The notes under the pieces were generated by a model. That model was not told where the DNA came from and ran no database searches. It saw nothing but the letters and a program-made list of their open reading frames with translations. A stretch of DNA of 64,000 nt, taken from IMG/VR virus record IMGVR_UViG_3300021379_000005, positions 1-64,000 of that record. The stretch is one strand, 5' to 3'. Shown here one piece after another: positions 1 through 64,000 of this stretch. Origin of the DNA: a virus (Duplodnaviria > Caudoviricetes). A program made the translations under genes and the position numbers. Numbering within the stretch: the first letter of the stretch is position 1; each line of letters starts with the position of its first letter.

Positions 1-1
1 C

Positions 2-889
2 AGCAGCCGGTGGCACATCACTGTAATAAAACATCTGTGTTCCTGTTGGATTCTGACTAGAAGTCCAAACTTCTTTAGATATTCTCACATAAGAACCAGA
101 AGCACCAGTGCCCGCATAATTTCCAGCAAATAAAAGTCCACCATCAACAGATTCGCCTAAAAACTGCACAGTGTAATGTGTACCCATAGAGGTAACATCT
201 CTGGAATACTGTGATGCCCAGTTGGATGGCCATTGACTATAACCAACTTTAAGTTGAAAGTGTGGGTCGTTTTCATTACTTGAACCGTTATCCATTCTGG
301 AAAGTGCTGGTTGATAATTGTTATTACCATATGACTTTCCCCAATAGTGATAACGTTTACTGTAATCGTCCGACCAACTATTTCCCCTTGCATTTGGTAT
401 TGAATTATCTAAATCAACACTGTCTTCTATTTCTTGCCAAGATGCGTTGTAAGCAGTCGAACCACTTTCCCAAACATGGGTTACTGCTTTTATTGACTGG
501 TCGTTATTAGTTAAAACACGCATTGCTCCACCAGTGTGGCCGCCCTCACCACTGGCCCCTGATTGGGACATATCGATCCATGGCGCTGGATCTATATAAT
601 TCTCATGGTTTTGTGTATTGTCACTAGGAATTGACATTCCTGTTTGTAATTTAGATAATGCAAGACTCTGCCCTACTTGTCCACCCGATGAGGACATATT
701 ATTATTATGTTTAGTTTCCCATGCAGTTGATGTCGAATCTTGATAGTTGATATATCTGTTAAATTGTGGAGTCAAACTAGTTTTATCGTGTTTCATTCCA
801 TCAAGCCAGAAACCATCATTTCCCGCCCTTGGGTCTTCAATAACGACTGGATAATTTGATCTTCCTTGGTAATCCCATACTTTTGCCAT
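2..889 (-). CDS. Putative fibre-tip/receptor-binding virion protein, 3'-truncated by the window edge and absent from the ORF track; paralogue of 10326-12140
   Basis: Manual translation from ATG at 889 gives MAKVWDYQGRSNYPVVIEDPRAGNDGFWLDGMKHDKTSLTPQFN...HYTVQFLGESVDGG...VPPAA, open to the edge, with GGAG just upstream. It aligns with VFEDINP..IYLESEGHNKSTLAPIFN, YSVQYIGMSTVDG and APTAAG of 10326-12140. Confidence 0.85.
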   Translation of the reverse strand, partial: MAKVWDYQGRSNYPVVIEDPRAGNDGFWLDGMKHDKTSLTPQFNRYINYQDSTSTAWETKHNNNMSSSGGQVGQSLALSKLQTGMSIPSDNTQNHENYIDPAPWIDMSQSGASGEGGHTGGAMRVLTNNDQSIKAVTHVWESGSTAYNASWQEIEDSVDLDNSIPNARGNSWSDDYSKRYHYWGKSYGNNNYQPALSRMDNGSSNENDPHFQLKVGYSQWPSNWASQYSRDVTSMGTHYTVQFLGESVDGGLLFAGNYAGTGASGSYVRISKEVWTSSQNPTGTQMFYYSDVPPAA

Positions 890-892
890 TTC

Positions 893-1138
893 TTATTCTC
901 CTGTGTGATCTTTAATTTCTTTGAACCATGCAACTGCTTCATCTATATTGGACCAATCTGCTCTGGAGCCGTCAGGATTAAATTTCCATGGTTGACTTAC
1001 TTCTAAATCGCCGTCAGAATTTGTTGCAGTAAAAACTCCATCATCTAATGCCACCACATATTCCGTGGCCACTTGTGTTGTAACTTCATCTCCGTTTTCA
1101 TCAATAGAAACAATATCTTTTATGATAGATACATTCAT
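893..1138 (-). CDS. Small acidic cassette protein (81 aa), possible fibre chaperone/adaptor; paralogue of 12153-12380
   Basis: AGGAG RBS and a late promoter lie upstream. Shares DE.G.E.T and QPW...DGSRA.W...DE.V.WFKE with the 75-aa ORF. Confidence 0.8.
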   Translation of the reverse strand: MNVSIIKDIVSIDENGDEVTTQVATEYVVALDDGVFTATNSDGDLEVSQPWKFNPDGSRADWSNIDEAVAWFKEIKDHTGE

Positions 1139-1171
1139 TTTTATCTCCTAATTTTTTTAAAATTTTTCTAC

Positions 1172-1179
1172 TATTTATA
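1172..1179 (-). promoter_or_regulatory. T4-type late promoter TATAAATA
   Basis: Exact tatttata on + in the intergenic gap 34 nt upstream of the 893-1138 start. Confidence 0.8.
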
Positions 1180-1185
1180 AATTGT

Positions 1186-3264
1186 TTATGTTTGTCTATA
1201 TTTAAATTGAACAACTAAATCTTCACCTTTATTCGTTGTTCCAATAGATGTTACGTCTACTGTTATGTAATCGCCTTCCACCATAGGAAACTCTGGTGCA
1301 GAAACAACACTAGAAAATTGTCCCGCCAAAATCGAGTTGGATTTAACAGTAGAACCGTTTTTCTTAATTTCAATTGATATATTAGAATCTGCAGAAGATG
1401 AAACCTTTGTATTAATACCAGTTACTAATAGATCAAAGGGAGCATACCATCGTGCGGTTCCAGTTACTAATTGCAACTCACCTTGTTGATTGAGATTTGT
1501 AATAAATGTAGTTTGTTCTTTTACTTTTGTAAGATTTGTGACAGTATCATCATTTACTTTTTCTACAATTTTATCTTCCGCAAGTTCTCCAATTCTTTCT
1601 TGTATTACTGGAGTTTTCGTAATATAATCGCCCATATCTTGTGGAACAAATTCAGATAGAGAAGAATCGTAAACTAAACACGACTGTCCTGCAATTGAAG
1701 GTCTAGGTCTAATTTCTACTGGTGTAAAATGTTGTTCTTGATCGTGTTGGAAATACACAACATAATTGCCGGCATCATTAGTTTCTACTTCAAGATTTTT
1801 GATAGTCAACATGCCTCTCATAGGATTGTGATTGCCACACTGATAATACAAAACATCTGGTGCATCATTTGGAACAGTAAATACCAAAGTTCCACTTTCA
1901 TTTCTAGAACCAGTAACTCCGTTAGTATATTCATCAATATACTGTCCTTGGGCCCAGTTTGTTCCATCATCTTGTGTTAAATAAAATGGATGACCAGAAA
2001 GCGATGAGTCTAAATTAAATGTATATGTACCACCCCTATAAAGAGGGCCAATATCTGGATTATCTCCGTGTGCAGAACCCATGAATGTATATGCACCTGA
2101 TGATACAAAAGAAACATTATATGATACATTAGGTGCAACTAAAGTTGGTAATGTGATTGTAGATGGAACACTAATGTTTAATCTTTGAACTTCTGTTGCA
2201 TTATCTCCATTAACACCTTCAAATGTAATATTTTGAACATTTAAAGTTGATGTTGCCCACGATACTAAATTGTCTGTGCCTGCACCTTCAATCCACTTAA
2301 GATAAATTTTATGAGTTTGAGTCATCGTACCATGAAGTTCATGTGCCGCAAAGTTAAATAGAGTATATGTGCCTGCAATGTAAATTGGAACATCTGATTG
2401 AACTTGATTTGTAATAGTCGATCTTGCATATGGTAGAGCGCCCGATTTCCATGTCCATAACCATGGAGTACTATGACCAGCTGCCGGTGCATCTACCGCC
2501 ATCTCTAGTACTTCTGGATTGGGTTCCAGTCTAACATTTGTCATCTGTCCGATTTCAGTAGGAACAACTGCATCATCAATCAATGACCCAGAAGGGAGTT
2601 GTAAAAGTCCTTCATTATTTACGGAAATTTCTACATCACCAATATAAAGAGTATTACCACTCAAATATAAATCACGAAATCTGTTTGTTGCAGAACCCAG
2701 ATCATATGCAGAATCTGTGTTTGGAATTATGTGTCCCGCTAATGTTGTTGCAGCAAGAGTTTTATTTGAAAGAGTCTCTGTACCAGTCTGCGTTACATAT
2801 CCTGCAAGGTCTGACGCTTCTAGTTTATTTGCAAGTGATGCGGTGATATTTGTTGCGAAGTTTGCGTCATCTCCAATCGCAGCCGCAAGTTCGTTAAGAG
2901 TATCTAATGTGCCTGGCGCAGTGTCTACTAAATTAGAAATTGCGGTATTAATATCTGCCTGAGTTGCAAATGAAACTGCAGAACCACCCGATGGTGTTAC
3001 CTCAAAAACTCCATTATTATCGGAAATAACAAGATCACCGATTGTAATAGAGTTTCCACTTAGATATAAATCACGAAATCTTTGTGTTGTAGAACCTAAA
3101 TCGTATGTCTCGTTTGCATCTGGTAAAACATGTCCAGTAACAACAGGTGGCACGGATGTATAAGATTTTTGCCATGCAGTAGTGGTGGAATTGTAAACAT
3201 ATACAATTCCATTGGAAGTAAAACTATCACCATTAGATGGATTGTCTGGAAAATTTACTGCCAT
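1186..3264 (-). CDS. Tail-fibre-like protein with cupredoxin-like (C-x2-H-x2-M) domain (692 aa)
   Basis: N-terminal NFPxxPxxGD module; YDLGS..RFRDLYLSG and APGTLDTLNELAAA fibre modules; GHPFYL...LYYQCGNHNPMRG; C-terminal RWYAP...GDYITVDVT domain. Paralogue of 7377-9110 and 12411-14090. Confidence 0.85.
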   Translation of the reverse strand: MAVNFPDNPSNGDSFTSNGIVYVYNSTTTAWQKSYTSVPPVVTGHVLPDANETYDLGSTTQRFRDLYLSGNSITIGDLVISDNNGVFEVTPSGGSAVSFATQADINTAISNLVDTAPGTLDTLNELAAAIGDDANFATNITASLANKLEASDLAGYVTQTGTETLSNKTLAATTLAGHIIPNTDSAYDLGSATNRFRDLYLSGNTLYIGDVEISVNNEGLLQLPSGSLIDDAVVPTEIGQMTNVRLEPNPEVLEMAVDAPAAGHSTPWLWTWKSGALPYARSTITNQVQSDVPIYIAGTYTLFNFAAHELHGTMTQTHKIYLKWIEGAGTDNLVSWATSTLNVQNITFEGVNGDNATEVQRLNISVPSTITLPTLVAPNVSYNVSFVSSGAYTFMGSAHGDNPDIGPLYRGGTYTFNLDSSLSGHPFYLTQDDGTNWAQGQYIDEYTNGVTGSRNESGTLVFTVPNDAPDVLYYQCGNHNPMRGMLTIKNLEVETNDAGNYVVYFQHDQEQHFTPVEIRPRPSIAGQSCLVYDSSLSEFVPQDMGDYITKTPVIQERIGELAEDKIVEKVNDDTVTNLTKVKEQTTFITNLNQQGELQLVTGTARWYAPFDLLVTGINTKVSSSADSNISIEIKKNGSTVKSNSILAGQFSSVVSAPEFPMVEGDYITVDVTSIGTTNKGEDLVVQFKYRQT

Positions 3265-3284
3265 GTTGTTCCTCTTTTATGAAT

Positions 3285-3292
3285 TATTTATA
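3285..3292 (-). promoter_or_regulatory. T4-type late promoter TATAAATA
   Basis: Exact motif 21 nt upstream of the 1186-3264 start, followed by a GAGG RBS. Confidence 0.8.
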
Positions 3293-3300
3293 ATCCGTTA

Positions 3301-5760
3301 TTAACCTTTTAGTGGTTCTGTGGGTGGTGTAAAGTTTGCGGTGTATCTTGCTAGACCTTTGGTAAGGCGAAAATCTTGAATATATCCTTTATAGTTCTCA
3401 GAACTATTACGCCACTCTCCTAAACGGAATGTAATATTATTATCTACATCTGCAGTTCTTGTTGCTGATCCCGAGGAATTTCCATTTATCCAAATTGTTA
3501 CTGTTCCGCTATTTCTTGTAATTGCAAAATGATTCCAGGCGTTGTTACTAAAACTACTTGAAGCTGTTATCCAGCTTCCATCTGCTGTTCCTGAATTTAC
3601 TCCAACTAAAGGAGTAGTTCCTACTACATATACAGATAAAGAAGGAGGACTCGAACTACCTGTAGATGTAGTTTTTCTAAATATACCATTATCGCTTTCT
3701 GTTGGGTACAACCACATTTCGATAGTAAAGTCTCCAGTTCCAAAGTTTGCAACATCTGCATCAATATATACATAATCACCTGTTCCATCAAAATACATTG
3801 ACTTAGTATCTGCAAACTTAACCTGAGTCGTTGAACCAGTAGTGTTTCCAACAAGCTGTAAATTACTGGTTTGTGCTTTATCTATGATAGATGCATCTGT
3901 TCCAACTACATGAACCGCTGCGGCCGAAGAACTAACTGGTTCCGTTGGTGGTGTAAAGTTTCCTGTATATACAACTGTACCATTTAAAACACGCAAATCA
4001 GAAATATACCCATTAAAGTCACTATCACCAGCACTACTACTGCCAATTAAAATTGCTTTATCCCCAGTTCCTGTTGCGCTTCCTGTACTTGTGTATGTTC
4101 CGACAGATTCACCATTGATATACATAGTAAATGTACTTCCTGATCTAGTAACGGCTACATGATACCATTGATTATCATTTATTGGGCCACTAGCAATTAG
4201 CATTGCATTGCCCCCAATGCCATTCATTGCTAAACATATAGAATCATTATCATCATTGTGTTTATATAATATCGCCAATTGACTTGATCCCCACGGAGTG
4301 TTCTGTGGGCCAATTTGTAATACTCTTGGATAATTACGGGCTTTACTAATACCATATACCCAACAATCTATAGTAAAATCGTTAGTATCAAGTGTTAGTT
4401 CAGAGGATAATGCACTTTGAACATATTGTCCCGATCCACCACTTGTTCCAGTAGAACCACTGGTATCAAAATAAATTGAACCACCGTGATCGGCTGCTGA
4501 GTATTCTAAGTTGTCATAGGGAGTGAATGGTTTTGTTGAGGTGTTGCCGTTTACCGTTGGCGTTAGAGAATTCGCTCCTCCGTCTGTTATGTACGGCAAA
4601 TGACACGAAAGTAATGTTGTCGAATATCCTGTGCCTGATACAGCCGTTAAAGGTTCTGTAGGAACATCAAAACCTGATGAAGAATAAAAAGCTGTGCCTT
4701 TTATAATACGGACATCACGAACATTGCCTGTGAAATACGCCGTACCTCCTCTATTTACGCCAATTTCGATTTTGTCATTAGTAAAATTAGTACTCACAGA
4801 TGCAGTTCCTAAAGATACTCCATCTAAAAACCCTTGCAAAGTTCCAGATGATCTTTGATAAACTATGTGATGCCATTGTTGATCATTCAAGGAGGCGGGT
4901 AAAACTCTTGAAGCGTCAGTTGCATTAGTCATCCATCGAATAGTGCTTCCGTCACTATTAAAACAAATTTGCCAGCCAGGAGTAGTATCATGTCCCACTA
5001 TTGTATCATTTAGAGATTGAGCTCCGTCTCTTCTAACCCAAAATTCTACCGTAAAATCATCTGTGCCTTCAGCTAAAGAGGCATCTGTATATCTTATATA
5101 ATCCCCTGCCCCATCAAAATAAGTAGAATATCCGCCAGAGCGGTAAGGACTAAATGAACTTGATGTAGGTGCATTTATAGGCGAAAGTGTTAATGCATTT
5201 GTTGAAGAATCTGTAAAACTACTATTGTCTGATATATCAACTGCTGTTGCTAGTAAAGTTGTGTAATTGCTGTTTAAAATATAAAATTGCAGAGTTATAG
5301 ATGTGTTTGTACTAACCGCCCCATTCACACCATCAGTTGCATTAATTGTGAGAGTGAATGTTCCGAAATTGGTATCATCAGTACTAGGTGTAATCGTGAA
5401 TACATTATCTTCTTGACTTATTGCAGCAATACTTCCAAGTCCACTGGTTGAGTATGTCCATGTCAGAGGGAATCCTTCAGGGTCTGTAGAAACAGCAGTA
5501 ATAACTGTAGGTGTTCCATCTATAGCAAGTGAATAAGAACCGTTAACACCAGTAATTGCGCTTGGTGAGTCATTTTGGACTGTAGCAATTTTATACCAAC
5601 CAGTTCCAGCATACACATAGATGTTGTTGTTTGATTGTACAAACGCCTGAGCCCCGTCAGTTCCTGTTGCTGCAATCAATGCATTCATATCTGCATAGAC
5701 AGTGGTACCACTACCAGTGGCACCACTACTTGCATATCTTATACTTGAGTAATTCGTCAT
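3301..5760 (-). CDS. LamG/concanavalin-A-like lectin-domain virion protein with three LamG repeats (819 aa)
   Basis: Three copies of S.YFDG.GDY...DFT[IV]E.W...N..W.H....R..GT...[FY].[DN]G...G..D.R...G...Y..F.[PV]PTEP. N-terminal fibre anchor plus a cadherin-like STDPEGFPLTW segment. Confidence 0.85.
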   Translation of the reverse strand: MTNYSSIRYASSGATGSGTTVYADMNALIAATGTDGAQAFVQSNNNIYVYAGTGWYKIATVQNDSPSAITGVNGSYSLAIDGTPTVITAVSTDPEGFPLTWTYSTSGLGSIAAISQEDNVFTITPSTDDTNFGTFTLTINATDGVNGAVSTNTSITLQFYILNSNYTTLLATAVDISDNSSFTDSSTNALTLSPINAPTSSSFSPYRSGGYSTYFDGAGDYIRYTDASLAEGTDDFTVEFWVRRDGAQSLNDTIVGHDTTPGWQICFNSDGSTIRWMTNATDASRVLPASLNDQQWHHIVYQRSSGTLQGFLDGVSLGTASVSTNFTNDKIEIGVNRGGTAYFTGNVRDVRIIKGTAFYSSSGFDVPTEPLTAVSGTGYSTTLLSCHLPYITDGGANSLTPTVNGNTSTKPFTPYDNLEYSAADHGGSIYFDTSGSTGTSGGSGQYVQSALSSELTLDTNDFTIDCWVYGISKARNYPRVLQIGPQNTPWGSSQLAILYKHNDDNDSICLAMNGIGGNAMLIASGPINDNQWYHVAVTRSGSTFTMYINGESVGTYTSTGSATGTGDKAILIGSSSAGDSDFNGYISDLRVLNGTVVYTGNFTPPTEPVSSSAAAVHVVGTDASIIDKAQTSNLQLVGNTTGSTTQVKFADTKSMYFDGTGDYVYIDADVANFGTGDFTIEMWLYPTESDNGIFRKTTSTGSSSPPSLSVYVVGTTPLVGVNSGTADGSWITASSSFSNNAWNHFAITRNSGTVTIWINGNSSGSATRTADVDNNITFRLGEWRNSSENYKGYIQDFRLTKGLARYTANFTPPTEPLKG

Positions 5761-5967
5761 TTAACTATCCGTCCATGATTGTGGGTCAGTTGGCCCAGAA
5801 GAACCACCCCCACCATAAAGGTTTTGAATAATTACTGGATCGAATGTTACATTCACTGCACTTCTTGTTTTATCTGCAGTTTTAAGTTGAAAACTATGAA
5901 CAACTGCTGTTCTCACCCTATCCGCTGTTTTTAAAGAATGTACTCCAACTAAAACTGCATCTGCCAT
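5761..5967 (-). CDS. Small virion-associated protein (68 aa) with Gly-rich C-terminal Q-S-W peptide
   Basis: Fills the gap exactly between neighbouring genes. Internal repeat VHS.(Q)LKTAD..R.AV; ends GGGGSSGPTDPQSWTDS. Confidence 0.7.
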   Translation of the reverse strand: MADAVLVGVHSLKTADRVRTAVVHSFQLKTADKTRSAVNVTFDPVIIQNLYGGGGSSGPTDPQSWTDS

Positions 5968-5970
5968 TTA

Positions 5971-7104
5971 TCACCCACCAAATGGAACATTGTCTTCTGG
6001 AAATGCATAACATGCGTTGATATTCGCATTGATCATACTCTCATCTCCAGTTTTATGAACTCTGAAAATTCTATATTGAGTTGTACCTTCAGTAAGAATA
6101 TCACCACTAAATCCAGCACTATCTGTTGTTCGATACCAGTTCATTAATCTACCTCTTCTTGGATCGCCAAAATTATCAGCATCATCCATGTGTCCTTTAT
6201 AAGTCACTGGAACTAATTGATGAACAAAATTGCCGTTTGCTTGTGGAATTTGATAAACTCTATTTCTACATTGTGGTTCTATCATTGGACGGTTGGTGTG
6301 AGATGCTGCGTGATACCCATAATGTTCGTTTCCTTGGTCACTTCTTTCGGAATTTCTATAAGTACCAAACTGATCCATAAATTGAATATTTTGAATTGCG
6401 TGATGTGCGTTATTTTCTCCAGCAGAACTAAGTCCATCCGCTCTTTCCATACAATTCATCCATGCCCACCATCCCATAATGGTTGGACAATATCTTGTAT
6501 TTCCAGAATATCCATAATCATCAATAGTTGAACTATATTCAAGGTCACAAAAAACATATGTTCCGTAATCAGCCTGAGTGTCAGTACCAGTAGTAATCAA
6601 TTGAAATGCAAATGTTGTATCATTCATTATAAGATGCATTTCTTTCCATGTAACAGGGTCTTGCTGCTCATAGCCTGGAATTTGCCCATAACGATATGTG
6701 GTGCTAGTGTAATCCCCCCAAAAATGAGAACTGTTCGATGTAGGAACACCATTACCACCAGCGGAGTCATACATATTCATTCTCCAACTATAATCTCTGT
6801 CGGTGTAAAAATAAATTCTTCTAAAGGGAGTATATCCCGCCGATTGTCCCTTTGCATAATGATACTTGTCAAAATAAAAACTACCACTACCATCATATGA
6901 AGTAGATGTCGAAGTTGTATTAACTGTATAAATTCCAGTTGTTGGCCTCGTTCCACCAATATAACTCAATCCTTGATTGTGTCCACTTGCGTTTAATTGA
7001 GATGTAGATGTAATCGTTCCCGCCATTACGCCTCTAAGATTGTTTAGTGCTGCAACTGTTGCTGTTCCTCCAGAAACACCACTAGATACTAATTTTGCGT
7101 ACAT
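5971..7104 (-). CDS. Putative fibre-associated virion protein (about 377 aa; true start probably MYAKL at 7104)
   Basis: TAATG stop/start overlap with the upstream gene and an AGGAGAGG RBS favour the ATG at 7104 over the track's 7134. Beta-rich, aromatic composition. Confidence 0.75.
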   Translation of the reverse strand: MYAKLVSSGVSGGTATVAALNNLRGVMAGTITSTSQLNASGHNQGLSYIGGTRPTTGIYTVNTTSTSTSYDGSGSFYFDKYHYAKGQSAGYTPFRRIYFYTDRDYSWRMNMYDSAGGNGVPTSNSSHFWGDYTSTTYRYGQIPGYEQQDPVTWKEMHLIMNDTTFAFQLITTGTDTQADYGTYVFCDLEYSSTIDDYGYSGNTRYCPTIMGWWAWMNCMERADGLSSAGENNAHHAIQNIQFMDQFGTYRNSERSDQGNEHYGYHAASHTNRPMIEPQCRNRVYQIPQANGNFVHQLVPVTYKGHMDDADNFGDPRRGRLMNWYRTTDSAGFSGDILTEGTTQYRIFRVHKTGDESMINANINACYAFPEDNVPFGG

Positions 7105-7364
7105 TACACTTCCTCTCCTGTATATTCTGTCCAAACACCATCAACATCTTTAAGTGTGTGAGTCTCTCCAACCACAATTTCTTCAACTCCGCCGCCTAAT
7201 GAGGTTCCCCAAATTAAAACTTCTTCATCGTCACTGATATAATCTTTTTGTATTTGTTCTGCTGTTGCGCCGGAAGCTCTATACACTGTAAGGGTAACAA
7301 CATCAGAATCAATTGCATATTTTTTTCTATATGATGCAATTAAATTTTCGTCTGTTAATGCCAT
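7104..7364 (-). CDS. Small cassette protein (about 86 aa, start MALTDEN)
   Basis: GGAGA RBS before the ATG at 7364. Occupies the same cassette slot as the 75- and 81-aa genes but is not visibly homologous to them. Confidence 0.7.
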   Translation of the reverse strand: MALTDENLIASYRKKYAIDSDVVTLTVYRASGATAEQIQKDYISDDEEVLIWGTSLGGGVEEIVVGETHTLKDVDGVWTEYTGEEV

Positions 7365-7376
7365 TGTTTTCTCCAA

Positions 7377-9110
7377 TTATGAATATGTAAATGTTAATCT
7401 TAAATTTTCTCCAGCGTCACCAGAACCAATTTGAGTGATATCCACAGTTAAATAATCATCTGCACTCAACGATAAATTTGGAGATGTGTCTTCCGACTTT
7501 ACTGCTCCCGCTGCAATACTCATTGTTTTTGTTGTGGTTGTTCCACCAGAAACTTTATTTATTGTTATATTTATATTTGCACCAGATGACGCTGTGTCAA
7601 CTCTTGCAATAATTTTATTTACTACTATATTTCTAGGAGCATACCATCTTTTCGCACCAGTTGTAACTGCAAGAGTTCCTTCCTGCACTAAACTTACAAC
7701 TCCAAGACCAACGCCGCCGCCAGTTAATAACCCAGAACCATCTGAAAGTTCATTAATATCAGTTGGAATTGTTGGCGAATCTGAAAGATCGTTATATGAA
7801 CCACTCGCAGCAACAGTTGCTAGTGTTGGTTGATTTGTTAAATCATTATAGTCTCCAGAAAAACCACTAACATTTTCTTGGGCAATGTTTGCAATCTTGT
7901 TTATTACTTCAGAAGAACCATCAATATAATCATTCATGTGTGTTGGTACGAATTTAGTACCGTTATACATCAAACATGCAGTAGTTGGTATTGCTGGTTT
8001 GTCTTTGATTAAAAATGATGTTTTATGTCCAAATTGAGTATGTTGAAAGTAAACTCTAATAGAATTGTCTGCATCATTCAATACATCAACTTCTAAATCT
8101 TTAATATGAATTGTACCTTTCATTCCACTATGATTTGCACATTGATAATATAATGTATCAGGCGCATCTACTGGTACTGTAAATGTAAGAGTTCCGACCT
8201 CTGTTCTAGAACCAGTAACTCCGTTTGTATATTCTCCGACATAACCACCTTGTGTCCAATTTGTTCCATCGTCTGTGGTTAAATAGAACGGATGTCCTGT
8301 AACATCTAAATTAAATGTGTATGTCCCACCACGATACATTGCTTCTATATCAGTCCCCATTGTCAAATTAATATCATATGCACCATTATCGATTGTAACA
8401 TTCATACTAATTGATGGTGCAGTCAATGTAATATCTGAGGCAGAAAAATCTTTTGGAATTGTCCAAACATGTTTTTGAACTTCAGTATTGGTATTAGTTA
8501 CAGAATTGAATCTATTTTCGATTGTTGTTGTTACGCCAGGAATTAAATTATCAGTTCCTGCCCCTAAAATTGATTTAAGATATCCAGAGTGTGCTTGTGT
8601 CATCTCTCCATATTGAGTGTATGCAAAGTTTACAAAAGTATATGTTCCTTCTCTATACAAAGGAACCTCTGTTTCTGTGCTTGAATTTGAAATTGCACCT
8701 CTTCCATAAAGAAGCGTTTCCCCCCAACTCCAAAACCAGTTCATTCCATGTCCGGCTTCGTTTGCATTTGCTACAAGTTCCATATTTTCTGGAACGAGAG
8801 AAGGGTCAAAATCTGGAGAAGATATTGCTGCGGAACTGGTAAATTTACCATCCACGATTGAAACACTATCATCACCAAGATAAAGAGTTGCAGATGAAAG
8901 ATATAAATCTCTAAACTTATTTTCTGCTTCTCCTAGATCATATAGAGCATTTCCATCTGGAATTATATGAGAAGTTATCGAACCTAAAACTGCAGGGACA
9001 GTTTCTACAGATGCAACCCATGCACCTTTCGTAGAATTATATGTCCATGTTTTAGAACCTACAACATGAGTATCACCGTCAGAGGGAGATGTAGGAAAGT
9101 TGATAGCCAT
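7377..9110 (-). CDS. Tail-fibre-like protein with cupredoxin-like domain (577 aa)
   Basis: MAINFPTSPSDGD N-terminus; GHPFYL...LYYQCANHSGMKG; FSGDYNDL/SGSYNDL fibre repeats; C-terminal KRWYAP...DYLTVDI domain. Confidence 0.85.
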   Translation of the reverse strand: MAINFPTSPSDGDTHVVGSKTWTYNSTKGAWVASVETVPAVLGSITSHIIPDGNALYDLGEAENKFRDLYLSSATLYLGDDSVSIVDGKFTSSAAISSPDFDPSLVPENMELVANANEAGHGMNWFWSWGETLLYGRGAISNSSTETEVPLYREGTYTFVNFAYTQYGEMTQAHSGYLKSILGAGTDNLIPGVTTTIENRFNSVTNTNTEVQKHVWTIPKDFSASDITLTAPSISMNVTIDNGAYDINLTMGTDIEAMYRGGTYTFNLDVTGHPFYLTTDDGTNWTQGGYVGEYTNGVTGSRTEVGTLTFTVPVDAPDTLYYQCANHSGMKGTIHIKDLEVDVLNDADNSIRVYFQHTQFGHKTSFLIKDKPAIPTTACLMYNGTKFVPTHMNDYIDGSSEVINKIANIAQENVSGFSGDYNDLTNQPTLATVAASGSYNDLSDSPTIPTDINELSDGSGLLTGGGVGLGVVSLVQEGTLAVTTGAKRWYAPRNIVVNKIIARVDTASSGANINITINKVSGGTTTTKTMSIAAGAVKSEDTSPNLSLSADDYLTVDITQIGSGDAGENLRLTFTYS

Positions 9111-9121
9111 TTATCATCTCC

Positions 9122-10309
9122 TTAGTACCATGTTTGAATTTCTGTGACTGTTCCGCCACCACCGCCGCCTTCACCTTCGGCTCCAGTACTGTCAATAATT
9201 CTTGCGCTGGTGTGACTTCTAGACCCAGATTGTAACTTGTTCAATTCGTTTAAATCGTAAGGAGTTAAATTACTGAAACTTCCTACTGAAATTCTTTTTT
9301 CTGTATTAAAGAATCCATCGTCTGGTAAGTTAGAAATAAGATCTTTTCTTGATGTGATACTTATTTGGTCAAAATAAACTAGGCGGCTTTGTTCGTCTAT
9401 AGTTTTTAATGTCAATCTTTCTGTTGGTAAAGTATTTGGTAAAATTTCTTTTGATACAGTTATAACATTAGTAGAGATTATATCTCCAACTTTAATGTTT
9501 GAATTATGATTGAATGTAGTAGACTCTTCATATTCTTCCACCATCAATCCTGCCGTTGGGACAGTTGTTGTTCTATCTGGATCAAACATATACATTGCAG
9601 AGTTGTTATCGAAGGTATATGTTCCTGCTGTAAATGTTCTTTCATAAACAGCTTCGTCTGATGAACTATCTTGAAGAATATTTCCAGCATTACCAATACT
9701 TGTCCAACCAGTTGTATCAACTGCGTTCCAGTTTGTCTGCCTTATCATATAAACGGTTGTTGTAAATGCAAAAGTAATATCAATTGCATCACTGGTATTA
9801 ATTTCTTGAGTTGCGACAAGTCCTTGTAAATCAACTCCAATATTTGATTGAGTATTCTGTAGATTATTATATGTAGTCCACCCATTTACTGGAATATACA
9901 ACTGCAATCCGTTCACTGCAATTCCAAGTGGTTGAGCCCAACTTGAAGACAATGTAATTCCACAGTTTGCAACACTTAAAGTATCAGTTGACGAAACTTG
10001 TTGATCTCCACCAGTAGAATTAATTGTGTAATATCCAAGTCCAAAGGTATGTGTATTTGGCGTTTCAAAGGGTGCGGAATCAGTTTCTACCAATAAAGGT
10101 AATGTTTCAAGAACAACCGAATGGTTTGGATTACTTCTTGAAACATTGATAGTTGTTATCGATTGATTTTCTGGGTCACCTACATATTTATCTGTTGGCA
10201 AGGAAGACCATGTATCACTAGTATCAGAGACATTTAGGTTGAATTTACCAAAATGTACTCCGATACCTTGTGTGTCTCCACCTTGTGACCTAATACTAAT
10301 TGCACCCAT
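9122..10309 (-). CDS. Putative virion protein (395 aa) with Gly-rich C-terminal Q-T-W peptide
   Basis: AAGGTG RBS; T/S-rich beta composition; ends GEGGGGGGTVTEIQTWY. Confidence 0.75.
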   Translation of the reverse strand: MGAISIRSQGGDTQGIGVHFGKFNLNVSDTSDTWSSLPTDKYVGDPENQSITTINVSRSNPNHSVVLETLPLLVETDSAPFETPNTHTFGLGYYTINSTGGDQQVSSTDTLSVANCGITLSSSWAQPLGIAVNGLQLYIPVNGWTTYNNLQNTQSNIGVDLQGLVATQEINTSDAIDITFAFTTTVYMIRQTNWNAVDTTGWTSIGNAGNILQDSSSDEAVYERTFTAGTYTFDNNSAMYMFDPDRTTTVPTAGLMVEEYEESTTFNHNSNIKVGDIISTNVITVSKEILPNTLPTERLTLKTIDEQSRLVYFDQISITSRKDLISNLPDDGFFNTEKRISVGSFSNLTPYDLNELNKLQSGSRSHTSARIIDSTGAEGEGGGGGGTVTEIQTWY

Positions 10310-10325
10310 TGGTTCACCTTAGTAG

Positions 10326-12140
10326 TTAAATCGAAACACTTGCTACAATATCACTCAATCCTGCACCAGTAATTACTACTGCCTGAGATACATCTGCAGT
10401 TGTAGATGTTGTTACTGTTGTAGATGTTGAACCACCACCAAAGTTCATAGTAGAACCATCAATTGTTAATGCAACATCAACTGCAATTCTATCTCCAGAT
10501 GCATTATATGCACTTATTGCAACGGTTGTGTTAATATCACTTCCTGCGTAATTATAGTTGGTTGCAGCAGGGGTAATACTAATTTTAACTGGAATAGAAG
10601 GAGTAATGATGTGCATTGATGCATAACTGTTGAACGAACCAACTTCAGTTGCCCAAATTCTATCGGTTGTATCTCTACCCAGTGATGTGAATTTGCCAGC
10701 ATATGTTGTAGTCAAAACCCATCCATCAACATTATTCCAGTTGAAGATATAAATTGCATTCTCGCCAATCACACCAAACATTGTTCTAGAATCATTTAAG
10801 AACACCATATTTCTTGGTGTTGCTGGAATTGTCACTGTAGAGTGATGCGTCAATTGTTTTGGATCTGCCGCATCCACTTGATATGTTACAACAGTTCTTG
10901 CAGTTGGTGTATTATCGTGACATTGATAGAAACCGTGAATTGGGAAAAGTGATAGATATCTATTTCCAGAAGAAACAAAAGTTTCATTATAGAAATACGC
11001 ACTCATATCAGACGAATCGCCCTGTCCACCTGTGTGGTTATTAAAGTGAGTAGAACTTGCATCACCAGTAATTGTAATATCAGAATTGTTGGTGAATGTA
11101 TCTGTAGATTTATCCCACTGATACCAGAATGGATGATAATTTAAGTTTGCATCAAGATATGGAACATAAAAGCACTTGTTTCCAGAGCTTGTTGGGTCAT
11201 CAAATGTGTGGGATGCCCATTTTACATGTCTACCAATTGTTGTTGTTGCTCTTGTACCACCATAGTTAGTTCCTGCAGCTGTTGGGGCAGTATTAAATCT
11301 ATGCAAATCAGTAGTTGTATTCGCACTCACATTGTGTTTTGTGATATACTGATCGTGATCGTTGTCTTGATTATTATACAAGTAAATTGGTTTACCATCT
11401 ACAGTAGACATACCGATATATTGAACACTATACGGAGCTCTCATGGTAGTATTCCAAGTATCGTTAGTATCACTATAGTCTAACATATAGTTTCTTCCCA
11501 ATCCCATGTGAGGTCTGGCACAACCCGAATCGTGTCTAACCTGTTGGCAGATATTAGAAACCCATTTTGTACCTACTTCTTCTTCAGTTGCCATTGTTGG
11601 GACGGTAATTTCACCAGACGAACCCTGCCCGTCATATCCCCAAGAAGTAGATGGTGATGCTTCATATAATTCTCTTGTTGGATTTAACCAAGAAATTTGA
11701 CGATACCAATTATAAAACATCGGACGGTTTTGCCAAACATAGAGGTCTGTGCCATCATCTGCAGTAATTCTCTGCATACCAGTTCCTCTTCTGGACTCTT
11801 CCATACTCAAATATTGAAAAAATGGAATATTCGTTACTCTGTGGTTTCCTACTGTGTTATCTTCTTGATTGCAATACGCAACTTCTTTACCAAGCGCCAT
11901 TGTCGATGCACCATCACCACTGCGTTGTTGGTAGGCATTATCATCGTTTCTATAAATGTTTTGGCCCCACAAAGAATCTTTTGCTTGGCCCGTGTACATA
12001 TACATAGAACCATTGAAGATAGGAGCAAGGGTTGATTTATTATGTCCTTCTGATTCTAAATAAATGGTGTTTGTGTTTGGATTAATGTCTTCGAACACTG
12101 AACACACATTTCTTTTACTTGCCTGTTTAATCTCTGCCAT
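10326..12140 (-). CDS. Putative fibre-tip/receptor-binding protein (604 aa), possibly beta-propeller plus C-terminal Ig-like domain
   Basis: GGAG RBS; beta-rich with propeller-like SLGRDTTDRIWA; Ig-like tail. Paralogue of 2-889. Confidence 0.75.
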   Translation of the reverse strand: MAEIKQASKRNVCSVFEDINPNTNTIYLESEGHNKSTLAPIFNGSMYMYTGQAKDSLWGQNIYRNDDNAYQQRSGDGASTMALGKEVAYCNQEDNTVGNHRVTNIPFFQYLSMEESRRGTGMQRITADDGTDLYVWQNRPMFYNWYRQISWLNPTRELYEASPSTSWGYDGQGSSGEITVPTMATEEEVGTKWVSNICQQVRHDSGCARPHMGLGRNYMLDYSDTNDTWNTTMRAPYSVQYIGMSTVDGKPIYLYNNQDNDHDQYITKHNVSANTTTDLHRFNTAPTAAGTNYGGTRATTTIGRHVKWASHTFDDPTSSGNKCFYVPYLDANLNYHPFWYQWDKSTDTFTNNSDITITGDASSTHFNNHTGGQGDSSDMSAYFYNETFVSSGNRYLSLFPIHGFYQCHDNTPTARTVVTYQVDAADPKQLTHHSTVTIPATPRNMVFLNDSRTMFGVIGENAIYIFNWNNVDGWVLTTTYAGKFTSLGRDTTDRIWATEVGSFNSYASMHIITPSIPVKISITPAATNYNYAGSDINTTVAISAYNASGDRIAVDVALTIDGSTMNFGGGSTSTTVTTSTTADVSQAVVITGAGLSDIVASVSI

Positions 12141-12152
12141 TTTCTCCGCTCC

Positions 12153-12380
12153 TTAAAAGTTTTCTTTAAACCAAGTCACAACTTCGTCAACTGTCGCCCA
12201 AGACGCTCTTGAACCGTCACCAAGTGGATTCCATGGTTGGTCTGCAATTTTGATGGCCTCACCATCTACTACTTTTGAAACACTTGCATGTTGGCCATCA
12301 AGGTCTGCTGTGTAGTTTTCTGTTACTGTGATTTCGTTACCGTCCTCATCAGTGGTAACTTTATCAATTGTAAAGTCCAT
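12153..12380 (-). CDS. Small acidic cassette protein (75 aa); paralogue of 893-1138
   Basis: AGGAG RBS; QPWNPLGDGSRASWATVDEVVTWFKE motif. Confidence 0.8.
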   Translation of the reverse strand: MDFTIDKVTTDEDGNEITVTENYTADLDGQHASVSKVVDGEAIKIADQPWNPLGDGSRASWATVDEVVTWFKENF

Positions 12381-12407
12381 TGTTATCTCCTATTATGTTT
12401 TTACTTC

Positions 12408-12415
12408 TATTTATA
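12408..12415 (-). promoter_or_regulatory. T4-type late promoter TATAAATA overlapping the stop codon of 12411-14090
   Basis: Exact motif, in the same cassette position as the 1172-1179 promoter. Confidence 0.75.
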
Positions 12416-14090
12416 CTTTTTTATATGTAAACTGCAGATAGAGGTCTTGGCCAACAGAGTTAGTTCCAATACTCGTAATATCAACTGTTAAATAATCCCC
12501 AGCATTCATTGTAAAAAATGGGGCAACAATATTTGTTGTTGTGGTATTTGGAGAAAATGAAACAGTTTTTACAGAAACTCCGTTATTCTTTACATCTATA
12601 CCTACAATATTATCTGCAGCGGTTCCAAGATTTGCTGAAATACCTGATATCTGTAAATCAAAAGGAGCATACCACCTTTTTGTACCAGTGATTACTTGTA
12701 AATCTCCGCCTTGATGCATGTTAATATTAAATACAGTTTCATCTTTAATCTTATCTGTTACTTGTGCAGTTGTTGGTTTGTCTGCAGTTTCAGTATTTAC
12801 TAGGTTCGCAATCTTTGATTGAAACTGAGAAGTAGAATCTAGGTATTCTCCCATGTCCTGCACTTTAAATTTTCCAGAAGAACCATCATAAACTAAACAT
12901 ACATTATCAATATCTGCAAGAGTTCTTTTAGGTCGTATTTCAACTGGAGTTGTGTGTCCGTCTTGATCGTGTTGGAAATATAAAACATAATTACCATCTA
13001 CATTTGTTTCTACTGCCAAGTCTTTAATTGTAATCATACCCCTCATAGGATTATGATTACCACACTGATAATATAATGTATCTGGTGCATCATTTGGAAC
13101 GGTAAATACCAAAGTTCCACTTTCATTTCTCGAACCTGTTACGCCAGAAGTGTATTCATCGACATAATTTCCTGCAGAATAATTAGTACCATCGTCTGTG
13201 GTTAAATAAAATGGATGACCAGAAAGTGATGAGTCTAAATTAAAAGTATATGTACCACCACGATAGAAGGGGCCAATATCTGGGTTATCCCCATGGGCAG
13301 AGCCCATGAATGTATATGCACCTGATGATACAAAAGAAACATTATATGATACACTAGGTGTATTTAAAGTTGGTAGTGTGATTGTAGATGGAACATTTAT
13401 GACAAGTCTTTGTACTTCTGTTGCATTTCCACCATTTATGTTTGGATTGGTAACTCCTGTCACACTGTCTGTAATTGTTGCCCATGAAACTAGATTATCG
13501 ATTCCTGCACCTTCTATCCATTTTAAATATATTTTATGAGTTTGAGTCATCGAACCATGAAGTTCATGTGCTGCAAAGTTATTGACTGTATAAGTTCCCT
13601 GATTATATAATGGAACATTTGATTGAACTAAATTAGTTATCTTAAGTCTACTATATGCAACTGATCCAGCTTCCCAAGTCCACTTCCAATGCATACCAGC
13701 GCCTGCATCTGGTGCATCTACATTTAATGTAAATATTTCATCTGATATTGTTACATCGATGTCAGATAATTCTTCTACTGCACTTGGAATTGTCGTGCCG
13801 TCAATAACAGTTCCAGCCGGCAACCCTAAAACTCCATTTTCATCCACAGACAAGGCAGTATCGCCCAAATAGATAGTGTTGCCACTCAAATAAATATCAC
13901 GGAATCTTTGTGTTGTACTTCCTAAATCATAAACTTCATTTGCATTTGGTAAAACATGCCCATTAACAACTGGTGGTGCGGTTGTAGATTGTTTTGCCCA
14001 TACACCTTTTGTAGAATTGTAAATATATACAATTCCATTTGCGGTAAAGTTGTCACCATTTGAGGGACTATCTGGAAAATTTACAGCCAT
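12411..14090 (-). CDS. Tail-fibre-like protein with cupredoxin-like domain (559 aa)
   Basis: MAVNFPDSPSNGD N-terminus; GHPFYL...LYYQCGNHNPMRG; high identity to 1186-3264. Confidence 0.85.
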   Translation of the reverse strand: MAVNFPDSPSNGDNFTANGIVYIYNSTKGVWAKQSTTAPPVVNGHVLPNANEVYDLGSTTQRFRDIYLSGNTIYLGDTALSVDENGVLGLPAGTVIDGTTIPSAVEELSDIDVTISDEIFTLNVDAPDAGAGMHWKWTWEAGSVAYSRLKITNLVQSNVPLYNQGTYTVNNFAAHELHGSMTQTHKIYLKWIEGAGIDNLVSWATITDSVTGVTNPNINGGNATEVQRLVINVPSTITLPTLNTPSVSYNVSFVSSGAYTFMGSAHGDNPDIGPFYRGGTYTFNLDSSLSGHPFYLTTDDGTNYSAGNYVDEYTSGVTGSRNESGTLVFTVPNDAPDTLYYQCGNHNPMRGMITIKDLAVETNVDGNYVLYFQHDQDGHTTPVEIRPKRTLADIDNVCLVYDGSSGKFKVQDMGEYLDSTSQFQSKIANLVNTETADKPTTAQVTDKIKDETVFNINMHQGGDLQVITGTKRWYAPFDLQISGISANLGTAADNIVGIDVKNNGVSVKTVSFSPNTTTTNIVAPFFTMNAGDYLTVDITSIGTNSVGQDLYLQFTYKKV

Positions 14091-14093
14091 TTA

Positions 14094-17000
14094 TTATCTC
14101 TCCATTAGTAACCAACCTTGAGTTGTGTTATAATAAACTAACCCAAATGCGGCCCTATCCGTTTCTATTATTAGATTATCTGCAGTACCTTGAATATTGC
14201 TTCCATTCCTATTTATGGTTATATTATTTATAGAGGCATTACCTGTCGCATCAATTATTCTAATTTCATCTCCTTGTGTTGGTGAAGATGGAAGTGTAAC
14301 AATAACCGCACTAGAACTACAATCAACAAACAGTTTATCACCAGCACTTGCAGTATAATCTGCAGATTGTTCTTGCCATTGTGGCGTAGATGTTGAATTA
14401 TTTTCTCCAGAAACACTGACCCACTGAGAATTGGTGCCATCGTTGTAATAAATAAGAAGAGTAGCATACTGACTATCAAACCACATATCACCAGCACTTG
14501 GTGATGTTGGTGCAGTATCAGATACTGTTACTGAGGCGCCTCCGCCACCCCCAGATAAGGAGGCACCAATAAGATTGACCCACTGTTCTGATGAACCATC
14601 ATCATAGCGGAAATATAATGAACCATCTGATGAATCAAACCAAAGACTGTTTACAACAGGATTTGTAGGTGCAGTGTCAGATGAAATAATTGGTGAAGTC
14701 GCACCTGATGGGTTTGATTGAATCCACTGTGACGATGTTCCATCATTGAAGTACACATACATCTTTGTGTTTGCGGAGTTGAACCAAAGGTCGCCAACAG
14801 AAGGAGAAGAAGGTGCGGTGTCGGATACAGAAACGGAAGCTCCACCTCCACCGCCAGAAGCAACATTACCCGGCTTCCAAACAGAATTTACGCTATCCCA
14901 AATAAGTGCCTGTCCATCTGTGGGTGATGTTGTTGTTAAATCTACATCCGTTAAATCGTCTAACGCAGACGGTACGGATGGTTTATTTGTTAAACTATTA
15001 TAGTCTCCGTCAAATGCATCTGTAATACCATAACCAGCGATAGTTGTTGGGGTTCCAGTGAGAGATGCCCAAGTTCCATCAAATACTTCTGATACATTTG
15101 CAAGTTCAATCCATGAACCACCGTGGGCATAATATGCCTTACCAGTTGCATGGACATGTGCAAACATTCCATGGTAAGATGCAGCTGAAGGTAAATCTCC
15201 AATAGTTGCATACACATTAGAGAACAGAACTTTATTAGTTCCTAAATCTAAATCTTGTCCTTCAACATGTGAGCGAACCCTTGCGTCTGTATAGTAAAGA
15301 TTTGTTCCTTCAGAAAGGTCAGTTGTAGATTTTGTCGTTAACCAAGAATCGGCAGTTGTATTAAAATCAGTAATTGCAAGTTTAGTTCCAATCAAGTTGG
15401 TAATTGTAGTTGCAAAGTTTGGATCATCACCAAGAGCCGCAGCAAGTTCATTAAGAGTATCTAATGTTGTTGGTGCAGAACTCACCAAGTTTGCAAGTTC
15501 AGTATCTACATATGAAACAGTTGCAAATGGTTGTGCAGCTCCACCACCAGTTGTATGTACTTGAAGAGCACCAGAATGTTCAGTGATAACAATACCACCA
15601 AGAGTAATACTATTTCCACTTAGATACAAATCTCTAAATTTATGAGTTGAACTACCCAAGTCATATGTTACATCTGTATCGGGAATAATATGTCCAGAAA
15701 CATCACCAAGTTTTGTTTGAACTCTGGAATCTGTGTAGTATAGATTTGTAGAACCTTCAGTTAAATCGTCCGTATCTTTTGTTGCAAAATCTGTGTTGAA
15801 GTCTGATGTTGCATAACCAGAAATGGTGCCAGGCACAAAATTTGTGCCATTAAATACAAGAGTTTGTCCATTTGTAGGTGCAGTTGTGGTTGTATCTACA
15901 TCCGTTAAGTCATCAAGAGAAGTTTGTCCTGCAGAATTTACAGAACCAGAAGCTTCAATCCACTGAGAGGACGAACCATCATTATAGTAAACATAAAGTC
16001 TGAGATTACTACTATTAAACCACAAGTCACCCTCAGATGGAGTACTTGGTGCTGCATCTGAAAGATGCACACTAGATGCAACATTTCCTGCAGCTTCGAC
16101 CCATTGTGATGAAGTTCCATCATTGTAGTAAATATAAGTTTTTAGTTCTGAAGAATCAAACCATAAATCTCCGTCACTTGGATTTGAAGGCGCAATATCG
16201 GAAACATCAATAGAAGAACCACTGGCGGCCGCACCAGGCACCCACTTACTATTCGTATTATCCCAAACAAGTGCCTGCCCATCCGTTGGTGTTGTGGTTG
16301 AAGTATCTACATCAGAAAGGTCATCAATAGAAGAACCAGAAACAATATTCGCAGCTGCGATTCTTGCATCAACTCTTGCATCAGTGTAATATAGATTTGT
16401 ACCTTCAGTTAAATCTGTAGTTGTTTTGCCAGCAAATGCAGAATTAAATCTTGTCTGAGTATAATAAAGATTTGTAGAACCTTCCGAAAGATTATCTGTA
16501 GTTAGGCCAGATAGATCTTGAAGATATCTTCCATCCAGACTTACAGTTGCAGCGGTGGATGCATCATCTCTAGTAAGAGTTAATGTTCCATTTGTAAATG
16601 TTGCACTATTAATTCTTGAAAGATTTGTATCATCAAATAGAGGACTAAAATCAATAGTAAATGTTGTTGCATCATCTCTAGTGAATGTTGCAATACCAGT
16701 AGTTCCATTTAATGTACCACTTACTAATCTTGCAAGATTTGTATCATCCAAGTAGAGAGATAAATCAATATTTGTTGTATTACCATCTTCATCTGTATAT
16801 GTCAGAACATTTCCTGCAATTCCAAGTGAAGTCAGTGTTTCTGTCGCAATTCCTTGTGCGGTTAAATATGATTGAACTCTTGCGTCTGTATAGTAAAGAT
16901 TTGTACCTTCAGAAAGGACAGTTGTGGATTTCGTTCCAAAGTCCGTATCAAAGTCAGAAGAGTCATATGGATTAGATGCAGTAATTCTAGCATCAACTCT

Positions 17001-20000
17001 TGCATCAGTGTAATAAAGATTTGTAGAACCTTCTGAAACATCATCAGTATTAGTTGGTAGTTCAGATACATTTGCAAGTTCTACCCACTGTCCATTATGG
17101 GCATAATATGCCTTTCCTGTACCGTGTACATGTGCAAACATGCCGTGGTAAGATGAAGCACTTGGCAAATCACCAGTATTTGCATAAACATTAGAAAATA
17201 AGATCTTATTCGAACCCATATCAAGGTCGGCGCCTTGGATGTGAGTTCTAACTCTTGCATCAGTATAGTAAAGATTTGTACCTTCAGAAAGGTCAGTTGT
17301 GGATTTCGTTCCAAAGTCCGTATCAAAATCTGTACTTGTATAACCCGAAATAGTGCCTGGTACAAAAGTTGTACCATTGAATATGAGAGTTTGTCCATTG
17401 GTTGGTGCAGTTGTAGTCGTATCCACATCACTAAGGTCATCAAGAACTAAGGCACCAATATTTGTTGTCAGTGAATCTATTTGACTTTGTAAATTTAAAT
17501 CTGCCTGTTCTCTGTCATATACTTCATCATCTAAATCTGAAGAAATACTTGCAATTTGTGCTGTGACATATGAAGTTGTAGCATATCCTGTACCAGACAA
17601 ATAAGAGGCAACTCTTGCATCAGTATAGTAAAGGTTGGTATTACCTTCCGTTAAATCGTCTGTGTCTTTTGTTGCAAACCGTGTGTCAAAATATGAATTA
17701 ATTTCATTACCAAGATTAATAAATCCAAAATTACTATTTCCAGCGTCATATAATAAAACATCTCCACTTGCTGGTGTATCAACTGCATCTACATCCGATA
17801 AGTCTTGTATACTTGCAGTATTAATACGAGTATCTGCATATGTGTTTACTTCAGTTGCAAAATCGACTGGTAGAAATTCACTACCATCATACAGAAGGAA
17901 ATCTCCAGTCGCAATTCCAGTTGTATTTACATCATTCAATACTCCAATATTTGCAGCAGCAACTCTAGCGTCCGCCCTAGCGTCTGTATAGTAAAGATTT
18001 GTACCTTCAGTTAAATCTGTAGTAGACTTTCCAGAAAAGTCTGTATCAAAATCAGAAGAATCATATGGATTGGATGCAGTAATTCTAGCATCAACTCTTG
18101 CATCAGTGTAATAAAGATTTGTAGAACCTTCGGAAATGTCATCGGTAGTTCCAGACAATTCTGATAATTGATCTTTTGTTGCAATTGCAGAATCGACATA
18201 GGATTTTGTGGCCGCATCAGATGGGTCAGAAGGCGTTCCAACATTATAAATTCTAAATGCATTTACATTGATTTTACCACCAGTGTTAGCTTCTAGTTCT
18301 AAGTCAGTCTGTCCGTTGTTTGCTGGTAAATATTTTTGTCCATAGAAGAATGGTTGGCCACTATTATTTTTGATTGCCATACCAGCTGAGCCAGTCGCAG
18401 TTCCGACACCAAAGTATGCGTTATTTGTTCTTAACTGTATTCTGTCTGCAGCTGCATTCGATTCAAGATATGTTTCAACTCTAGAATCAGTATAATAAAG
18501 ATTTGTAGAACCCTCAGACAAATCATCAGTAGTTTTATTTGCAAGTGAGAGATTAACACCTGTTTGAATTGCAATTCTTGCGTCAACTCTAGCATCTGTA
18601 TAATAAAGATTTGTTCCCTCAGTTAAATCGGTGGTTGTCTTACCAGTTAACCAACTATCAGCAGTTGTATTAAAATCTGCTGTTGCAAGTTTTGTTCCAA
18701 TCAAATTAGTAATTGTAGTACTAAAGTTTGGATCATCTCCCAAGGCAGCTGCAAGTTCGTTTAGTGTATCTAATGTAGTTGGAGAAGAATCTACTAAGTT
18801 TGCAACTGCAGTGTCAACATAAGTTTCTGTTGCAAATGCTTCTGTACTGCCACTTGTAGTTACCTCAAGGGCCCCATTATTGTCAGATAATTGTAAAGTT
18901 CCAAGATAGATAGAACTTCCACTCAAATAAATGTCTTTGAACCTATTTGTATTGCTACCCAAATCATAAGTAACATTTGTATCTGGAACGATACTACCAG
19001 AAAGATTCGATAGATAATTTTGTACAGAGGTATTTAATGATGCAGTAGTTGCTTGATTGTTTGAATCACCAATAAAGATATTACCGTCATTTAGATTAGG
19101 TACAGCATTTGTGCGTCCTGCACCCATAATAACGCCGGCGCCGTTGGATGCATGAACTTTTGTGACACGGCCTAAGTTTTGTAATAGATTACTTTCACCA
19201 ACTGGAGGGGTATTTGTGTAACCACCACCGACTGCAACATAAATTGTGTCTCCTTCGTTGAACGCACTTGTATCAACTCCAGAAATTTTACCCATATGGA
19301 TAACAAATCCAGTAGCACCTGATACTAAATCTTGTTCTAAAACACCAACCGCTGGCATTGTAGTTGAACTACTTGCATCAGCTGGTGCAATTGTCATTGC
19401 ATTGCCACTTGTTCCTGTTTGATAAACAGGTGTGCCTTTAAGAATAGTTGACCCAGTTTGGTTTGTTACTTCAGTATGAATTGTGTCTAAATTTTCAAAC
19501 GATAACGTACCGCTGCCATCTGTCATAATAACTTGGCGATTTGTACCATCTGCAACTGGCAGACTATAACCATCTGCACTAATATTAGTAATATTAAATG
19601 TATTAGCGTTTAAGTTACCACCAAGTGTTGGAGTTATATCTTCAACAATTTCGTTTATACTAACAGCCTGAACCCTAGCATCTGTATAGTAAAGATTTGT
19701 AGAGCCTTCTGGTAAGTCGTCCGTAGAACCTAATGAAGATGCCGCAATTCTTGCATCAACTCTTGCATCCGTATAATAAAGATTTGTAGAACCCTCTACT
19801 AAATCGTCCGTGTCTTTTGTTGCGAATCTTGTATCAAATCTTGTATCAGTGTAGTAAAGGTTATTATTACCTTCTGGGATTGCATCCGTATCCTGTGCAA
19901 TACCCCCTGACGCCTCGACCCATTGTGCTGAGGAACCGTCATTGTAATATATGTACAGTTTAAGGTTATTATCGTTAAACCAAAGGTCGCCGTCTGAAGG

Positions 20001-23000
20001 ACTGCTAGGGGCGGTACTAGAAGATTGTACAGATGCACCACCATCTCCTGCCGCCTCAACCCACTGCGAGGAAGTTCCATCATTATAATAAATGAATGTT
20101 TTTAATCCAGTAGAATCAAACCACAAATCACCATCATTTGGATTGGATGGTGCAACATCACCAACAGTAATCGCAGCAATATCTAAAAGTCCAGTTGCAT
20201 CAGTAAAATCAGATAAGTCTGTAGGTGTGTTTGATAAATCTGCATACGAACCAGAAAATGCAACATTTGCAAGATTCGCAATCGCCCAAGTATTTACTCT
20301 TGCATCTGTATAGTAAAGATTTGTAGAACCTTCAGTAAGTCCATCTGTATCTTTTGCGGCAAATGCGGTATCAAATCGTGCTTGAGTATAATATAGATTT
20401 GTTATCCCTTCTGCAATATTGTCGGTTGTTTTTGCTGCAATATTCGCATCTACTCTTGCATCTGTATAATATAGATTTGTACCCTCTGTTAAATCAGTAG
20501 TAGACTTTGCTGAAAACGCAGTATCAAATCGTGATTGAGTATAATATAAATTTGTACCTTCCGCCAAATCAGTAGTGGTGTGATTGCTAATATCTGAAAC
20601 TTGTCCAGTTATATTTGCATTAATATCTTTGTTTGATGAAAATTCATCAGTGGTAGAGTTATAAGTAAAGGTCGCAGAACCATCTGTACCCAAATCAATC
20701 GTAATCCCACCACCATTGGCAGCAGCTGCATTTGTTGCCCCACTTCCCAATACAATATTTAAATCGTCAACTTCTACCGTAGTAGAGTTGATGGTTGTTG
20801 TAGTGCCATCGACCTGTAGGTCACCAGCAATTACAACCTTTCCTGTATTGTCTCCTACCCCTGCAGGGTCAATAGTTAATGTGGATGGGCCTGCAATATA
20901 ACCAGTGGTTGTGATATTTCCATATGTTCTATTACCACTTATATAAGTCGCAACTCTTGCATCAGTATAATATAAATTGGTAGTGCCTTCTGTAATATCA
21001 TCAGTTGTTTTTGATGCAATATTTGCATCAACTCTAGCATCAGTATAGTAAAGATTTGTACCTTCAGTTAAATCGGTTGTCGATTTTGTAGCAAGTCTTG
21101 CATCAAATCTAGCATCAGTATAGTAAAGATTTGTACCTTCAGTTATGTGGTCTGTTGAAGATGGTATTGAGAAAACACCAGTAGAAGATGCATACCCAGC
21201 GACACCTGTTGTTACACTGACTGCATTTCTTACTCTAGTATCTGTATAATACAGATTTGTAGAACCTTCTGGAAGGTCATCTGTACTCGTTGGAAGTTCA
21301 CTATTGTTTGCAAGTTCTATCCAGTTTCCAGCATGGGCATAATATGCCTTTCCAGTACCATGGACATGAGCAAACATACCATGGTAAGAAGATGCATTTG
21401 GTAAGTCTCCTAATGCAGAGTAAACATTAGAGAATAAAATTTTATTTGAACCAAGGTCTAAATCTTGTCCTTCGACATGTGAACGAACCCTTGCGTCTGT
21501 ATAGTAAAGATTATTACCTTCGGTTAAATCGGTTGTTGTTTTCGCTGCAAATGCAGAATCAAAATCTGCCTGACTAAACGGAGCTTGCGGAATCCAAGAT
21601 GTTCCATTCCATACAAGTGCATCACCAGAAGTAGGAGAACTTGCATTTACATCTGTCAAGTCATTAAGTACTAAATTGTCAATTTGACTTTGTAGATTTA
21701 AGTCCGCCTGTTCTCTATCGTAAATCTCATCATCTAAATCGGATGAAACGGATGCGATCTGTGCTGCAACAGCAGATGTGGTAGTGTAACCATTATTATT
21801 AAGATATGTTGCAACTCTAGTATCCGTATAGTAAAGATTTGTACCTTCGGTTAAATCGGTTGTTGTTTTCGCTGCAAAGTTTGAATCGACTCTAGCATCC
21901 GTGTAGTAAAGGTTTGTTCCTTCAGAAAGGTCTGTAGTGGATTTTGTTGCAAGTCTTGTATCAAATGCAATATTTACTCTTGAATCTGTATAGTAAAGAT
22001 TTGTAGAACCTTCAGAAAGATCATCTGTGGTGTTGTTTGATAGATTAATTCCATCGATACTAGATGCTAGTGCAATAGTAAGTGTATTATTTACATCATC
22101 ATAAATAACAGAAATATCTTCGCCTGCTTGAATTAAAGCTGCGACTCTATCATCAACTCTTTCTTCTGTGAAATATAAGTTTGCACCTTCCGCAAGATCA
22201 GTTGTAGATTTTGTTGCCAGTCTTGTATCAAATCTTGCTTCTGTATAGTAAAGATTTGTACCTTCAGCAAGGTCTGTCGTTGTTTTTTGACTTAAATCTA
22301 AATTCGAACCTATTTGAAGTGCAACTCTTGTATCAACTCTAGCGTCAGTGTAATAAAGATTATTACTACCTTCTACAACATCATCAGTTGTTCTATTTGC
22401 AAGGAATGTGTTTACAGTCCCTTCGACAATATCATCCGTATCGAATTCAGTAAAATCAATTTCTACATTTAAAAGATTGCCAGCATCATCATAATTTTTA
22501 GTTAATCCTTTACCATCAACAAAAAGATTTGCAACTCGATCATCTACTCTTTCATCTGTATAGTAAAGATTTACAGTTCCTTCGTTTATATCGTCTGTTG
22601 TTCTATTTGATAGGAAAGTATTAACAGTACCTTCGACAATATCATCAGTATCGAATTCTGAAAAGTCAATTGCAATGTTTAGAAGATTTCCGGCATCATC
22701 ATATGACTTTTGAATTCCTTTTCCATCAACAAAAAGATTTGCAACTCTATCGTCTACTCTTTCGTCTGTAAAATAAAGATTTGTTCCTTCTGGAATATCA
22801 GAAGTTGATCTATTTGCAAGGAATGTGTTAACTGAACCTTCAATGATATCATCAGTATCAAATTCACTGAAGTTTATTTCGATGTTTAGAAGATTTCCGG
22901 CATCATCATAATTTTTCTGGATGCCAACGCCATCGACAATAAGAGCTGCAACCCTATCATCTACTCTTTCTTCAGTGAAATATAGATTGGTTGTGCCCTC

Positions 23001-23216
23001 TGGAATATCGTCAGTATTTGGTTTGTTTAATAGATCTGTCCAACTACCAGATGCTGCAATTGCTGAAAGACCAAGGTTGGTTCTAGCGTCTGCAGCGTTA
23101 GTTGCACCAGTTCCACCGTGATCCAGACCTACCGTTTCATTTGTTCGAAATTCACTTAAACCTGTTGTATCACCAGAACCATCTACGACTACTCTTATTG
23201 GGATAGCGTTAGTCAT
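14094..23216 (-). CDS. Giant repeat-rich long tail fibre (3040 aa)
   Basis: About 33 T.DL.EG.(x)NLYYT..R repeats, 7 AP..P..GDLWF.S...QW modules, 3 YHGMFAHVH modules, L.DL.DV repeats, and a C-terminal YTASAGD..VD.....VTLP..P..GD domain like T4 gp34/gp9-10-type repeats. GAGG RBS. Confidence 0.88.
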   Translation of the reverse strand: MTNAIPIRVVVDGSGDTTGLSEFRTNETVGLDHGGTGATNAADARTNLGLSAIAASGSWTDLLNKPNTDDIPEGTTNLYFTEERVDDRVAALIVDGVGIQKNYDDAGNLLNIEINFSEFDTDDIIEGSVNTFLANRSTSDIPEGTNLYFTDERVDDRVANLFVDGKGIQKSYDDAGNLLNIAIDFSEFDTDDIVEGTVNTFLSNRTTDDINEGTVNLYYTDERVDDRVANLFVDGKGLTKNYDDAGNLLNVEIDFTEFDTDDIVEGTVNTFLANRTTDDVVEGSNNLYYTDARVDTRVALQIGSNLDLSQKTTTDLAEGTNLYYTEARFDTRLATKSTTDLAEGANLYFTEERVDDRVAALIQAGEDISVIYDDVNNTLTIALASSIDGINLSNNTTDDLSEGSTNLYYTDSRVNIAFDTRLATKSTTDLSEGTNLYYTDARVDSNFAAKTTTDLTEGTNLYYTDTRVATYLNNNGYTTTSAVAAQIASVSSDLDDEIYDREQADLNLQSQIDNLVLNDLTDVNASSPTSGDALVWNGTSWIPQAPFSQADFDSAFAAKTTTDLTEGNNLYYTDARVRSHVEGQDLDLGSNKILFSNVYSALGDLPNASSYHGMFAHVHGTGKAYYAHAGNWIELANNSELPTSTDDLPEGSTNLYYTDTRVRNAVSVTTGVAGYASSTGVFSIPSSTDHITEGTNLYYTDARFDARLATKSTTDLTEGTNLYYTDARVDANIASKTTDDITEGTTNLYYTDARVATYISGNRTYGNITTTGYIAGPSTLTIDPAGVGDNTGKVVIAGDLQVDGTTTTINSTTVEVDDLNIVLGSGATNAAAANGGGITIDLGTDGSATFTYNSTTDEFSSNKDINANITGQVSDISNHTTTDLAEGTNLYYTQSRFDTAFSAKSTTDLTEGTNLYYTDARVDANIAAKTTDNIAEGITNLYYTQARFDTAFAAKDTDGLTEGSTNLYYTDARVNTWAIANLANVAFSGSYADLSNTPTDLSDFTDATGLLDIAAITVGDVAPSNPNDGDLWFDSTGLKTFIYYNDGTSSQWVEAAGDGGASVQSSSTAPSSPSDGDLWFNDNNLKLYIYYNDGSSAQWVEASGGIAQDTDAIPEGNNNLYYTDTRFDTRFATKDTDDLVEGSTNLYYTDARVDARIAASSLGSTDDLPEGSTNLYYTDARVQAVSINEIVEDITPTLGGNLNANTFNITNISADGYSLPVADGTNRQVIMTDGSGTLSFENLDTIHTEVTNQTGSTILKGTPVYQTGTSGNAMTIAPADASSSTTMPAVGVLEQDLVSGATGFVIHMGKISGVDTSAFNEGDTIYVAVGGGYTNTPPVGESNLLQNLGRVTKVHASNGAGVIMGAGRTNAVPNLNDGNIFIGDSNNQATTASLNTSVQNYLSNLSGSIVPDTNVTYDLGSNTNRFKDIYLSGSSIYLGTLQLSDNNGALEVTTSGSTEAFATETYVDTAVANLVDSSPTTLDTLNELAAALGDDPNFSTTITNLIGTKLATADFNTTADSWLTGKTTTDLTEGTNLYYTDARVDARIAIQTGVNLSLANKTTDDLSEGSTNLYYTDSRVETYLESNAAADRIQLRTNNAYFGVGTATGSAGMAIKNNSGQPFFYGQKYLPANNGQTDLELEANTGGKINVNAFRIYNVGTPSDPSDAATKSYVDSAIATKDQLSELSGTTDDISEGSTNLYYTDARVDARITASNPYDSSDFDTDFSGKSTTDLTEGTNLYYTDARADARVAAANIGVLNDVNTTGIATGDFLLYDGSEFLPVDFATEVNTYADTRINTASIQDLSDVDAVDTPASGDVLLYDAGNSNFGFINLGNEINSYFDTRFATKDTDDLTEGNTNLYYTDARVASYLSGTGYATTSYVTAQIASISSDLDDEVYDREQADLNLQSQIDSLTTNIGALVLDDLSDVDTTTTAPTNGQTLIFNGTTFVPGTISGYTSTDFDTDFGTKSTTDLSEGTNLYYTDARVRTHIQGADLDMGSNKILFSNVYANTGDLPSASSYHGMFAHVHGTGKAYYAHNGQWVELANVSELPTNTDDVSEGSTNLYYTDARVDARITASNPYDSSDFDTDFGTKSTTVLSEGTNLYYTDARVQSYLTAQGIATETLTSLGIAGNVLTYTDEDGNTTNIDLSLYLDDTNLARLVSGTLNGTTGIATFTRDDATTFTIDFSPLFDDTNLSRINSATFTNGTLTLTRDDASTAATVSLDGRYLQDLSGLTTDNLSEGSTNLYYTQTRFNSAFAGKTTTDLTEGTNLYYTDARVDARIAAANIVSGSSIDDLSDVDTSTTTPTDGQALVWDNTNSKWVPGAAASGSSIDVSDIAPSNPSDGDLWFDSSELKTYIYYNDGTSSQWVEAAGNVASSVHLSDAAPSTPSEGDLWFNSSNLRLYVYYNDGSSSQWIEASGSVNSAGQTSLDDLTDVDTTTTAPTNGQTLVFNGTNFVPGTISGYATSDFNTDFATKDTDDLTEGSTNLYYTDSRVQTKLGDVSGHIIPDTDVTYDLGSSTHKFRDLYLSGNSITLGGIVITEHSGALQVHTTGGGAAQPFATVSYVDTELANLVSSAPTTLDTLNELAAALGDDPNFATTITNLIGTKLAITDFNTTADSWLTTKSTTDLSEGTNLYYTDARVRSHVEGQDLDLGTNKVLFSNVYATIGDLPSAASYHGMFAHVHATGKAYYAHGGSWIELANVSEVFDGTWASLTGTPTTIAGYGITDAFDGDYNSLTNKPSVPSALDDLTDVDLTTTSPTDGQALIWDSVNSVWKPGNVASGGGGGASVSVSDTAPSSPSVGDLWFNSANTKMYVYFNDGTSSQWIQSNPSGATSPIISSDTAPTNPVVNSLWFDSSDGSLYFRYDDGSSEQWVNLIGASLSGGGGGASVTVSDTAPTSPSAGDMWFDSQYATLLIYYNDGTNSQWVSVSGENNSTSTPQWQEQSADYTASAGDKLFVDCSSSAVIVTLPSSPTQGDEIRIIDATGNASINNITINRNGSNIQGTADNLIIETDRAAFGLVYYNTTQGWLLMER
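15270..23010 (-). repeat. Dispersed coding repeat TTDLxEGxNLYYTDARV (about 33 copies)
   Basis: Recurrent + strand (a/g)tagtaaagatttgt(a)..ccttc; copies counted in the translated ORF. Confidence 0.9.
22400..23010 (-). repeat. Three tandem copies of a 69-70 aa (207-210 nt) unit
   Basis: catcatcata at 22484, 22694 and 22901; peptide YDDAGNLLNI.I.F.EFDTDDI.EG.VNTFL.NR three times. Confidence 0.9.
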
Positions 23217-23240
23217 TAAATTCCTCTTTTCTTACTATTT

Positions 23241-23272
23241 AGGTTCGGCCATACTCAGTATGACCGAAACCT
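23241..23272 (-). promoter_or_regulatory. Intergenic stem-loop without a U-tract, upstream of the giant fibre gene
   Basis: - strand AGGTTTCGGTCATAC-TGA-GTATGGCCGAACCT (one bulge, one G-U pair). It abuts a CCTAAATA late-promoter-like variant at 23236-23243. Confidence 0.6.
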
Positions 23273-23283
23273 TAAACTTTCAA

Positions 23284-26200
23284 TTAAGAGGTAAGTAGAG
23301 TTGTATCTGCATCGGTAGATTCGATGCCGTTTCCAGCAACTAGCATTAGTAATCTCATACCATTACCATAAGCTTCGGATGACATTAATCCTCTATACAG
23401 TCTCCTCTTATCTGTTGTTCCAGTGGTACTAAATCTATCACTGGTGATAAGAGTGTCTTGTCCCACCGCACCAGCAGCACAGAAAGAAATCAAGTCGAGT
23501 TCTTTTCCTGTGTATAAGAAACGTTGTGACCCAAGTCTGTTAGGGAATTGGATAACCAATTGTCCTTTATCATTAAGAGACAATTGTTCTAATGGGTTAA
23601 TGACAGCATGAGAATCTGTTTCATTAATACCAGCAAAAACATGTCTATCCCATGGTTTCAAAACATCCTTTTCACGAACAACAAAACGTCTAAATCTTGC
23701 TTGGGTGTCCATATCCAGTGCAAGCAACTCTTGGTTTTGCATTTCATCAATTGTGAAATTATACAAGTAATTTCCAGCAACATCATATATACCAGTATAT
23801 GCAATAGACTCTTCTCTCTGTGTTGTTTTAGAAGTAAAGTAAGGAACTAAATCAGAGAACAATGTTGGTGGTTCGGAAGTTGCATAAACACAATGGATCG
23901 GTTGATGTTCTGATGAATAGTCAGCCTCACCAGTAATAGAATCAACGTGTCTTTGAACAACAAGCCATGCGTGATCGTCTGATTGATCTGATGATGCCTG
24001 ATCTCTAACCATCAATGCAATACCGTGATCTGCAAATGTCGCAGTAAATGACATTGGATACGATACAGCAACATCTGGATGCGATTTTCCAGTTCTTCTA
24101 AACCATCCTTTTTGAAGTCTCAGAGAACCAGAATTATATGGAGTATCATATGTCAGTTCTGTAGAAGAACCTACCAAAAATCTTTCCTCATATCTATATT
24201 CATTGTCATTTAATATTCCTTCTGTGACAACTTGTCCGTTATTTTTTGTGATAGAATACCCAGCAGGGTCTACAAAGGGCCCATATAACCCCGCAATTAA
24301 TGTACCTGTAACATCAAAATGTTTTCTACCTACCAAACCAGCAGTTGGATTAAAATTAGTTACAACAGAATTTCTTAATTGTTCTCTATTCACAAAAGGA
24401 CTAATTAAGTGGGATGCACTCTCTAGATATCCAGTAAACTGAGGACGCAATGCACCCAAGAAGCCAGGTTCTCTCATTTTAGCTTCTTTAATACCATCTC
24501 TTCCTTCAATTTGAGAAACATCACCATCTGATTTCAACTGGAATTCAGTTGCAACGTGACACTTAAAATACTCAAAACTATTAGAGGCATCAGTATCTCC
24601 TCTTACTTGAAGAACTGCATCGTTGATATATGGCGAAGTTTCTCTCACTTCGTATCCTCTAGAAATATCAAAACGAATTCTCCAAGCTTGGTCTCCGTTA
24701 TTTCCAGATAAAGGATTTGCACCTTTTGTCTGCAGAACAATTGGACCCATAGAGTAGTCTGTAATGTACTCAAAACTATCAATTTCTATTTCATGAGTAT
24801 ATGTGTCGAACTCTTTAAAACTTGTTTTAGACAAAGAAAGGCCAGGGTGTGTACTATTTGGATGTCTAGTTCTTTGGTCTAAATCAAAAGAAATTTGCGG
24901 CCCGACTGGTCTAGAACCATCTGTATGCAAAATATTTTGTTGATATGAAACAAAATATGAAGTATCCGTTCCATCAGCACCGAGTTGAACTTTCCAGTTT
25001 CCATTTATTGGATTTGCAAAAGTACCAAAGTCTCTTGCAATTGGAAATTGCAATCTAACTTTTGATACATCAGATATTTGTGGAGATTGTGTTTGAGAAA
25101 GTTCAAACTCCATTGGATCACCATCAACATCCGCATCACCACTAGAAGTTCTACCAGTATCTGTTGCGGTTAAAAGTGTTGCAAGAGTATATGTACCAGA
25201 AACTGTAAACGCAGTTGGTAGTGCAGTAACATCTGCAACGGTGACACCATTAACAGGATAGTCAGTCACTGTGACTTCTCCAATTGTTGTGTCGGCAAAA
25301 TGTGTAGAATCTGCAGATGCAAGTCCAGAAACTCTACCCTTTCCACCAAATCCAAAATATGCAGATGAATTTTTATTATATTCTAATATAATTGAAGAAC
25401 CAGAAGATTTAACTGTCATATAGGTGTTGATATAACCAATTTGACGCAATCTACCGACAATCTGAGATGTCATTTGTGCAGAGTTTAGATTTTCTAATGC
25501 CTTAAACTCAAGAACAATGTCATCTAAAGTTGCATTTGCAGTATCATATACTCCTGCAGCAACTTGCGTTTCATCAACCAATCCAGAAATTGTAATTACG
25601 GTGGTGTCCCCAATATTACAACCATCAAATCCTCTTAGTTGTACTTGATGGTAATATCCATTCGGGAAAACAGGTTCCGCTGCAAGTGTGGTTGTTCCAT
25701 CTGTAATAGTAGATGTTGCAGTAGTAATAGGAACAGTAAATTGAGTTAAATTGTTTGCAAGGACTGCCTGAGGGCGTTCTGTTCTCTCTACACTTACAGC
25801 AAGAGAGAAACCAACTTCTCTAGATTCAAATTCAATTACACCTTCTCTATCGTCTTGATTAATTGACGCAATGAAAGGGCCACCCTTCGGATCGCATAGT
25901 GCAGTTTTTACTAATATGTCGTAAACATCTTGCGTATATCCAACAATACTGTTATCTAAACCAACAGGTACATCAATTTCATATTCGATAGTCGAATTTG
26001 GTGCAAGGTTTGTAACCGCAAAAGTAAACTTATAACTATCACCTCTTTGTAGATTATTACCATTAAATGTGTGAAGGTATCCTAAAATCAATTCCCCACG
26101 ATATCTTCTTGGTTCTAGTGTTCCTGCAGGAAAGAAAAATTCATCTCTGTAGTTAGAAATCCAGAAATGGTGAAAAACATCACCCTGTGCTGTTATCTCT

Positions 26201-27177
26201 TCTCTATATTGACGAAGTTTTGCCTGTGTATTAATTCCAGATTCAATGTCTGGTAAAAATTTAACCTCTCTCGCTGTATTTGTCAGACATCTTTTAATTT
26301 TATTGTATTCGTTTTGATAAACTGCCCTAGAAATATTTGGAAGTCCGATATATCCTGCTTGATTTTGCTGTGAAAGTTTTACAGGAGAAGGTGCCTCTTT
26401 GTAAAAATGTCCATTCAACAGAGTTGCAGGTCTTGGATCGCCAGTACCAAATACCAAATTCTGTCCACTCACACTAATAATCGGGTCCGAAAGAGTAACA
26501 ACATTGATATTAATCTCAGTAATTGTTGGATATGGCGCCGAAAGTGCAACACCATTATTTGACCTCAATTCCATACCAACAGATAATTGAGCTGCATTAT
26601 AAGTGGTTACGTTAGTTGAACCAGCTGGATCACTATCGGCATCAATAGTAACTGTAGTTGCCCAAGAACTATTTACACCACCGCCCCTTCTATTTGGATG
26701 TGGGTTTAAATATGCAAATAATTCCGCATTTGGGCCCAATATTTTATCTGCAGTGAGGCCTGCTTGACCGGCAGCTTGTGCAGATGGAAATGTTTCTGAT
26801 AATAGATCATGCCAATCTTTATCATCATAAAGGTCATCGATTTCTTTTCTTCTTGCGATTGAGCTGTCGCCGTCTAGATAAAATGGGGTGAATGTTTGCC
26901 CACCAGCTGGACTGACAGGATTATCAATTCCATATGCACCTTCTGTTGACGATGTTACGCCAGAATCATAATTCCACACGATAAATTCATCAATATATTT
27001 TGTTAATTCTGAATCTCTGATCGAAATCTTTGTGATTTGCGGCCCGACATCATCAAATCCATTTTCTAAGAACTGTTCTGTTACTTGTTGTATAAGCGGA
27101 ATAAAATCATCACGCTTTGGATCTCTGTAGTATCCGTCCATGTGAATGATTTCATTTTTTTGGATAGACTTAGACAT
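23284..27177 (-). CDS. Large virion structural protein, paralogue family member 4 (1297 aa)
   Basis: Shares SIQ.N, WRIRF, GRDGIK..REPG, YPMS..T..DHG, DDHAW.VVQRHVD, RFVVRE.DVLKPWD, INP.EQLS and GNGMR blocks with 38878-43587, 43682-47887 and 47961-50012. Confidence 0.85.
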   Translation of the reverse strand: MSKSIQKNEIIHMDGYYRDPKRDDFIPLIQQVTEQFLENGFDDVGPQITKISIRDSELTKYIDEFIVWNYDSGVTSSTEGAYGIDNPVSPAGGQTFTPFYLDGDSSIARRKEIDDLYDDKDWHDLLSETFPSAQAAGQAGLTADKILGPNAELFAYLNPHPNRRGGGVNSSWATTVTIDADSDPAGSTNVTTYNAAQLSVGMELRSNNGVALSAPYPTITEININVVTLSDPIISVSGQNLVFGTGDPRPATLLNGHFYKEAPSPVKLSQQNQAGYIGLPNISRAVYQNEYNKIKRCLTNTAREVKFLPDIESGINTQAKLRQYREEITAQGDVFHHFWISNYRDEFFFPAGTLEPRRYRGELILGYLHTFNGNNLQRGDSYKFTFAVTNLAPNSTIEYEIDVPVGLDNSIVGYTQDVYDILVKTALCDPKGGPFIASINQDDREGVIEFESREVGFSLAVSVERTERPQAVLANNLTQFTVPITTATSTITDGTTTLAAEPVFPNGYYHQVQLRGFDGCNIGDTTVITISGLVDETQVAAGVYDTANATLDDIVLEFKALENLNSAQMTSQIVGRLRQIGYINTYMTVKSSGSSIILEYNKNSSAYFGFGGKGRVSGLASADSTHFADTTIGEVTVTDYPVNGVTVADVTALPTAFTVSGTYTLATLLTATDTGRTSSGDADVDGDPMEFELSQTQSPQISDVSKVRLQFPIARDFGTFANPINGNWKVQLGADGTDTSYFVSYQQNILHTDGSRPVGPQISFDLDQRTRHPNSTHPGLSLSKTSFKEFDTYTHEIEIDSFEYITDYSMGPIVLQTKGANPLSGNNGDQAWRIRFDISRGYEVRETSPYINDAVLQVRGDTDASNSFEYFKCHVATEFQLKSDGDVSQIEGRDGIKEAKMREPGFLGALRPQFTGYLESASHLISPFVNREQLRNSVVTNFNPTAGLVGRKHFDVTGTLIAGLYGPFVDPAGYSITKNNGQVVTEGILNDNEYRYEERFLVGSSTELTYDTPYNSGSLRLQKGWFRRTGKSHPDVAVSYPMSFTATFADHGIALMVRDQASSDQSDDHAWLVVQRHVDSITGEADYSSEHQPIHCVYATSEPPTLFSDLVPYFTSKTTQREESIAYTGIYDVAGNYLYNFTIDEMQNQELLALDMDTQARFRRFVVREKDVLKPWDRHVFAGINETDSHAVINPLEQLSLNDKGQLVIQFPNRLGSQRFLYTGKELDLISFCAAGAVGQDTLITSDRFSTTGTTDKRRLYRGLMSSEAYGNGMRLLMLVAGNGIESTDADTTLLTS

Positions 27178-27221
27178 TAATAAACTCCTATTATTTTAAA
27201 TTGCAATTATTTATTTCTTAT

Positions 27222-27229
27222 TATTTATA
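27222..27229 (-). promoter_or_regulatory. T4-type late promoter TATAAATA
   Basis: Exact motif in the AT-rich gap upstream of 23284-27177. Confidence 0.8.
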
Positions 27230-27238
27230 AAAAAGAAT

Positions 27239-28171
27239 TTATACACCGTTTACGACCAAATCTATATCGTCTTGAGTACCATTTGCCGTAAAAAATTCAA
27301 CTACACCACTTAATATTTGATTGCCGTGGAAAGTCGTAGTCAATGGAATATCATCCCTACTACCATCTTCCATGGTGAACTTTATAAAACCACCAACTCC
27401 AAAATCACTAGTTGGTTCGTATTTTCCACTGGTGGTATCATAAACAATACCAACCTTTCCAGCACCAGATACTTGTGCTGCGGTGTGTCCTTCATATGCA
27501 AAATTTGCAAGGTCGTTAGTGACCCCTGTTATTTGTGATATAATAGAAGATTCTACACCAGTTGCCCTATTAATTTCGTTTTGCAGAGCAGCGTCCAACA
27601 ATACATCAGCATTATTTAGACTAGTTGCACCAGAAATAAAATTGGTATTTGCATTTGGAGTATAAGTACCATCCGCATTTAGTCCAGAGCCACCTATGAT
27701 TGCGTTTATTTGGTTTCTAAGTGGTGTAAAATCTACCGTTACTGATGTAGTACTCGTGTCTGGGTTGTATATAACAATAATATCTCCGCCAAATTCAAGT
27801 CCACCAGTGATATTATCTTGAACTAAAAGTGCCTGTCCTACTTCAAACCAAGCTTCTCCTGTGCCATAAAACAATCTTCCAGAAGTACTATCCATTGCTA
27901 TTCTACCAGCATCTGGAACTTCTTGTTGAATTGCGATTATAGAAGAATATGTTTCATATCGTGCGAGTTCAAAATTATCTCGCATTTGTTGTCTGATTGC
28001 ATCGAGCAATTCTTCATCTGTTGCTGTTGCAGGAAGACCATTACTTTCTCTACTTCCCCCTGCGCCAATACCACCATCTAGAATACCAATATAATCGGAT
28101 TCTAAAAATTCTCCAAGAACAACGTCACCAGACTGTTGTACGAGTGCCTTAATAGGATATGCAATTGCCAA
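27239..28171 (-). CDS. Short fibre/collar-like protein (310 aa, TTG start)
   Basis: GGAG lies 7 nt before the TTG. N-terminus resembles that of the 3040-aa fibre; GLNADGTY...ATSL..LLD..L block shared with 55688-56887; duplicated F...[DN]G..DDI.L C-terminus. Confidence 0.78.
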   Translation of the reverse strand: MAIAYPIKALVQQSGDVVLGEFLESDYIGILDGGIGAGGSRESNGLPATATDEELLDAIRQQMRDNFELARYETYSSIIAIQQEVPDAGRIAMDSTSGRLFYGTGEAWFEVGQALLVQDNITGGLEFGGDIIVIYNPDTSTTSVTVDFTPLRNQINAIIGGSGLNADGTYTPNANTNFISGATSLNNADVLLDAALQNEINRATGVESSIISQITGVTNDLANFAYEGHTAAQVSGAGKVGIVYDTTSGKYEPTSDFGVGGFIKFTMEDGSRDDIPLTTTFHGNQILSGVVEFFTANGTQDDIDLVVNGV

Positions 28172-28200
28172 TGAAAAACTCCGTCTTATCTTTTATACAT

Positions 28201-28208
28201 TATTTATA
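28201..28208 (-). promoter_or_regulatory. T4-type late promoter TATAAATA
   Basis: Exact motif immediately after the PAAR stop codon and upstream of 27239-28171. Confidence 0.8.
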
Positions 28209-28499
28209 TCATCCACCAGCAAAAACATTTCCACTACCAACGGCAACAGAAGAACCACATGCGACTGGATCTCCTATTCTACCGACCTGTAATCCATTCG
28301 CAAAAACTGTACTAGAACCAGATGAAAGAACAGAACCATGACATGTGGGCGGCGGGCAACAATGAGTCGCCCATCCATCACTTTGTCGATGAACTGGAAT
28401 ACTATTTACAAACACATTTCCACTTCCTTGGACACTCGCTCTTGGTGGAAAACAACCGTGTCCTGTACAGGTGTCGCCCTTTCTAGTTACAGCTGGCAT
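28209..28499 (-). CDS. gp5.4: PAAR-repeat baseplate spike-tip protein (T4 gp5.4-like, 96 aa)
   Basis: MPAVTRKGD.C.GH..FPP...GS.NVFVN..PVHR..D.W..H...H......GS.TVFANG....RIGDPVACGS....GS.NVF, with His/Cys metal ligands. Confidence 0.95.
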   Translation of the reverse strand: MPAVTRKGDTCTGHGCFPPRASVQGSGNVFVNSIPVHRQSDGWATHCCPPPTCHGSVLSSGSSTVFANGLQVGRIGDPVACGSSVAVGSGNVFAGG

Positions 28500-31400
28500 A
28501 TACTGGATATCCTCTAATTACTTTTGCATCCTGATCAAAGTCATAGAATACTTCTTCGGAAACTTCAAATTCACAATTGAGTACAAACGGTTCGATGTTT
28601 TCCAAATATGTAAATTGATTGTTCTCAGACTCTATATATGGATAATTTGTATTAAAATATTCGATAGAAACCTGTGATAGTTTGGCCTGGTTTACATTAT
28701 ACTTATCCGTTGTTCCAAATTCAAGTTTAACAAAACTGTCAATATACTCTATATATTCTTCTCTCTTCTCTTCTGTCATAAAACTTCTAGAGTTAATTAT
28801 AAAATTTTTCTTCCAACTATAATCCTCATATGTAATAACACCCTCATTATAATTATTTATTGCCTGTATCCAAGCATTATCAAGTGCAGTATTATTTCTA
28901 GTAGTATCATATGTGTAATAACCTTTACTTCTTTGGTCTGCAATCCACTTTAATCTATCTTGATTCTCTGGTGTCTGTATTTTATCAGATTTGTGCAAGA
29001 ACAAATCTTTATCGTATGTAAAGTTATTCCATATTGGCATAATTATTTCTATATTTTTTATCAATCCCCCACTATTATCAATAATAAAATCGTGTACGAC
29101 TGCTTGCAAGGATGTTTCTTTACTTGCAACATATCTGAAATTTGTGATTGGTGATTCATCTGTAATTGCAAAATAACCCTCACTTGCAACAGTTCCATCT
29201 ATAATATCTTGCAACTCATCAATTCTTTCTTGTATAAGAGTTGCAGTGTTTCCAGTTGCAAAAACTAAGTCTTCTTGTAATTTTGCAATTTCAATTGCTG
29301 CAGTTTGAGTACTAGGAACAAAAACAGAAGTTTGAGTAGTTTCATTTGAAGTTACATCAATATCACCTTTCAGTTCTCTATATTCGTATCGTGTTACCGT
29401 TACGGTTTCGACGCCAGTATCTCTTACAACCTCGGTTGTGTAATCAAAACCAACACTATCAATTACAAGAGTGGTATCATCTCCTTGTTCAATAACTTCA
29501 TCAAAAGAATATCTTTCAGTGCCAGAATGTATTACATCCAATTCTCCTCTAGTAGTGTTTGTACCAGTCATCTGTAAAGTAAATATTCTAGGATTGGTTA
29601 ATTGGAAATCAGAATAATCATAGTCTATATTATCAGCGTGTGAAGTCCATACACCATCTATTTCTTGTCCCTGACTTTTCATCCAAGTTTCAAATGCGTT
29701 TTTTCTCACAAACATATCAGTTTCGCCGAGTCTACCTTTAATAGTATTCCCATCCAATTCTAGACAATCAGGTAGTCTACCAGTTTTATCGTTTTTAATT
29801 ATTTCATATGTAAAATTATATTGTTTTTTCGCTGCTCTGGCCAATCCCCATCCACTTTCAAATGAACCGTTCTTGTCTAAATCCCAATCTACTTCAGAAA
29901 ATTCAAATAAGAATTTTCCTCCACTACCAACATCACCAAGAACCTGTGTTTCTCTATATTCTTGGTCTACATGAAATGCACCACTACCATGGTTTTTACC
30001 AACACTATTTTCCTTTATGAATCCTAAAAACGCTCCTTCTTTATACCGACTTTTAGGAACTTCTACAGTAGTAGGTTCGTGTCCATATGCATCTGAACCA
30101 TCACTTCTAGGATGTCCACTTTCATATTTTTCATAATAAGTGGATTGGAACTTTGTGGCATCCCAAAGATTAGACGAAACACCAATAAAAGAATCAAAAA
30201 CAAATTCATATGTTGGTTGATCACTTACAATAAATTTCGGTTTAAATATTTCTTCGAGCATTTTAAATTTAAAACTATTTTTAGGATCAATACCAGTATC
30301 TTTTGCAAGTAAATAGTTTTGTTCAATCATATAAGTGACATCATTCATATTATATTGGAAAGGACTAAAGTTTAAACTAGTATTCCATTCATCCAAATCA
30401 ATAAAGAATAATTTATTAATATATGTCTTGTCTAAAGTTTCTGTATAGAAAGGTGCAACATTAAACTGAATATCTTTTGCTCTATCAAAGAAAACAGACT
30501 TAGGATAATCAAATTCAAATATTTTAACAGTCTCTTTAAATAAAGTATTATCTAAAACAATATCTCTAGATTTTATAAAGTAATCATTTGGCGGAATTAC
30601 AACATCCATTACCTCTTCAATCTGTTGATTATATTTAAACGCAGAATCTTTATATTTTGCAAAGTAATGATTAATAGGAATATTAATATCCTTTGGTTTT
30701 CCAAAGTATAGTGATTTTGTTATATCGGATGCCTCATCACTAGGTTTAAAATAATATAAACCAGTATTAGTGTCTAATATCAAGTCTTGTGTGTTAGATG
30801 TAGTAAATTCTGCCCTTGGTAATTCGCCCAATAAATTAAGATTATCTCTTATTATAGTATATTCGGCTCTTGGCAAATCTCCAAAGTTATAAGTCATTCC
30901 TGCAATATTTACTTCCCAAATCTTTGTTATTAAATCTTGTTTTACTTTTAGTCCGCCTAGAGTTTGTTCAAATATTGGCGTACTTGGCCGTCTATCAATA
31001 AAATCCATTTCCCATATTTTAGAAATATCCAGAGACTTCCCACCAGTAAACGGTGAATAGTCGAAGTGAATAGTTTTTGCTTGCAATATCATATTAATAT
31101 TGTTATAATCTAAAATTGTCGTTCCATATAAATCGGGTCGCATCAATTCAACAACATCTTGATTATATCCATCCATTCCAACTGTCAATTCAAAAGTTCT
31201 TAAATTAAATTTTGCGATTGATTCTAGTTCTTGTTTGTCAACAACAAATCTAGTTGGGGAAATTGTTTCAATAAAGTAAGGATTTGAAACTGGGCCCGTC
31301 AACTCTTCTGACATATAAGTTCTTTCGGTTCCCATTCCGCCTACTGCAATGAAGCCGTTTCTAGACGTTGGATAATCTTCGGATGTAGTCTCCGTTTCTA

Positions 31401-33798
31401 CATCGATCAAGGGCTCAAATATAACATCTTCCCAAGAGGCATTTGCTGCAGAAAAGTTACTTATACCAATTCTAGAGTAAATAAATCTTTCTAGTTCTGG
31501 GTCTGATGACAAATCAATTTCAATTTCTGTAGATAGATCAATAGTTTCTGGGTCATCAAATTGACTTGTGTAAAGTTTTACAATATTTGCACGTTTTTCG
31601 ATTCTTATCTTTGTTCCATTCGGAAACATATTCCACTGAGGGCCTTGTGATTCCACTTCTGCGTCTAAAAATTCAGCAGGAACTTCTGGTTTTGGTGCAG
31701 TAGGAGTTCCATCCCATATTTCATGATAGAAAGGATTGATATCTTTATCAAATTCATACTCATAATCAATAACCTCATCAGGACGCAGGCCCAACCATTC
31801 CCACGGTTCTCCAAGAGTACTACTTGCCTGATTACAGTTTGCAATTGCCAACCAAGACTTGCCCCTAAAGTGTTGGCCAAGGGCACGCAAAACACTTAAT
31901 GTATATTCTTTGCCGTCTTCAAAGACAAAACCTATAACCAATCCAACTGCATCATTATCAAACTCTCCACTCTTTACCCTGACTTCTAAATTATAATTTT
32001 CATAAGATTCAAAGGATACAAATCCAGTATAACCTCTAAAATTTTGAGTAGAAACTATTTTATTATCGACAATATCATATACATATGCAGTTTCCAATTC
32101 ATCTTGTGGATCAAATGGATACACCGCATCATCACCCAAATGAGAAAATCTATACCAAGAATTAAATATTTGATCTGCTCGCAAACCATCAGTAAATGGG
32201 TTATCAAATAATCTAGGAATTCTTTCAATCTCAAACCAAACAATACCATCGTAGGATGGAAAATTGAGAGAAAGTAAATCAATACTTAAATGTACCCATT
32301 CTTTATCTACTTGGCCACTTAAATCAAAATCAATTTCATCAATTAAAGAAGATGTATTTTTAGAATAAAAATTAGTTAAGTCTTCCAATACATCTTCGTG
32401 TTTTTCTTTTGAGTGATAAACAGATACTCTTAAATGTTCATTAAATAAACTAAAATCTATATCTTTAACACTTACTGAAAAATGAAATACATCTTCAAGG
32501 GTATTCATTCTCTGCGAAGGATGTCTTGGATGCCAGTATTTAAATGGGACGGTTGCAGTTTTTCTATTATAACCATCTAATACAACATATACCCCATCCT
32601 GTTGTTCATCTAAGGTAGAACTAATTTGTGGAATATATCTTTTGTTTACATTATATTTGTTTTTAAATGCACCTTGATTAAACTCATCGTAAGTTGATGT
32701 ATATGTTGTTGCTGTAACATTACCAAATAACAACTCAGAGTTTATCGTAGTGTATAATTTTGCATTCGTGTCTTCGGCATATTGTTCGTCTATTCTTTCG
32801 CCATTTTTTATACCAATATATAAATATGCACTTCTATAATCCCATGCAGAATTTGCAAAATTTGTAATAAAATTATTACTTAATTCGCCTGTCCACAAAG
32901 TTTTATTCGCACTAGGTTCATCAAAAGTGTTTATGATAATCATATCACCATCAGAAAAAGTAGAAATAAAATTTCTTAGATTTATTGCATTGAAATATCC
33001 TACAGTTCTAACTTCTCTAAAAGTAACTGTAAAATTTTCTGGTGGTAAATTTTGTAATGTGGCTCTGGTGGAAATTGTTGGAGACTCAACTGATCCTGCG
33101 ATAAATCCCATAGAATCTAATGCAGCAAAAGTATCAGAGTCATTTATATCGTATGTCCCTACAAGTTCATATACCTCACCAACAACTGCGTCTTGTCCTG
33201 TCACCAAAAATGTACTAAGAGACTCTGTAATATCAAAAGTGTCATATTGAATACTATCAACAAATGTCCAAAAACTACCATTCTTGGTTAATTTTGTAAC
33301 TCTAACTCCTCGACTTGTATGATAGAGTTTTTTATCAATTTGTTTTGTGATTGGATTGTAATAATCAATCCTTTGAGATCGATATTCACTGGAATTTGCG
33401 GTGACATTGGCAGCGTCCAATCCAATACTTTCTACTTCAATATAAAAGTTTGGATTATATTCCCCAATACCACCTCTATGAACACTTGTTTGAACTAAGT
33501 TGTCATAATATCTTTGTGCTAAATTTATTCCATTTGTATAGAAATAGTTTGCATAACCAATCTCATCGAGTTCTAGTCCATAGTTCCATACTAAATCAGA
33601 ACGTCTAACCTCATATGTTTGTCCTTGATAAGTTTTTATTCTTTCTAGATCAATCGCATTATTTCTAGGATCAATATCTGGAGTAAAGTAATTTACATAT
33701 TCGACTTGTGGCGGATCAATAGTTTCAACTATAATATTTGAAACTAGTTTAGTTGCAACCTGTATCTTTTGTCCATTAGCGGTTTGAAACTGTGGCAT
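28483..33798 (-). CDS. Large baseplate/virion-associated protein (1771 aa) with ILEI/PANDER-like and lectin (TSP-C/ConA)-like domains
   Basis: SRGVRV...YDTF and FISTFSDGDMIIINTFDEP...YRSAYLYIGIKNG (ILEI-like); DNDAVGLVIGF...YTLSVLR (L-lectin-like); LPDCLELDGNTIKG (Ig-like). Overlaps PAAR by 17 nt. Confidence 0.7.
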   Translation of the reverse strand: MPQFQTANGQKIQVATKLVSNIIVETIDPPQVEYVNYFTPDIDPRNNAIDLERIKTYQGQTYEVRRSDLVWNYGLELDEIGYANYFYTNGINLAQRYYDNLVQTSVHRGGIGEYNPNFYIEVESIGLDAANVTANSSEYRSQRIDYYNPITKQIDKKLYHTSRGVRVTKLTKNGSFWTFVDSIQYDTFDITESLSTFLVTGQDAVVGEVYELVGTYDINDSDTFAALDSMGFIAGSVESPTISTRATLQNLPPENFTVTFREVRTVGYFNAINLRNFISTFSDGDMIIINTFDEPSANKTLWTGELSNNFITNFANSAWDYRSAYLYIGIKNGERIDEQYAEDTNAKLYTTINSELLFGNVTATTYTSTYDEFNQGAFKNKYNVNKRYIPQISSTLDEQQDGVYVVLDGYNRKTATVPFKYWHPRHPSQRMNTLEDVFHFSVSVKDIDFSLFNEHLRVSVYHSKEKHEDVLEDLTNFYSKNTSSLIDEIDFDLSGQVDKEWVHLSIDLLSLNFPSYDGIVWFEIERIPRLFDNPFTDGLRADQIFNSWYRFSHLGDDAVYPFDPQDELETAYVYDIVDNKIVSTQNFRGYTGFVSFESYENYNLEVRVKSGEFDNDAVGLVIGFVFEDGKEYTLSVLRALGQHFRGKSWLAIANCNQASSTLGEPWEWLGLRPDEVIDYEYEFDKDINPFYHEIWDGTPTAPKPEVPAEFLDAEVESQGPQWNMFPNGTKIRIEKRANIVKLYTSQFDDPETIDLSTEIEIDLSSDPELERFIYSRIGISNFSAANASWEDVIFEPLIDVETETTSEDYPTSRNGFIAVGGMGTERTYMSEELTGPVSNPYFIETISPTRFVVDKQELESIAKFNLRTFELTVGMDGYNQDVVELMRPDLYGTTILDYNNINMILQAKTIHFDYSPFTGGKSLDISKIWEMDFIDRRPSTPIFEQTLGGLKVKQDLITKIWEVNIAGMTYNFGDLPRAEYTIIRDNLNLLGELPRAEFTTSNTQDLILDTNTGLYYFKPSDEASDITKSLYFGKPKDINIPINHYFAKYKDSAFKYNQQIEEVMDVVIPPNDYFIKSRDIVLDNTLFKETVKIFEFDYPKSVFFDRAKDIQFNVAPFYTETLDKTYINKLFFIDLDEWNTSLNFSPFQYNMNDVTYMIEQNYLLAKDTGIDPKNSFKFKMLEEIFKPKFIVSDQPTYEFVFDSFIGVSSNLWDATKFQSTYYEKYESGHPRSDGSDAYGHEPTTVEVPKSRYKEGAFLGFIKENSVGKNHGSGAFHVDQEYRETQVLGDVGSGGKFLFEFSEVDWDLDKNGSFESGWGLARAAKKQYNFTYEIIKNDKTGRLPDCLELDGNTIKGRLGETDMFVRKNAFETWMKSQGQEIDGVWTSHADNIDYDYSDFQLTNPRIFTLQMTGTNTTRGELDVIHSGTERYSFDEVIEQGDDTTLVIDSVGFDYTTEVVRDTGVETVTVTRYEYRELKGDIDVTSNETTQTSVFVPSTQTAAIEIAKLQEDLVFATGNTATLIQERIDELQDIIDGTVASEGYFAITDESPITNFRYVASKETSLQAVVHDFIIDNSGGLIKNIEIIMPIWNNFTYDKDLFLHKSDKIQTPENQDRLKWIADQRSKGYYTYDTTRNNTALDNAWIQAINNYNEGVITYEDYSWKKNFIINSRSFMTEEKREEYIEYIDSFVKLEFGTTDKYNVNQAKLSQVSIEYFNTNYPYIESENNQFTYLENIEPFVLNCEFEVSEEVFYDFDQDAKVIRGYPVYASCN

Positions 33799-33811
33799 TC
33801 TTAACTATCCA

Positions 33812-36800
33812 TCAACTAAAAAATCTGTTGCCCAATTCTCTATCAACAAATGGGCCAATATATTTATTTGCTGATAAGACAGGCGTTAAGACATATAATT
33901 TTATCTCACCATCTCTCATTACGATTGTACCAAGTTCCCTTGTTCCATCATCCTGACTGGGTGGATTGCTTGGTGCGTCTTCATCAATTTCTTCATCGTT
34001 TGTGGGCGGAACTGGTGGATCATCGTCAGGCTCTTCACTTGGAATGACTGGTGGTTGTGAATCATCGTCAGGCTCTTCACTTGGAATTACTGGCGGTTGT
34101 GAATCATCATCAGTTTCTTCATCTTGAATAACTGGTGGTTGACCATCATCATCAGTTTCTTCGTCTGGAATAACTGGAGGCTCAGAAACATCTGGAGTAT
34201 CATCTTCGTCACTGACAGGCGGTTGTGAAACGTCTTCTGTATCATCAGTATCTGTTACTGGTGGTTGTGAAACGTCTTCTGTATCATCAGTATCTGTTAC
34301 TGGTGGTTCCGAAACATCTTCTGCAACGTCTTCATCAGTAACAGGTGGGTCAGAAACGTCTTCCGTATCATCAGTGTCTGTTATGGATGGCTCAGAAACA
34401 TCTTCAGTAGTATCTTCATCATCTACCGCCGGTGTTGTATCATCCTCTTGTGTATCATCTAATGTTTCATCGGCACCATCTTGGTCAGTTTGTCCTTCTC
34501 CATCGGAAACTCTTACTGATGGGTCTGTTTCAAAATCATCTTCTTCGCCAGGCGGCACCCCAGGCTGGTCTTCTGGGACTTCATCATCCGAACCAGTAGG
34601 AACTTCTTCGTTATCTGTATCATTTCCATCTGTAACTGGTGGAGTTGTGTCATCCTCTCCATCCTCATCAGTAGAGGGAACTGAATCGGTATCATCAACA
34701 CCGTCTTCATCAGTAGAGGGAACTGAATCGGTATCATCAACACCGTCTTCATCAGTAGAGGGAACTGAATCGGTATCATCTACAGTGTCATCCCCAGATG
34801 ATTCTGTTGTGTCCGTATCGTCACCAACGGTTTCATCATCTGATGTAGATGTATCTGTTGCATCATCTACTACATCCTGTTCTCCGCCAACTCCAGCATC
34901 AGTATCTTCTACAGCATCATCTTCACTTGTCGAGTCTCCAGATTCATCTGTAGTTACATCTGTACCATCTTCGGTAGTATCCGTTTCGTCACTAACCGTA
35001 TCATCTTCACTTGTCGAGTCTCCAGATTCATCTGTAGTTACATCTGTACCATCTTCGGTAGTATCCGTTTCGTCACTAACCGTATCATCTTCGCCTTTAG
35101 TGTCACTTGGTTGATCTGTAGTTACATCTGTACCATCTTCGGTGGTATCCGTTTGATCGTCAACCGTATCATCTTCTGAGGTTGGTTGTCCAGACTCATC
35201 TGTGGTTTCATCTGCGCCGTCTTCGGTGGTATCAGTTTCGTCCTCTGTTTCATCTACAGACGGTTCTACTGAAGTAGTATCATCTTCTGTTTCATCTACA
35301 GATGGTTCTACTGAAGTAGTATCATCTTCTGTTTCATCTATAGATGGTTCTACTGAAGTAGTATCATCTTCTGTTGCATCTGTTTCTGTTTCTACTGAAG
35401 TGGTATCATCTGTAGTTTCATCTATATCTGATACGGGCGGTTGGTTTTCATCATCACGATCATCGACATCAACCTCTATACCATCATTTTCATCATTCGG
35501 TTCTTCCGAATCAATGACTGGTTCATTTAGCTCATCAGTAGTTTGATTATCATCGGTAACAGAAGTTGTTGAGTCATCTTCAGATGCAGTATCATCGGTA
35601 ACAGAAGTTGTTGGGTCATCTTCTACATCGGTGTCATCAGTAACAGAAGTTGTTGAGTCATCATCTGAAGTTTCAGTATCTACTACCGTTGTTGTTCCAT
35701 CATCTTCTGTCTCGGCATCATCAGTAACAGAAGTTGTTGAGTCATCTTCAGATGCAGTATCATCGGTAACAGAAAGGGTAGAATCATCATCAGAGGTTTC
35801 ATCTGCACTAGAAGTTGCATCACTATCATCATCCAAACCATCATCACCAACATTAGTGGTTTCTTGTTGATCTGCTGATGTATCAGAATCAGATTCAGTA
35901 TCACCAGATTCATCTACTGATGTATCTGTGTCCGTAATAGTTTCTATTTGTTGATCTGCTGATGTATCAGAATCAGATTCAGTATCACCAGATTCATCAA
36001 CCGGCGTGTCTGATTCCGTTTCTGTTACAGTTTGTTCATCTGTAACATCACTTGCATCATCTGAAACTGGTTGTACTTCATCTTCAACCTCAGAGTCTGG
36101 TGTCTCAGTCGTAATTGGGTCTTCTTCTGGTACTTCACTAGGGGTTGTAGTTTCGTCTGACGCATCTTCTGGTGTTTCGGTATCAGTAACACCTTCAAGT
36201 TCAGAATCAGAAACCACATTTCCATCAGATACAGTCTCTGAAGATTCGTCTTCCTCATCTAAAGAGGGCGAAAGTGTAGCATCCGTATCATCATCAACGC
36301 CAGCATCTGAAGACTCTGTGGTGTCTGTGGCATCGTCTATTGTTGCATCTGGAGACTCAGTAGTGTCTGTGGCATCGTCTACAGTTGCATCTGGAGACTC
36401 AGTAGTGTCTGTGGCATCGTCTATTGTTGCATCTGGAGACTCAGTAGTGTCTGTGGCATCATCTACAGTTGCGTCTGGCGACTCAGTAGTGTCTGTGGCA
36501 TCGTCTACAGTTGCATCATCTACTGAAGTTTCTGTGACCTCATCATCGACACTTGTATCAGAAGTTGTTGAATCTGCACTATCTTCTTCGACAACTTCTC
36601 CATCACTTCCAACTGAAATTTGTTCGTCTGAAGTGGTGTCCTGCGAATCTGCTGTTTCACTGGCAGCATCCAACTTTTCTTCCAGTTGCTGTTCTTCTGG
36701 AGACTCTTCTGTTCTTTCTTGTTCAACACCTTCTGTTGTTTCTACTGTGGTATCAATATCTGCAGTAACTTCTTCTACTACATCTTGTTCTTCTGAACTA

Positions 36801-38803
36801 TCTAATGTAGAAGTTTCTATTACATCAACGGTTTCATCTTTTGCCTGATCTAGTGTTGATAGCGTTTCAATTGTTTCATCAGTTTCTGGTAAAATAAATG
36901 TTTCAGTTAAAGTTTCTTCCAAAAATTCTTGTATTACTGTTGAAAGACTTTCTCTGACCAATTCTTGGGTTATATTTTCTAATTGAATATTTTCTAAATC
37001 TAATAAAATATCTGGAGTTAAAAGACTTTGAATATCTTCTAAGTTTTGAATTTCTGCAGTTTTTAATTCTTCGGAATCACTTAATTCCGATAATACTTGA
37101 ATTAGAAAATCTGGAGTTATTTCTTCGGAAAAAGATTCTAATTGATTTGTTAAAATATTTTCTAGGTCAGAAAAGAGGTCTGATAGTTTTAATTCTTCGT
37201 TATCTGTTAATTCTTCTCTAACCTGTTCTAAAAGAGCCTGTTGAATAGTATCTGAAAATGTATCTGGTGTAGATGTTTCTGGAGAATCAGTAACGGTAAG
37301 TAATTCTTGTTCAGAAGTTTCTACAACCTCATCTTCCGCAAATGTGTCTGGTGTAGATGTTTCTACAACTTCATCTTCTGTAAATGTATCTGATGTGAAT
37401 GTTTCTGGAGAGTCTGTTACTGCCAACAACTCTTGTTCAGAAGTTTCTACAACCTCATCTTCTGCAAATGTATCTGGTGTAGATGTTTCTGGAGAATCAG
37501 TAACGGCAAGTAGTTCTTGTTCAGAAGTTTCAACCACATCTCCATCTACAAATGTTTGTTGTTCAGAAGTTTCTACAACCTCATCTTCTACAAATGTTTG
37601 TTGTTCAGAAGTTTCTACAACCTCATCTTCTACAAATGTTTCTTGTTCTGAAGTTTCTGGAGAATCAGTAACGGCAAGTAGTTCTTGGTCTGAAGTTTCT
37701 ACAACCTCATCTTCCGCAAATGTATCTGGTGTAGATGTTTCTGGAGAATCAGTAACAGCAAGTAGTTCTTGTTCAGAAATCTCTAAAACTTCATCTTCTA
37801 CAAATGTTTCTTGTTCTGAAGTTTCTGGAGAATCAGTAACGGCAAGTAGTTCTTGGTCTGAAGTTTCAACCACATCTCCATCTACAAATGTTTCTTGTTC
37901 TGAAGTTTCTGGAGAATCAGTAACGGCAAGTAGTTCTTGTTCAGAAGTCTCTAAAACCTCATCTTCTACAAATGTTTCTTGTATAGAAGTCTCTAAAGTT
38001 TCTTGAACCAATTCTTGCGTATAATCTTGAGATTCTTGTGTTTCTAAAACGCTATCAATCTCCGCATCCTTTGCGGTAATAACCTCTGTAATCTCCGCAC
38101 GCTCTTGGACTGTTGTTTCTACAATCTCAGTTTCAGAAGTTAAAATTGTATCTCTAAATTCTTCGAATTCTTGGGCAAGTAGAACCTCTAAATCGCCAAG
38201 GGCCTCTTGATATACTTCAGAAAAATTTTCTTGAATGAGTGTAGATAGTTGTTCTTTTACACTTTCAAAATCTACATCTCCAACATTTAATTGGTTTATG
38301 ATACTTTGGAATACAGTCGTATCAGAATCGGTTAATGTGGGAGATGTCGTATCAATCTTTTCAAGATCGTCATTAGTCGATGAAGTTGATCTATCTGTAT
38401 CAAAGTTTGCAACCTCTGGATCATTCAATTCAACAATATAATCTATTGTTGTACCATCTGCAATAATACTATATGTATTGGATTGATTTAGAGTTGGATT
38501 TTCTAATGATAATTGTAATACATCATTATTAGATATTGTTGTGCTTGTGCCTTGACTAGTGCCATTAACAAGAATCTCTCCAGCAGAAAATGACAATGTT
38601 ATAGAAGATGTAAGTCCAGAAACAAATACTATATTTGATAATACAGTAATATCCCAAGAAGTTGTTGTTGCATTATAAGTGTATGTAAGTCCATTTTGTT
38701 CAACAACTTGGCCATCAGATGGGGTATTGATTCCAACTGGAGAATCAATTCCAACCTTGACTTTTATTACATCGTTAAATAAAAATATATTTTCTACAGA
38801 CAT
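33812..38803 (-). CDS. Hyper-acidic D/E/T/S-rich repeat protein (1663 aa), putative virion appendage
   Basis: Long ORF almost devoid of K/R and aromatic residues in its distal two-thirds. N-terminal PSDGQ..NG.TYTYN....W fibre-type module; many 14- and 28-aa repeats. Confidence 0.82.
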   Translation of the reverse strand: MSVENIFLFNDVIKVKVGIDSPVGINTPSDGQVVEQNGLTYTYNATTTSWDITVLSNIVFVSGLTSSITLSFSAGEILVNGTSQGTSTTISNNDVLQLSLENPTLNQSNTYSIIADGTTIDYIVELNDPEVANFDTDRSTSSTNDDLEKIDTTSPTLTDSDTTVFQSIINQLNVGDVDFESVKEQLSTLIQENFSEVYQEALGDLEVLLAQEFEEFRDTILTSETEIVETTVQERAEITEVITAKDAEIDSVLETQESQDYTQELVQETLETSIQETFVEDEVLETSEQELLAVTDSPETSEQETFVDGDVVETSDQELLAVTDSPETSEQETFVEDEVLEISEQELLAVTDSPETSTPDTFAEDEVVETSDQELLAVTDSPETSEQETFVEDEVVETSEQQTFVEDEVVETSEQQTFVDGDVVETSEQELLAVTDSPETSTPDTFAEDEVVETSEQELLAVTDSPETFTSDTFTEDEVVETSTPDTFAEDEVVETSEQELLTVTDSPETSTPDTFSDTIQQALLEQVREELTDNEELKLSDLFSDLENILTNQLESFSEEITPDFLIQVLSELSDSEELKTAEIQNLEDIQSLLTPDILLDLENIQLENITQELVRESLSTVIQEFLEETLTETFILPETDETIETLSTLDQAKDETVDVIETSTLDSSEEQDVVEEVTADIDTTVETTEGVEQERTEESPEEQQLEEKLDAASETADSQDTTSDEQISVGSDGEVVEEDSADSTTSDTSVDDEVTETSVDDATVDDATDTTESPDATVDDATDTTESPDATIDDATDTTESPDATVDDATDTTESPDATIDDATDTTESSDAGVDDDTDATLSPSLDEEDESSETVSDGNVVSDSELEGVTDTETPEDASDETTTPSEVPEEDPITTETPDSEVEDEVQPVSDDASDVTDEQTVTETESDTPVDESGDTESDSDTSADQQIETITDTDTSVDESGDTESDSDTSADQQETTNVGDDGLDDDSDATSSADETSDDDSTLSVTDDTASEDDSTTSVTDDAETEDDGTTTVVDTETSDDDSTTSVTDDTDVEDDPTTSVTDDTASEDDSTTSVTDDNQTTDELNEPVIDSEEPNDENDGIEVDVDDRDDENQPPVSDIDETTDDTTSVETETDATEDDTTSVEPSIDETEDDTTSVEPSVDETEDDTTSVEPSVDETEDETDTTEDGADETTDESGQPTSEDDTVDDQTDTTEDGTDVTTDQPSDTKGEDDTVSDETDTTEDGTDVTTDESGDSTSEDDTVSDETDTTEDGTDVTTDESGDSTSEDDAVEDTDAGVGGEQDVVDDATDTSTSDDETVGDDTDTTESSGDDTVDDTDSVPSTDEDGVDDTDSVPSTDEDGVDDTDSVPSTDEDGEDDTTPPVTDGNDTDNEEVPTGSDDEVPEDQPGVPPGEEDDFETDPSVRVSDGEGQTDQDGADETLDDTQEDDTTPAVDDEDTTEDVSEPSITDTDDTEDVSDPPVTDEDVAEDVSEPPVTDTDDTEDVSQPPVTDTDDTEDVSQPPVSDEDDTPDVSEPPVIPDEETDDDGQPPVIQDEETDDDSQPPVIPSEEPDDDSQPPVIPSEEPDDDPPVPPTNDEEIDEDAPSNPPSQDDGTRELGTIVMRDGEIKLYVLTPVLSANKYIGPFVDRELGNRFFS
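34010..37990 (-). repeat. Series of 42-nt/84-nt tandem coding repeats
   Basis: Examples: DATVDDATDTTESP about 5 times (36310-36525), DDTDSVPSTDEDGV 3 times (34665-34785), EDDTTSVEPSVDET 3 times (35250-35420), TFVEDEVVETSEQQ / ELLAVTDSPETSEQ (37260-37990). Confidence 0.9.
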
Positions 38804-38816
38804 TTTTCTTTGGTAT

Positions 38817-38844
38817 AAAAAAAGGGGAGACTTTATGTCTCCCC
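38817..38844 (-). terminator. Rho-independent terminator after 38878-43587
   Basis: - strand GGGGAGAC-ATAAA-GTCTCCCC (perfect 8-bp stem) followed by T7. Confidence 0.88.
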
Positions 38845-38877
38845 TATATTTATGATAATTTTATCAATCTTTAGAAA

Positions 38878-41800
38878 TTATGAACCAAAGTTTACATAAT
38901 TCCCTTTCCAAGAAGAACCAACATTCTTAGTGAATGTGACTGCTCCTGCAGCAAGCGTTCCTACAGTAGAACCACTACTTCTGACAGTAATGGAACCGGC
39001 ACTAGAAGAAACTTCAGTCACTGTGAGTGTAATCGTATCACCTTCTACTGTAGTTACTGATGCAGTAGCACCTACTAAAATCTCAGAAGAGATACTAGTG
39101 ACAGTCACACCAGAAATTGTGGTTGTACCGACATTAATTGATGTATCATCGGCAGTAACTAAATCACCTGAGCGTTCACCATCATCGAATGTATAGTCTA
39201 CTCCTCCAAGAGTTTCAATAGCACCGTTAACAGCACCTGTTGGGAAGTTATCAGAAATTCCCCTTACATCTCTTGGTGTGTAGTCACTATATGATGGTCT
39301 GATTGGGCCACCTCTTGTTAAGAGGAAGATTCTCATACCGTTACCAAATGGTTTAGTAGACATCATACCCACATAAGTTCTATGTGTTGAGTTTTCTGTT
39401 GTGTCAAATGCATCAGTTGTTCCATCCGACTGTTTCACATTGTGCCAGAAATACTCTCTTCTGAAGTTGAGTGGATCAGCATTAGAAGATGTAGATGCAG
39501 TACCACCTTGTGGACTTAATGTACTAACATGTTGTCCGTCAAGGTCATATTTAGTTGCAGATGTCTTAATAATACCACCTTGAGTAGAACTATCCGCACC
39601 AGCGATACAGATCAAGTCTGCTTCTGCGTCACTATAGATAAATCTTTGTGATGCAAGTGGTGTTGGGAAGTTAAAGATAACAGTTTTATCCTGTGTAATC
39701 GATAACTGTTCAACAGGGTTAATACATGCAGGACTGTCAACCTGTGGTGTAACAGCAGAGACATGATAATCCCATGGTTTGAACACATCGTTTTCACGAA
39801 CAATAAATCTGTAGATACCTTTTGCAACTTTGTGAATATCGTTCCAGATTGCAGGAATATCTCTGTCTTCTGGAAGTTTAATCAAGTAAGTTGATCTACC
39901 AGTATCTCTTTCTTCCACATCATTATAGTTTTCATATGAAATCTTAACAACTGTGGCAAACTCTAGAGGTTCGTTAAACTTAACTTTATCTGTTGTCAAT
40001 GAATATGCATACATTGGTTTTTGAACACCAAAGTATTCTGTAGAACCACCAGTCGTACCAAATTCAATATTACCATTCGCATCGAATTGATAATTTTGTC
40101 CTTGAACCGCAGCATCTGCCTCTTGTCCATCAACAAATACTTTAAGTCTGTTAACTTCAAAGAGTGGGTTAGATGCAGTACCGTATCTACCAAAGAAGTT
40201 GGTATACTCGTTATTAAATCCAGCACCTTCCCATGCATACTCGTAGATGAATTGGTCATCTTCTGGCATAGTATCGATTACAGAAAGAACTCTAAATCCA
40301 AATCCTGCAGTTTGTGCAGTTGCGGTTGTAAGTTCATCTCCAACCTTTACATCACCAGTAGAACCAGTTCCATCTAGTACAATAAAGTCTTGTCCAATAC
40401 CACCAGTTGCACCAGTTTGGATTGCAGTACCAGCAGCATCAAGTGCAAGTTTGTGTCCAACGGCATTTCCACCAAATGATGAACCACTAACAGGAACTAG
40501 TGTTAAGTCTGAAATACCACCTACTGCACCAGCAAACTGTCCTGCAGTTCCAAGAAGAGGATTCGCACCTGTACCAGTTGTTGCACCAATATCTAGGTTA
40601 TCAATGAAAAGAACTCTACGTCTTCTCTTTGCAACAAGTTGTTTTGCAGCAACAGATGTTGGTGTAAAGATTGCAACTGTTGAACTGATTGGAAGTTCTC
40701 TTGCTTGTCCGTTTGCATCAGTCGCAGGCGCAACTTCAGTTTTACTTACAAACTGGAAGTCATCATTGTAGTCCAAGAAAGTATCAACACCATCAGAACT
40801 TCTGTGACGAACTCTATATGTACGCAAACCTAACTGAGCAGGGCCCTGCATTTGTGTTCTTGCAACAGAGAAGTTTTTCAAACCTTCACCAGTTGCATCA
40901 TTAATTAATGTCCAAGAAGACGGAGCACCATTAGTATCTGCGATATCATATCTTGAACCTGCACCAGTACCATTTTCAAAACCAGTAATATAGTCACCTA
41001 CTGGAACAAATGAACTACCATATGCAGAACCAAAATTCAGTGCAAACGCATCTCTGTCTGCGGAAGTAATATTACTTTGGACAACTGCAAGTTCTGCAGT
41101 ACCCAATCCACGGTCGGTGGGGCCCGCCTGGAAGTTTGCGGCATTAATCTCTGGGAATTTATAGTAGTCGTTAACAACTGTAAATCCAGTTGCGGAATCT
41201 GTTCCTAACGCACCATGATCGGCAAGTGGAACGTTTGCAGTAGAAGAAGTGTTCAGATATGAAAGTCCTCTACCGTATGCTTCTGGGATAAATGCAACAG
41301 GTCTTGAGTCAGTAGGAATTGTTACATTCACTGGAAGTCCCGGCTTCAGTTTTCTACCGTTTACATCAAAGATTTCCAATTCATCCAATGACTTAGATGT
41401 GACTGTCGTTGCACCAGTAGTTGTATCCAACTCTTCACTAACCTCTGCAAAGAAACCGATATTAAAATCTGATGTTTCTTCTGGTCTAGAAGATGGAGAA
41501 TACAAGCAGTGAACTGGAGACTTACCATCTTCGAATTCAATTTTACCAGAAATGTTATTAACATGTCTTTGAACAACAAACCATGCATAATCGTCATCTT
41601 GGTCAACAGAGGCCTGATCGAATACAAAAAGTCCAGTACCGTGGTCAGTACAAGTCAAACGGAATGCGATTGGATATGTTGGTTCTGTATCATCTGTAGT
41701 CTTACCTTGTCTACGGAAGAATCCAGATTTTGCTTTGTTACTATCATTTGAGAAGTTATAGTAAATTTCACTAAGTTCTCCAGGCTGTCTGTAAACTGCC

Positions 41801-43587
41801 TGTTTGATACCGTCACGACCTTGTCCTTTTGAAAGGTCTCCATTATCTTTAATTTGCAATGCAGTAGCAACATTTACATAAAGATACTCGTCTCTAGTGT
41901 CATAGAAGAAACGCATTCTCCACTTCTGTGGTTTACGAGCATCTTTAACTGGCTGAGTCAATGAAACTGAAGTTGGAATCGCATCTGTAGCACTATTAAT
42001 TTCTTTCTTGGATGAAAGTAAGTCTGTACCTTTTTCCGATTCAACAACAAACATATCACCAATTCTTTTAATCGATGACATCACATTTCTGTGGTTCTGT
42101 TGTCCGTTATTTCCAACAGGGATTGCTGTATTACTATCAGAGTCTACAAAAGGATAAACGATATTATATGGTTGTGCTTCGAAATCGGATACAGGAATTG
42201 CGAGTCTCCATTTTCCTGTTGCATATGATTTATCTCCTGCAACCATACCAGTAATTGGTTCACCATCGGTTGCATCTTCATATGTAAATGGATTACTTTC
42301 TTCATTATTTGTACTTGTCATTTCAAGAGTTGCAACATATGGATTTAATGTATGTCCATCACCAGAAACTCTAAGAATTGCAGTACCAGAACCATTTACT
42401 TCGATAATTCTCTTACCATCATCTGCAGCAGTAAAACCGTCCTGATCGGTTACACCAAATTGCACACCAGCATCGTCATAAAGTTCTACAATTGCACCAT
42501 CAACTGCACCACCCTTAATTACAAGAGATGCAGACCTTTGAGGAACACTAGAAAACGCAGAACTATAGTAGTTGCCATATGGGTGTAAACATAAATCTTT
42601 TGCAAGAGTTCTTAAGAAACCGTCACTTGCAGAAGGATCTTTGTCAGTATCGATGAAGTATTCTAAAAGAACTGTATCACCAACTTGAAAAGACTCACTT
42701 CTCCATGTTACTGTCCCATAATCAAATGCAAGTTGGGTTGATGTTGTCACTGCTTCTACAGTGATTACCAAATCACTCCCACCATCGTTTCCAAGTTCTG
42801 TGTTTGGAATAGTAATAGTATCGCCAATTGTATAAGTTTCACCGAACTCCAAAGGAACAACTTTTGTTACTGTACCGCCGGCATCAACATATACTTGGAA
42901 TTTTGCACCACTCCCAGCAACAGAATCTGTAGTTGTTGTTGCAACATAATAGACGCCTGGTCTATGTCCTGTTTGTCCACTAGTGATGTTTACGGAAGTA
43001 AGTGCGCCAATACCTTCAAAGAACGAAACATAAAACTGTCCTTCATCTGGACTTTCATCAATTTTTGCACTTAAAGTTTGTGCAGCAGCTGCATCGTAAT
43101 TGTTACCAGAAGAAACAATATCAACCGAAACAATTCTACCAGAATTATCAGAAGTTGCAGTTACAACTGCAGGAGTTAATGTTCCACTTGTTGGTTCGCC
43201 ACCTCTAATATTTACATTAAAAGTTGTATTTGGTGCATAACCAAAACCACCATCAAGAACGTTGATAGATTGAATTGCACCGTTTGCATCTAATTGAATT
43301 GAACCAAGAACAGAAGGAAGATTTCCGTTTCTATATGTTTGTTTTAATGGGCGGGTAACAGTCGTAACAGTACCACCAACAAACACTCTTCTCTGTGAAG
43401 ATAATGCGTATGGTGCGATTCTGTCAAATTCGTGTTGCGCCGGTTTTGAAAGCCTTGTATATGTCTGATTGAAACTATTCAAAAATTCGAACTTCTGTGC
43501 GTATTTCTGCTGTTGCATAGATACCATTTCGTTTCTTTGAATAGAAAATCCACCAGAAAGGAACTCTGTCGATAATGCAGTAGTCAT
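38878..43587 (-). CDS. Large virion structural protein, paralogue family member 3, probably the most abundant (1569 aa)
   Basis: Family blocks as above; V..GG.GY-type beta-repeat inserts; AAGGAG RBS; two upstream late promoters and its own terminator. Confidence 0.85.
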   Translation of the reverse strand: MTTALSTEFLSGGFSIQRNEMVSMQQQKYAQKFEFLNSFNQTYTRLSKPAQHEFDRIAPYALSSQRRVFVGGTVTTVTRPLKQTYRNGNLPSVLGSIQLDANGAIQSINVLDGGFGYAPNTTFNVNIRGGEPTSGTLTPAVVTATSDNSGRIVSVDIVSSGNNYDAAAAQTLSAKIDESPDEGQFYVSFFEGIGALTSVNITSGQTGHRPGVYYVATTTTDSVAGSGAKFQVYVDAGGTVTKVVPLEFGETYTIGDTITIPNTELGNDGGSDLVITVEAVTTSTQLAFDYGTVTWRSESFQVGDTVLLEYFIDTDKDPSASDGFLRTLAKDLCLHPYGNYYSSAFSSVPQRSASLVIKGGAVDGAIVELYDDAGVQFGVTDQDGFTAADDGKRIIEVNGSGTAILRVSGDGHTLNPYVATLEMTSTNNEESNPFTYEDATDGEPITGMVAGDKSYATGKWRLAIPVSDFEAQPYNIVYPFVDSDSNTAIPVGNNGQQNHRNVMSSIKRIGDMFVVESEKGTDLLSSKKEINSATDAIPTSVSLTQPVKDARKPQKWRMRFFYDTRDEYLYVNVATALQIKDNGDLSKGQGRDGIKQAVYRQPGELSEIYYNFSNDSNKAKSGFFRRQGKTTDDTEPTYPIAFRLTCTDHGTGLFVFDQASVDQDDDYAWFVVQRHVNNISGKIEFEDGKSPVHCLYSPSSRPEETSDFNIGFFAEVSEELDTTTGATTVTSKSLDELEIFDVNGRKLKPGLPVNVTIPTDSRPVAFIPEAYGRGLSYLNTSSTANVPLADHGALGTDSATGFTVVNDYYKFPEINAANFQAGPTDRGLGTAELAVVQSNITSADRDAFALNFGSAYGSSFVPVGDYITGFENGTGAGSRYDIADTNGAPSSWTLINDATGEGLKNFSVARTQMQGPAQLGLRTYRVRHRSSDGVDTFLDYNDDFQFVSKTEVAPATDANGQARELPISSTVAIFTPTSVAAKQLVAKRRRRVLFIDNLDIGATTGTGANPLLGTAGQFAGAVGGISDLTLVPVSGSSFGGNAVGHKLALDAAGTAIQTGATGGIGQDFIVLDGTGSTGDVKVGDELTTATAQTAGFGFRVLSVIDTMPEDDQFIYEYAWEGAGFNNEYTNFFGRYGTASNPLFEVNRLKVFVDGQEADAAVQGQNYQFDANGNIEFGTTGGSTEYFGVQKPMYAYSLTTDKVKFNEPLEFATVVKISYENYNDVEERDTGRSTYLIKLPEDRDIPAIWNDIHKVAKGIYRFIVRENDVFKPWDYHVSAVTPQVDSPACINPVEQLSITQDKTVIFNFPTPLASQRFIYSDAEADLICIAGADSSTQGGIIKTSATKYDLDGQHVSTLSPQGGTASTSSNADPLNFRREYFWHNVKQSDGTTDAFDTTENSTHRTYVGMMSTKPFGNGMRIFLLTRGGPIRPSYSDYTPRDVRGISDNFPTGAVNGAIETLGGVDYTFDDGERSGDLVTADDTSINVGTTTISGVTVTSISSEILVGATASVTTVEGDTITLTVTEVSSSAGSITVRSSGSTVGTLAAGAVTFTKNVGSSWKGNYVNFGS

Positions 43588-43618
43588 CTAATAATTCTCC
43601 TTTGAATGTTTTTTCTTA

Positions 43619-43652
43619 TATTTATAACTTTAAAGTGTTTCAAGTATTTATA
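43619..43652 (-). promoter_or_regulatory. Tandem T4-type late promoters (43619-43626 and 43645-43652)
   Basis: Two exact TATAAATA motifs 26 nt apart in one intergenic gap. Confidence 0.8.
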
Positions 43653-43681
43653 CCCAGTTTATGTAATTATTTTATTTTATT

Positions 43682-46600
43682 TTAACTTCCTAGTGTCGAC
43701 CCAGGCGCTGTTCCAGGCGTTACATCACTGTATCTAATACTAGAACCAGTAACTTGCATAAACACTCTCATACCATTTCCATTCGGTAATGTTGCAGACA
43801 TTCCTTCATACTTTCTGGCATTTTTTCTCCAAATATACTTAACCCCATCGGGGCCTTCATGTCCTGCATATCTTGTAACTTCATTAGGAGAAGTTGAAGA
43901 AATTGAGGCAGGAACAAAAGAACCACCTCTAAATTCTTCGTTTACTCCATCCGAATCATCATATTTGTTTATTTCTACATGTCCTGACTGAGTTGAGAAA
44001 TCTGCAGAAGAAATACAAATAATATCAAGTTCACTTTGTGGATAATAGAATCTTTGAGTTGTTATCTGAGTTGGGAACGAGAAAACAAAATTTCTATCTT
44101 GTGTGATAGAAAGTTGTTCCATCGGATTGATAACAGCATGAGAATCAATTTCGTGCATTGTTGCAGAAACGTGGAAATCCCATGGTTTTAATACATCTTG
44201 TTCTCTAACAACAAATCTATTGATTGTTTTTACTTCATTCATGTTTCTTTCTGGGAAATCTCTATCCTCTGGAATAGTTATGATGTATGCACCCTGAGCA
44301 GGATTTGAAGTAACATAATTTATCAAAGAAATTGTCAATTCTGAACCCGATCTTGGAGCAACTTTGAAATAAAATGTATGATTGAAGAAATCGTACATAT
44401 ATTCATTTCTCAAAGTATTTGGTGAGGAGAATACAGGGTCACCAGGCAACTTATTTTGCAATAGATAATTACCTGTTGTCGTAACTGCTTGTGCAGTAGT
44501 CAAACTAAAAGTTGGCGATGATGGATTTGATGCATGTTGCGAGAAAAAGTTTCTTCCAGTTGAATTATTTGAAGTTCCCGAATCAATTGTATATGGAGTT
44601 GTAAGCGTAATTTGACTATTATTCCACTCAACAGAGTTACCATCTACAGATGGGAATTTAAAGTCTGTACCAAGCGTGTCAACCCCTGCGGCGTCTAGAG
44701 ATTCAATAAATCTTTGAACTGTACTTGGGTCGCCATTGTTAACCCAATCTTCATACGTTAAAATATATGCATTACTATCTCTAATTACCTCAACATCATC
44801 CAATGCAACAACCAAAGATTCAAAAACTTTGTCCATATTCCCGACAGGAGAGCCAAATAGAATATCAAGTAATGCAGAATCCGCTTCTTTATAATCAACC
44901 AAACCAACAGATTCTGTTGCAGCAGGAACACCTGTTCCACTTTGAGATGCATCTTTAAATGTAGACATTCTTTCAATAATGTTTTGTGGAAACGCAATAT
45001 TTTCGGAGAATGAAATTCCTGCAGTGTTTCCAAGAACATAATTAGCCGAAATAGGAGTAGTTGCAGTTAACAAAGAACCACTTCTGTCATAATGTTCTAA
45101 TACTGGAGATCCTCCACCAACCGTGACTTGTTCAAGAGCAGCGGGAGATGCGGAAGCCCCAGCAGCAAGTGAGACATCTTTTCTTCTTGGTAATGAGTTA
45201 AAACCTTGAATTTGAAGGTCAAATACTGGGTCAAGTATCTGTTCTGCCCATGTTGAACCAGAAAGTCCATCGGTTGGTACAATAATCCACTGTGGTGATC
45301 CTGATGGATTTACTGTAAAGTCTACCATAACATCACCAGAACTAGATGTTCCTTCTTCAATGGTTCCCTGTGCAGGGACAATTGGAGGGCCAGCAGCATA
45401 TGTCTGTGTTGTTCCAACAATATTTGCAGCAGACCAACCACTAACAAGTAGTTCGCCATTTGAAGAATTGTATGAAACAATACGTCCACCACCTGTTTGT
45501 GCATCAGATTCCAGAATATATTTACCAGGCGTCAAAGTTTCCCCTGCGATTGCGCCAGGCGAGTTTGTAACATCCACTTGCAGTCTGTATAGTGTTTGTC
45601 CCCAAAGATTTTGATTTTCTGACATCGCATTACTAGAAAAACCTCTAGTTAAATCTACTCTTATATCGGTGTGATATAATTGTCCAAGTGAGTTTTGTGT
45701 ATTACCACCAGTTGCGTATCCAAGTGCAGTAAAGTCAATAGCATTGACAATGCCATTGAATAGTCCACCATCTCTGTTAACATAGATAGTTGGTGCTTCT
45801 GATCTGAAAACTTGTCCAAGTGAGTTTTGAATTGGGGCAGGTTTACTCAAATCATCCAAATCTTGTGATGCAAAATATGGTGTCAAACTAGAAACATCTA
45901 CAGGACGTTTGCATGGTGAATATACACAATGCACTGGAGATTTTTCTGTAAACTCTGGTTGGCCAGTTGTTTGGTCAACATGTCTCTGTACTACTAACCA
46001 TGCATAATCATCATCTTGATCTACTGATGCATGGTCAAATAAGAAAAGTCCCAAACCATGGTTTGTAACCGTAAGTCTATAAGACATTGGATATGTTGTT
46101 GAGATTGAGTCTTCTACTTGAGTTTTTCTAAACCACTGTGATTTTGCCTTACTCATTTGTAAGATTGCACCTCTACCGACCATTGGAGAGGTATATACAT
46201 CGCACAATTCGCCGGGCTCTCTATAGACAGGATTTTTAATACCATCACGGCCTTGTGGTTGTGAAATCGTAAAGTCATCTTGCAATTGATAAGCAGTTGC
46301 AACATTTACTTTTAAGTATTTTTCATCATCATTCCACTCAAATCTCATTCTCCACTTCTGTGGTTTTCTGACTGCAGAAGGAGAGAGACTTGATGCAAAA
46401 CTTAAGTTTGTATCTGATAATAAATCGACACCTTTGTTAGACTCAACTAAGAATCCATTTGTAATTCTTCTCAATGCATCTTTAACATCTTCTTTATCGT
46501 TACTAACTGGAGTAGGATATATCAAATCGAATGGTCTTTGGAAGTTATCATTTTCTTGGAATGTAAGCATCCAAGATGTGCCTTCTTCTGTACTTGCCAA

Positions 46601-47887
46601 TTCATCTTTCTGTCCAGATGCCGTAATCGCAGATGTAATATTTGGAGTATTATTTGCTTGATCGTAGAAAATTGCAACAAAACCATTTACTGCAGTACCT
46701 GTTGGTTCTCCATCTGATGTTGTTGCTTTTGAATACGCCCAGTAATCGGTGTCGGAACCATTGTTTTTCGGCCACGAATAATCATTTGCACCACCAGAAA
46801 GTGTCTCTTGTTGTGGGCCAAGTCCGTTAGGCCCCACCAATGCACCGTATGGAACATCAATTGTCTTACCCCAATGGTAAGATATAGTAAACACACATTG
46901 ACTTAGGTCTGCGACCCAAGGCATTACCTCTGTTCTTTTAAATTTAAATAAAGTTGACCTTGAAACATTATTAGAAGTCGCAACCCAATCTTCTTCTGGC
47001 AAAACTCTTCCATTCAAAGAAACTCTAAATTCACCAGAACCAAGGTCAGAAATTGTAAGTGGGAAATCACCAATAATTGATGGCCATGTGTTTGAGTCAG
47101 TAGGGTCAATATTTGCAAAAGGCGTTGAACCACCCGAACCTAAGTTTAATTCTGTAACTACTTTATGTTCTCTTACAACTTTCCAAAGTTTACCAGCAAC
47201 TAATTGGTCTGCTGGTGTACCATCTTCGGAATAATCTCTATTATACTGGACTGGTAATACTTGTTGATACGCAGTAAGATTTCCAGTTCCTGCGTCAATT
47301 TCATTAAGAATTTCACTTGTTGTAAAATCACTGGTAATTTCATTGCCGGGAGTACCATCTGCAGCAGTATCAAAAGTTACATCTCTACTTAAATTTAAAT
47401 TAAATATTTCTGGGAATTCAAATGGATGAACTGTTAAATCGTGTGCCAGTTGGAATAAAAGTCCACCATCATTTCCTGTGAAATGTGTAACATGTTCGAT
47501 ATACTTGATTTCAATTACTTCTCCAGAAATAGGACTAACGTTGTCGGCAAAAATAATTGCACCGAACTCTCCTAATGCAGAATCGTATTTAATTGAACCT
47601 TGTCCTGCAGAAGTACTACCTTCCACATAAACTTTATCTCTGTATAATTCTGCATCAGTTGCAGTTACTCCAGACACCAAGGAGTTATTACCAAAACGTC
47701 TGTTAAGGTAAAAACGTGTTTCTCCAATTCTGATGTCCCACTCCCAATCCTTATCAGAAATATCAACTTTTGATCTTAAAAAATAAGTATTAGACCCACT
47801 CAGTGCATTGTGTGTTTCAACTTGACTGCGGTGAGGGACATCGATAATGTCATTTCTTTGTATGCTATATCCACTGGCAATAGACAT
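43682..47887 (-). CDS. Large virion structural protein, paralogue family member 2 (1401 aa)
   Basis: GYSIQRN, LAHDL, RKPQKWRMRF, VNVATAYQL, GRDGIK..YREPGEL, DDDYAW.VVQRHVD, KPWDFH and GNGMR blocks; AAGGAG RBS. Confidence 0.85.
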   Translation of the reverse strand: MSIASGYSIQRNDIIDVPHRSQVETHNALSGSNTYFLRSKVDISDKDWEWDIRIGETRFYLNRRFGNNSLVSGVTATDAELYRDKVYVEGSTSAGQGSIKYDSALGEFGAIIFADNVSPISGEVIEIKYIEHVTHFTGNDGGLLFQLAHDLTVHPFEFPEIFNLNLSRDVTFDTAADGTPGNEITSDFTTSEILNEIDAGTGNLTAYQQVLPVQYNRDYSEDGTPADQLVAGKLWKVVREHKVVTELNLGSGGSTPFANIDPTDSNTWPSIIGDFPLTISDLGSGEFRVSLNGRVLPEEDWVATSNNVSRSTLFKFKRTEVMPWVADLSQCVFTISYHWGKTIDVPYGALVGPNGLGPQQETLSGGANDYSWPKNNGSDTDYWAYSKATTSDGEPTGTAVNGFVAIFYDQANNTPNITSAITASGQKDELASTEEGTSWMLTFQENDNFQRPFDLIYPTPVSNDKEDVKDALRRITNGFLVESNKGVDLLSDTNLSFASSLSPSAVRKPQKWRMRFEWNDDEKYLKVNVATAYQLQDDFTISQPQGRDGIKNPVYREPGELCDVYTSPMVGRGAILQMSKAKSQWFRKTQVEDSISTTYPMSYRLTVTNHGLGLFLFDHASVDQDDDYAWLVVQRHVDQTTGQPEFTEKSPVHCVYSPCKRPVDVSSLTPYFASQDLDDLSKPAPIQNSLGQVFRSEAPTIYVNRDGGLFNGIVNAIDFTALGYATGGNTQNSLGQLYHTDIRVDLTRGFSSNAMSENQNLWGQTLYRLQVDVTNSPGAIAGETLTPGKYILESDAQTGGGRIVSYNSSNGELLVSGWSAANIVGTTQTYAAGPPIVPAQGTIEEGTSSSGDVMVDFTVNPSGSPQWIIVPTDGLSGSTWAEQILDPVFDLQIQGFNSLPRRKDVSLAAGASASPAALEQVTVGGGSPVLEHYDRSGSLLTATTPISANYVLGNTAGISFSENIAFPQNIIERMSTFKDASQSGTGVPAATESVGLVDYKEADSALLDILFGSPVGNMDKVFESLVVALDDVEVIRDSNAYILTYEDWVNNGDPSTVQRFIESLDAAGVDTLGTDFKFPSVDGNSVEWNNSQITLTTPYTIDSGTSNNSTGRNFFSQHASNPSSPTFSLTTAQAVTTTGNYLLQNKLPGDPVFSSPNTLRNEYMYDFFNHTFYFKVAPRSGSELTISLINYVTSNPAQGAYIITIPEDRDFPERNMNEVKTINRFVVREQDVLKPWDFHVSATMHEIDSHAVINPMEQLSITQDRNFVFSFPTQITTQRFYYPQSELDIICISSADFSTQSGHVEINKYDDSDGVNEEFRGGSFVPASISSTSPNEVTRYAGHEGPDGVKYIWRKNARKYEGMSATLPNGNGMRVFMQVTGSSIRYSDVTPGTAPGSTLGS

Positions 47888-47913
47888 TCATATCTCCTTT
47901 GTATTTTTCTTTA

Positions 47914-47921
47914 TATTTATA
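47914..47921 (-). promoter_or_regulatory. T4-type late promoter TATAAATA
   Basis: Exact motif upstream of 43682-47887. Confidence 0.8.
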
Positions 47922-47960
47922 AAAATTTTTTTGTTGTTTTACTAAATTCTCAAACTATCT

Positions 47961-50012
47961 TCATACTGCTGGTGTTCCTACAGGGTCATATGTGTCAAGA
48001 TTGATATCACTATTAAAGATATATTGTCCATTTACTAAGACTAGTAATCTCATTCCATTTCCAAACGCCATGGTTGAACGCATTCCTTGGTATCTTCTTT
48101 TATCTACATTAGTACCATTGTATAGATATGTTGTCATTGGCACATTACTGGATTCTGCTACTACTTCTGCAGAAGAAAAACAAATCATATCCATCTCTTC
48201 TTTAGGATACATATATCTTTGTGTCGTAAGTCCAGTTGGGAAAGTGATAATAAATCTATTTTCATCTGTGATGGCTAATTGTTCTAATGGATTGATAACT
48301 GCATTACTATCTGTCTGATGTTTTGTTGCAAATTTATGCACATCAGTTGGTTTTAATACATCAAATTCTCTTACAACAAATCTCCAAATATTTTTTGCTT
48401 GCCATTCATCCGCAAGATAGTCTTCTCTATCGTATGGACTCAATATATAGAATGTTTTTGAATTGTCCATGTTTGATAAATTGTATATATTTCCCGCTTC
48501 GTCAAATACTGTGTCTACCAAATCTTCTGCAGTCTGTAGGTTTGCTGCTTGATTGGAAAAGTAAATTCCAGCATCAGAAGAATAAAAACTTTCTCTAGAA
48601 CAAGAGTACATGCAGTGAACAGGGAATTTAGACGCTTCGTCAGTTCTTGGAAGTCCTGATTCATTACTTGATGTTCTTTGAATACAGAACCATGCATAAT
48701 CATCTGCCTGATCTGCTGCAGCATCATCATACATATAAAGAACAATACCTTTTTCTGTCATAGTGAGTCTATACGAAAATGGGTATGTTCCTTGCAGTTC
48801 TGCATTCATTTTTGGAAATCTTTTGAACCAACCATAACCCTTTCTTTTGTTTCTAAATCTAATTGATCTGTTATTGATATATTTCTTATAATCTGTTCCA
48901 GAAGGGGCAGCTGCCTGATTAAAAGAAGAACCTGTATCTGGCATATAGAAGGTTGCAAGTGGGTACTCCGAAAAAGTATGAACTGTAGAAGAACCTGTTC
49001 CACCAGCACTAATATCTGCCTGATCTGCCGCAGCCTTGTCCAAGTATACTGGATAGTAATAACCTTGAGTTACACCATAAGTACCAGTATCTGTGTTTTG
49101 TCCAAAGACAAAATACGGCCCTGTATTTGCAACATCTGCAGTAATAGTTACATCATCAAAATGCAAGTCTGCTAGTTCTCCCGGCATTCTTATAATAGAA
49201 GTATCAACAGTTGAACCATTCTCTAATGTAATTAATCCATCGGTCGTAAGTTGTGGATTTGAAATAGTTCCATCTGTACTAATCTGATTAGATGTGCCTA
49301 CATTTACCTTAAACCATCCATACATGGGATTTGGAATACCGACTGTACTTTCCCAACCACTATTTAAAATCCCATTATAACTGTAGCCTGGATGGTATTC
49401 TGGTTGATACTCTGCTTCTAATACAGTATTTCCTTCTTGGTATTGTGGTCTTCCTTGTGATGCCATTCTAAGATTCAATTGATATAATTCATTATTAAAT
49501 TCTCTATCACCAGTTGTACCAACACCAGCACCCATTAAACGTGGTCTAAGGTCGAATTCAAATCTTATTCTATAATTTTGATCAATACCTCTCGCAACTG
49601 CACCAGACTTAGGCAGAATTTGATTTGTAGTCTGAAAAATCATAACATGTTGCTCTGGATTGGTTCCATCACCAACCTCACTGAAGTTTGCAACACCAGC
49701 GTATACACCACTACCACCACCATTTGCAGAAGATGGGCGGTTTAATGATATCTGACTAAAAAACTGTTTTGTTACCTGAGTTGTAACTAGAGTTTGAGTC
49801 TCATCAATTAATTCATTTCCAGCGATTGGTTCACCAGCAAATAATGGCCATTCTCTTGCCAAATCTTCAGCAAGAACGCCCATAAATCCACCACTAATAC
49901 TACCATCATTACTATTTACGCCGCCGTTGCCGATTACAGAAGTAAACGAATTTCTTTGACGAGATATTCCAAAATTAGGAAAGTAGTTTGGGTCTATATT
50001 TCTCTGTGCCAT
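47961..50012 (-). CDS. Virion structural protein, paralogue family member 1, closest to the minimal scaffold (683 aa)
   Basis: FGISRQRN, LAEDL, YRIRF, KVNVGT, RMPGEL, YPFSYRLT, DDYAWF.IQR, PVHCMYS, RFVVRE.DVLKP, INPLEQL and FGNGMR blocks. Possible GATAAATA promoter variant at 50042-50049. Confidence 0.85.
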   Translation of the reverse strand: MAQRNIDPNYFPNFGISRQRNSFTSVIGNGGVNSNDGSISGGFMGVLAEDLAREWPLFAGEPIAGNELIDETQTLVTTQVTKQFFSQISLNRPSSANGGGSGVYAGVANFSEVGDGTNPEQHVMIFQTTNQILPKSGAVARGIDQNYRIRFEFDLRPRLMGAGVGTTGDREFNNELYQLNLRMASQGRPQYQEGNTVLEAEYQPEYHPGYSYNGILNSGWESTVGIPNPMYGWFKVNVGTSNQISTDGTISNPQLTTDGLITLENGSTVDTSIIRMPGELADLHFDDVTITADVANTGPYFVFGQNTDTGTYGVTQGYYYPVYLDKAAADQADISAGGTGSSTVHTFSEYPLATFYMPDTGSSFNQAAAPSGTDYKKYINNRSIRFRNKRKGYGWFKRFPKMNAELQGTYPFSYRLTMTEKGIVLYMYDDAAADQADDYAWFCIQRTSSNESGLPRTDEASKFPVHCMYSCSRESFYSSDAGIYFSNQAANLQTAEDLVDTVFDEAGNIYNLSNMDNSKTFYILSPYDREDYLADEWQAKNIWRFVVREFDVLKPTDVHKFATKHQTDSNAVINPLEQLAITDENRFIITFPTGLTTQRYMYPKEEMDMICFSSAEVVAESSNVPMTTYLYNGTNVDKRRYQGMRSTMAFGNGMRLLVLVNGQYIFNSDINLDTYDPVGTPAV

Positions 50013-50040
50013 TAATTTTTTTCTCTCATTACTTTATCAA

Positions 50041-53000
50041 CTATTTATCTCTAAATATTGAAAGAATTTTTCCTGTTACAAAAGTAATTGGATGCCACAC
50101 AGTACACCAAATTCTTCCTACAATATCGTCTTTCTCTTTTTCACCAATACCTAAGTGTCCTGCATAACCATCTCTACTTAAAATATACTTTAAGTGTTGC
50201 GTTCTTCTTTGCGCCAACCATCCACCAGACTTAGTTAAGGTGGTACTCTTTCTCATTCCTTTAACCCAAGGCATGAATAAGAAATGATAACCTCTTTGAT
50301 GATACTGAGTCAAATGAGTCTTTGTATGCAATCCCCAAATCTTCATTGCAATTTTCCAATCATCTAGTTGTGTTTGTCTATACATTTCTGTACAAACAAT
50401 TTTATCAGACTGACCAGAAGTACCACTACCTCCAGAATCACTAATATTGTCATCTCTAGTTGGGCCAATCATTGTCCCTGTCTGTCCTGTTCCAGTAGAG
50501 AACACACCATCTGGTTGATCCGCTCTTAGGGATTGAATTTCATCATGTGTCATAGGACTATCAAAATATGTTACAGTGCCAGTTGATGGTTCATAGTGAG
50601 ATGAAAATGTCGGTTCATTATTATTATCATCATTTCCACCACCACCAGAATATACTGGATTTCCGTTTCCATCTGTAACAGGATTGCCATTTCCATCCGT
50701 AACTACTGTTATAGGTGCAGTGCTAGTGGTTGTAGTGGTATTAGAACCACCACCGCCACCGCCACCTGTGTCTGCAGGCGGTGGGCGAGTCCAAGTTGTT
50801 CCAGTACCAGTTCCCCCCAAAGAGAAACACGAGAAACGTGTTAGTCCACCCTCTACATAGAAGTTACCCATTGACGAAGGTGTAACTCTTAAGTCAGTAT
50901 AGTCATTATCAGTTTTGTCTTCAAGTTCAAGAGTAGTCCAACTGTTATTATTATCTTCAGTTATCGGTTCACCACCCAACTTTCTTCTGAAGACCTTATA
51001 TAATGTATATTTCATTTCGAATTGGCCGCCGCCACCAAATGTAAAATCATCATTGACATTCTTGGTACATACACCAAGAGCATCTTCTTCACGATCATTT
51101 CTATAATAACGATACCCATTATAATCTATAGTTTGATGCCTTTGATCATCATAATTGAATGACCATGCAGTTCCTAAAGGATTAAACCCAGTACTATCTC
51201 CAAATCCATACCAACTACCACTACCATCTGCATTGGCAACAGTTCCAAATATACCATTTTGATCGCCCTTAATCACCTCAGTTCCGTATTTGATGAATAC
51301 CCTAGTATTTCCGTCTTGATCTCTACCTTGAGCCCAAACTGATGCACCACCTGTAGCGGGTTCATCACAATTACCAGAATGGAAATACTCTGGATATTCT
51401 CTCACACCTAAACTAGAACTTGTAGTTCCAGTAGTTGTTTGATGAGGCCTTCCGTCATCAATTACTCTTGTTGTCATTTTTGAGGATGCATTACTTCTTA
51501 ATCCAGAAGGATTTAAGACATAGATATCGTCTTCACTCATTTTAATGGTTTGTGTACTTGCATTCGGACCAAATACAATTGATGCTGGGCCAATCCCACC
51601 AGAACCAATATTAGTAAATGTCATTGTATTCTCATACGCCGCTGACCTAGTAGTATCAAATGTAACTGTACATTTTCTAATCGGCCATGGGTCTGGACTT
51701 TGAATATCATTATCGATGTCACTTCTCTTTGCACCTGTGACAACATATTCATCTGGTGCATTCACGGGATCTGTGGATATACTAACAGATGGTAGATACC
51801 CAGCCGGTGGCGCTGGACTAAAGAACGGGCCTGGCGCATTTAAACTGTTTTCTACCTTTGCGTAATGTTCTCCATTTTGACAAAAATACACACGATATTT
51901 TTGTGAACCATTTTTTTGTAATTGGAAAGTATGAACCAAGTAATACTGTTTCCCCTTTCCAAATAAAAGAATTTCTTTTGAGGAAATCGAACCAGTTAAC
52001 TCTTGATTTCCTTCACATGACACGTTAGCAACAGAGTACATAACAACCGCACCCCTATCATCAATCAGTGCAATGCCAGGTTTTGAAATTTTTGTATAGT
52101 CGTTTCCTTTAGAACCAAATACAACAACTACACCATCTCCACCATCTCCTGAGTTAGATTCGTAAGTGCCTTCTTGAGTTTGACTGCCAGGCACCAAATC
52201 TAAGTATGAAGTCTGATTTGATTGTCCACCTCTACCAACTTTAATATCAACAATATCGCCGGGCGATACCATGAAGTCTCCAAAGAATCCACTGGCAGCG
52301 GCCTGGCCACCAATAGTAGCGCTTTTCGATGTACTATTGTAATATCTTCCACCGTGTTGTCCAGCTGCACCACCCGACCCATATACTGGATTTGGTTCTG
52401 ATGGACTTCCATTGGTTGGGAATTCACTAGCAACACTTGTACCAGAACCATGCCATGAAGAACCACCATCTCCACCATCATTATTAAAGAAATGTAATTC
52501 CCCCAATCCTGAACGTTCAAACCAGTAAGTATTAATTGGGAATTTTTCAACCAATGCACTTACAATATTTGCACCACTTGATGGAAGGTCTGCATGATAT
52601 GATAATGGAGTACTTTGTAAGTTATCTCTTGTATATTTCAAAGAGTTTGTTGGTAAAGTAGATAATGCGTAAGTTCTATTGGTTGCAACTCCACCAGTAA
52701 CACTAACCAATTGATTCTTTGTTGGTATAGTTCCCTGGCCAGGTATGATAACAGGTTCCTCTGTAATTGTAGAACCAAACTGTGCTGCATATTCGGCAGT
52801 ACCCACAACATAATTGATACCTTGGAATACTGTATAATTTTGTTGACGGAAAAGGTCTCTGTCAATTACATTAGAGTTTCTTCCAACATATTTTTGATAA
52901 ATTTTATCAATGGTTTCTGTATCTAGTGAAGTTTCTAATGTGAAACTATTCATTGAAACTCCACCAACACCTGTTGGTTGAGACACAGTACCACCATCCG

Positions 53001-55659
53001 TAACACACCAGTACCATTCTTCTTCATGATCTCCCAAGGAAGTATGATAAAATTCAACCTTACCCTCAGAATCAAAAACAAGATGTCTTGGAGCGGGGTT
53101 CGTTGAGGTTGCCGTGGCACTGCCATTAATTACCCATCTGTTATGACTCCAAATTAAAAGTTCCATTCCTGCATAATCAGAGCCAAGGTTTAATGTATAT
53201 GTTCCAGATCCAGCTGGAGTTGTAAAATTAGCACCCCTTTTACCAACTGCATAATACCATTGTTCCTCATCACTTGACGACCCATGTGGCATAACAAAAC
53301 GCCCATCAGACTCAACAATAGATGTGTATGATCGGAAAAAGTTTTTTCCCCAAATAAATACAGGTTTCCCAGCATCTGTAGTACCTACAGGTTCTCTGTG
53401 CGGGTTACCACCTGTGCCTGCTGGAGTTTTAAACTGGCCAGCCTTTTCTTCTGTTGTCATAAAGAACCAAGTTTCTGGGTCAGAACTACTTGGATGTACA
53501 ACACTGACATTTCCATTGGTGTCGGTGTATAGTTTCTGAGATCTATAAAAATTATGACCCCAAATAAAGATGCCCTTCCCAGCTGGTTGGCCAGTTGCAC
53601 CAAGTGGTAAATCGTGTGTTCCACTCCTTGAAAGGGTACTAAACGCACCTCCATCAATTTCTGGTAAAATTGTAGATGTTGTTATCGTTTTTAAATCAGT
53701 AATAACTCTAACTGTGGAGTCTGGATTCGTAATATTCAATCTACCAGATGCGAGTCTAATTTCTCCTTGATTTCCTGTTAGAGTAGGAGCACTTGAACCA
53801 GTAAAATTAACTTGACGAACACCGTCCACATAAATTTCTAATTCTGGACGAACACTCTGTGTAGTATTTTGTAAGTATGCATTATATTCATAATAGAAAT
53901 TTCCACTACTTGAAACAACAAATTCGGAATCTGTTGTGGCAGAATTTGCAGGAATAGGAGTATTTGCAGTAGTAGATGTTACTTCAGTAGTTGCTGTCGA
54001 TGCAGTCCAAAGTTGATATATTTCATTGCCGTCCCTGCCGGCAAATTGATTACCTCTGTAATACCTCACATTATTAGTACCAGTAAATATATATTCTCCT
54101 GTCGCAGGCAGTCCAGCGGCAACTGTACCTCGGATGTTTGTAATCGGATTCGTGAAAGTTGCACTATATACATAAGTAGTGTCACCAACGTGTTCAAACG
54201 AAACGAATGCATCTTCCACTATATTTGATGTAGTTATAGTTGTTGTTTGATTGTTATTGTCGGTTGATCCGTTTTCTGCATAAACTCTGTGTTGATAGAG
54301 ATTTCCATTAGTATTGATAGTACCAGTATCGGTTCCAGTATAGTTTGGAATATTTGTTGTTGTACTTGTAGATAAATTGCTTGCCTGAGCAAGTAAATAT
54401 CTAAATCCGTCTGGCGTTCCAAATGTATTTGGGCCAAAGTCTGTATTTGCATTGATGATATCAACAAAGCCAGGCTTTCCCTGTATGTAACGAATTACAT
54501 CTACTACAGTGTCTGCGTTTACATGTCTAGACTTCTCTGTAGTAGAAGCATTTCTTTCCAACATACTATTGTATATTCTATCCGTAACTTCTGCAGAGAC
54601 CTCTAAACTTTTAACTCTGGATATCTTATACCACTTTAATGTACCTTCAGAATTTTCGTCAATTATTTCAGAAGTCGAAGTATACACCCAACCAGAACTA
54701 TCTCTAACATCTTCTGCAATATCGGTTGATGTTGCAAGAAGTTGGTTTTGCCAATAAAATTTATAACTTGAGTTATCAATTTCTAAAATATATGAACCAT
54801 TGTACTTACCTTCTGCATAATCAGTCTCTGAAAACCCACCTGCAAGTGTTACTGTTCCAGTTTCCGTCTGAAGTGTATCAGTGGTTTCGCCAGGAATTGT
54901 TGTAGATTCTCCTGTTGCATTTGAAAGTTTACCACCAACGCCACCAAAGATTTTAATCTTCTGATTATTTGGCATTGTAATGGTTGTATCTTCACCATCA
55001 AATCCTTGATCTTCTGTACCTACCAATCCTTCACGAACATAATCTTCTACAGTAGGTTGGCCAGGGATATATTGTGAAGAACCAGACCCACCAGCACCAG
55101 TTGCTAAAATTCTAAGTCTTCTGTATCCCTTTGGAATTCTAATTTTCCAATCACCCGCCTCAAAGACTTGTTGATTATCTACTTTGTTAGACCAGTGTTG
55201 TTCATACCCAACTTGTTCAAATCCTTCTTCAGTTCCCATCTTGAAACTCATTGCAGGAATAGTTAACTTAACATATTCCCAATCCTGCGGAGTATCAATT
55301 CTTACAGAACCAAGTTCTTCATTTCTTGTGAAATAGGCAGTATTATTATCATTAATCTGATCCCACCTAGTCATGAATGTTCCATTTTTAAGACGCATAA
55401 ATTTCCATGCGTCTTCAACACAAATAGTAGGAATTAAAATATTATAAGGAAGTGTTGCATCTGATGTTCCACGAAAATCAGAATATTTTATTGTGCGCCC
55501 TCTTGGCCCAACAGGAATATTTCTATTATTAAATCGATCTGGAACATTACCACCACCTCTATAATATTCAGACAGAGAATGGGGTGCGGAGTTATTTACT
55601 GGTTTAAACTCCGCAACAATGTGCGTCATTTTCAGTCTGCCGTCTGCTGGTATTGCCAT
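50041..55659 (-). CDS. Mosaic adhesin/fibre-tip protein (1872 aa)
   Basis: N-terminal MA.P..G......I..EF......SLSEYY.GG......I..SDF.G fibre-tip attachment-type motif; Gly-rich domain; triple IW..H..E.W repeat; C-terminal KIVCT domain. Confidence 0.8.
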   Translation of the reverse strand: MAIPADGRLKMTHIVAEFKPVNNSAPHSLSEYYRGGGNVPDRFNNRNIPVGPRGRTIKYSDFRGTSDATLPYNILIPTICVEDAWKFMRLKNGTFMTRWDQINDNNTAYFTRNEELGSVRIDTPQDWEYVKLTIPAMSFKMGTEEGFEQVGYEQHWSNKVDNQQVFEAGDWKIRIPKGYRRLRILATGAGGSGSSQYIPGQPTVEDYVREGLVGTEDQGFDGEDTTITMPNNQKIKIFGGVGGKLSNATGESTTIPGETTDTLQTETGTVTLAGGFSETDYAEGKYNGSYILEIDNSSYKFYWQNQLLATSTDIAEDVRDSSGWVYTSTSEIIDENSEGTLKWYKISRVKSLEVSAEVTDRIYNSMLERNASTTEKSRHVNADTVVDVIRYIQGKPGFVDIINANTDFGPNTFGTPDGFRYLLAQASNLSTSTTTNIPNYTGTDTGTINTNGNLYQHRVYAENGSTDNNNQTTTITTSNIVEDAFVSFEHVGDTTYVYSATFTNPITNIRGTVAAGLPATGEYIFTGTNNVRYYRGNQFAGRDGNEIYQLWTASTATTEVTSTTANTPIPANSATTDSEFVVSSSGNFYYEYNAYLQNTTQSVRPELEIYVDGVRQVNFTGSSAPTLTGNQGEIRLASGRLNITNPDSTVRVITDLKTITTSTILPEIDGGAFSTLSRSGTHDLPLGATGQPAGKGIFIWGHNFYRSQKLYTDTNGNVSVVHPSSSDPETWFFMTTEEKAGQFKTPAGTGGNPHREPVGTTDAGKPVFIWGKNFFRSYTSIVESDGRFVMPHGSSSDEEQWYYAVGKRGANFTTPAGSGTYTLNLGSDYAGMELLIWSHNRWVINGSATATSTNPAPRHLVFDSEGKVEFYHTSLGDHEEEWYWCVTDGGTVSQPTGVGGVSMNSFTLETSLDTETIDKIYQKYVGRNSNVIDRDLFRQQNYTVFQGINYVVGTAEYAAQFGSTITEEPVIIPGQGTIPTKNQLVSVTGGVATNRTYALSTLPTNSLKYTRDNLQSTPLSYHADLPSSGANIVSALVEKFPINTYWFERSGLGELHFFNNDGGDGGSSWHGSGTSVASEFPTNGSPSEPNPVYGSGGAAGQHGGRYYNSTSKSATIGGQAAASGFFGDFMVSPGDIVDIKVGRGGQSNQTSYLDLVPGSQTQEGTYESNSGDGGDGVVVVFGSKGNDYTKISKPGIALIDDRGAVVMYSVANVSCEGNQELTGSISSKEILLFGKGKQYYLVHTFQLQKNGSQKYRVYFCQNGEHYAKVENSLNAPGPFFSPAPPAGYLPSVSISTDPVNAPDEYVVTGAKRSDIDNDIQSPDPWPIRKCTVTFDTTRSAAYENTMTFTNIGSGGIGPASIVFGPNASTQTIKMSEDDIYVLNPSGLRSNASSKMTTRVIDDGRPHQTTTGTTSSSLGVREYPEYFHSGNCDEPATGGASVWAQGRDQDGNTRVFIKYGTEVIKGDQNGIFGTVANADGSGSWYGFGDSTGFNPLGTAWSFNYDDQRHQTIDYNGYRYYRNDREEDALGVCTKNVNDDFTFGGGGQFEMKYTLYKVFRRKLGGEPITEDNNNSWTTLELEDKTDNDYTDLRVTPSSMGNFYVEGGLTRFSCFSLGGTGTGTTWTRPPPADTGGGGGGGSNTTTTTSTAPITVVTDGNGNPVTDGNGNPVYSGGGGNDDNNNEPTFSSHYEPSTGTVTYFDSPMTHDEIQSLRADQPDGVFSTGTGQTGTMIGPTRDDNISDSGGSGTSGQSDKIVCTEMYRQTQLDDWKIAMKIWGLHTKTHLTQYHQRGYHFLFMPWVKGMRKSTTLTKSGGWLAQRRTQHLKYILSRDGYAGHLGIGEKEKDDIVGRIWCTVWHPITFVTGKILSIFRDK

Positions 55660-55687
55660 GTTAGAATTCTCTTCTCTTACTAATTAA

Positions 55688-56887
55688 TTAAACTTGGAAT
55701 GCAATAATATCACCACTACATTCAATTTTCAGTGACTGATTTCCAGTAACTTTGAGGTCTGCACCTTCGATTGTCAATGTTCCAGACATGGTGTCGCCAG
55801 TTTTCTTGACATATCCCCCAGCATTATGATCTTGGATTAGTGGAAGAACTTGTTGATACAGTGCATTAATAGCGGCAACAATCGAAGTAGTATCACCAAC
55901 ACCACTGTTCAAATTGCCAAGTGGGTCTACATCAGTTGCGCCGGGCCCTCTTACAATTAACTTATCTTCTTTAGTATCTAAATCCGTTTCTATATTGTCA
56001 ACTCTATCTTTAAGACTGCCATAAACTTCATCACTTAAAAGTTTTAATGTAGAATCAAGAGTGTTTATATTCTCTTTTACGGTATTATGAATAGCAAACT
56101 CATTTGCCGGCACTGACACATATACACCATCATTATTTGTGCCTACTGAGTTTTTCAAAAAGTTTTGTACATTTTCTAATCTAGTTGCTCTAGATTCTAA
56201 TGCGGTAATATCGTCTTCATTGATTTTTACTGCACTATCCAATTCAACAAGATTTGTTTTTACTACTGCATTATTATCACTATCTGTAGTAAGATAATTA
56301 ACACCTAAACCTTCATAGTTAAACTGTCCTGTAAGAGCTCCACCACCAACTGTAAGATTTAATCTGTCTAATAAATCAGATTTAGTTTTCAAAGTGGTAT
56401 CTAAAAGACTAATTCCCTGTCTAAGACTAGTCGCAGCGGGAACATATGTTGCCGTAGAAAGTAATGAATATGTTCCGTCAGCGTTTAATCCAGCAGCATT
56501 TTGGGTTACATCTAATTCTGCCTGTAGGGCATTGTCTGCTGCAATTCGTGCATTTCTTTCTTTTTCTACTTCATCATCTGTATATTCTACAGACCATTGA
56601 TTTTCTGCATTAATTGTGTCTACAAGATTATCTCTTCTCCACCCACGATTTTCTGGGTCAAGAGTAGACATGTTACCAATATTTCTAGTATTGATATCTG
56701 TATGAGTGTTTACTTCGTTGATTGCATCAACGATTGTAGACTGTGCATCAGTTTCTAAGAATGCAAGATTACCAATATTTGCAGCAGCTGCTTCCGCATA
56801 TGCTTTCAAGTTATTGGTTTTGACTCTCCACTCTTCGAAAGTATCTGTTGTCAACACATCTACAATAGATGGATATTCTACGGCCAT
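55688..56887 (-). CDS. Coiled-coil fibre/neck-whisker-like protein (399 aa)
   Basis: TDTFEEWRVKTN N-terminus typical of T4-like marine phage fibres; IGNL..L.T...TIV.AINE repeats; heptads; YVKKTGDTMSGTL...GDIIAF C-terminus. Confidence 0.8.
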   Translation of the reverse strand: MAVEYPSIVDVLTTDTFEEWRVKTNNLKAYAEAAAANIGNLAFLETDAQSTIVDAINEVNTHTDINTRNIGNMSTLDPENRGWRRDNLVDTINAENQWSVEYTDDEVEKERNARIAADNALQAELDVTQNAAGLNADGTYSLLSTATYVPAATSLRQGISLLDTTLKTKSDLLDRLNLTVGGGALTGQFNYEGLGVNYLTTDSDNNAVVKTNLVELDSAVKINEDDITALESRATRLENVQNFLKNSVGTNNDGVYVSVPANEFAIHNTVKENINTLDSTLKLLSDEVYGSLKDRVDNIETDLDTKEDKLIVRGPGATDVDPLGNLNSGVGDTTSIVAAINALYQQVLPLIQDHNAGGYVKKTGDTMSGTLTIEGADLKVTGNQSLKIECSGDIIAFQV

Positions 56888-57088
56888 TTAAAGTTTCTCC
56901 AATATTAAGTTTAGTGTGTTTTTAATTTCATTCATTTCTTGTTGTAAATCTCTTATTTCTTCGTCACGCCTTCTAAGTGCATTAGACCTTCTAATAAAAT
57001 TATTATAACCATTGTTATCAGTATTTATTATCGCTTGCGTGTTCGTATCTCTGACAAGGTCTTTATTACCTTTAACTTTTAGTCTCAT
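56888..57088 (-). CDS. Small conserved coiled-coil protein following the VrlC-like gene (start probably MRLKV at 57088)
   Basis: KVKG..DLVRD..T.AIINTD...Y motif and heptad tail; GGAGA RBS before the ATG at 57088. Confidence 0.8.
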   Translation of the reverse strand: MRLKVKGNKDLVRDTNTQAIINTDNNGYNNFIRRSNALRRRDEEIRDLQQEMNEIKNTLNLILEKL

Positions 57089-57100
57089 TATATTCTCCAA

Positions 57101-60100
57101 TTAAGTTGCCAACGCAATAACTCTAAAATCTCTGACTTTTGGTACAACACTGGAGTTTTTACTCTTAAGAACAATTTTGATTGATACAGAATTAAATTCT
57201 GGTAAATTTCTTACTTCATAATCAAATTCTTTATAGTCAGAAACATCTTTAGATGCCTTACCGTAAACGGTAGGACGGTCAAGTAATACATAATCAAGTT
57301 TTTCAAAATTTTGGTCTGGTGATGTTTTAATCTTATAATAAAAATCTACATCTGTCATATCTGGACGATAAACTGAACCTAAAACCTTTAGAGATGTCGA
57401 TGATTGATCTAATTTAATTTCTCTAGTTATATACTTGGTTGCTGCTGAACCACCGTGTGGATTCGTTTCATCAATAAATCCAGTATTGACATGTCCTCGT
57501 ACTCCAGCAGGAACACTTTCTGCACTATTTGTTACATTGGATACCAAGACAGCTGCAATTCTTTCTAAGTCGATAATAGGACTTAAATTATCTTTATTAG
57601 AAACTAAATCTACTTTCCAAATCAATGACTTTTTATCAAGAGAATTCGAAGATGTGTCGAAAAGAGTCTCATTGTAATTATCTGCAACCATCATTGGTCT
57701 ATTAAATGTGTAGTTTTGGTTTGGAGTAATTCCTCTAAAACTTAAATCTTTGACTCCTGGCGCCTCAGTCGAATCTTGCGATGTACCTGTTAGGGCCTTA
57801 AATTTCATCGAAATACCAGTACCAGCAAGTTCAACAGATGTAATATTGGGTTTCATTAAATCATATTTAACATTAGTACACCAACTGGCGGGTTTCTTTT
57901 GTCTAAACTGCGTAAATGTATTTGATGCAGGAGTAAACACAGAATCAACTGATGGAATAGTTCCACCATGAGCGATTCTTGGTGTTTGTACCCCTTCTGG
58001 ATAGAAAAATCCTCTCATATCAATGGTAAACGAATTATATGTTGTTGCAACAACCAAATGCGAACCATTTAAATCTGCTGCACTGTATTGGTCGTAAGTT
58101 CCATGGAAATTTTTAAGAGTGACATAATTATATCCGTTTGGTTGCCAGAAACTTGTAGGAACACACCCAGAACTATCATTTACTTTAAATGTAATGAGAG
58201 AACTATCTTTATGGACAAACATCGAATTATCATCGAATATTCTCTCCATAACATTAATGTCTGACATTCCAACATCAATTTCGGAATTTGTAAAGTATAG
58301 ACTACTATCTCTATTAATATCAAATTTCGCCCTAGAAATTGTGAATTTCAAATCTTCCATTTGTTCTGCAGTCCATGTAGAAGCATTTTGCGATTTGAAG
58401 AAAACACCAGCGTAAGGTTGTTCCGAAATAATTCCAGATCCATCAAGTGCCTCTTGTCCTAGTGTTGCAACATGAACTCTGTATCCTTGCGTATTTGCAA
58501 TCAATACGAGACAATACTCTTTTGCTTCTTCCAAATATACTGGTTCGTCAAAGGTAAATATTGTTTCTAAAGAACCATCATCTGAAATTTGAATTAAGTC
58601 CTGTCTTGGATCCAACATCTTTTCACCAAGTACATATTGGCCAGGATAACCATTCACCATATTTCTTATTTGTAAAGTTACTGGAACAACCTCATCTTTT
58701 GTAGAGAAGAAAATTTCTGCACTTGTGATAAAGGCACCTCCCTCTACATCAACTAGGAATGATTGTGCGAGTGGGTCACCCCAACCACGAACTTGTCTCC
58801 AATTTCCAAAAGTAGTAGTTGGGTCGGAACGTAATTCTGAAACAACATCTTCTGATTGAGTGGTTGTAGTATCAACAATTTCAACTGTTCTTGTATTTAC
58901 GGTTGTTTTTTGTCTAGTTTCAATAATACCTCTTGCAGTATATGTTGCACTCGTATCTGTATCAGAATCATCTAGATTACCATTTTGCTGATCGCACAAC
59001 TTAAATGTTCTTTCTCCAGTTCTGAATTTTAAATCATCATCATTTGGAGTTTGGTTATCGTTTGGAATTGAAAAGTTACCGTAAACCGTACCAGCTGAAT
59101 CTGATCTTAAAGTCGAACCACCAACAATACCTTCATTTGGGAAGCTTCCCATGTTATGAGATTTCCCATCTCGTTCAACTAAGAATAAAACCTCACCTAA
59201 ACTAAAAGAAGTATTCTTTTTGCCAGGCACATTTTCTAATACATAAACTTTTAGAGAGGTTGCATCCAAATAATCAATATCCGCAACAAAAACTTCATGT
59301 GCGGTGGATTGTCCTCGCAATTTCAACTCACCGTATTGATCTGCAAATATATTTCTGTTGTTTTTAATATATTGTGCGGTTGCCGGTGGAACATTTGTAA
59401 TATCTAATGTTTTTATTGGAGTAACATAATCACTAACTGGTGTGTTATCGAAGAATGCAAATAATTTTGTATTTGGTTTCATTCCAGTAGCTTTAAAGTA
59501 TACATCTCTGGTACGAATGAATGGAACTTGTTCAGAACTAACTAGTTTGTCTGTTGTAACTGGAGTCCAACTTTCACTAAGGGAAGTTGTAACACCAGCT
59601 CTGGATCTGGTTCCTGTATCATTCCAAGTTCTGGTTGTAGTTGTTACGGTACGGTCAAAATTACCACTAGATTCGGTAGTATTGACTGGGCCGCTTGTTG
59701 TCTCGTTAGATACCCCAGTCCATGTGGTTTCCCAAGACCCCCATACGGTTCCAAGAATTCCCGACCTTTGGGCAAGTTCTTCAAAATTATCTGTGTTTCC
59801 TCGTTCATTAATTGTAATTGTATCCAAATACTTTGGATCATCGTGCCAGTTGTCCGTTGAAGGTACAAGCACCATTGAACCCTTAAAACTAAAAATTGCA
59901 AAGGGGTTTACATTAACAGTTTTTGAAGATTTTCTCTGTTCGATTAATAATTCACTCGTATATGGAAGTGTTGCCCATCTACCCGACACTTCAAAACCCT
60001 CAGAGTTTATGACATCCAAATGCATTGGAATGTTCTTAGTAGTAAAAAATGGACGCAGTTCTCCTTTTCCAGTATCCATAGAGGCATTGAAATCAGAATC

Positions 60101-63100
60101 GTAAACGTTTGCAGTTCCAAAACCAGTAAAGTTTTCAACTACAAATCCATTCTTAAATCTATCAAGTCCGTTTTCATCTGTAACCAACAAATCTTTAGTT
60201 TCTTTTTCTAAAAGATTTAAAGAAGTATAATATTCTAAATTACTAATCCTCTTATCAAGTTTACCAATATCTCTCATGGTATATCTTCTGTTGTCGATCA
60301 TTTTGGCACGTACATCTTTAGGAACGCCAGTATATGGTAGCGTTTCAAGTGTATATAATACCATGCCGTCTTCTGGGTCTGTTGGAAAAACTGGCGTTTC
60401 GGAAGGAGCACCATATTTTACATTAATATTTCCAAACTTATCCATATAAAGTTTGTCTGCTCTACCAAAGTAAATACGCATATCTGCACTAATTGCACTT
60501 GCATCGATTGGATAATCAGAAATTCCAGAAACAACACCTTTACCATACGGATATCCAGACAGCTGTTGGTAAACCGCAGCGGGTCTAAAGTCTAATGCGC
60601 TGTGCAATCTAACACCCTCAAAACTTGGGATTTTATGATATGGTATATTAACATATGAATCTACGGATGCATAATCCCCTGCACCATGTTCAAAATATGA
60701 GTAAATAATAATAGGGCGGCCGCCACATGGTAATGTACCAGCCTTTAGTTCTAATTCGCCCAATTGAATAATAGAATGTCTTTGTCCAGAAAATAAAGTA
60801 TATCTGTCAGTAATATCATTAATTTTAACAGGAACTTCTGCAGGAGTTTCGATACCAACATTACTCAACCACAATTCTTCGATTTCTTCCTTGAATGGGT
60901 TTACGGTTCCGTCAACAGTAAGTTGCGATTGGATACTCGCAAGTGTTGGATATACGGTATGGTCTAAATCAACAGAAAATGGAGAGGCACCAGTCGCCTC
61001 ATAAAAAGTATAGGCTTTCAGTGCAAATTCAAAATCTGCCTCTGTCATTTCATGTAGGAATTTTCTGTCATTTGATTCAATTGAAATTCTATAAGAAGTA
61101 TTGTTTACATTACAAGTGTCATATATTTTTTTGATTTCATATACATCTGAATGTGGTAATTGAAAATTAGACACACTAAGAATAAGATCATTATTTGCGC
61201 CAGTGGGAATTGAAGAATTCACAACTCCTGTTGCAACACTAGAATTTGATCCTAATAAATCTACATCATAACTTAGAGATGTATCGTTATTTGCATCGTT
61301 TACATTATCATAGTCAGTTTGTCCAATTGTTTGTCCAATTGCATCCACTAAGGTGTAAGGCAAATGTAACTGATTTTCTCTCAAAGTTTTAATTTTTTCT
61401 CTGGAAGAAGTCTTTTTGATTGGTGCGTATACAGTGACACCAGTTGTTCCTGCGGGCAAATTTGTGACATTAAGAGTGGCAGTTCTTCTATCAGAAGAAA
61501 ATGAAATACTTGTAATTCTACCAATTTCACCCACAGAAGAATTTAAATCTGCTCTATCGAATGCCAAATATAAACTTTGAGTCGAAATGAAGAATGAGTT
61601 ATCATCTGTTGCAGTTAAAACAATCTGTCCGTTGGCGGTAACTACTTGGTCTTCATAAACTTTTAAAACATCGTATTGAGTATCTACTGTTTCTCTTCCA
61701 CTTTCATCATCAACAAATCTAACAGTTTGTAAAAATCTTTTACCAGTATCAACAATACTTGCACCACCATCTGATAAAAGTACAAATTTACCAGTAATCC
61801 TTGCCTGAGTTCCTGTCATATCAGCAGATGCATTACCATCAAAAGATGTAGTGTCCGTCCCAGCGGAACCACTAGCAATCGCCTCGTTGATTAGTTCGTT
61901 TGTAACAAAGGTTGCACTAGGCAATACTCCCGACTCTGTAGACAATCCGTTTCCAGTATTGAGATTTTTTACCAATAAGAATTGGTCTGCAGAGTTATAA
62001 TAATAGTTAATAGCTCTCACATCTCTATCGTATCTGTCATAAATTAGAGATTTTAACGTAAATTGTCCTTGTACATCTGACAACGACATCACCGTTAATA
62101 CATTTGCGCCAAATCTATAAATTGAACTACCTAATGTTGTTGGAACTACTTTCTCAGTCGAAACAATAGACCTTGCATCCAACATGGTATAGGGAACATT
62201 TGTTCTTGGGTTAACTTCATATTCGATATCATATAGAAAGATTTTCCATATACCAGTTTCAACGGAAGTATTTGAAGGTCTAAAAGTAGAAGTTCCATAA
62301 TTATCATCTATCGCATCATCATCAGAATCTGAGAAATATTCTACTGCCTTAACTTTTGCCGTTGCGATTACATCAATACCGTATGCGTTTGCGCCCAAGT
62401 TGGTTCCACCACCAGCAAAAAATGTCAAGTCTTCATCATATGTTACTGGTTGGAAATATGCAGTATCAGCATCGTCTAAATTTGATGTTACAACTGTATA
62501 GTCTTCATTAATCACTGGAGAAATGTTCATATTGACAAGTTTAACTTCTTCGTCTATCAGTGGAAGTCCCTTTGCATCTGAAATGTAGATGTATGGGCCC
62601 AGATCGACAGGAATGTAATGGTTGTTTACTTGATAATTTTCTCTTGATCTTTTATAAGGAATATATGTGGTAGCCGTCTTAGTGATTTCATAACCTCTTA
62701 CATACGCCTTTCCACTCTCGACTCCTAGTGCAAGATAATTTCTTACTGCGTCAACCAAGAACTGATGACTAGAGCCTGGGTAATATTTTAATCCAGTCGA
62801 ATCCAAATTTTGATCGGAAAACTGTATAAGTTCCAATGCACTTACTGTATGTGCAAGGCCGTTTCCGTTCTGATCTACCATTCCATCTTCATCTGCAAAA
62901 TTCTTTAGTGCGAAATCTTTCGCAGCGACTTCGGTATCAAATTCAAAGTTTTTCATGGTGTATACACCACCATTTCCATTTTCTTTGAAATATTCTCTAA
63001 TGTCTAAATTAAATGGACGAACTGTGTAATCACCAGACTCATCGTATGTTCGTCTTGCAAGCACATCTGTAATTACTGAATATTCTGTATTTCTAACATG

Positions 63101-64000
63101 TGTTTTAATAATACCGTCTTGAACGGTAATAATTTCTATAAAGTTATCTGTTGTTGGAGTATCTAATGTTCTTTTAGACCATACGAGATTGATTCTATAT
63201 CTATCGGCGCCAGGAGCGTTATAGTTTGTTGTTCCCTGTGCGTTATCAAAAAGAGATGGATCTTCATTTGCACTTACAACGGTTTCTTGTATTTCAAAAC
63301 CAATTTTATAACTAGGAGTGTCATCATACTTGTCTAGAATTACACTTTGCGATTGGTTCTTGACCATAAACCCCTGAGTATAATAAATTCCCTCTTCGAC
63401 AAATGCAATAGAACCCTTACCCAAAGGATTTGCGTGATCAGCACTAAGAGCAACAGTTGCGATTAAATTTAAACCATCATCATTTGTTGAAGTCAGAACC
63501 TCTCCTTCCACAAAGGAAGAAGTATCACCCTCTTTTAAATTTATAGTGTTACCGTTAACAACAAAATCAATTCCATTTTCATCGTCAATTTCAAGTGTAA
63601 CGCCGTCTACCACTCTTTGTCCACCAGCAACACCATCAAGATATTTTACAAATAAGGTTGTTGGTTCATCATCACTGTCAATCTGTGCATCTTGATTCAG
63701 ATCAACTGCATCAGCATAAGAAATGACAATAGCACGAATCCCTGTCTTATCCCCTTGAATTACTTTACCAACAAATTCTGCAGCGGTAGTAAGGCCTTCT
63801 GCAAGAGTCACTTTAATATAAGGAACAGCAACATCAACAGCAGAACTGCCAGGGATAACCATGGAACCTTCTTTAAAGAAGTGGTCTCCCATATTTGCAA
63901 TTTGTTGTTGTAAAATTGTTTGTTGTTGTGTTAATTCTCTCGCCTGCACAGAATTTCCAGGCTTATATAATACCCTCAAATACCCTTTGTCGATATCATA
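57101..64000 (-). CDS. VrlC-like / DUF4815-like giant virion structural protein (more than 2292 aa, 5'-truncated)
   Basis: The frame is open to the right edge (YDIDKGYLRVLYKPG..VQARELTQ.Q.ILQ.QI). Motifs NYNAPGADRY, LARRTYDESGDY, RRYTMRDIGKL..RI..LEYYTSL.LLE, DRFKNGF.V.NF, VNPF and DPLAQSF are typical of this T4-like phage family. Confidence 0.88.
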   Translation of the reverse strand, partial: YDIDKGYLRVLYKPGNSVQARELTQQQTILQQQIANMGDHFFKEGSMVIPGSSAVDVAVPYIKVTLAEGLTTAAEFVGKVIQGDKTGIRAIVISYADAVDLNQDAQIDSDDEPTTLFVKYLDGVAGGQRVVDGVTLEIDDENGIDFVVNGNTINLKEGDTSSFVEGEVLTSTNDDGLNLIATVALSADHANPLGKGSIAFVEEGIYYTQGFMVKNQSQSVILDKYDDTPSYKIGFEIQETVVSANEDPSLFDNAQGTTNYNAPGADRYRINLVWSKRTLDTPTTDNFIEIITVQDGIIKTHVRNTEYSVITDVLARRTYDESGDYTVRPFNLDIREYFKENGNGGVYTMKNFEFDTEVAAKDFALKNFADEDGMVDQNGNGLAHTVSALELIQFSDQNLDSTGLKYYPGSSHQFLVDAVRNYLALGVESGKAYVRGYEITKTATTYIPYKRSRENYQVNNHYIPVDLGPYIYISDAKGLPLIDEEVKLVNMNISPVINEDYTVVTSNLDDADTAYFQPVTYDEDLTFFAGGGTNLGANAYGIDVIATAKVKAVEYFSDSDDDAIDDNYGTSTFRPSNTSVETGIWKIFLYDIEYEVNPRTNVPYTMLDARSIVSTEKVVPTTLGSSIYRFGANVLTVMSLSDVQGQFTLKSLIYDRYDRDVRAINYYYNSADQFLLVKNLNTGNGLSTESGVLPSATFVTNELINEAIASGSAGTDTTSFDGNASADMTGTQARITGKFVLLSDGGASIVDTGKRFLQTVRFVDDESGRETVDTQYDVLKVYEDQVVTANGQIVLTATDDNSFFISTQSLYLAFDRADLNSSVGEIGRITSISFSSDRRTATLNVTNLPAGTTGVTVYAPIKKTSSREKIKTLRENQLHLPYTLVDAIGQTIGQTDYDNVNDANNDTSLSYDVDLLGSNSSVATGVVNSSIPTGANNDLILSVSNFQLPHSDVYEIKKIYDTCNVNNTSYRISIESNDRKFLHEMTEADFEFALKAYTFYEATGASPFSVDLDHTVYPTLASIQSQLTVDGTVNPFKEEIEELWLSNVGIETPAEVPVKINDITDRYTLFSGQRHSIIQLGELELKAGTLPCGGRPIIIYSYFEHGAGDYASVDSYVNIPYHKIPSFEGVRLHSALDFRPAAVYQQLSGYPYGKGVVSGISDYPIDASAISADMRIYFGRADKLYMDKFGNINVKYGAPSETPVFPTDPEDGMVLYTLETLPYTGVPKDVRAKMIDNRRYTMRDIGKLDKRISNLEYYTSLNLLEKETKDLLVTDENGLDRFKNGFVVENFTGFGTANVYDSDFNASMDTGKGELRPFFTTKNIPMHLDVINSEGFEVSGRWATLPYTSELLIEQRKSSKTVNVNPFAIFSFKGSMVLVPSTDNWHDDPKYLDTITINERGNTDNFEELAQRSGILGTVWGSWETTWTGVSNETTSGPVNTTESSGNFDRTVTTTTRTWNDTGTRSRAGVTTSLSESWTPVTTDKLVSSEQVPFIRTRDVYFKATGMKPNTKLFAFFDNTPVSDYVTPIKTLDITNVPPATAQYIKNNRNIFADQYGELKLRGQSTAHEVFVADIDYLDATSLKVYVLENVPGKKNTSFSLGEVLFLVERDGKSHNMGSFPNEGIVGGSTLRSDSAGTVYGNFSIPNDNQTPNDDDLKFRTGERTFKLCDQQNGNLDDSDTDTSATYTARGIIETRQKTTVNTRTVEIVDTTTTQSEDVVSELRSDPTTTFGNWRQVRGWGDPLAQSFLVDVEGGAFITSAEIFFSTKDEVVPVTLQIRNMVNGYPGQYVLGEKMLDPRQDLIQISDDGSLETIFTFDEPVYLEEAKEYCLVLIANTQGYRVHVATLGQEALDGSGIISEQPYAGVFFKSQNASTWTAEQMEDLKFTISRAKFDINRDSSLYFTNSEIDVGMSDINVMERIFDDNSMFVHKDSSLITFKVNDSSGCVPTSFWQPNGYNYVTLKNFHGTYDQYSAADLNGSHLVVATTYNSFTIDMRGFFYPEGVQTPRIAHGGTIPSVDSVFTPASNTFTQFRQKKPASWCTNVKYDLMKPNITSVELAGTGISMKFKALTGTSQDSTEAPGVKDLSFRGITPNQNYTFNRPMMVADNYNETLFDTSSNSLDKKSLIWKVDLVSNKDNLSPIIDLERIAAVLVSNVTNSAESVPAGVRGHVNTGFIDETNPHGGSAATKYITREIKLDQSSTSLKVLGSVYRPDMTDVDFYYKIKTSPDQNFEKLDYVLLDRPTVYGKASKDVSDYKEFDYEVRNLPEFNSVSIKIVLKSKNSSVVPKVRDFRVIALAT

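What the first reader, a model, noticed from the sequence alone, without database searches (positions are those of the whole stretch)
1..64000. Restriction-like sites CCGG, CCNGG and GGNCC are tolerated almost only when they overlap GGC/GCC: footprint of a sequence-specific DNA modification
Seen: every Pro-Gly codon pair I checked (about 35, across most large genes) is written so that CCNGG sits inside GCCNGG or CCNGGC. Either Gly is GGC or the preceding codon ends in G, even when that needs rare codons for this AT-rich genome (ACG CCT GGA ACA GCG CCT GGG at 43700-43720; ACG CCT GGT at 45524-45532). About 30 Gly-Pro pairs use GGC/GGG CCN, and GGWCC was seen only at 950, 24743 and 51566. All CCGG I found (about 25, e.g. 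7-10, 22897, 41340) have a 5' G or a 3' C; I saw no ACCGGT or TCCGGA despite abundant Thr-Gly and Ser-Gly. Established: phages purge host R-M sites, and 7-deazaguanine (dPreQ0) in phage CAjan is placed at GA and GGC motifs. Inference: the phage modifies G in GGC (DpdA-type) or C in GCC (an MTase), so sites containing that triplet are protected and all others are purged. GA does not appear protective here, so the specificity may be new.
Basis: partly seen in the sequence, partly recalled or inferred. Interest (0 to 1): 0.85.

Follow-up and report, generated by a model that had tools for sequence, protein, structure and literature searches.

The report
GCC-shielded restriction sites in marine phage
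In this marine T4-like phage the short DNA words CCGG and CCNGG survive only where they overlap the triplet GCC, which is the imprint of a DNA modification that shields those sites, made by an enzyme that is not yet identified.

Summary
In the window 26 of 26 CCGG and 45 of 45 CCNGG have a 5' G or 3' C. In the whole 128,880-bp record the figures are 40 of 40 and 87 of 87. Protein-preserving codon shuffles expect 65 and 83 unflanked sites and 0 are seen. Flanked CCGG is at expectation and flanked CCNGG is enriched.

The record is a Melnitz-like T4-type marine phage (Kyanoviridae). The rule holds in Melnitz, in a complete 204-kb relative and in about 240 related contigs. It fails in 11 other Kyanoviridae.

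The best reading is a modification of GCC/GGC, probably G-C*-C. GGCC is freed, GGWCC is purged and AGCC is half-freed.

- DpdA is excluded: no TGT gene in any record searched.
- Melnitz carries a C5-methylase/TET pair of the published GpC[C/T] type.
- This lineage has two N4-type methylases instead.
- The CCWGG rule co-occurs with a Mom-family gene in 4 of 4 Mom+ against 0 of 11 Mom- genomes.

The writer is therefore unresolved.

The parts
1..64000 (.). Window-wide footprint: CCGG and CCNGG occur only as GCCGG/CCGGC and GCCNGG/CCNGGC. GGWCC is nearly absent and GGSCC and GGCC are kept.
7..10. It is one of the 26, all of which are flanked.
   Evidence: Position. Flank table.
22897..22900 (.).
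41340..41343 (.).
43700..43720 (-). Two in-frame Pro-Gly pairs (CCT GGA, CCT GGG), each preceded by a codon that ends in G. They lie in the 1401-aa structural gene at 43682-47887.
Evidence: ORF.
950..954 (.). Surviving GGWCC, one of 4 in the window. The others start at 24743, 26484 and 51566.
   Evidence: positions; contexts. Expectation for the whole record is 69.5 against 5 seen.
14094..23216 (-). 3040-aa structural gene, one of about ten giant minus-strand virion genes that carry most of the Pro-Gly CCNGG sites.
   Evidence: ORFs; tail and baseplate PHROG hits in neighbouring genes; 40 of 45 sites in frame 0 of minus-strand genes.
47961..50012 (-). 683-aa protein with a tail-sheath-like PHROG hit, which marks the window as the virion module of a myovirus.
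   Evidence: (phrog_12249, E 1.2e-50).

Best explanation
The window is the tail and baseplate module of a T4-like marine phage of roughly 215 kb (Kyanoviridae, Melnitz-like). Its DNA has been purged of many short nuclease target words. Pro-Gly dipeptides force CCNGG into genes. There, and at CCGG, the phage keeps the word only where it overlaps GCC on either strand.

The most likely cause is a post-replicative, phage-borne modification of the middle base pair of GCC/GGC, probably the cytosine (G-C*-C). That base is the outer C of GCCGG and GCCNGG and the inner C of GGCC. One modified strand is enough to block cutting at CCGG and CCNGG.

The most likely writers are sequence-specific cytosine methyltransferases. 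In relatives (Melnitz, G014) the candidate is a C5-methylase, in Melnitz paired with a TET dioxygenase of the type shown to make G-5mC/5hmC-[C/T]. In this lineage the candidates are two N4-type methylases (TSPPY and TSPPD motifs) that sit between gp46 and the peptidase/CobS genes of a sister contig.

Shown: the counts, the gene content and the co-occurrences. Inferred: that a modification exists, which base carries it and which enzyme writes it.
For: 1. The flank rule is absolute and far from chance. Flanked sites are not depleted: CCGG 40 against 37-38, CCNGG 87 against 40.

2. Two separate pressures share one exception. In related lineages CCGG is tolerated unflanked (108 unflanked against 277 flanked in 46 loci), while CCNGG stays flanked (2 against 243). 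One shield explains this better than two nucleases that each have H...D flank specificity.

3. The response of RGCY words follows the number of GCC strands. Ratios are ours / Melnitz / G014, against HTVC008M / S-PM2:
- GGCC (two GCC strands): 1.68 / 1.10 / 1.68 against 0.28 / 0.22
- AGCC (one strand): 0.52 / 0.44 / 0.80 against 0.27 / 0.25
- AGCT (none): 0.44 / 0.36 / 0.61 against 0.36 / 0.40

4. GGWCC cannot overlap GCC and is purged: 5 against 69.

5. S-PM2 purges CCGG in the flanked context too (0 against 39.4), so the flank does not protect a phage that lacks the writer.

6. CGCG (0 against 56) and CGWCG (1 against 56) are not rescued by an adjoining GCC. This places the modified base at the middle position.

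7. Melnitz has DNA polB, then a C5-MT (PF00145, E 7e-55), then Tet_JBP (E 3.6e-11). This is the layout of clade II/B in PMC8256090, whose methylases act on GpC[C/T]. Melnitz shows the rule: 15 of 15 CCGG and 72 of 72 CCNGG.

8. 80 loci with that methylase show CCNGG 175 flanked against 5 unflanked.

9. The sister contig G010 of this lineage obeys the rule (13 of 13 and 33 of 33). It has two PF01555 methylases with TSPPY and TSPPD motifs. For the 217-aa TSPPD protein (P0001), the best solved relatives are N4-cytosine methylases.
Against: - No writer lies in the window or in its 128,880-bp record. PF00145, PF01555, PF02086 and TGT are all absent. The N4-type methylases come from a sister contig that shares no sequence with the record and is joined to it through two others: 97.6% identity with G006 over 666 bp, 99% in gp15 protein with G001. 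G006 and G001 are mostly 91-97% nucleotide-identical to the record (86-98% over all blocks of 1 kb or more).
- The three lineages of the clade carry non-homologous methylases. These would all need GCC specificity.
- A GpC[C/T] enzyme should also free AGCT, and AGCT stays depleted in Melnitz (0.36).
- ACCTGC followed by C is only weakly rescued: 3 of 7 survivors, and 7 against 72 overall.
- S-SSM7 shows the CCWGG rule (10 against 199 unflanked, 196 against 70 flanked) with no PF00145 or PF01555 gene. It does not rescue flanked CCGG (0 against 52) or GGSCC (0 against 49).
- The rule tracks Mom more cleanly than it tracks any methylase (see rival 1).
- No chemical data exist.
Confidence: 0.45

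Rival explanations
1. The Mom-family enzyme is the cause. Two versions are possible. (a) The Kyanoviridae Mom homologues put their adduct on the cytosine N4 or guanine N2 of GCC/GGC instead of on adenine in SAS. (b) Carrying Mom itself makes unflanked CCWGG harmful, for example through a nuclease that reads momylated CCWGG with H...D flanks, while the CCGG and GGCC effects of the Melnitz clade come from their methylases.
For: - The record has a full-length Mom gene at 93945-94742 (PF25680, E 3.3e-48). It is 30% identical to Mu Mom, and the catalytic Ser124 is conserved.
- Across Kyanoviridae the CCWGG rule is present in 4 of 4 Mom+ genomes or lineages: this one, Melnitz, G014 and S-SSM7.
- It is absent in 11 of 11 Mom- genomes: HTVC008M, S-PM2, S-CRM01, P-SSM4, P-RSM4, Syn1, P-SSM7, S-RSM4, DSL-LC02, MbCM1 and Syn19.
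- S-SSM7 is a separate genus. Its Mom is only 24-27% identical to ours, and it has no C5 or PF01555 methylase.
- Syn19, isolated on the same host strain as S-SSM7, has 58 of 65 CCWGG unflanked. The host alone therefore does not impose the rule.
- Apart from a 31-residue tail-fibre match that I read as spurious, Mom is the only Melnitz ORF found in all four rule+ genomes, missing from HTVC008M and S-PM2, and not also common in Mom- phages.
- It is 72.6% identical between this phage and Melnitz, against 47% for gp15 and 52% for DNA polymerase.
- All 80 Mom-bearing loci obey the rule: CCNGG 547 flanked against 8 unflanked.
Against: - Mu Mom modifies adenine in SAS (PMC13219725, abstract and passages). 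GCCGG and GCCGGC hold no adenine, and no further flank position is constrained.
- In S-SSM7 both orientations relative to the central A are tolerated. My hand tally's table for 141 sites gives 83 with a 3' C on the A strand only, 44 with a 5' G only, 9 with both and 5 with neither.
- Phages with the closest Mom homologues outside the family (42% identity) show no shield. Edwardsiella phage ET-ABTNL-9 has CCWGG 0 against 17 and 0 against 12, and GGCC 4 against 57. Psychrobacter phage Y8A has 2 against 11, 3 against 12 and 19 against 81. Mu shows no flank effect (29 against 51.5 and 29 against 53.4).
- Only two independent Mom+ lineages exist in the sample.
- Arg111 of Mu is Lys in all five non-Mu homologues aligned.
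- S-SSM7 has its own 234-aa NPPH methylase of unknown target.
Confidence: 0.28
2. There is no modification. The nucleases met by these phages recognise HCCGGD and HCCNGGD themselves, so G:C-flanked sites are simply not targets. GGCC is not restricted in their hosts.
For: 'Either flank suffices' is logically the same as a symmetric site that needs H and D on both sides. Many other 6-bp palindromes are purged one by one, for example GTGCAC 0 against 11.4, TACGTA 0 against 14.2 and GACGTC 0 against 7.2. The hosts are clearly rich in restriction.
Against: - It needs two different enzymes with the same unusual 'not G' flank rule, since CCGG and CCNGG pressures separate among lineages.
- I recall no such specificity for any restriction enzyme. 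This is from memory; REBASE could not be consulted.
- It does not explain the graded release of GGCC, then AGCC, then AGCT.
- It does not explain why Syn19 and S-SSM7 differ on one host.
- S-PM2 purges flanked CCGG as well.
Confidence: 0.1
3. The shield is written by a host enzyme: a GCC-specific methylase that is conserved in the hosts of this clade and acts on phage DNA in every infection.
For: The Melnitz paper states that the host H5P1 also encodes a type II DNA methylase (PMC9004378, passage read). This would explain why phage lineages with different methylases share one rule.
Against: S-SSM7 and Syn19 were isolated on the same Synechococcus strain and differ completely. No host genome was examined here. 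I know of no conserved GCC methylase in these hosts; this is from memory.
Confidence: 0.07
4. A DpdA-type 7-deazaguanine replaces G in GGC.
For: I did not check that paper. The counts alone cannot tell G in GGC from C in GCC.
Against: No TGT/DpdA-family gene (PF01702) at E <= 0.01 in G000, G001, G006, G010, G014, Melnitz, HTVC008M or S-PM2. The control found it in 14 of 14 cellular genomes. FolE, QueC, QueD and QueE were not searched.
Confidence: 0.03

Closest known systems
Phage C5-methyltransferase/TET (5mC to 5hmC and beyond) clusters acting on GpC[C/T] (Burke et al. 2021, PMC8256090; abstract and passages read)
   Same: The target triplet G-C*-C. Melnitz has the gene order DNA polymerase, C5-MT, TET, then a further gene. 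The proposed role is evasion of restriction. The modified base is the C that follows G, which is the position the counts point to.
   Different: This lineage (G000, G001, G006, G010) has no PF00145 and no Tet_JBP gene. GCT shows no sign of shielding, since AGCT stays depleted. That paper reports no genome footprint of tolerated and purged sites, as far as the passages I read show.
Mom of phage Mu: tRNA-Gly-dependent N6-carbamoylmethylation of adenine in SAS (PMC13219725; abstract, outline and passages read)
   Same: A full-length Mom-family gene is present. Ser124 is conserved. It is a late post-replicative anti-restriction modification. It co-occurs with the CCWGG rule in Kyanoviridae.
   Different: The shielded word GCC holds no adenine. 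Mu itself shows no flank effect at CCWGG. The homologues have a C-terminal extension of about 50 residues and Lys in place of Arg111.
Classical avoidance of restriction sites in phage genomes
   Same: Strong depletion of many 4-6-bp palindromes against a protein-preserving null: CGCG, GGWCC, CGWCG, GTGCAC, TACGTA and others.
   Different: Here avoidance depends on a one-base context that marks overlap with a second motif. The purged set therefore reveals the specificity of a shield as well as of the nucleases.
dPreQ0 (7-deazaguanine) at GA and GGC in phage CAjan
   Same: The GGC motif.
   Different: No DpdA/TGT gene anywhere in the clade. GA shows no protective effect.

Membership tests
Phage C5-MT/TET GpC[C/T] hypermodification system | C5 cytosine methyltransferase gene (PF00145) | tested here: not met
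   Absent from G000, G001, G006 and G010, which together close this lineage's genome circle. Present in Melnitz (E 2e-56) and G014 (E 2e-41).
Phage C5-MT/TET GpC[C/T] hypermodification system | TET/JBP dioxygenase next to the methylase | tested here: not met
   Among 8 records, PF12851 was found only in Melnitz. A TET hit lies beside the methylase in 65 of 80 methylase loci.
Phage C5-MT/TET GpC[C/T] hypermodification system | Modified cytosine in GCC and GCT | tested here: inconclusive
   The sequence footprint fits GCC. No footprint is seen for GCT (AGCT 0.36-0.61). The chemistry cannot be tested here.
Mom family (momylation) | Full-length Mom/GNAT domain | tested here: met
   PF25680, E 3.3e-48, residues 3-214 of 265, profile positions 3-201 of 202. 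PDB 8bv8, E 4e-13.
Mom family (momylation) | Catalytic residues Arg111 and Ser124 of Mu Mom | tested here: inconclusive
   Ser124 is invariant in the 6-sequence alignment. The Arg111 position is Lys in all five non-Mu homologues. I mapped the residues from the S124A crystal sequence.
Mom family (momylation) | Target is adenine in an SAS context | tested here: not met
   This applies to the footprint only. The shielding word GCC/GGC holds no adenine, and SAS-containing sites such as GGWCC, GTGCAC, CACGTG and unflanked CCWGG are purged. The enzyme's real target cannot be tested here.
N4-cytosine DNA methyltransferases (PF01555 type) | Methylase domain with an SPPY-type motif IV and a glycine-rich SAM motif | tested here: met
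   Found in sister contig G010, not in the window's record. The 444-aa protein has TSPPY plus VLDTSMGWG. The 217-aa protein has TSPPD plus DPFMGSGTT. PF01555 E values are 1.7e-6 and 1.4e-19. For the 217-aa protein the best solved relatives are N4-cytosine methylases 8s9m/8s9n (E 5e-9), though adenine methylases also score. The 444-aa protein has no solved relative.
N4-cytosine DNA methyltransferases (PF01555 type) | Recognition sequence includes GCC | not testable with these tools
   No characterised close relative was found. The 444-aa protein has no match in Melnitz, G014, HTVC008M or S-PM2.
DpdA / 7-deazaguanine DNA modification | DpdA (TGT-family) transglycosylase gene | tested here: not met
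   PF01702 found in 0 of 8 records. The control found it in 14 of 14 genomes.
DpdA / 7-deazaguanine DNA modification | preQ0 synthesis genes (FolE, QueC, QueD, QueE) | not tested
   Not searched. None is named in the Melnitz annotation tables that I saw.
Restriction-site avoidance | Depletion against a null that keeps proteins and codon usage | tested here: met

The most novel reading that the evidence does not exclude
A Mom-family, tRNA-dependent GNAT enzyme of marine T4-like phages has changed its target. It marks a base of GCC/GGC (cytosine N4 or guanine N2), or in some other Mom-dependent way makes unflanked CCWGG lethal. On this reading the genomes of two unrelated Mom-bearing lineages (the Melnitz-like clade and S-SSM7) have been rewritten around that mark, and the lineage-specific methylases are accessories.
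Probability: 0.25. Interest if true: 0.85.

Novelty: new variant of a known kind. Interest (0 to 1): 0.62.

Why it matters
The counts alone give the specificity of an unseen DNA modification (GCC, middle base). They also list the nuclease targets that these abundant ocean phages meet. One isolate, Melnitz, is in culture, so both predictions can be tested directly.

The footprint is clade-wide: about 240 contigs, two complete genomes and one cultured isolate. I found no report of it. The searches turned up nothing, and the Melnitz paper mentions only 'a type II DNA methylase'.

The result gives a sequence-only way to find modified motifs in uncultured viruses. It links the published GpC[C/T] methylase/TET chemistry to a fitness effect in nature. 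It raises a sharp open question: why does the CCWGG rule follow a Mom gene whose known chemistry cannot touch GCC?

It also suggests that SAR11- and OM43-type phages face much more restriction than their streamlined hosts would lead one to expect.

Tried and rejected
1. Cyanobacterial NRPS/PKS cluster, suggested by the row of giant genes. Rejected: 0 Pfam families in 8 large proteins, tail and baseplate PHROG hits, and no HIP1 or CGATCG.

2. General GpC protection. Rejected: CGCG 0 against 56, AGCT 100 against 228, GTGCAC 0 against 11, TGCGCA 0 against 6.8.

3. GGCC-methylase overlap. Rejected: the base at position -2 of tolerated sites is G in only 3 of 46 and 19 of 113 oriented sites.

4. 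A longer motif around tolerated sites. None was found.

5. ACCTGC plus C as an independent test of the shield. 3 of 7 survivors are followed by C. Weak and inconclusive.

6. A second flank rule at ACGT. In this record 87 of 97 survivors are AACGT/ACGTT. In Melnitz the purged set is YACGTR, GACGTC, CACGTC and AACGTT. This reads as several 6-bp targets, not a shield.

7. Finding the writer by walking off the contig ends. The circle closes through G006, G010 and G001 with no C5-MT, TET or TGT. Two PF01555 methylases were found instead.

8. SNase-like nuclease as a partner of Mom. It is shared by the four rule+ genomes but also found in 8 of 11 Mom- phages tested. Rejected.

9. Host-imposed CCWGG rule in S-SSM7. 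Syn19, from the same host strain, does not show it.

10. S-CRM01, whose methylase is 39% identical to that of Melnitz. It shows no site avoidance at all, so it is uninformative.

11. Mom footprints at AGCT. S-flanked AGCT is a little better tolerated in Mom+ genomes (0.62-0.88) than in Mom- genomes (0.52). These are hand sums. The planned null for S-SSM7, and for strand asymmetry at CCAGG, could not be run.

12. Tools and sources not used or not available.
- Supplements of the papers were not seen. Those of PMC8256090 hold the contig list and methylase logos. They might show whether Melnitz-like contigs were among those assayed and how strong the C over T preference is.
- Not used: structure prediction, complex prediction, sequencing-run tools, the large protein searches, and the metagenome and genome contig scans.

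13. Partial sampling.
- Seven Mom- phages were sampled at 40 kb each, out of 168-194 kb.
- Syn19 was sampled at 35 of 175 kb.
- S-CRM01 was sampled at 40 of 179 kb.
- HTVC008M, S-PM2, S-SSM7, Melnitz, G014, Mu, ET-ABTNL-9 and Y8A were counted whole.

Full report
**What the window is**

All large ORFs lie on the minus strand. They encode giant virion proteins of 1297 to 3040 aa. PHROG hits are to tail sheath, baseplate wedge and tail fibre proteins, and the giants have no Pfam hit.

The window is the first half of a linear virus record of 128,880 bp, rated 79% complete. The rest of the record encodes gp32, gp59, PhoH, a PD-(D/E)XK nuclease, an alternative oxidase, 2OG-Fe(II) oxygenases, curli-type genes, a CHASE2 cyclase and a Mom-family protein at 93945-94742, minus strand.

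By the Mom protein (72.6% identity), the closest cultured relative is Methylophilales phage Melnitz. Melnitz is 141,548 bp, belongs to Kyanoviridae and infects an OM43 strain.

Sister contigs extend both ends of the record:
- G001 is mostly 91-97% nucleotide-identical (86-98% over all blocks of 1 kb or more). It adds 9.7 kb beyond position 1 and ends in neck genes and gp15.
- G010 carries the same gp15 at 99% identity. It runs on through terminase, sheath, portal, capsid, gp46, clamp, DNA polymerase and RNR.
- G006 overlaps the other end of the record at 93-96% identity. It also overlaps G010 at 97.6%.

I put the composite circle at roughly 215 kb. That is my estimate from these overlaps, not a computed assembly.

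**The observation**

In the window 26 of 26 CCGG and 45 of 45 CCNGG have a 5' G or a 3' C. In the record the figures are 40 of 40 and 87 of 87.

Two kinds of null agree.
- Dinucleotide shuffles of the window expect 31 HCCGGD and 52 HCCNGGD.
- 200 shuffles that permute synonymous codons inside each gene expect 65.5 +/- 6.9 and 83.4 +/- 6.5 in the record. No shuffle fell below 43 and 68.

Flanked CCGG is at expectation (40 against 37). Flanked CCNGG is twice expectation (87 against 40).

Of the 45 CCNGG in the window, 40 are in-frame Pro-Gly pairs. A Pro-Gly pair cannot avoid CCNGG, so the flank is the only freedom left. In 31 of the 45 sites the coding strand has a C right after the site, which in an in-frame pair means the Gly codon is GGC. 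In the other 14 only the base before the site, the end of the preceding codon, is G. This is my hand tally's table.

GGWCC is 5 against 69.5 and GGSCC is 100 against 38.

**Other purged words**

- CGCG 0 against 56
- CGWCG 1 against 56
- ACCTGC 7 against 72
- GTGCAC 0 against 11
- TACGTA 0 against 14
- ACGT 97 against 236
- AGCT 100 against 228
- GATC 264 against 451

The phage is under heavy and varied nuclease pressure.

**Why a shield at GCC**

1. Nothing beyond the one flanking base is constrained.

2. The pressures on CCGG and CCNGG can be separated.
- In 46 loci of related lineages CCGG is often unflanked (108 unflanked against 277 flanked). CCNGG stays flanked there (2 unflanked against 243 flanked).
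- In the complete relative G014, CCGG is 10 against 96 unflanked and 135 against 78 flanked. CCNGG is 1 against 128 unflanked and 143 against 59 flanked.
- One common exception for two pressures argues for a property of the DNA, not of two nucleases.

3. GGCC always holds GCC on both strands and is freed in this clade. Its ratios are 1.68, 1.10 and 1.68, against 0.28 in HTVC008M and 0.22 in S-PM2.
- AGCC/GGCT holds GCC on one strand and is half-freed: 0.52, 0.44 and 0.80 against 0.27 and 0.25.
- AGCT holds none and is not freed: 0.44, 0.36 and 0.61 against 0.36 and 0.40.

4. GGWCC cannot overlap GCC and is purged.

5. S-PM2 purges CCGG completely, including the flanked context (0 against 39). 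The flank therefore does not protect a phage that lacks the writer.

6. CGCG and CGWCG are not rescued when GCC abuts them by one base. The marked base is therefore the middle one. That is the outer C of GCCGG and GCCNGG and the inner C of GGCC.

**Spread of the rule**

- Melnitz: 15 of 15 CCGG, 72 of 72 CCNGG and 0 GGWCC.
- 80 Mom-bearing loci (711 kb): CCNGG 547 flanked against 8 unflanked; CCGG 210 against 8.
- 80 loci with the Melnitz-type methylase (668 kb): CCNGG 175 against 5; CCGG 52 against 9.
- Sister contigs of this lineage all obey the rule.
- HTVC008M has 117 of 147 CCNGG unflanked and S-PM2 has 231 of 286, both at expectation.

**Candidate writers**

DpdA is out. No TGT-family gene was found in 8 records.

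Melnitz has DNA polymerase B, then a C5-methylase, then a Tet_JBP dioxygenase. Burke et al. describe this layout for clade II/B and show that such methylases act on GpC[C/T] and that their TETs make 5hmC there (PMC8256090, passages). For Melnitz this is a near-direct explanation.

The methylases are not conserved across the clade, however.
- G014 has a C5-MT only 38.6% identical to that of Melnitz and no TET. It is flanked by an Asn-synthase-like protein and a SAM-methylase.
- This lineage has no C5-MT and no TET in any of the four contigs.
- In the same island, between gp46 and the peptidase/CobS genes, this lineage has two PF01555 proteins with TSPPY and TSPPD motifs. SPPY is the classical motif IV of N4-cytosine methylases; that statement is from memory. 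The motifs themselves were printed, and the Pfam hits are.
- The 444-aa protein has no relative in Melnitz, G014, HTVC008M or S-PM2.

**The Mom correlation**

Melnitz ORFs were compared with this lineage, G014, HTVC008M, S-PM2 and later S-SSM7. Mom is the only gene that is present in all rule+ genomes, absent from the two whole rule- genomes, and not also common in other Mom- phages. A SNase-like nuclease passed the first filter but occurs in 8 of 11 Mom- phages, and a 31-residue tail-fibre match looks spurious.

S-SSM7 is a Synechococcus phage of another genus.
- Its Mom is distant (E 2e-33 to the family, 24-27% identity to ours).
- It has no PF00145 or PF01555 gene.
- It has CCWGG at 10 against 199 unflanked and 196 against 70 flanked.

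Nine further Mom- Kyanoviridae have 57-91% of their CCNGG unflanked:
- seven phages sampled at 40 kb each
- S-CRM01, sampled at 40 kb
- Syn19, sampled at 35 kb and isolated on the same host strain as S-SSM7

The score is therefore 4 of 4 Mom+ against 0 of 11 Mom-, with two independent Mom+ lineages.

Evidence against Mom as the writer:
- Mu Mom marks adenine in SAS (PMC13219725), and GCC has none.
- Both orientations around the central A are tolerated in S-SSM7 (83, 44, 9 and 5; hand tally).
- Mu shows no flank effect.
- The two phages with the closest Mom homologues outside the family (42% identity) purge flanked CCWGG and GGCC as well.
- S-SSM7 does not rescue flanked CCGG (0 against 52) or GGSCC (0 against 49).
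- S-SSM7 has a private 234-aa NPPH methylase of unknown target.

Iyer et al. note that Mom domains of jumbo phages are often fused to restriction-fold nucleases (PMC7824862, passage). I saw no such fusion here: the protein has 265 residues, and 3-214 of them are Mom domain.

**Verdict**

The idea of a GCC/GGC-directed shield is well supported by internal logic and by a published enzyme specificity in a cultured relative.

The writer in this lineage is not settled. I give 0.45 to cytosine methylases, 0.28 to a Mom-linked cause, and the rest to nucleases with intrinsic flank specificity, a host methylase or DpdA. The decisive experiments are simple because Melnitz and S-SSM7 are in culture.

**Limits**

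- There are no chemical data.
- The writer candidates of this lineage come from sister contigs, not from the record itself.
- Several control genomes were only sampled.
- Gene calls for the nulls were my own greedy ORF calls (93% coding).
- The last planned nulls were lost with the script machine.
- Paper supplements and REBASE could not be consulted.

Noticed in passing
Whole genomes of HTVC008M and S-PM2 (loci L088, L282-L286; L089, L287-L294); 35-40 kb samples of 8 other cyanophages: All RGCY words (AGCT, AGCC/GGCT, GGCC) are depleted to 0.22-0.40 of the codon-shuffle expectation in Mom- Kyanoviridae. Raw GGCC counts are 0-7 per 35-40 kb in 7 of the 8 sampled phages; DSL-LC02 is the exception with 37. 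This looks like pressure from a CviJI-like RGCY nuclease in the ocean.
   Followed up: partly
Record G000, Melnitz, G014, HTVC008M, S-PM2: GTGCAC and GACGTC have 0 copies in all five genomes (expected 11-19 and 6-10). CACGTG is near 0. This avoidance is shared across hosts as different as OM43, SAR11 and Synechococcus.
   Followed up: no
Record G000, whole; window included: The triplet GCT/AGC is depleted in almost every context (0.63 overall; GCTTA 20 against 85, TAGCT 23 against 102). TGCA, and above all TGCAA, is enriched (1053 against 780; 786 against 520). No explanation so far.
   Followed up: partly
Record G000 / window: Surviving ACGT sites are almost all AACGT/ACGTT (87 of 97). In Melnitz, AACGTT itself is 0 against 48. 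This probably reflects several 6-bp targets.
   Followed up: partly
S-SSM7 whole genome (L306-L311, L326-L330, L298): GGCC is tolerated only as HGGCCD (97 against 129), while GGGCC/GGCCC is 0 against 49. This flank rule runs opposite to the one in the finding.
   Followed up: no
G014:C1:20270-24500 (locus L269): Between gp46 and the peptidase/CobS genes lie an unknown 501-aa protein (28% identical to the Melnitz gene after TET), an Asn-synthase-like protein, a C5-methylase and a SAM-methylase. This may be a different cytosine hypermodification cluster without TET.
   Followed up: no
G000 118995-124797 (L003/L004): A CHASE2-adenylate cyclase, a FecR-domain protein, a curlin-repeat protein and CsgF occur as in Melnitz and HTVC008M. 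There is also an alternative oxidase at 105215-105781.
   Followed up: no
G000 80114-85584, plus strand: A small island on the opposite strand starts with a TnsA-like/restriction-fold endonuclease at 80114-80557 (PF08722, E 2.4e-22).
   Followed up: no
G000 as a whole: CheckV rates the record 79% complete. The overlapping sister contigs imply a circle of roughly 215 kb, so the record is nearer 60% (my estimate).
   Followed up: partly
Edwardsiella phage vB_EtaM_ET-ABTNL-9, record positions 71883-72656 (L296:280-1053): A 257-aa Mom homologue (42% identical to the one here) lies in a stretch with no annotated feature.
   Followed up: no
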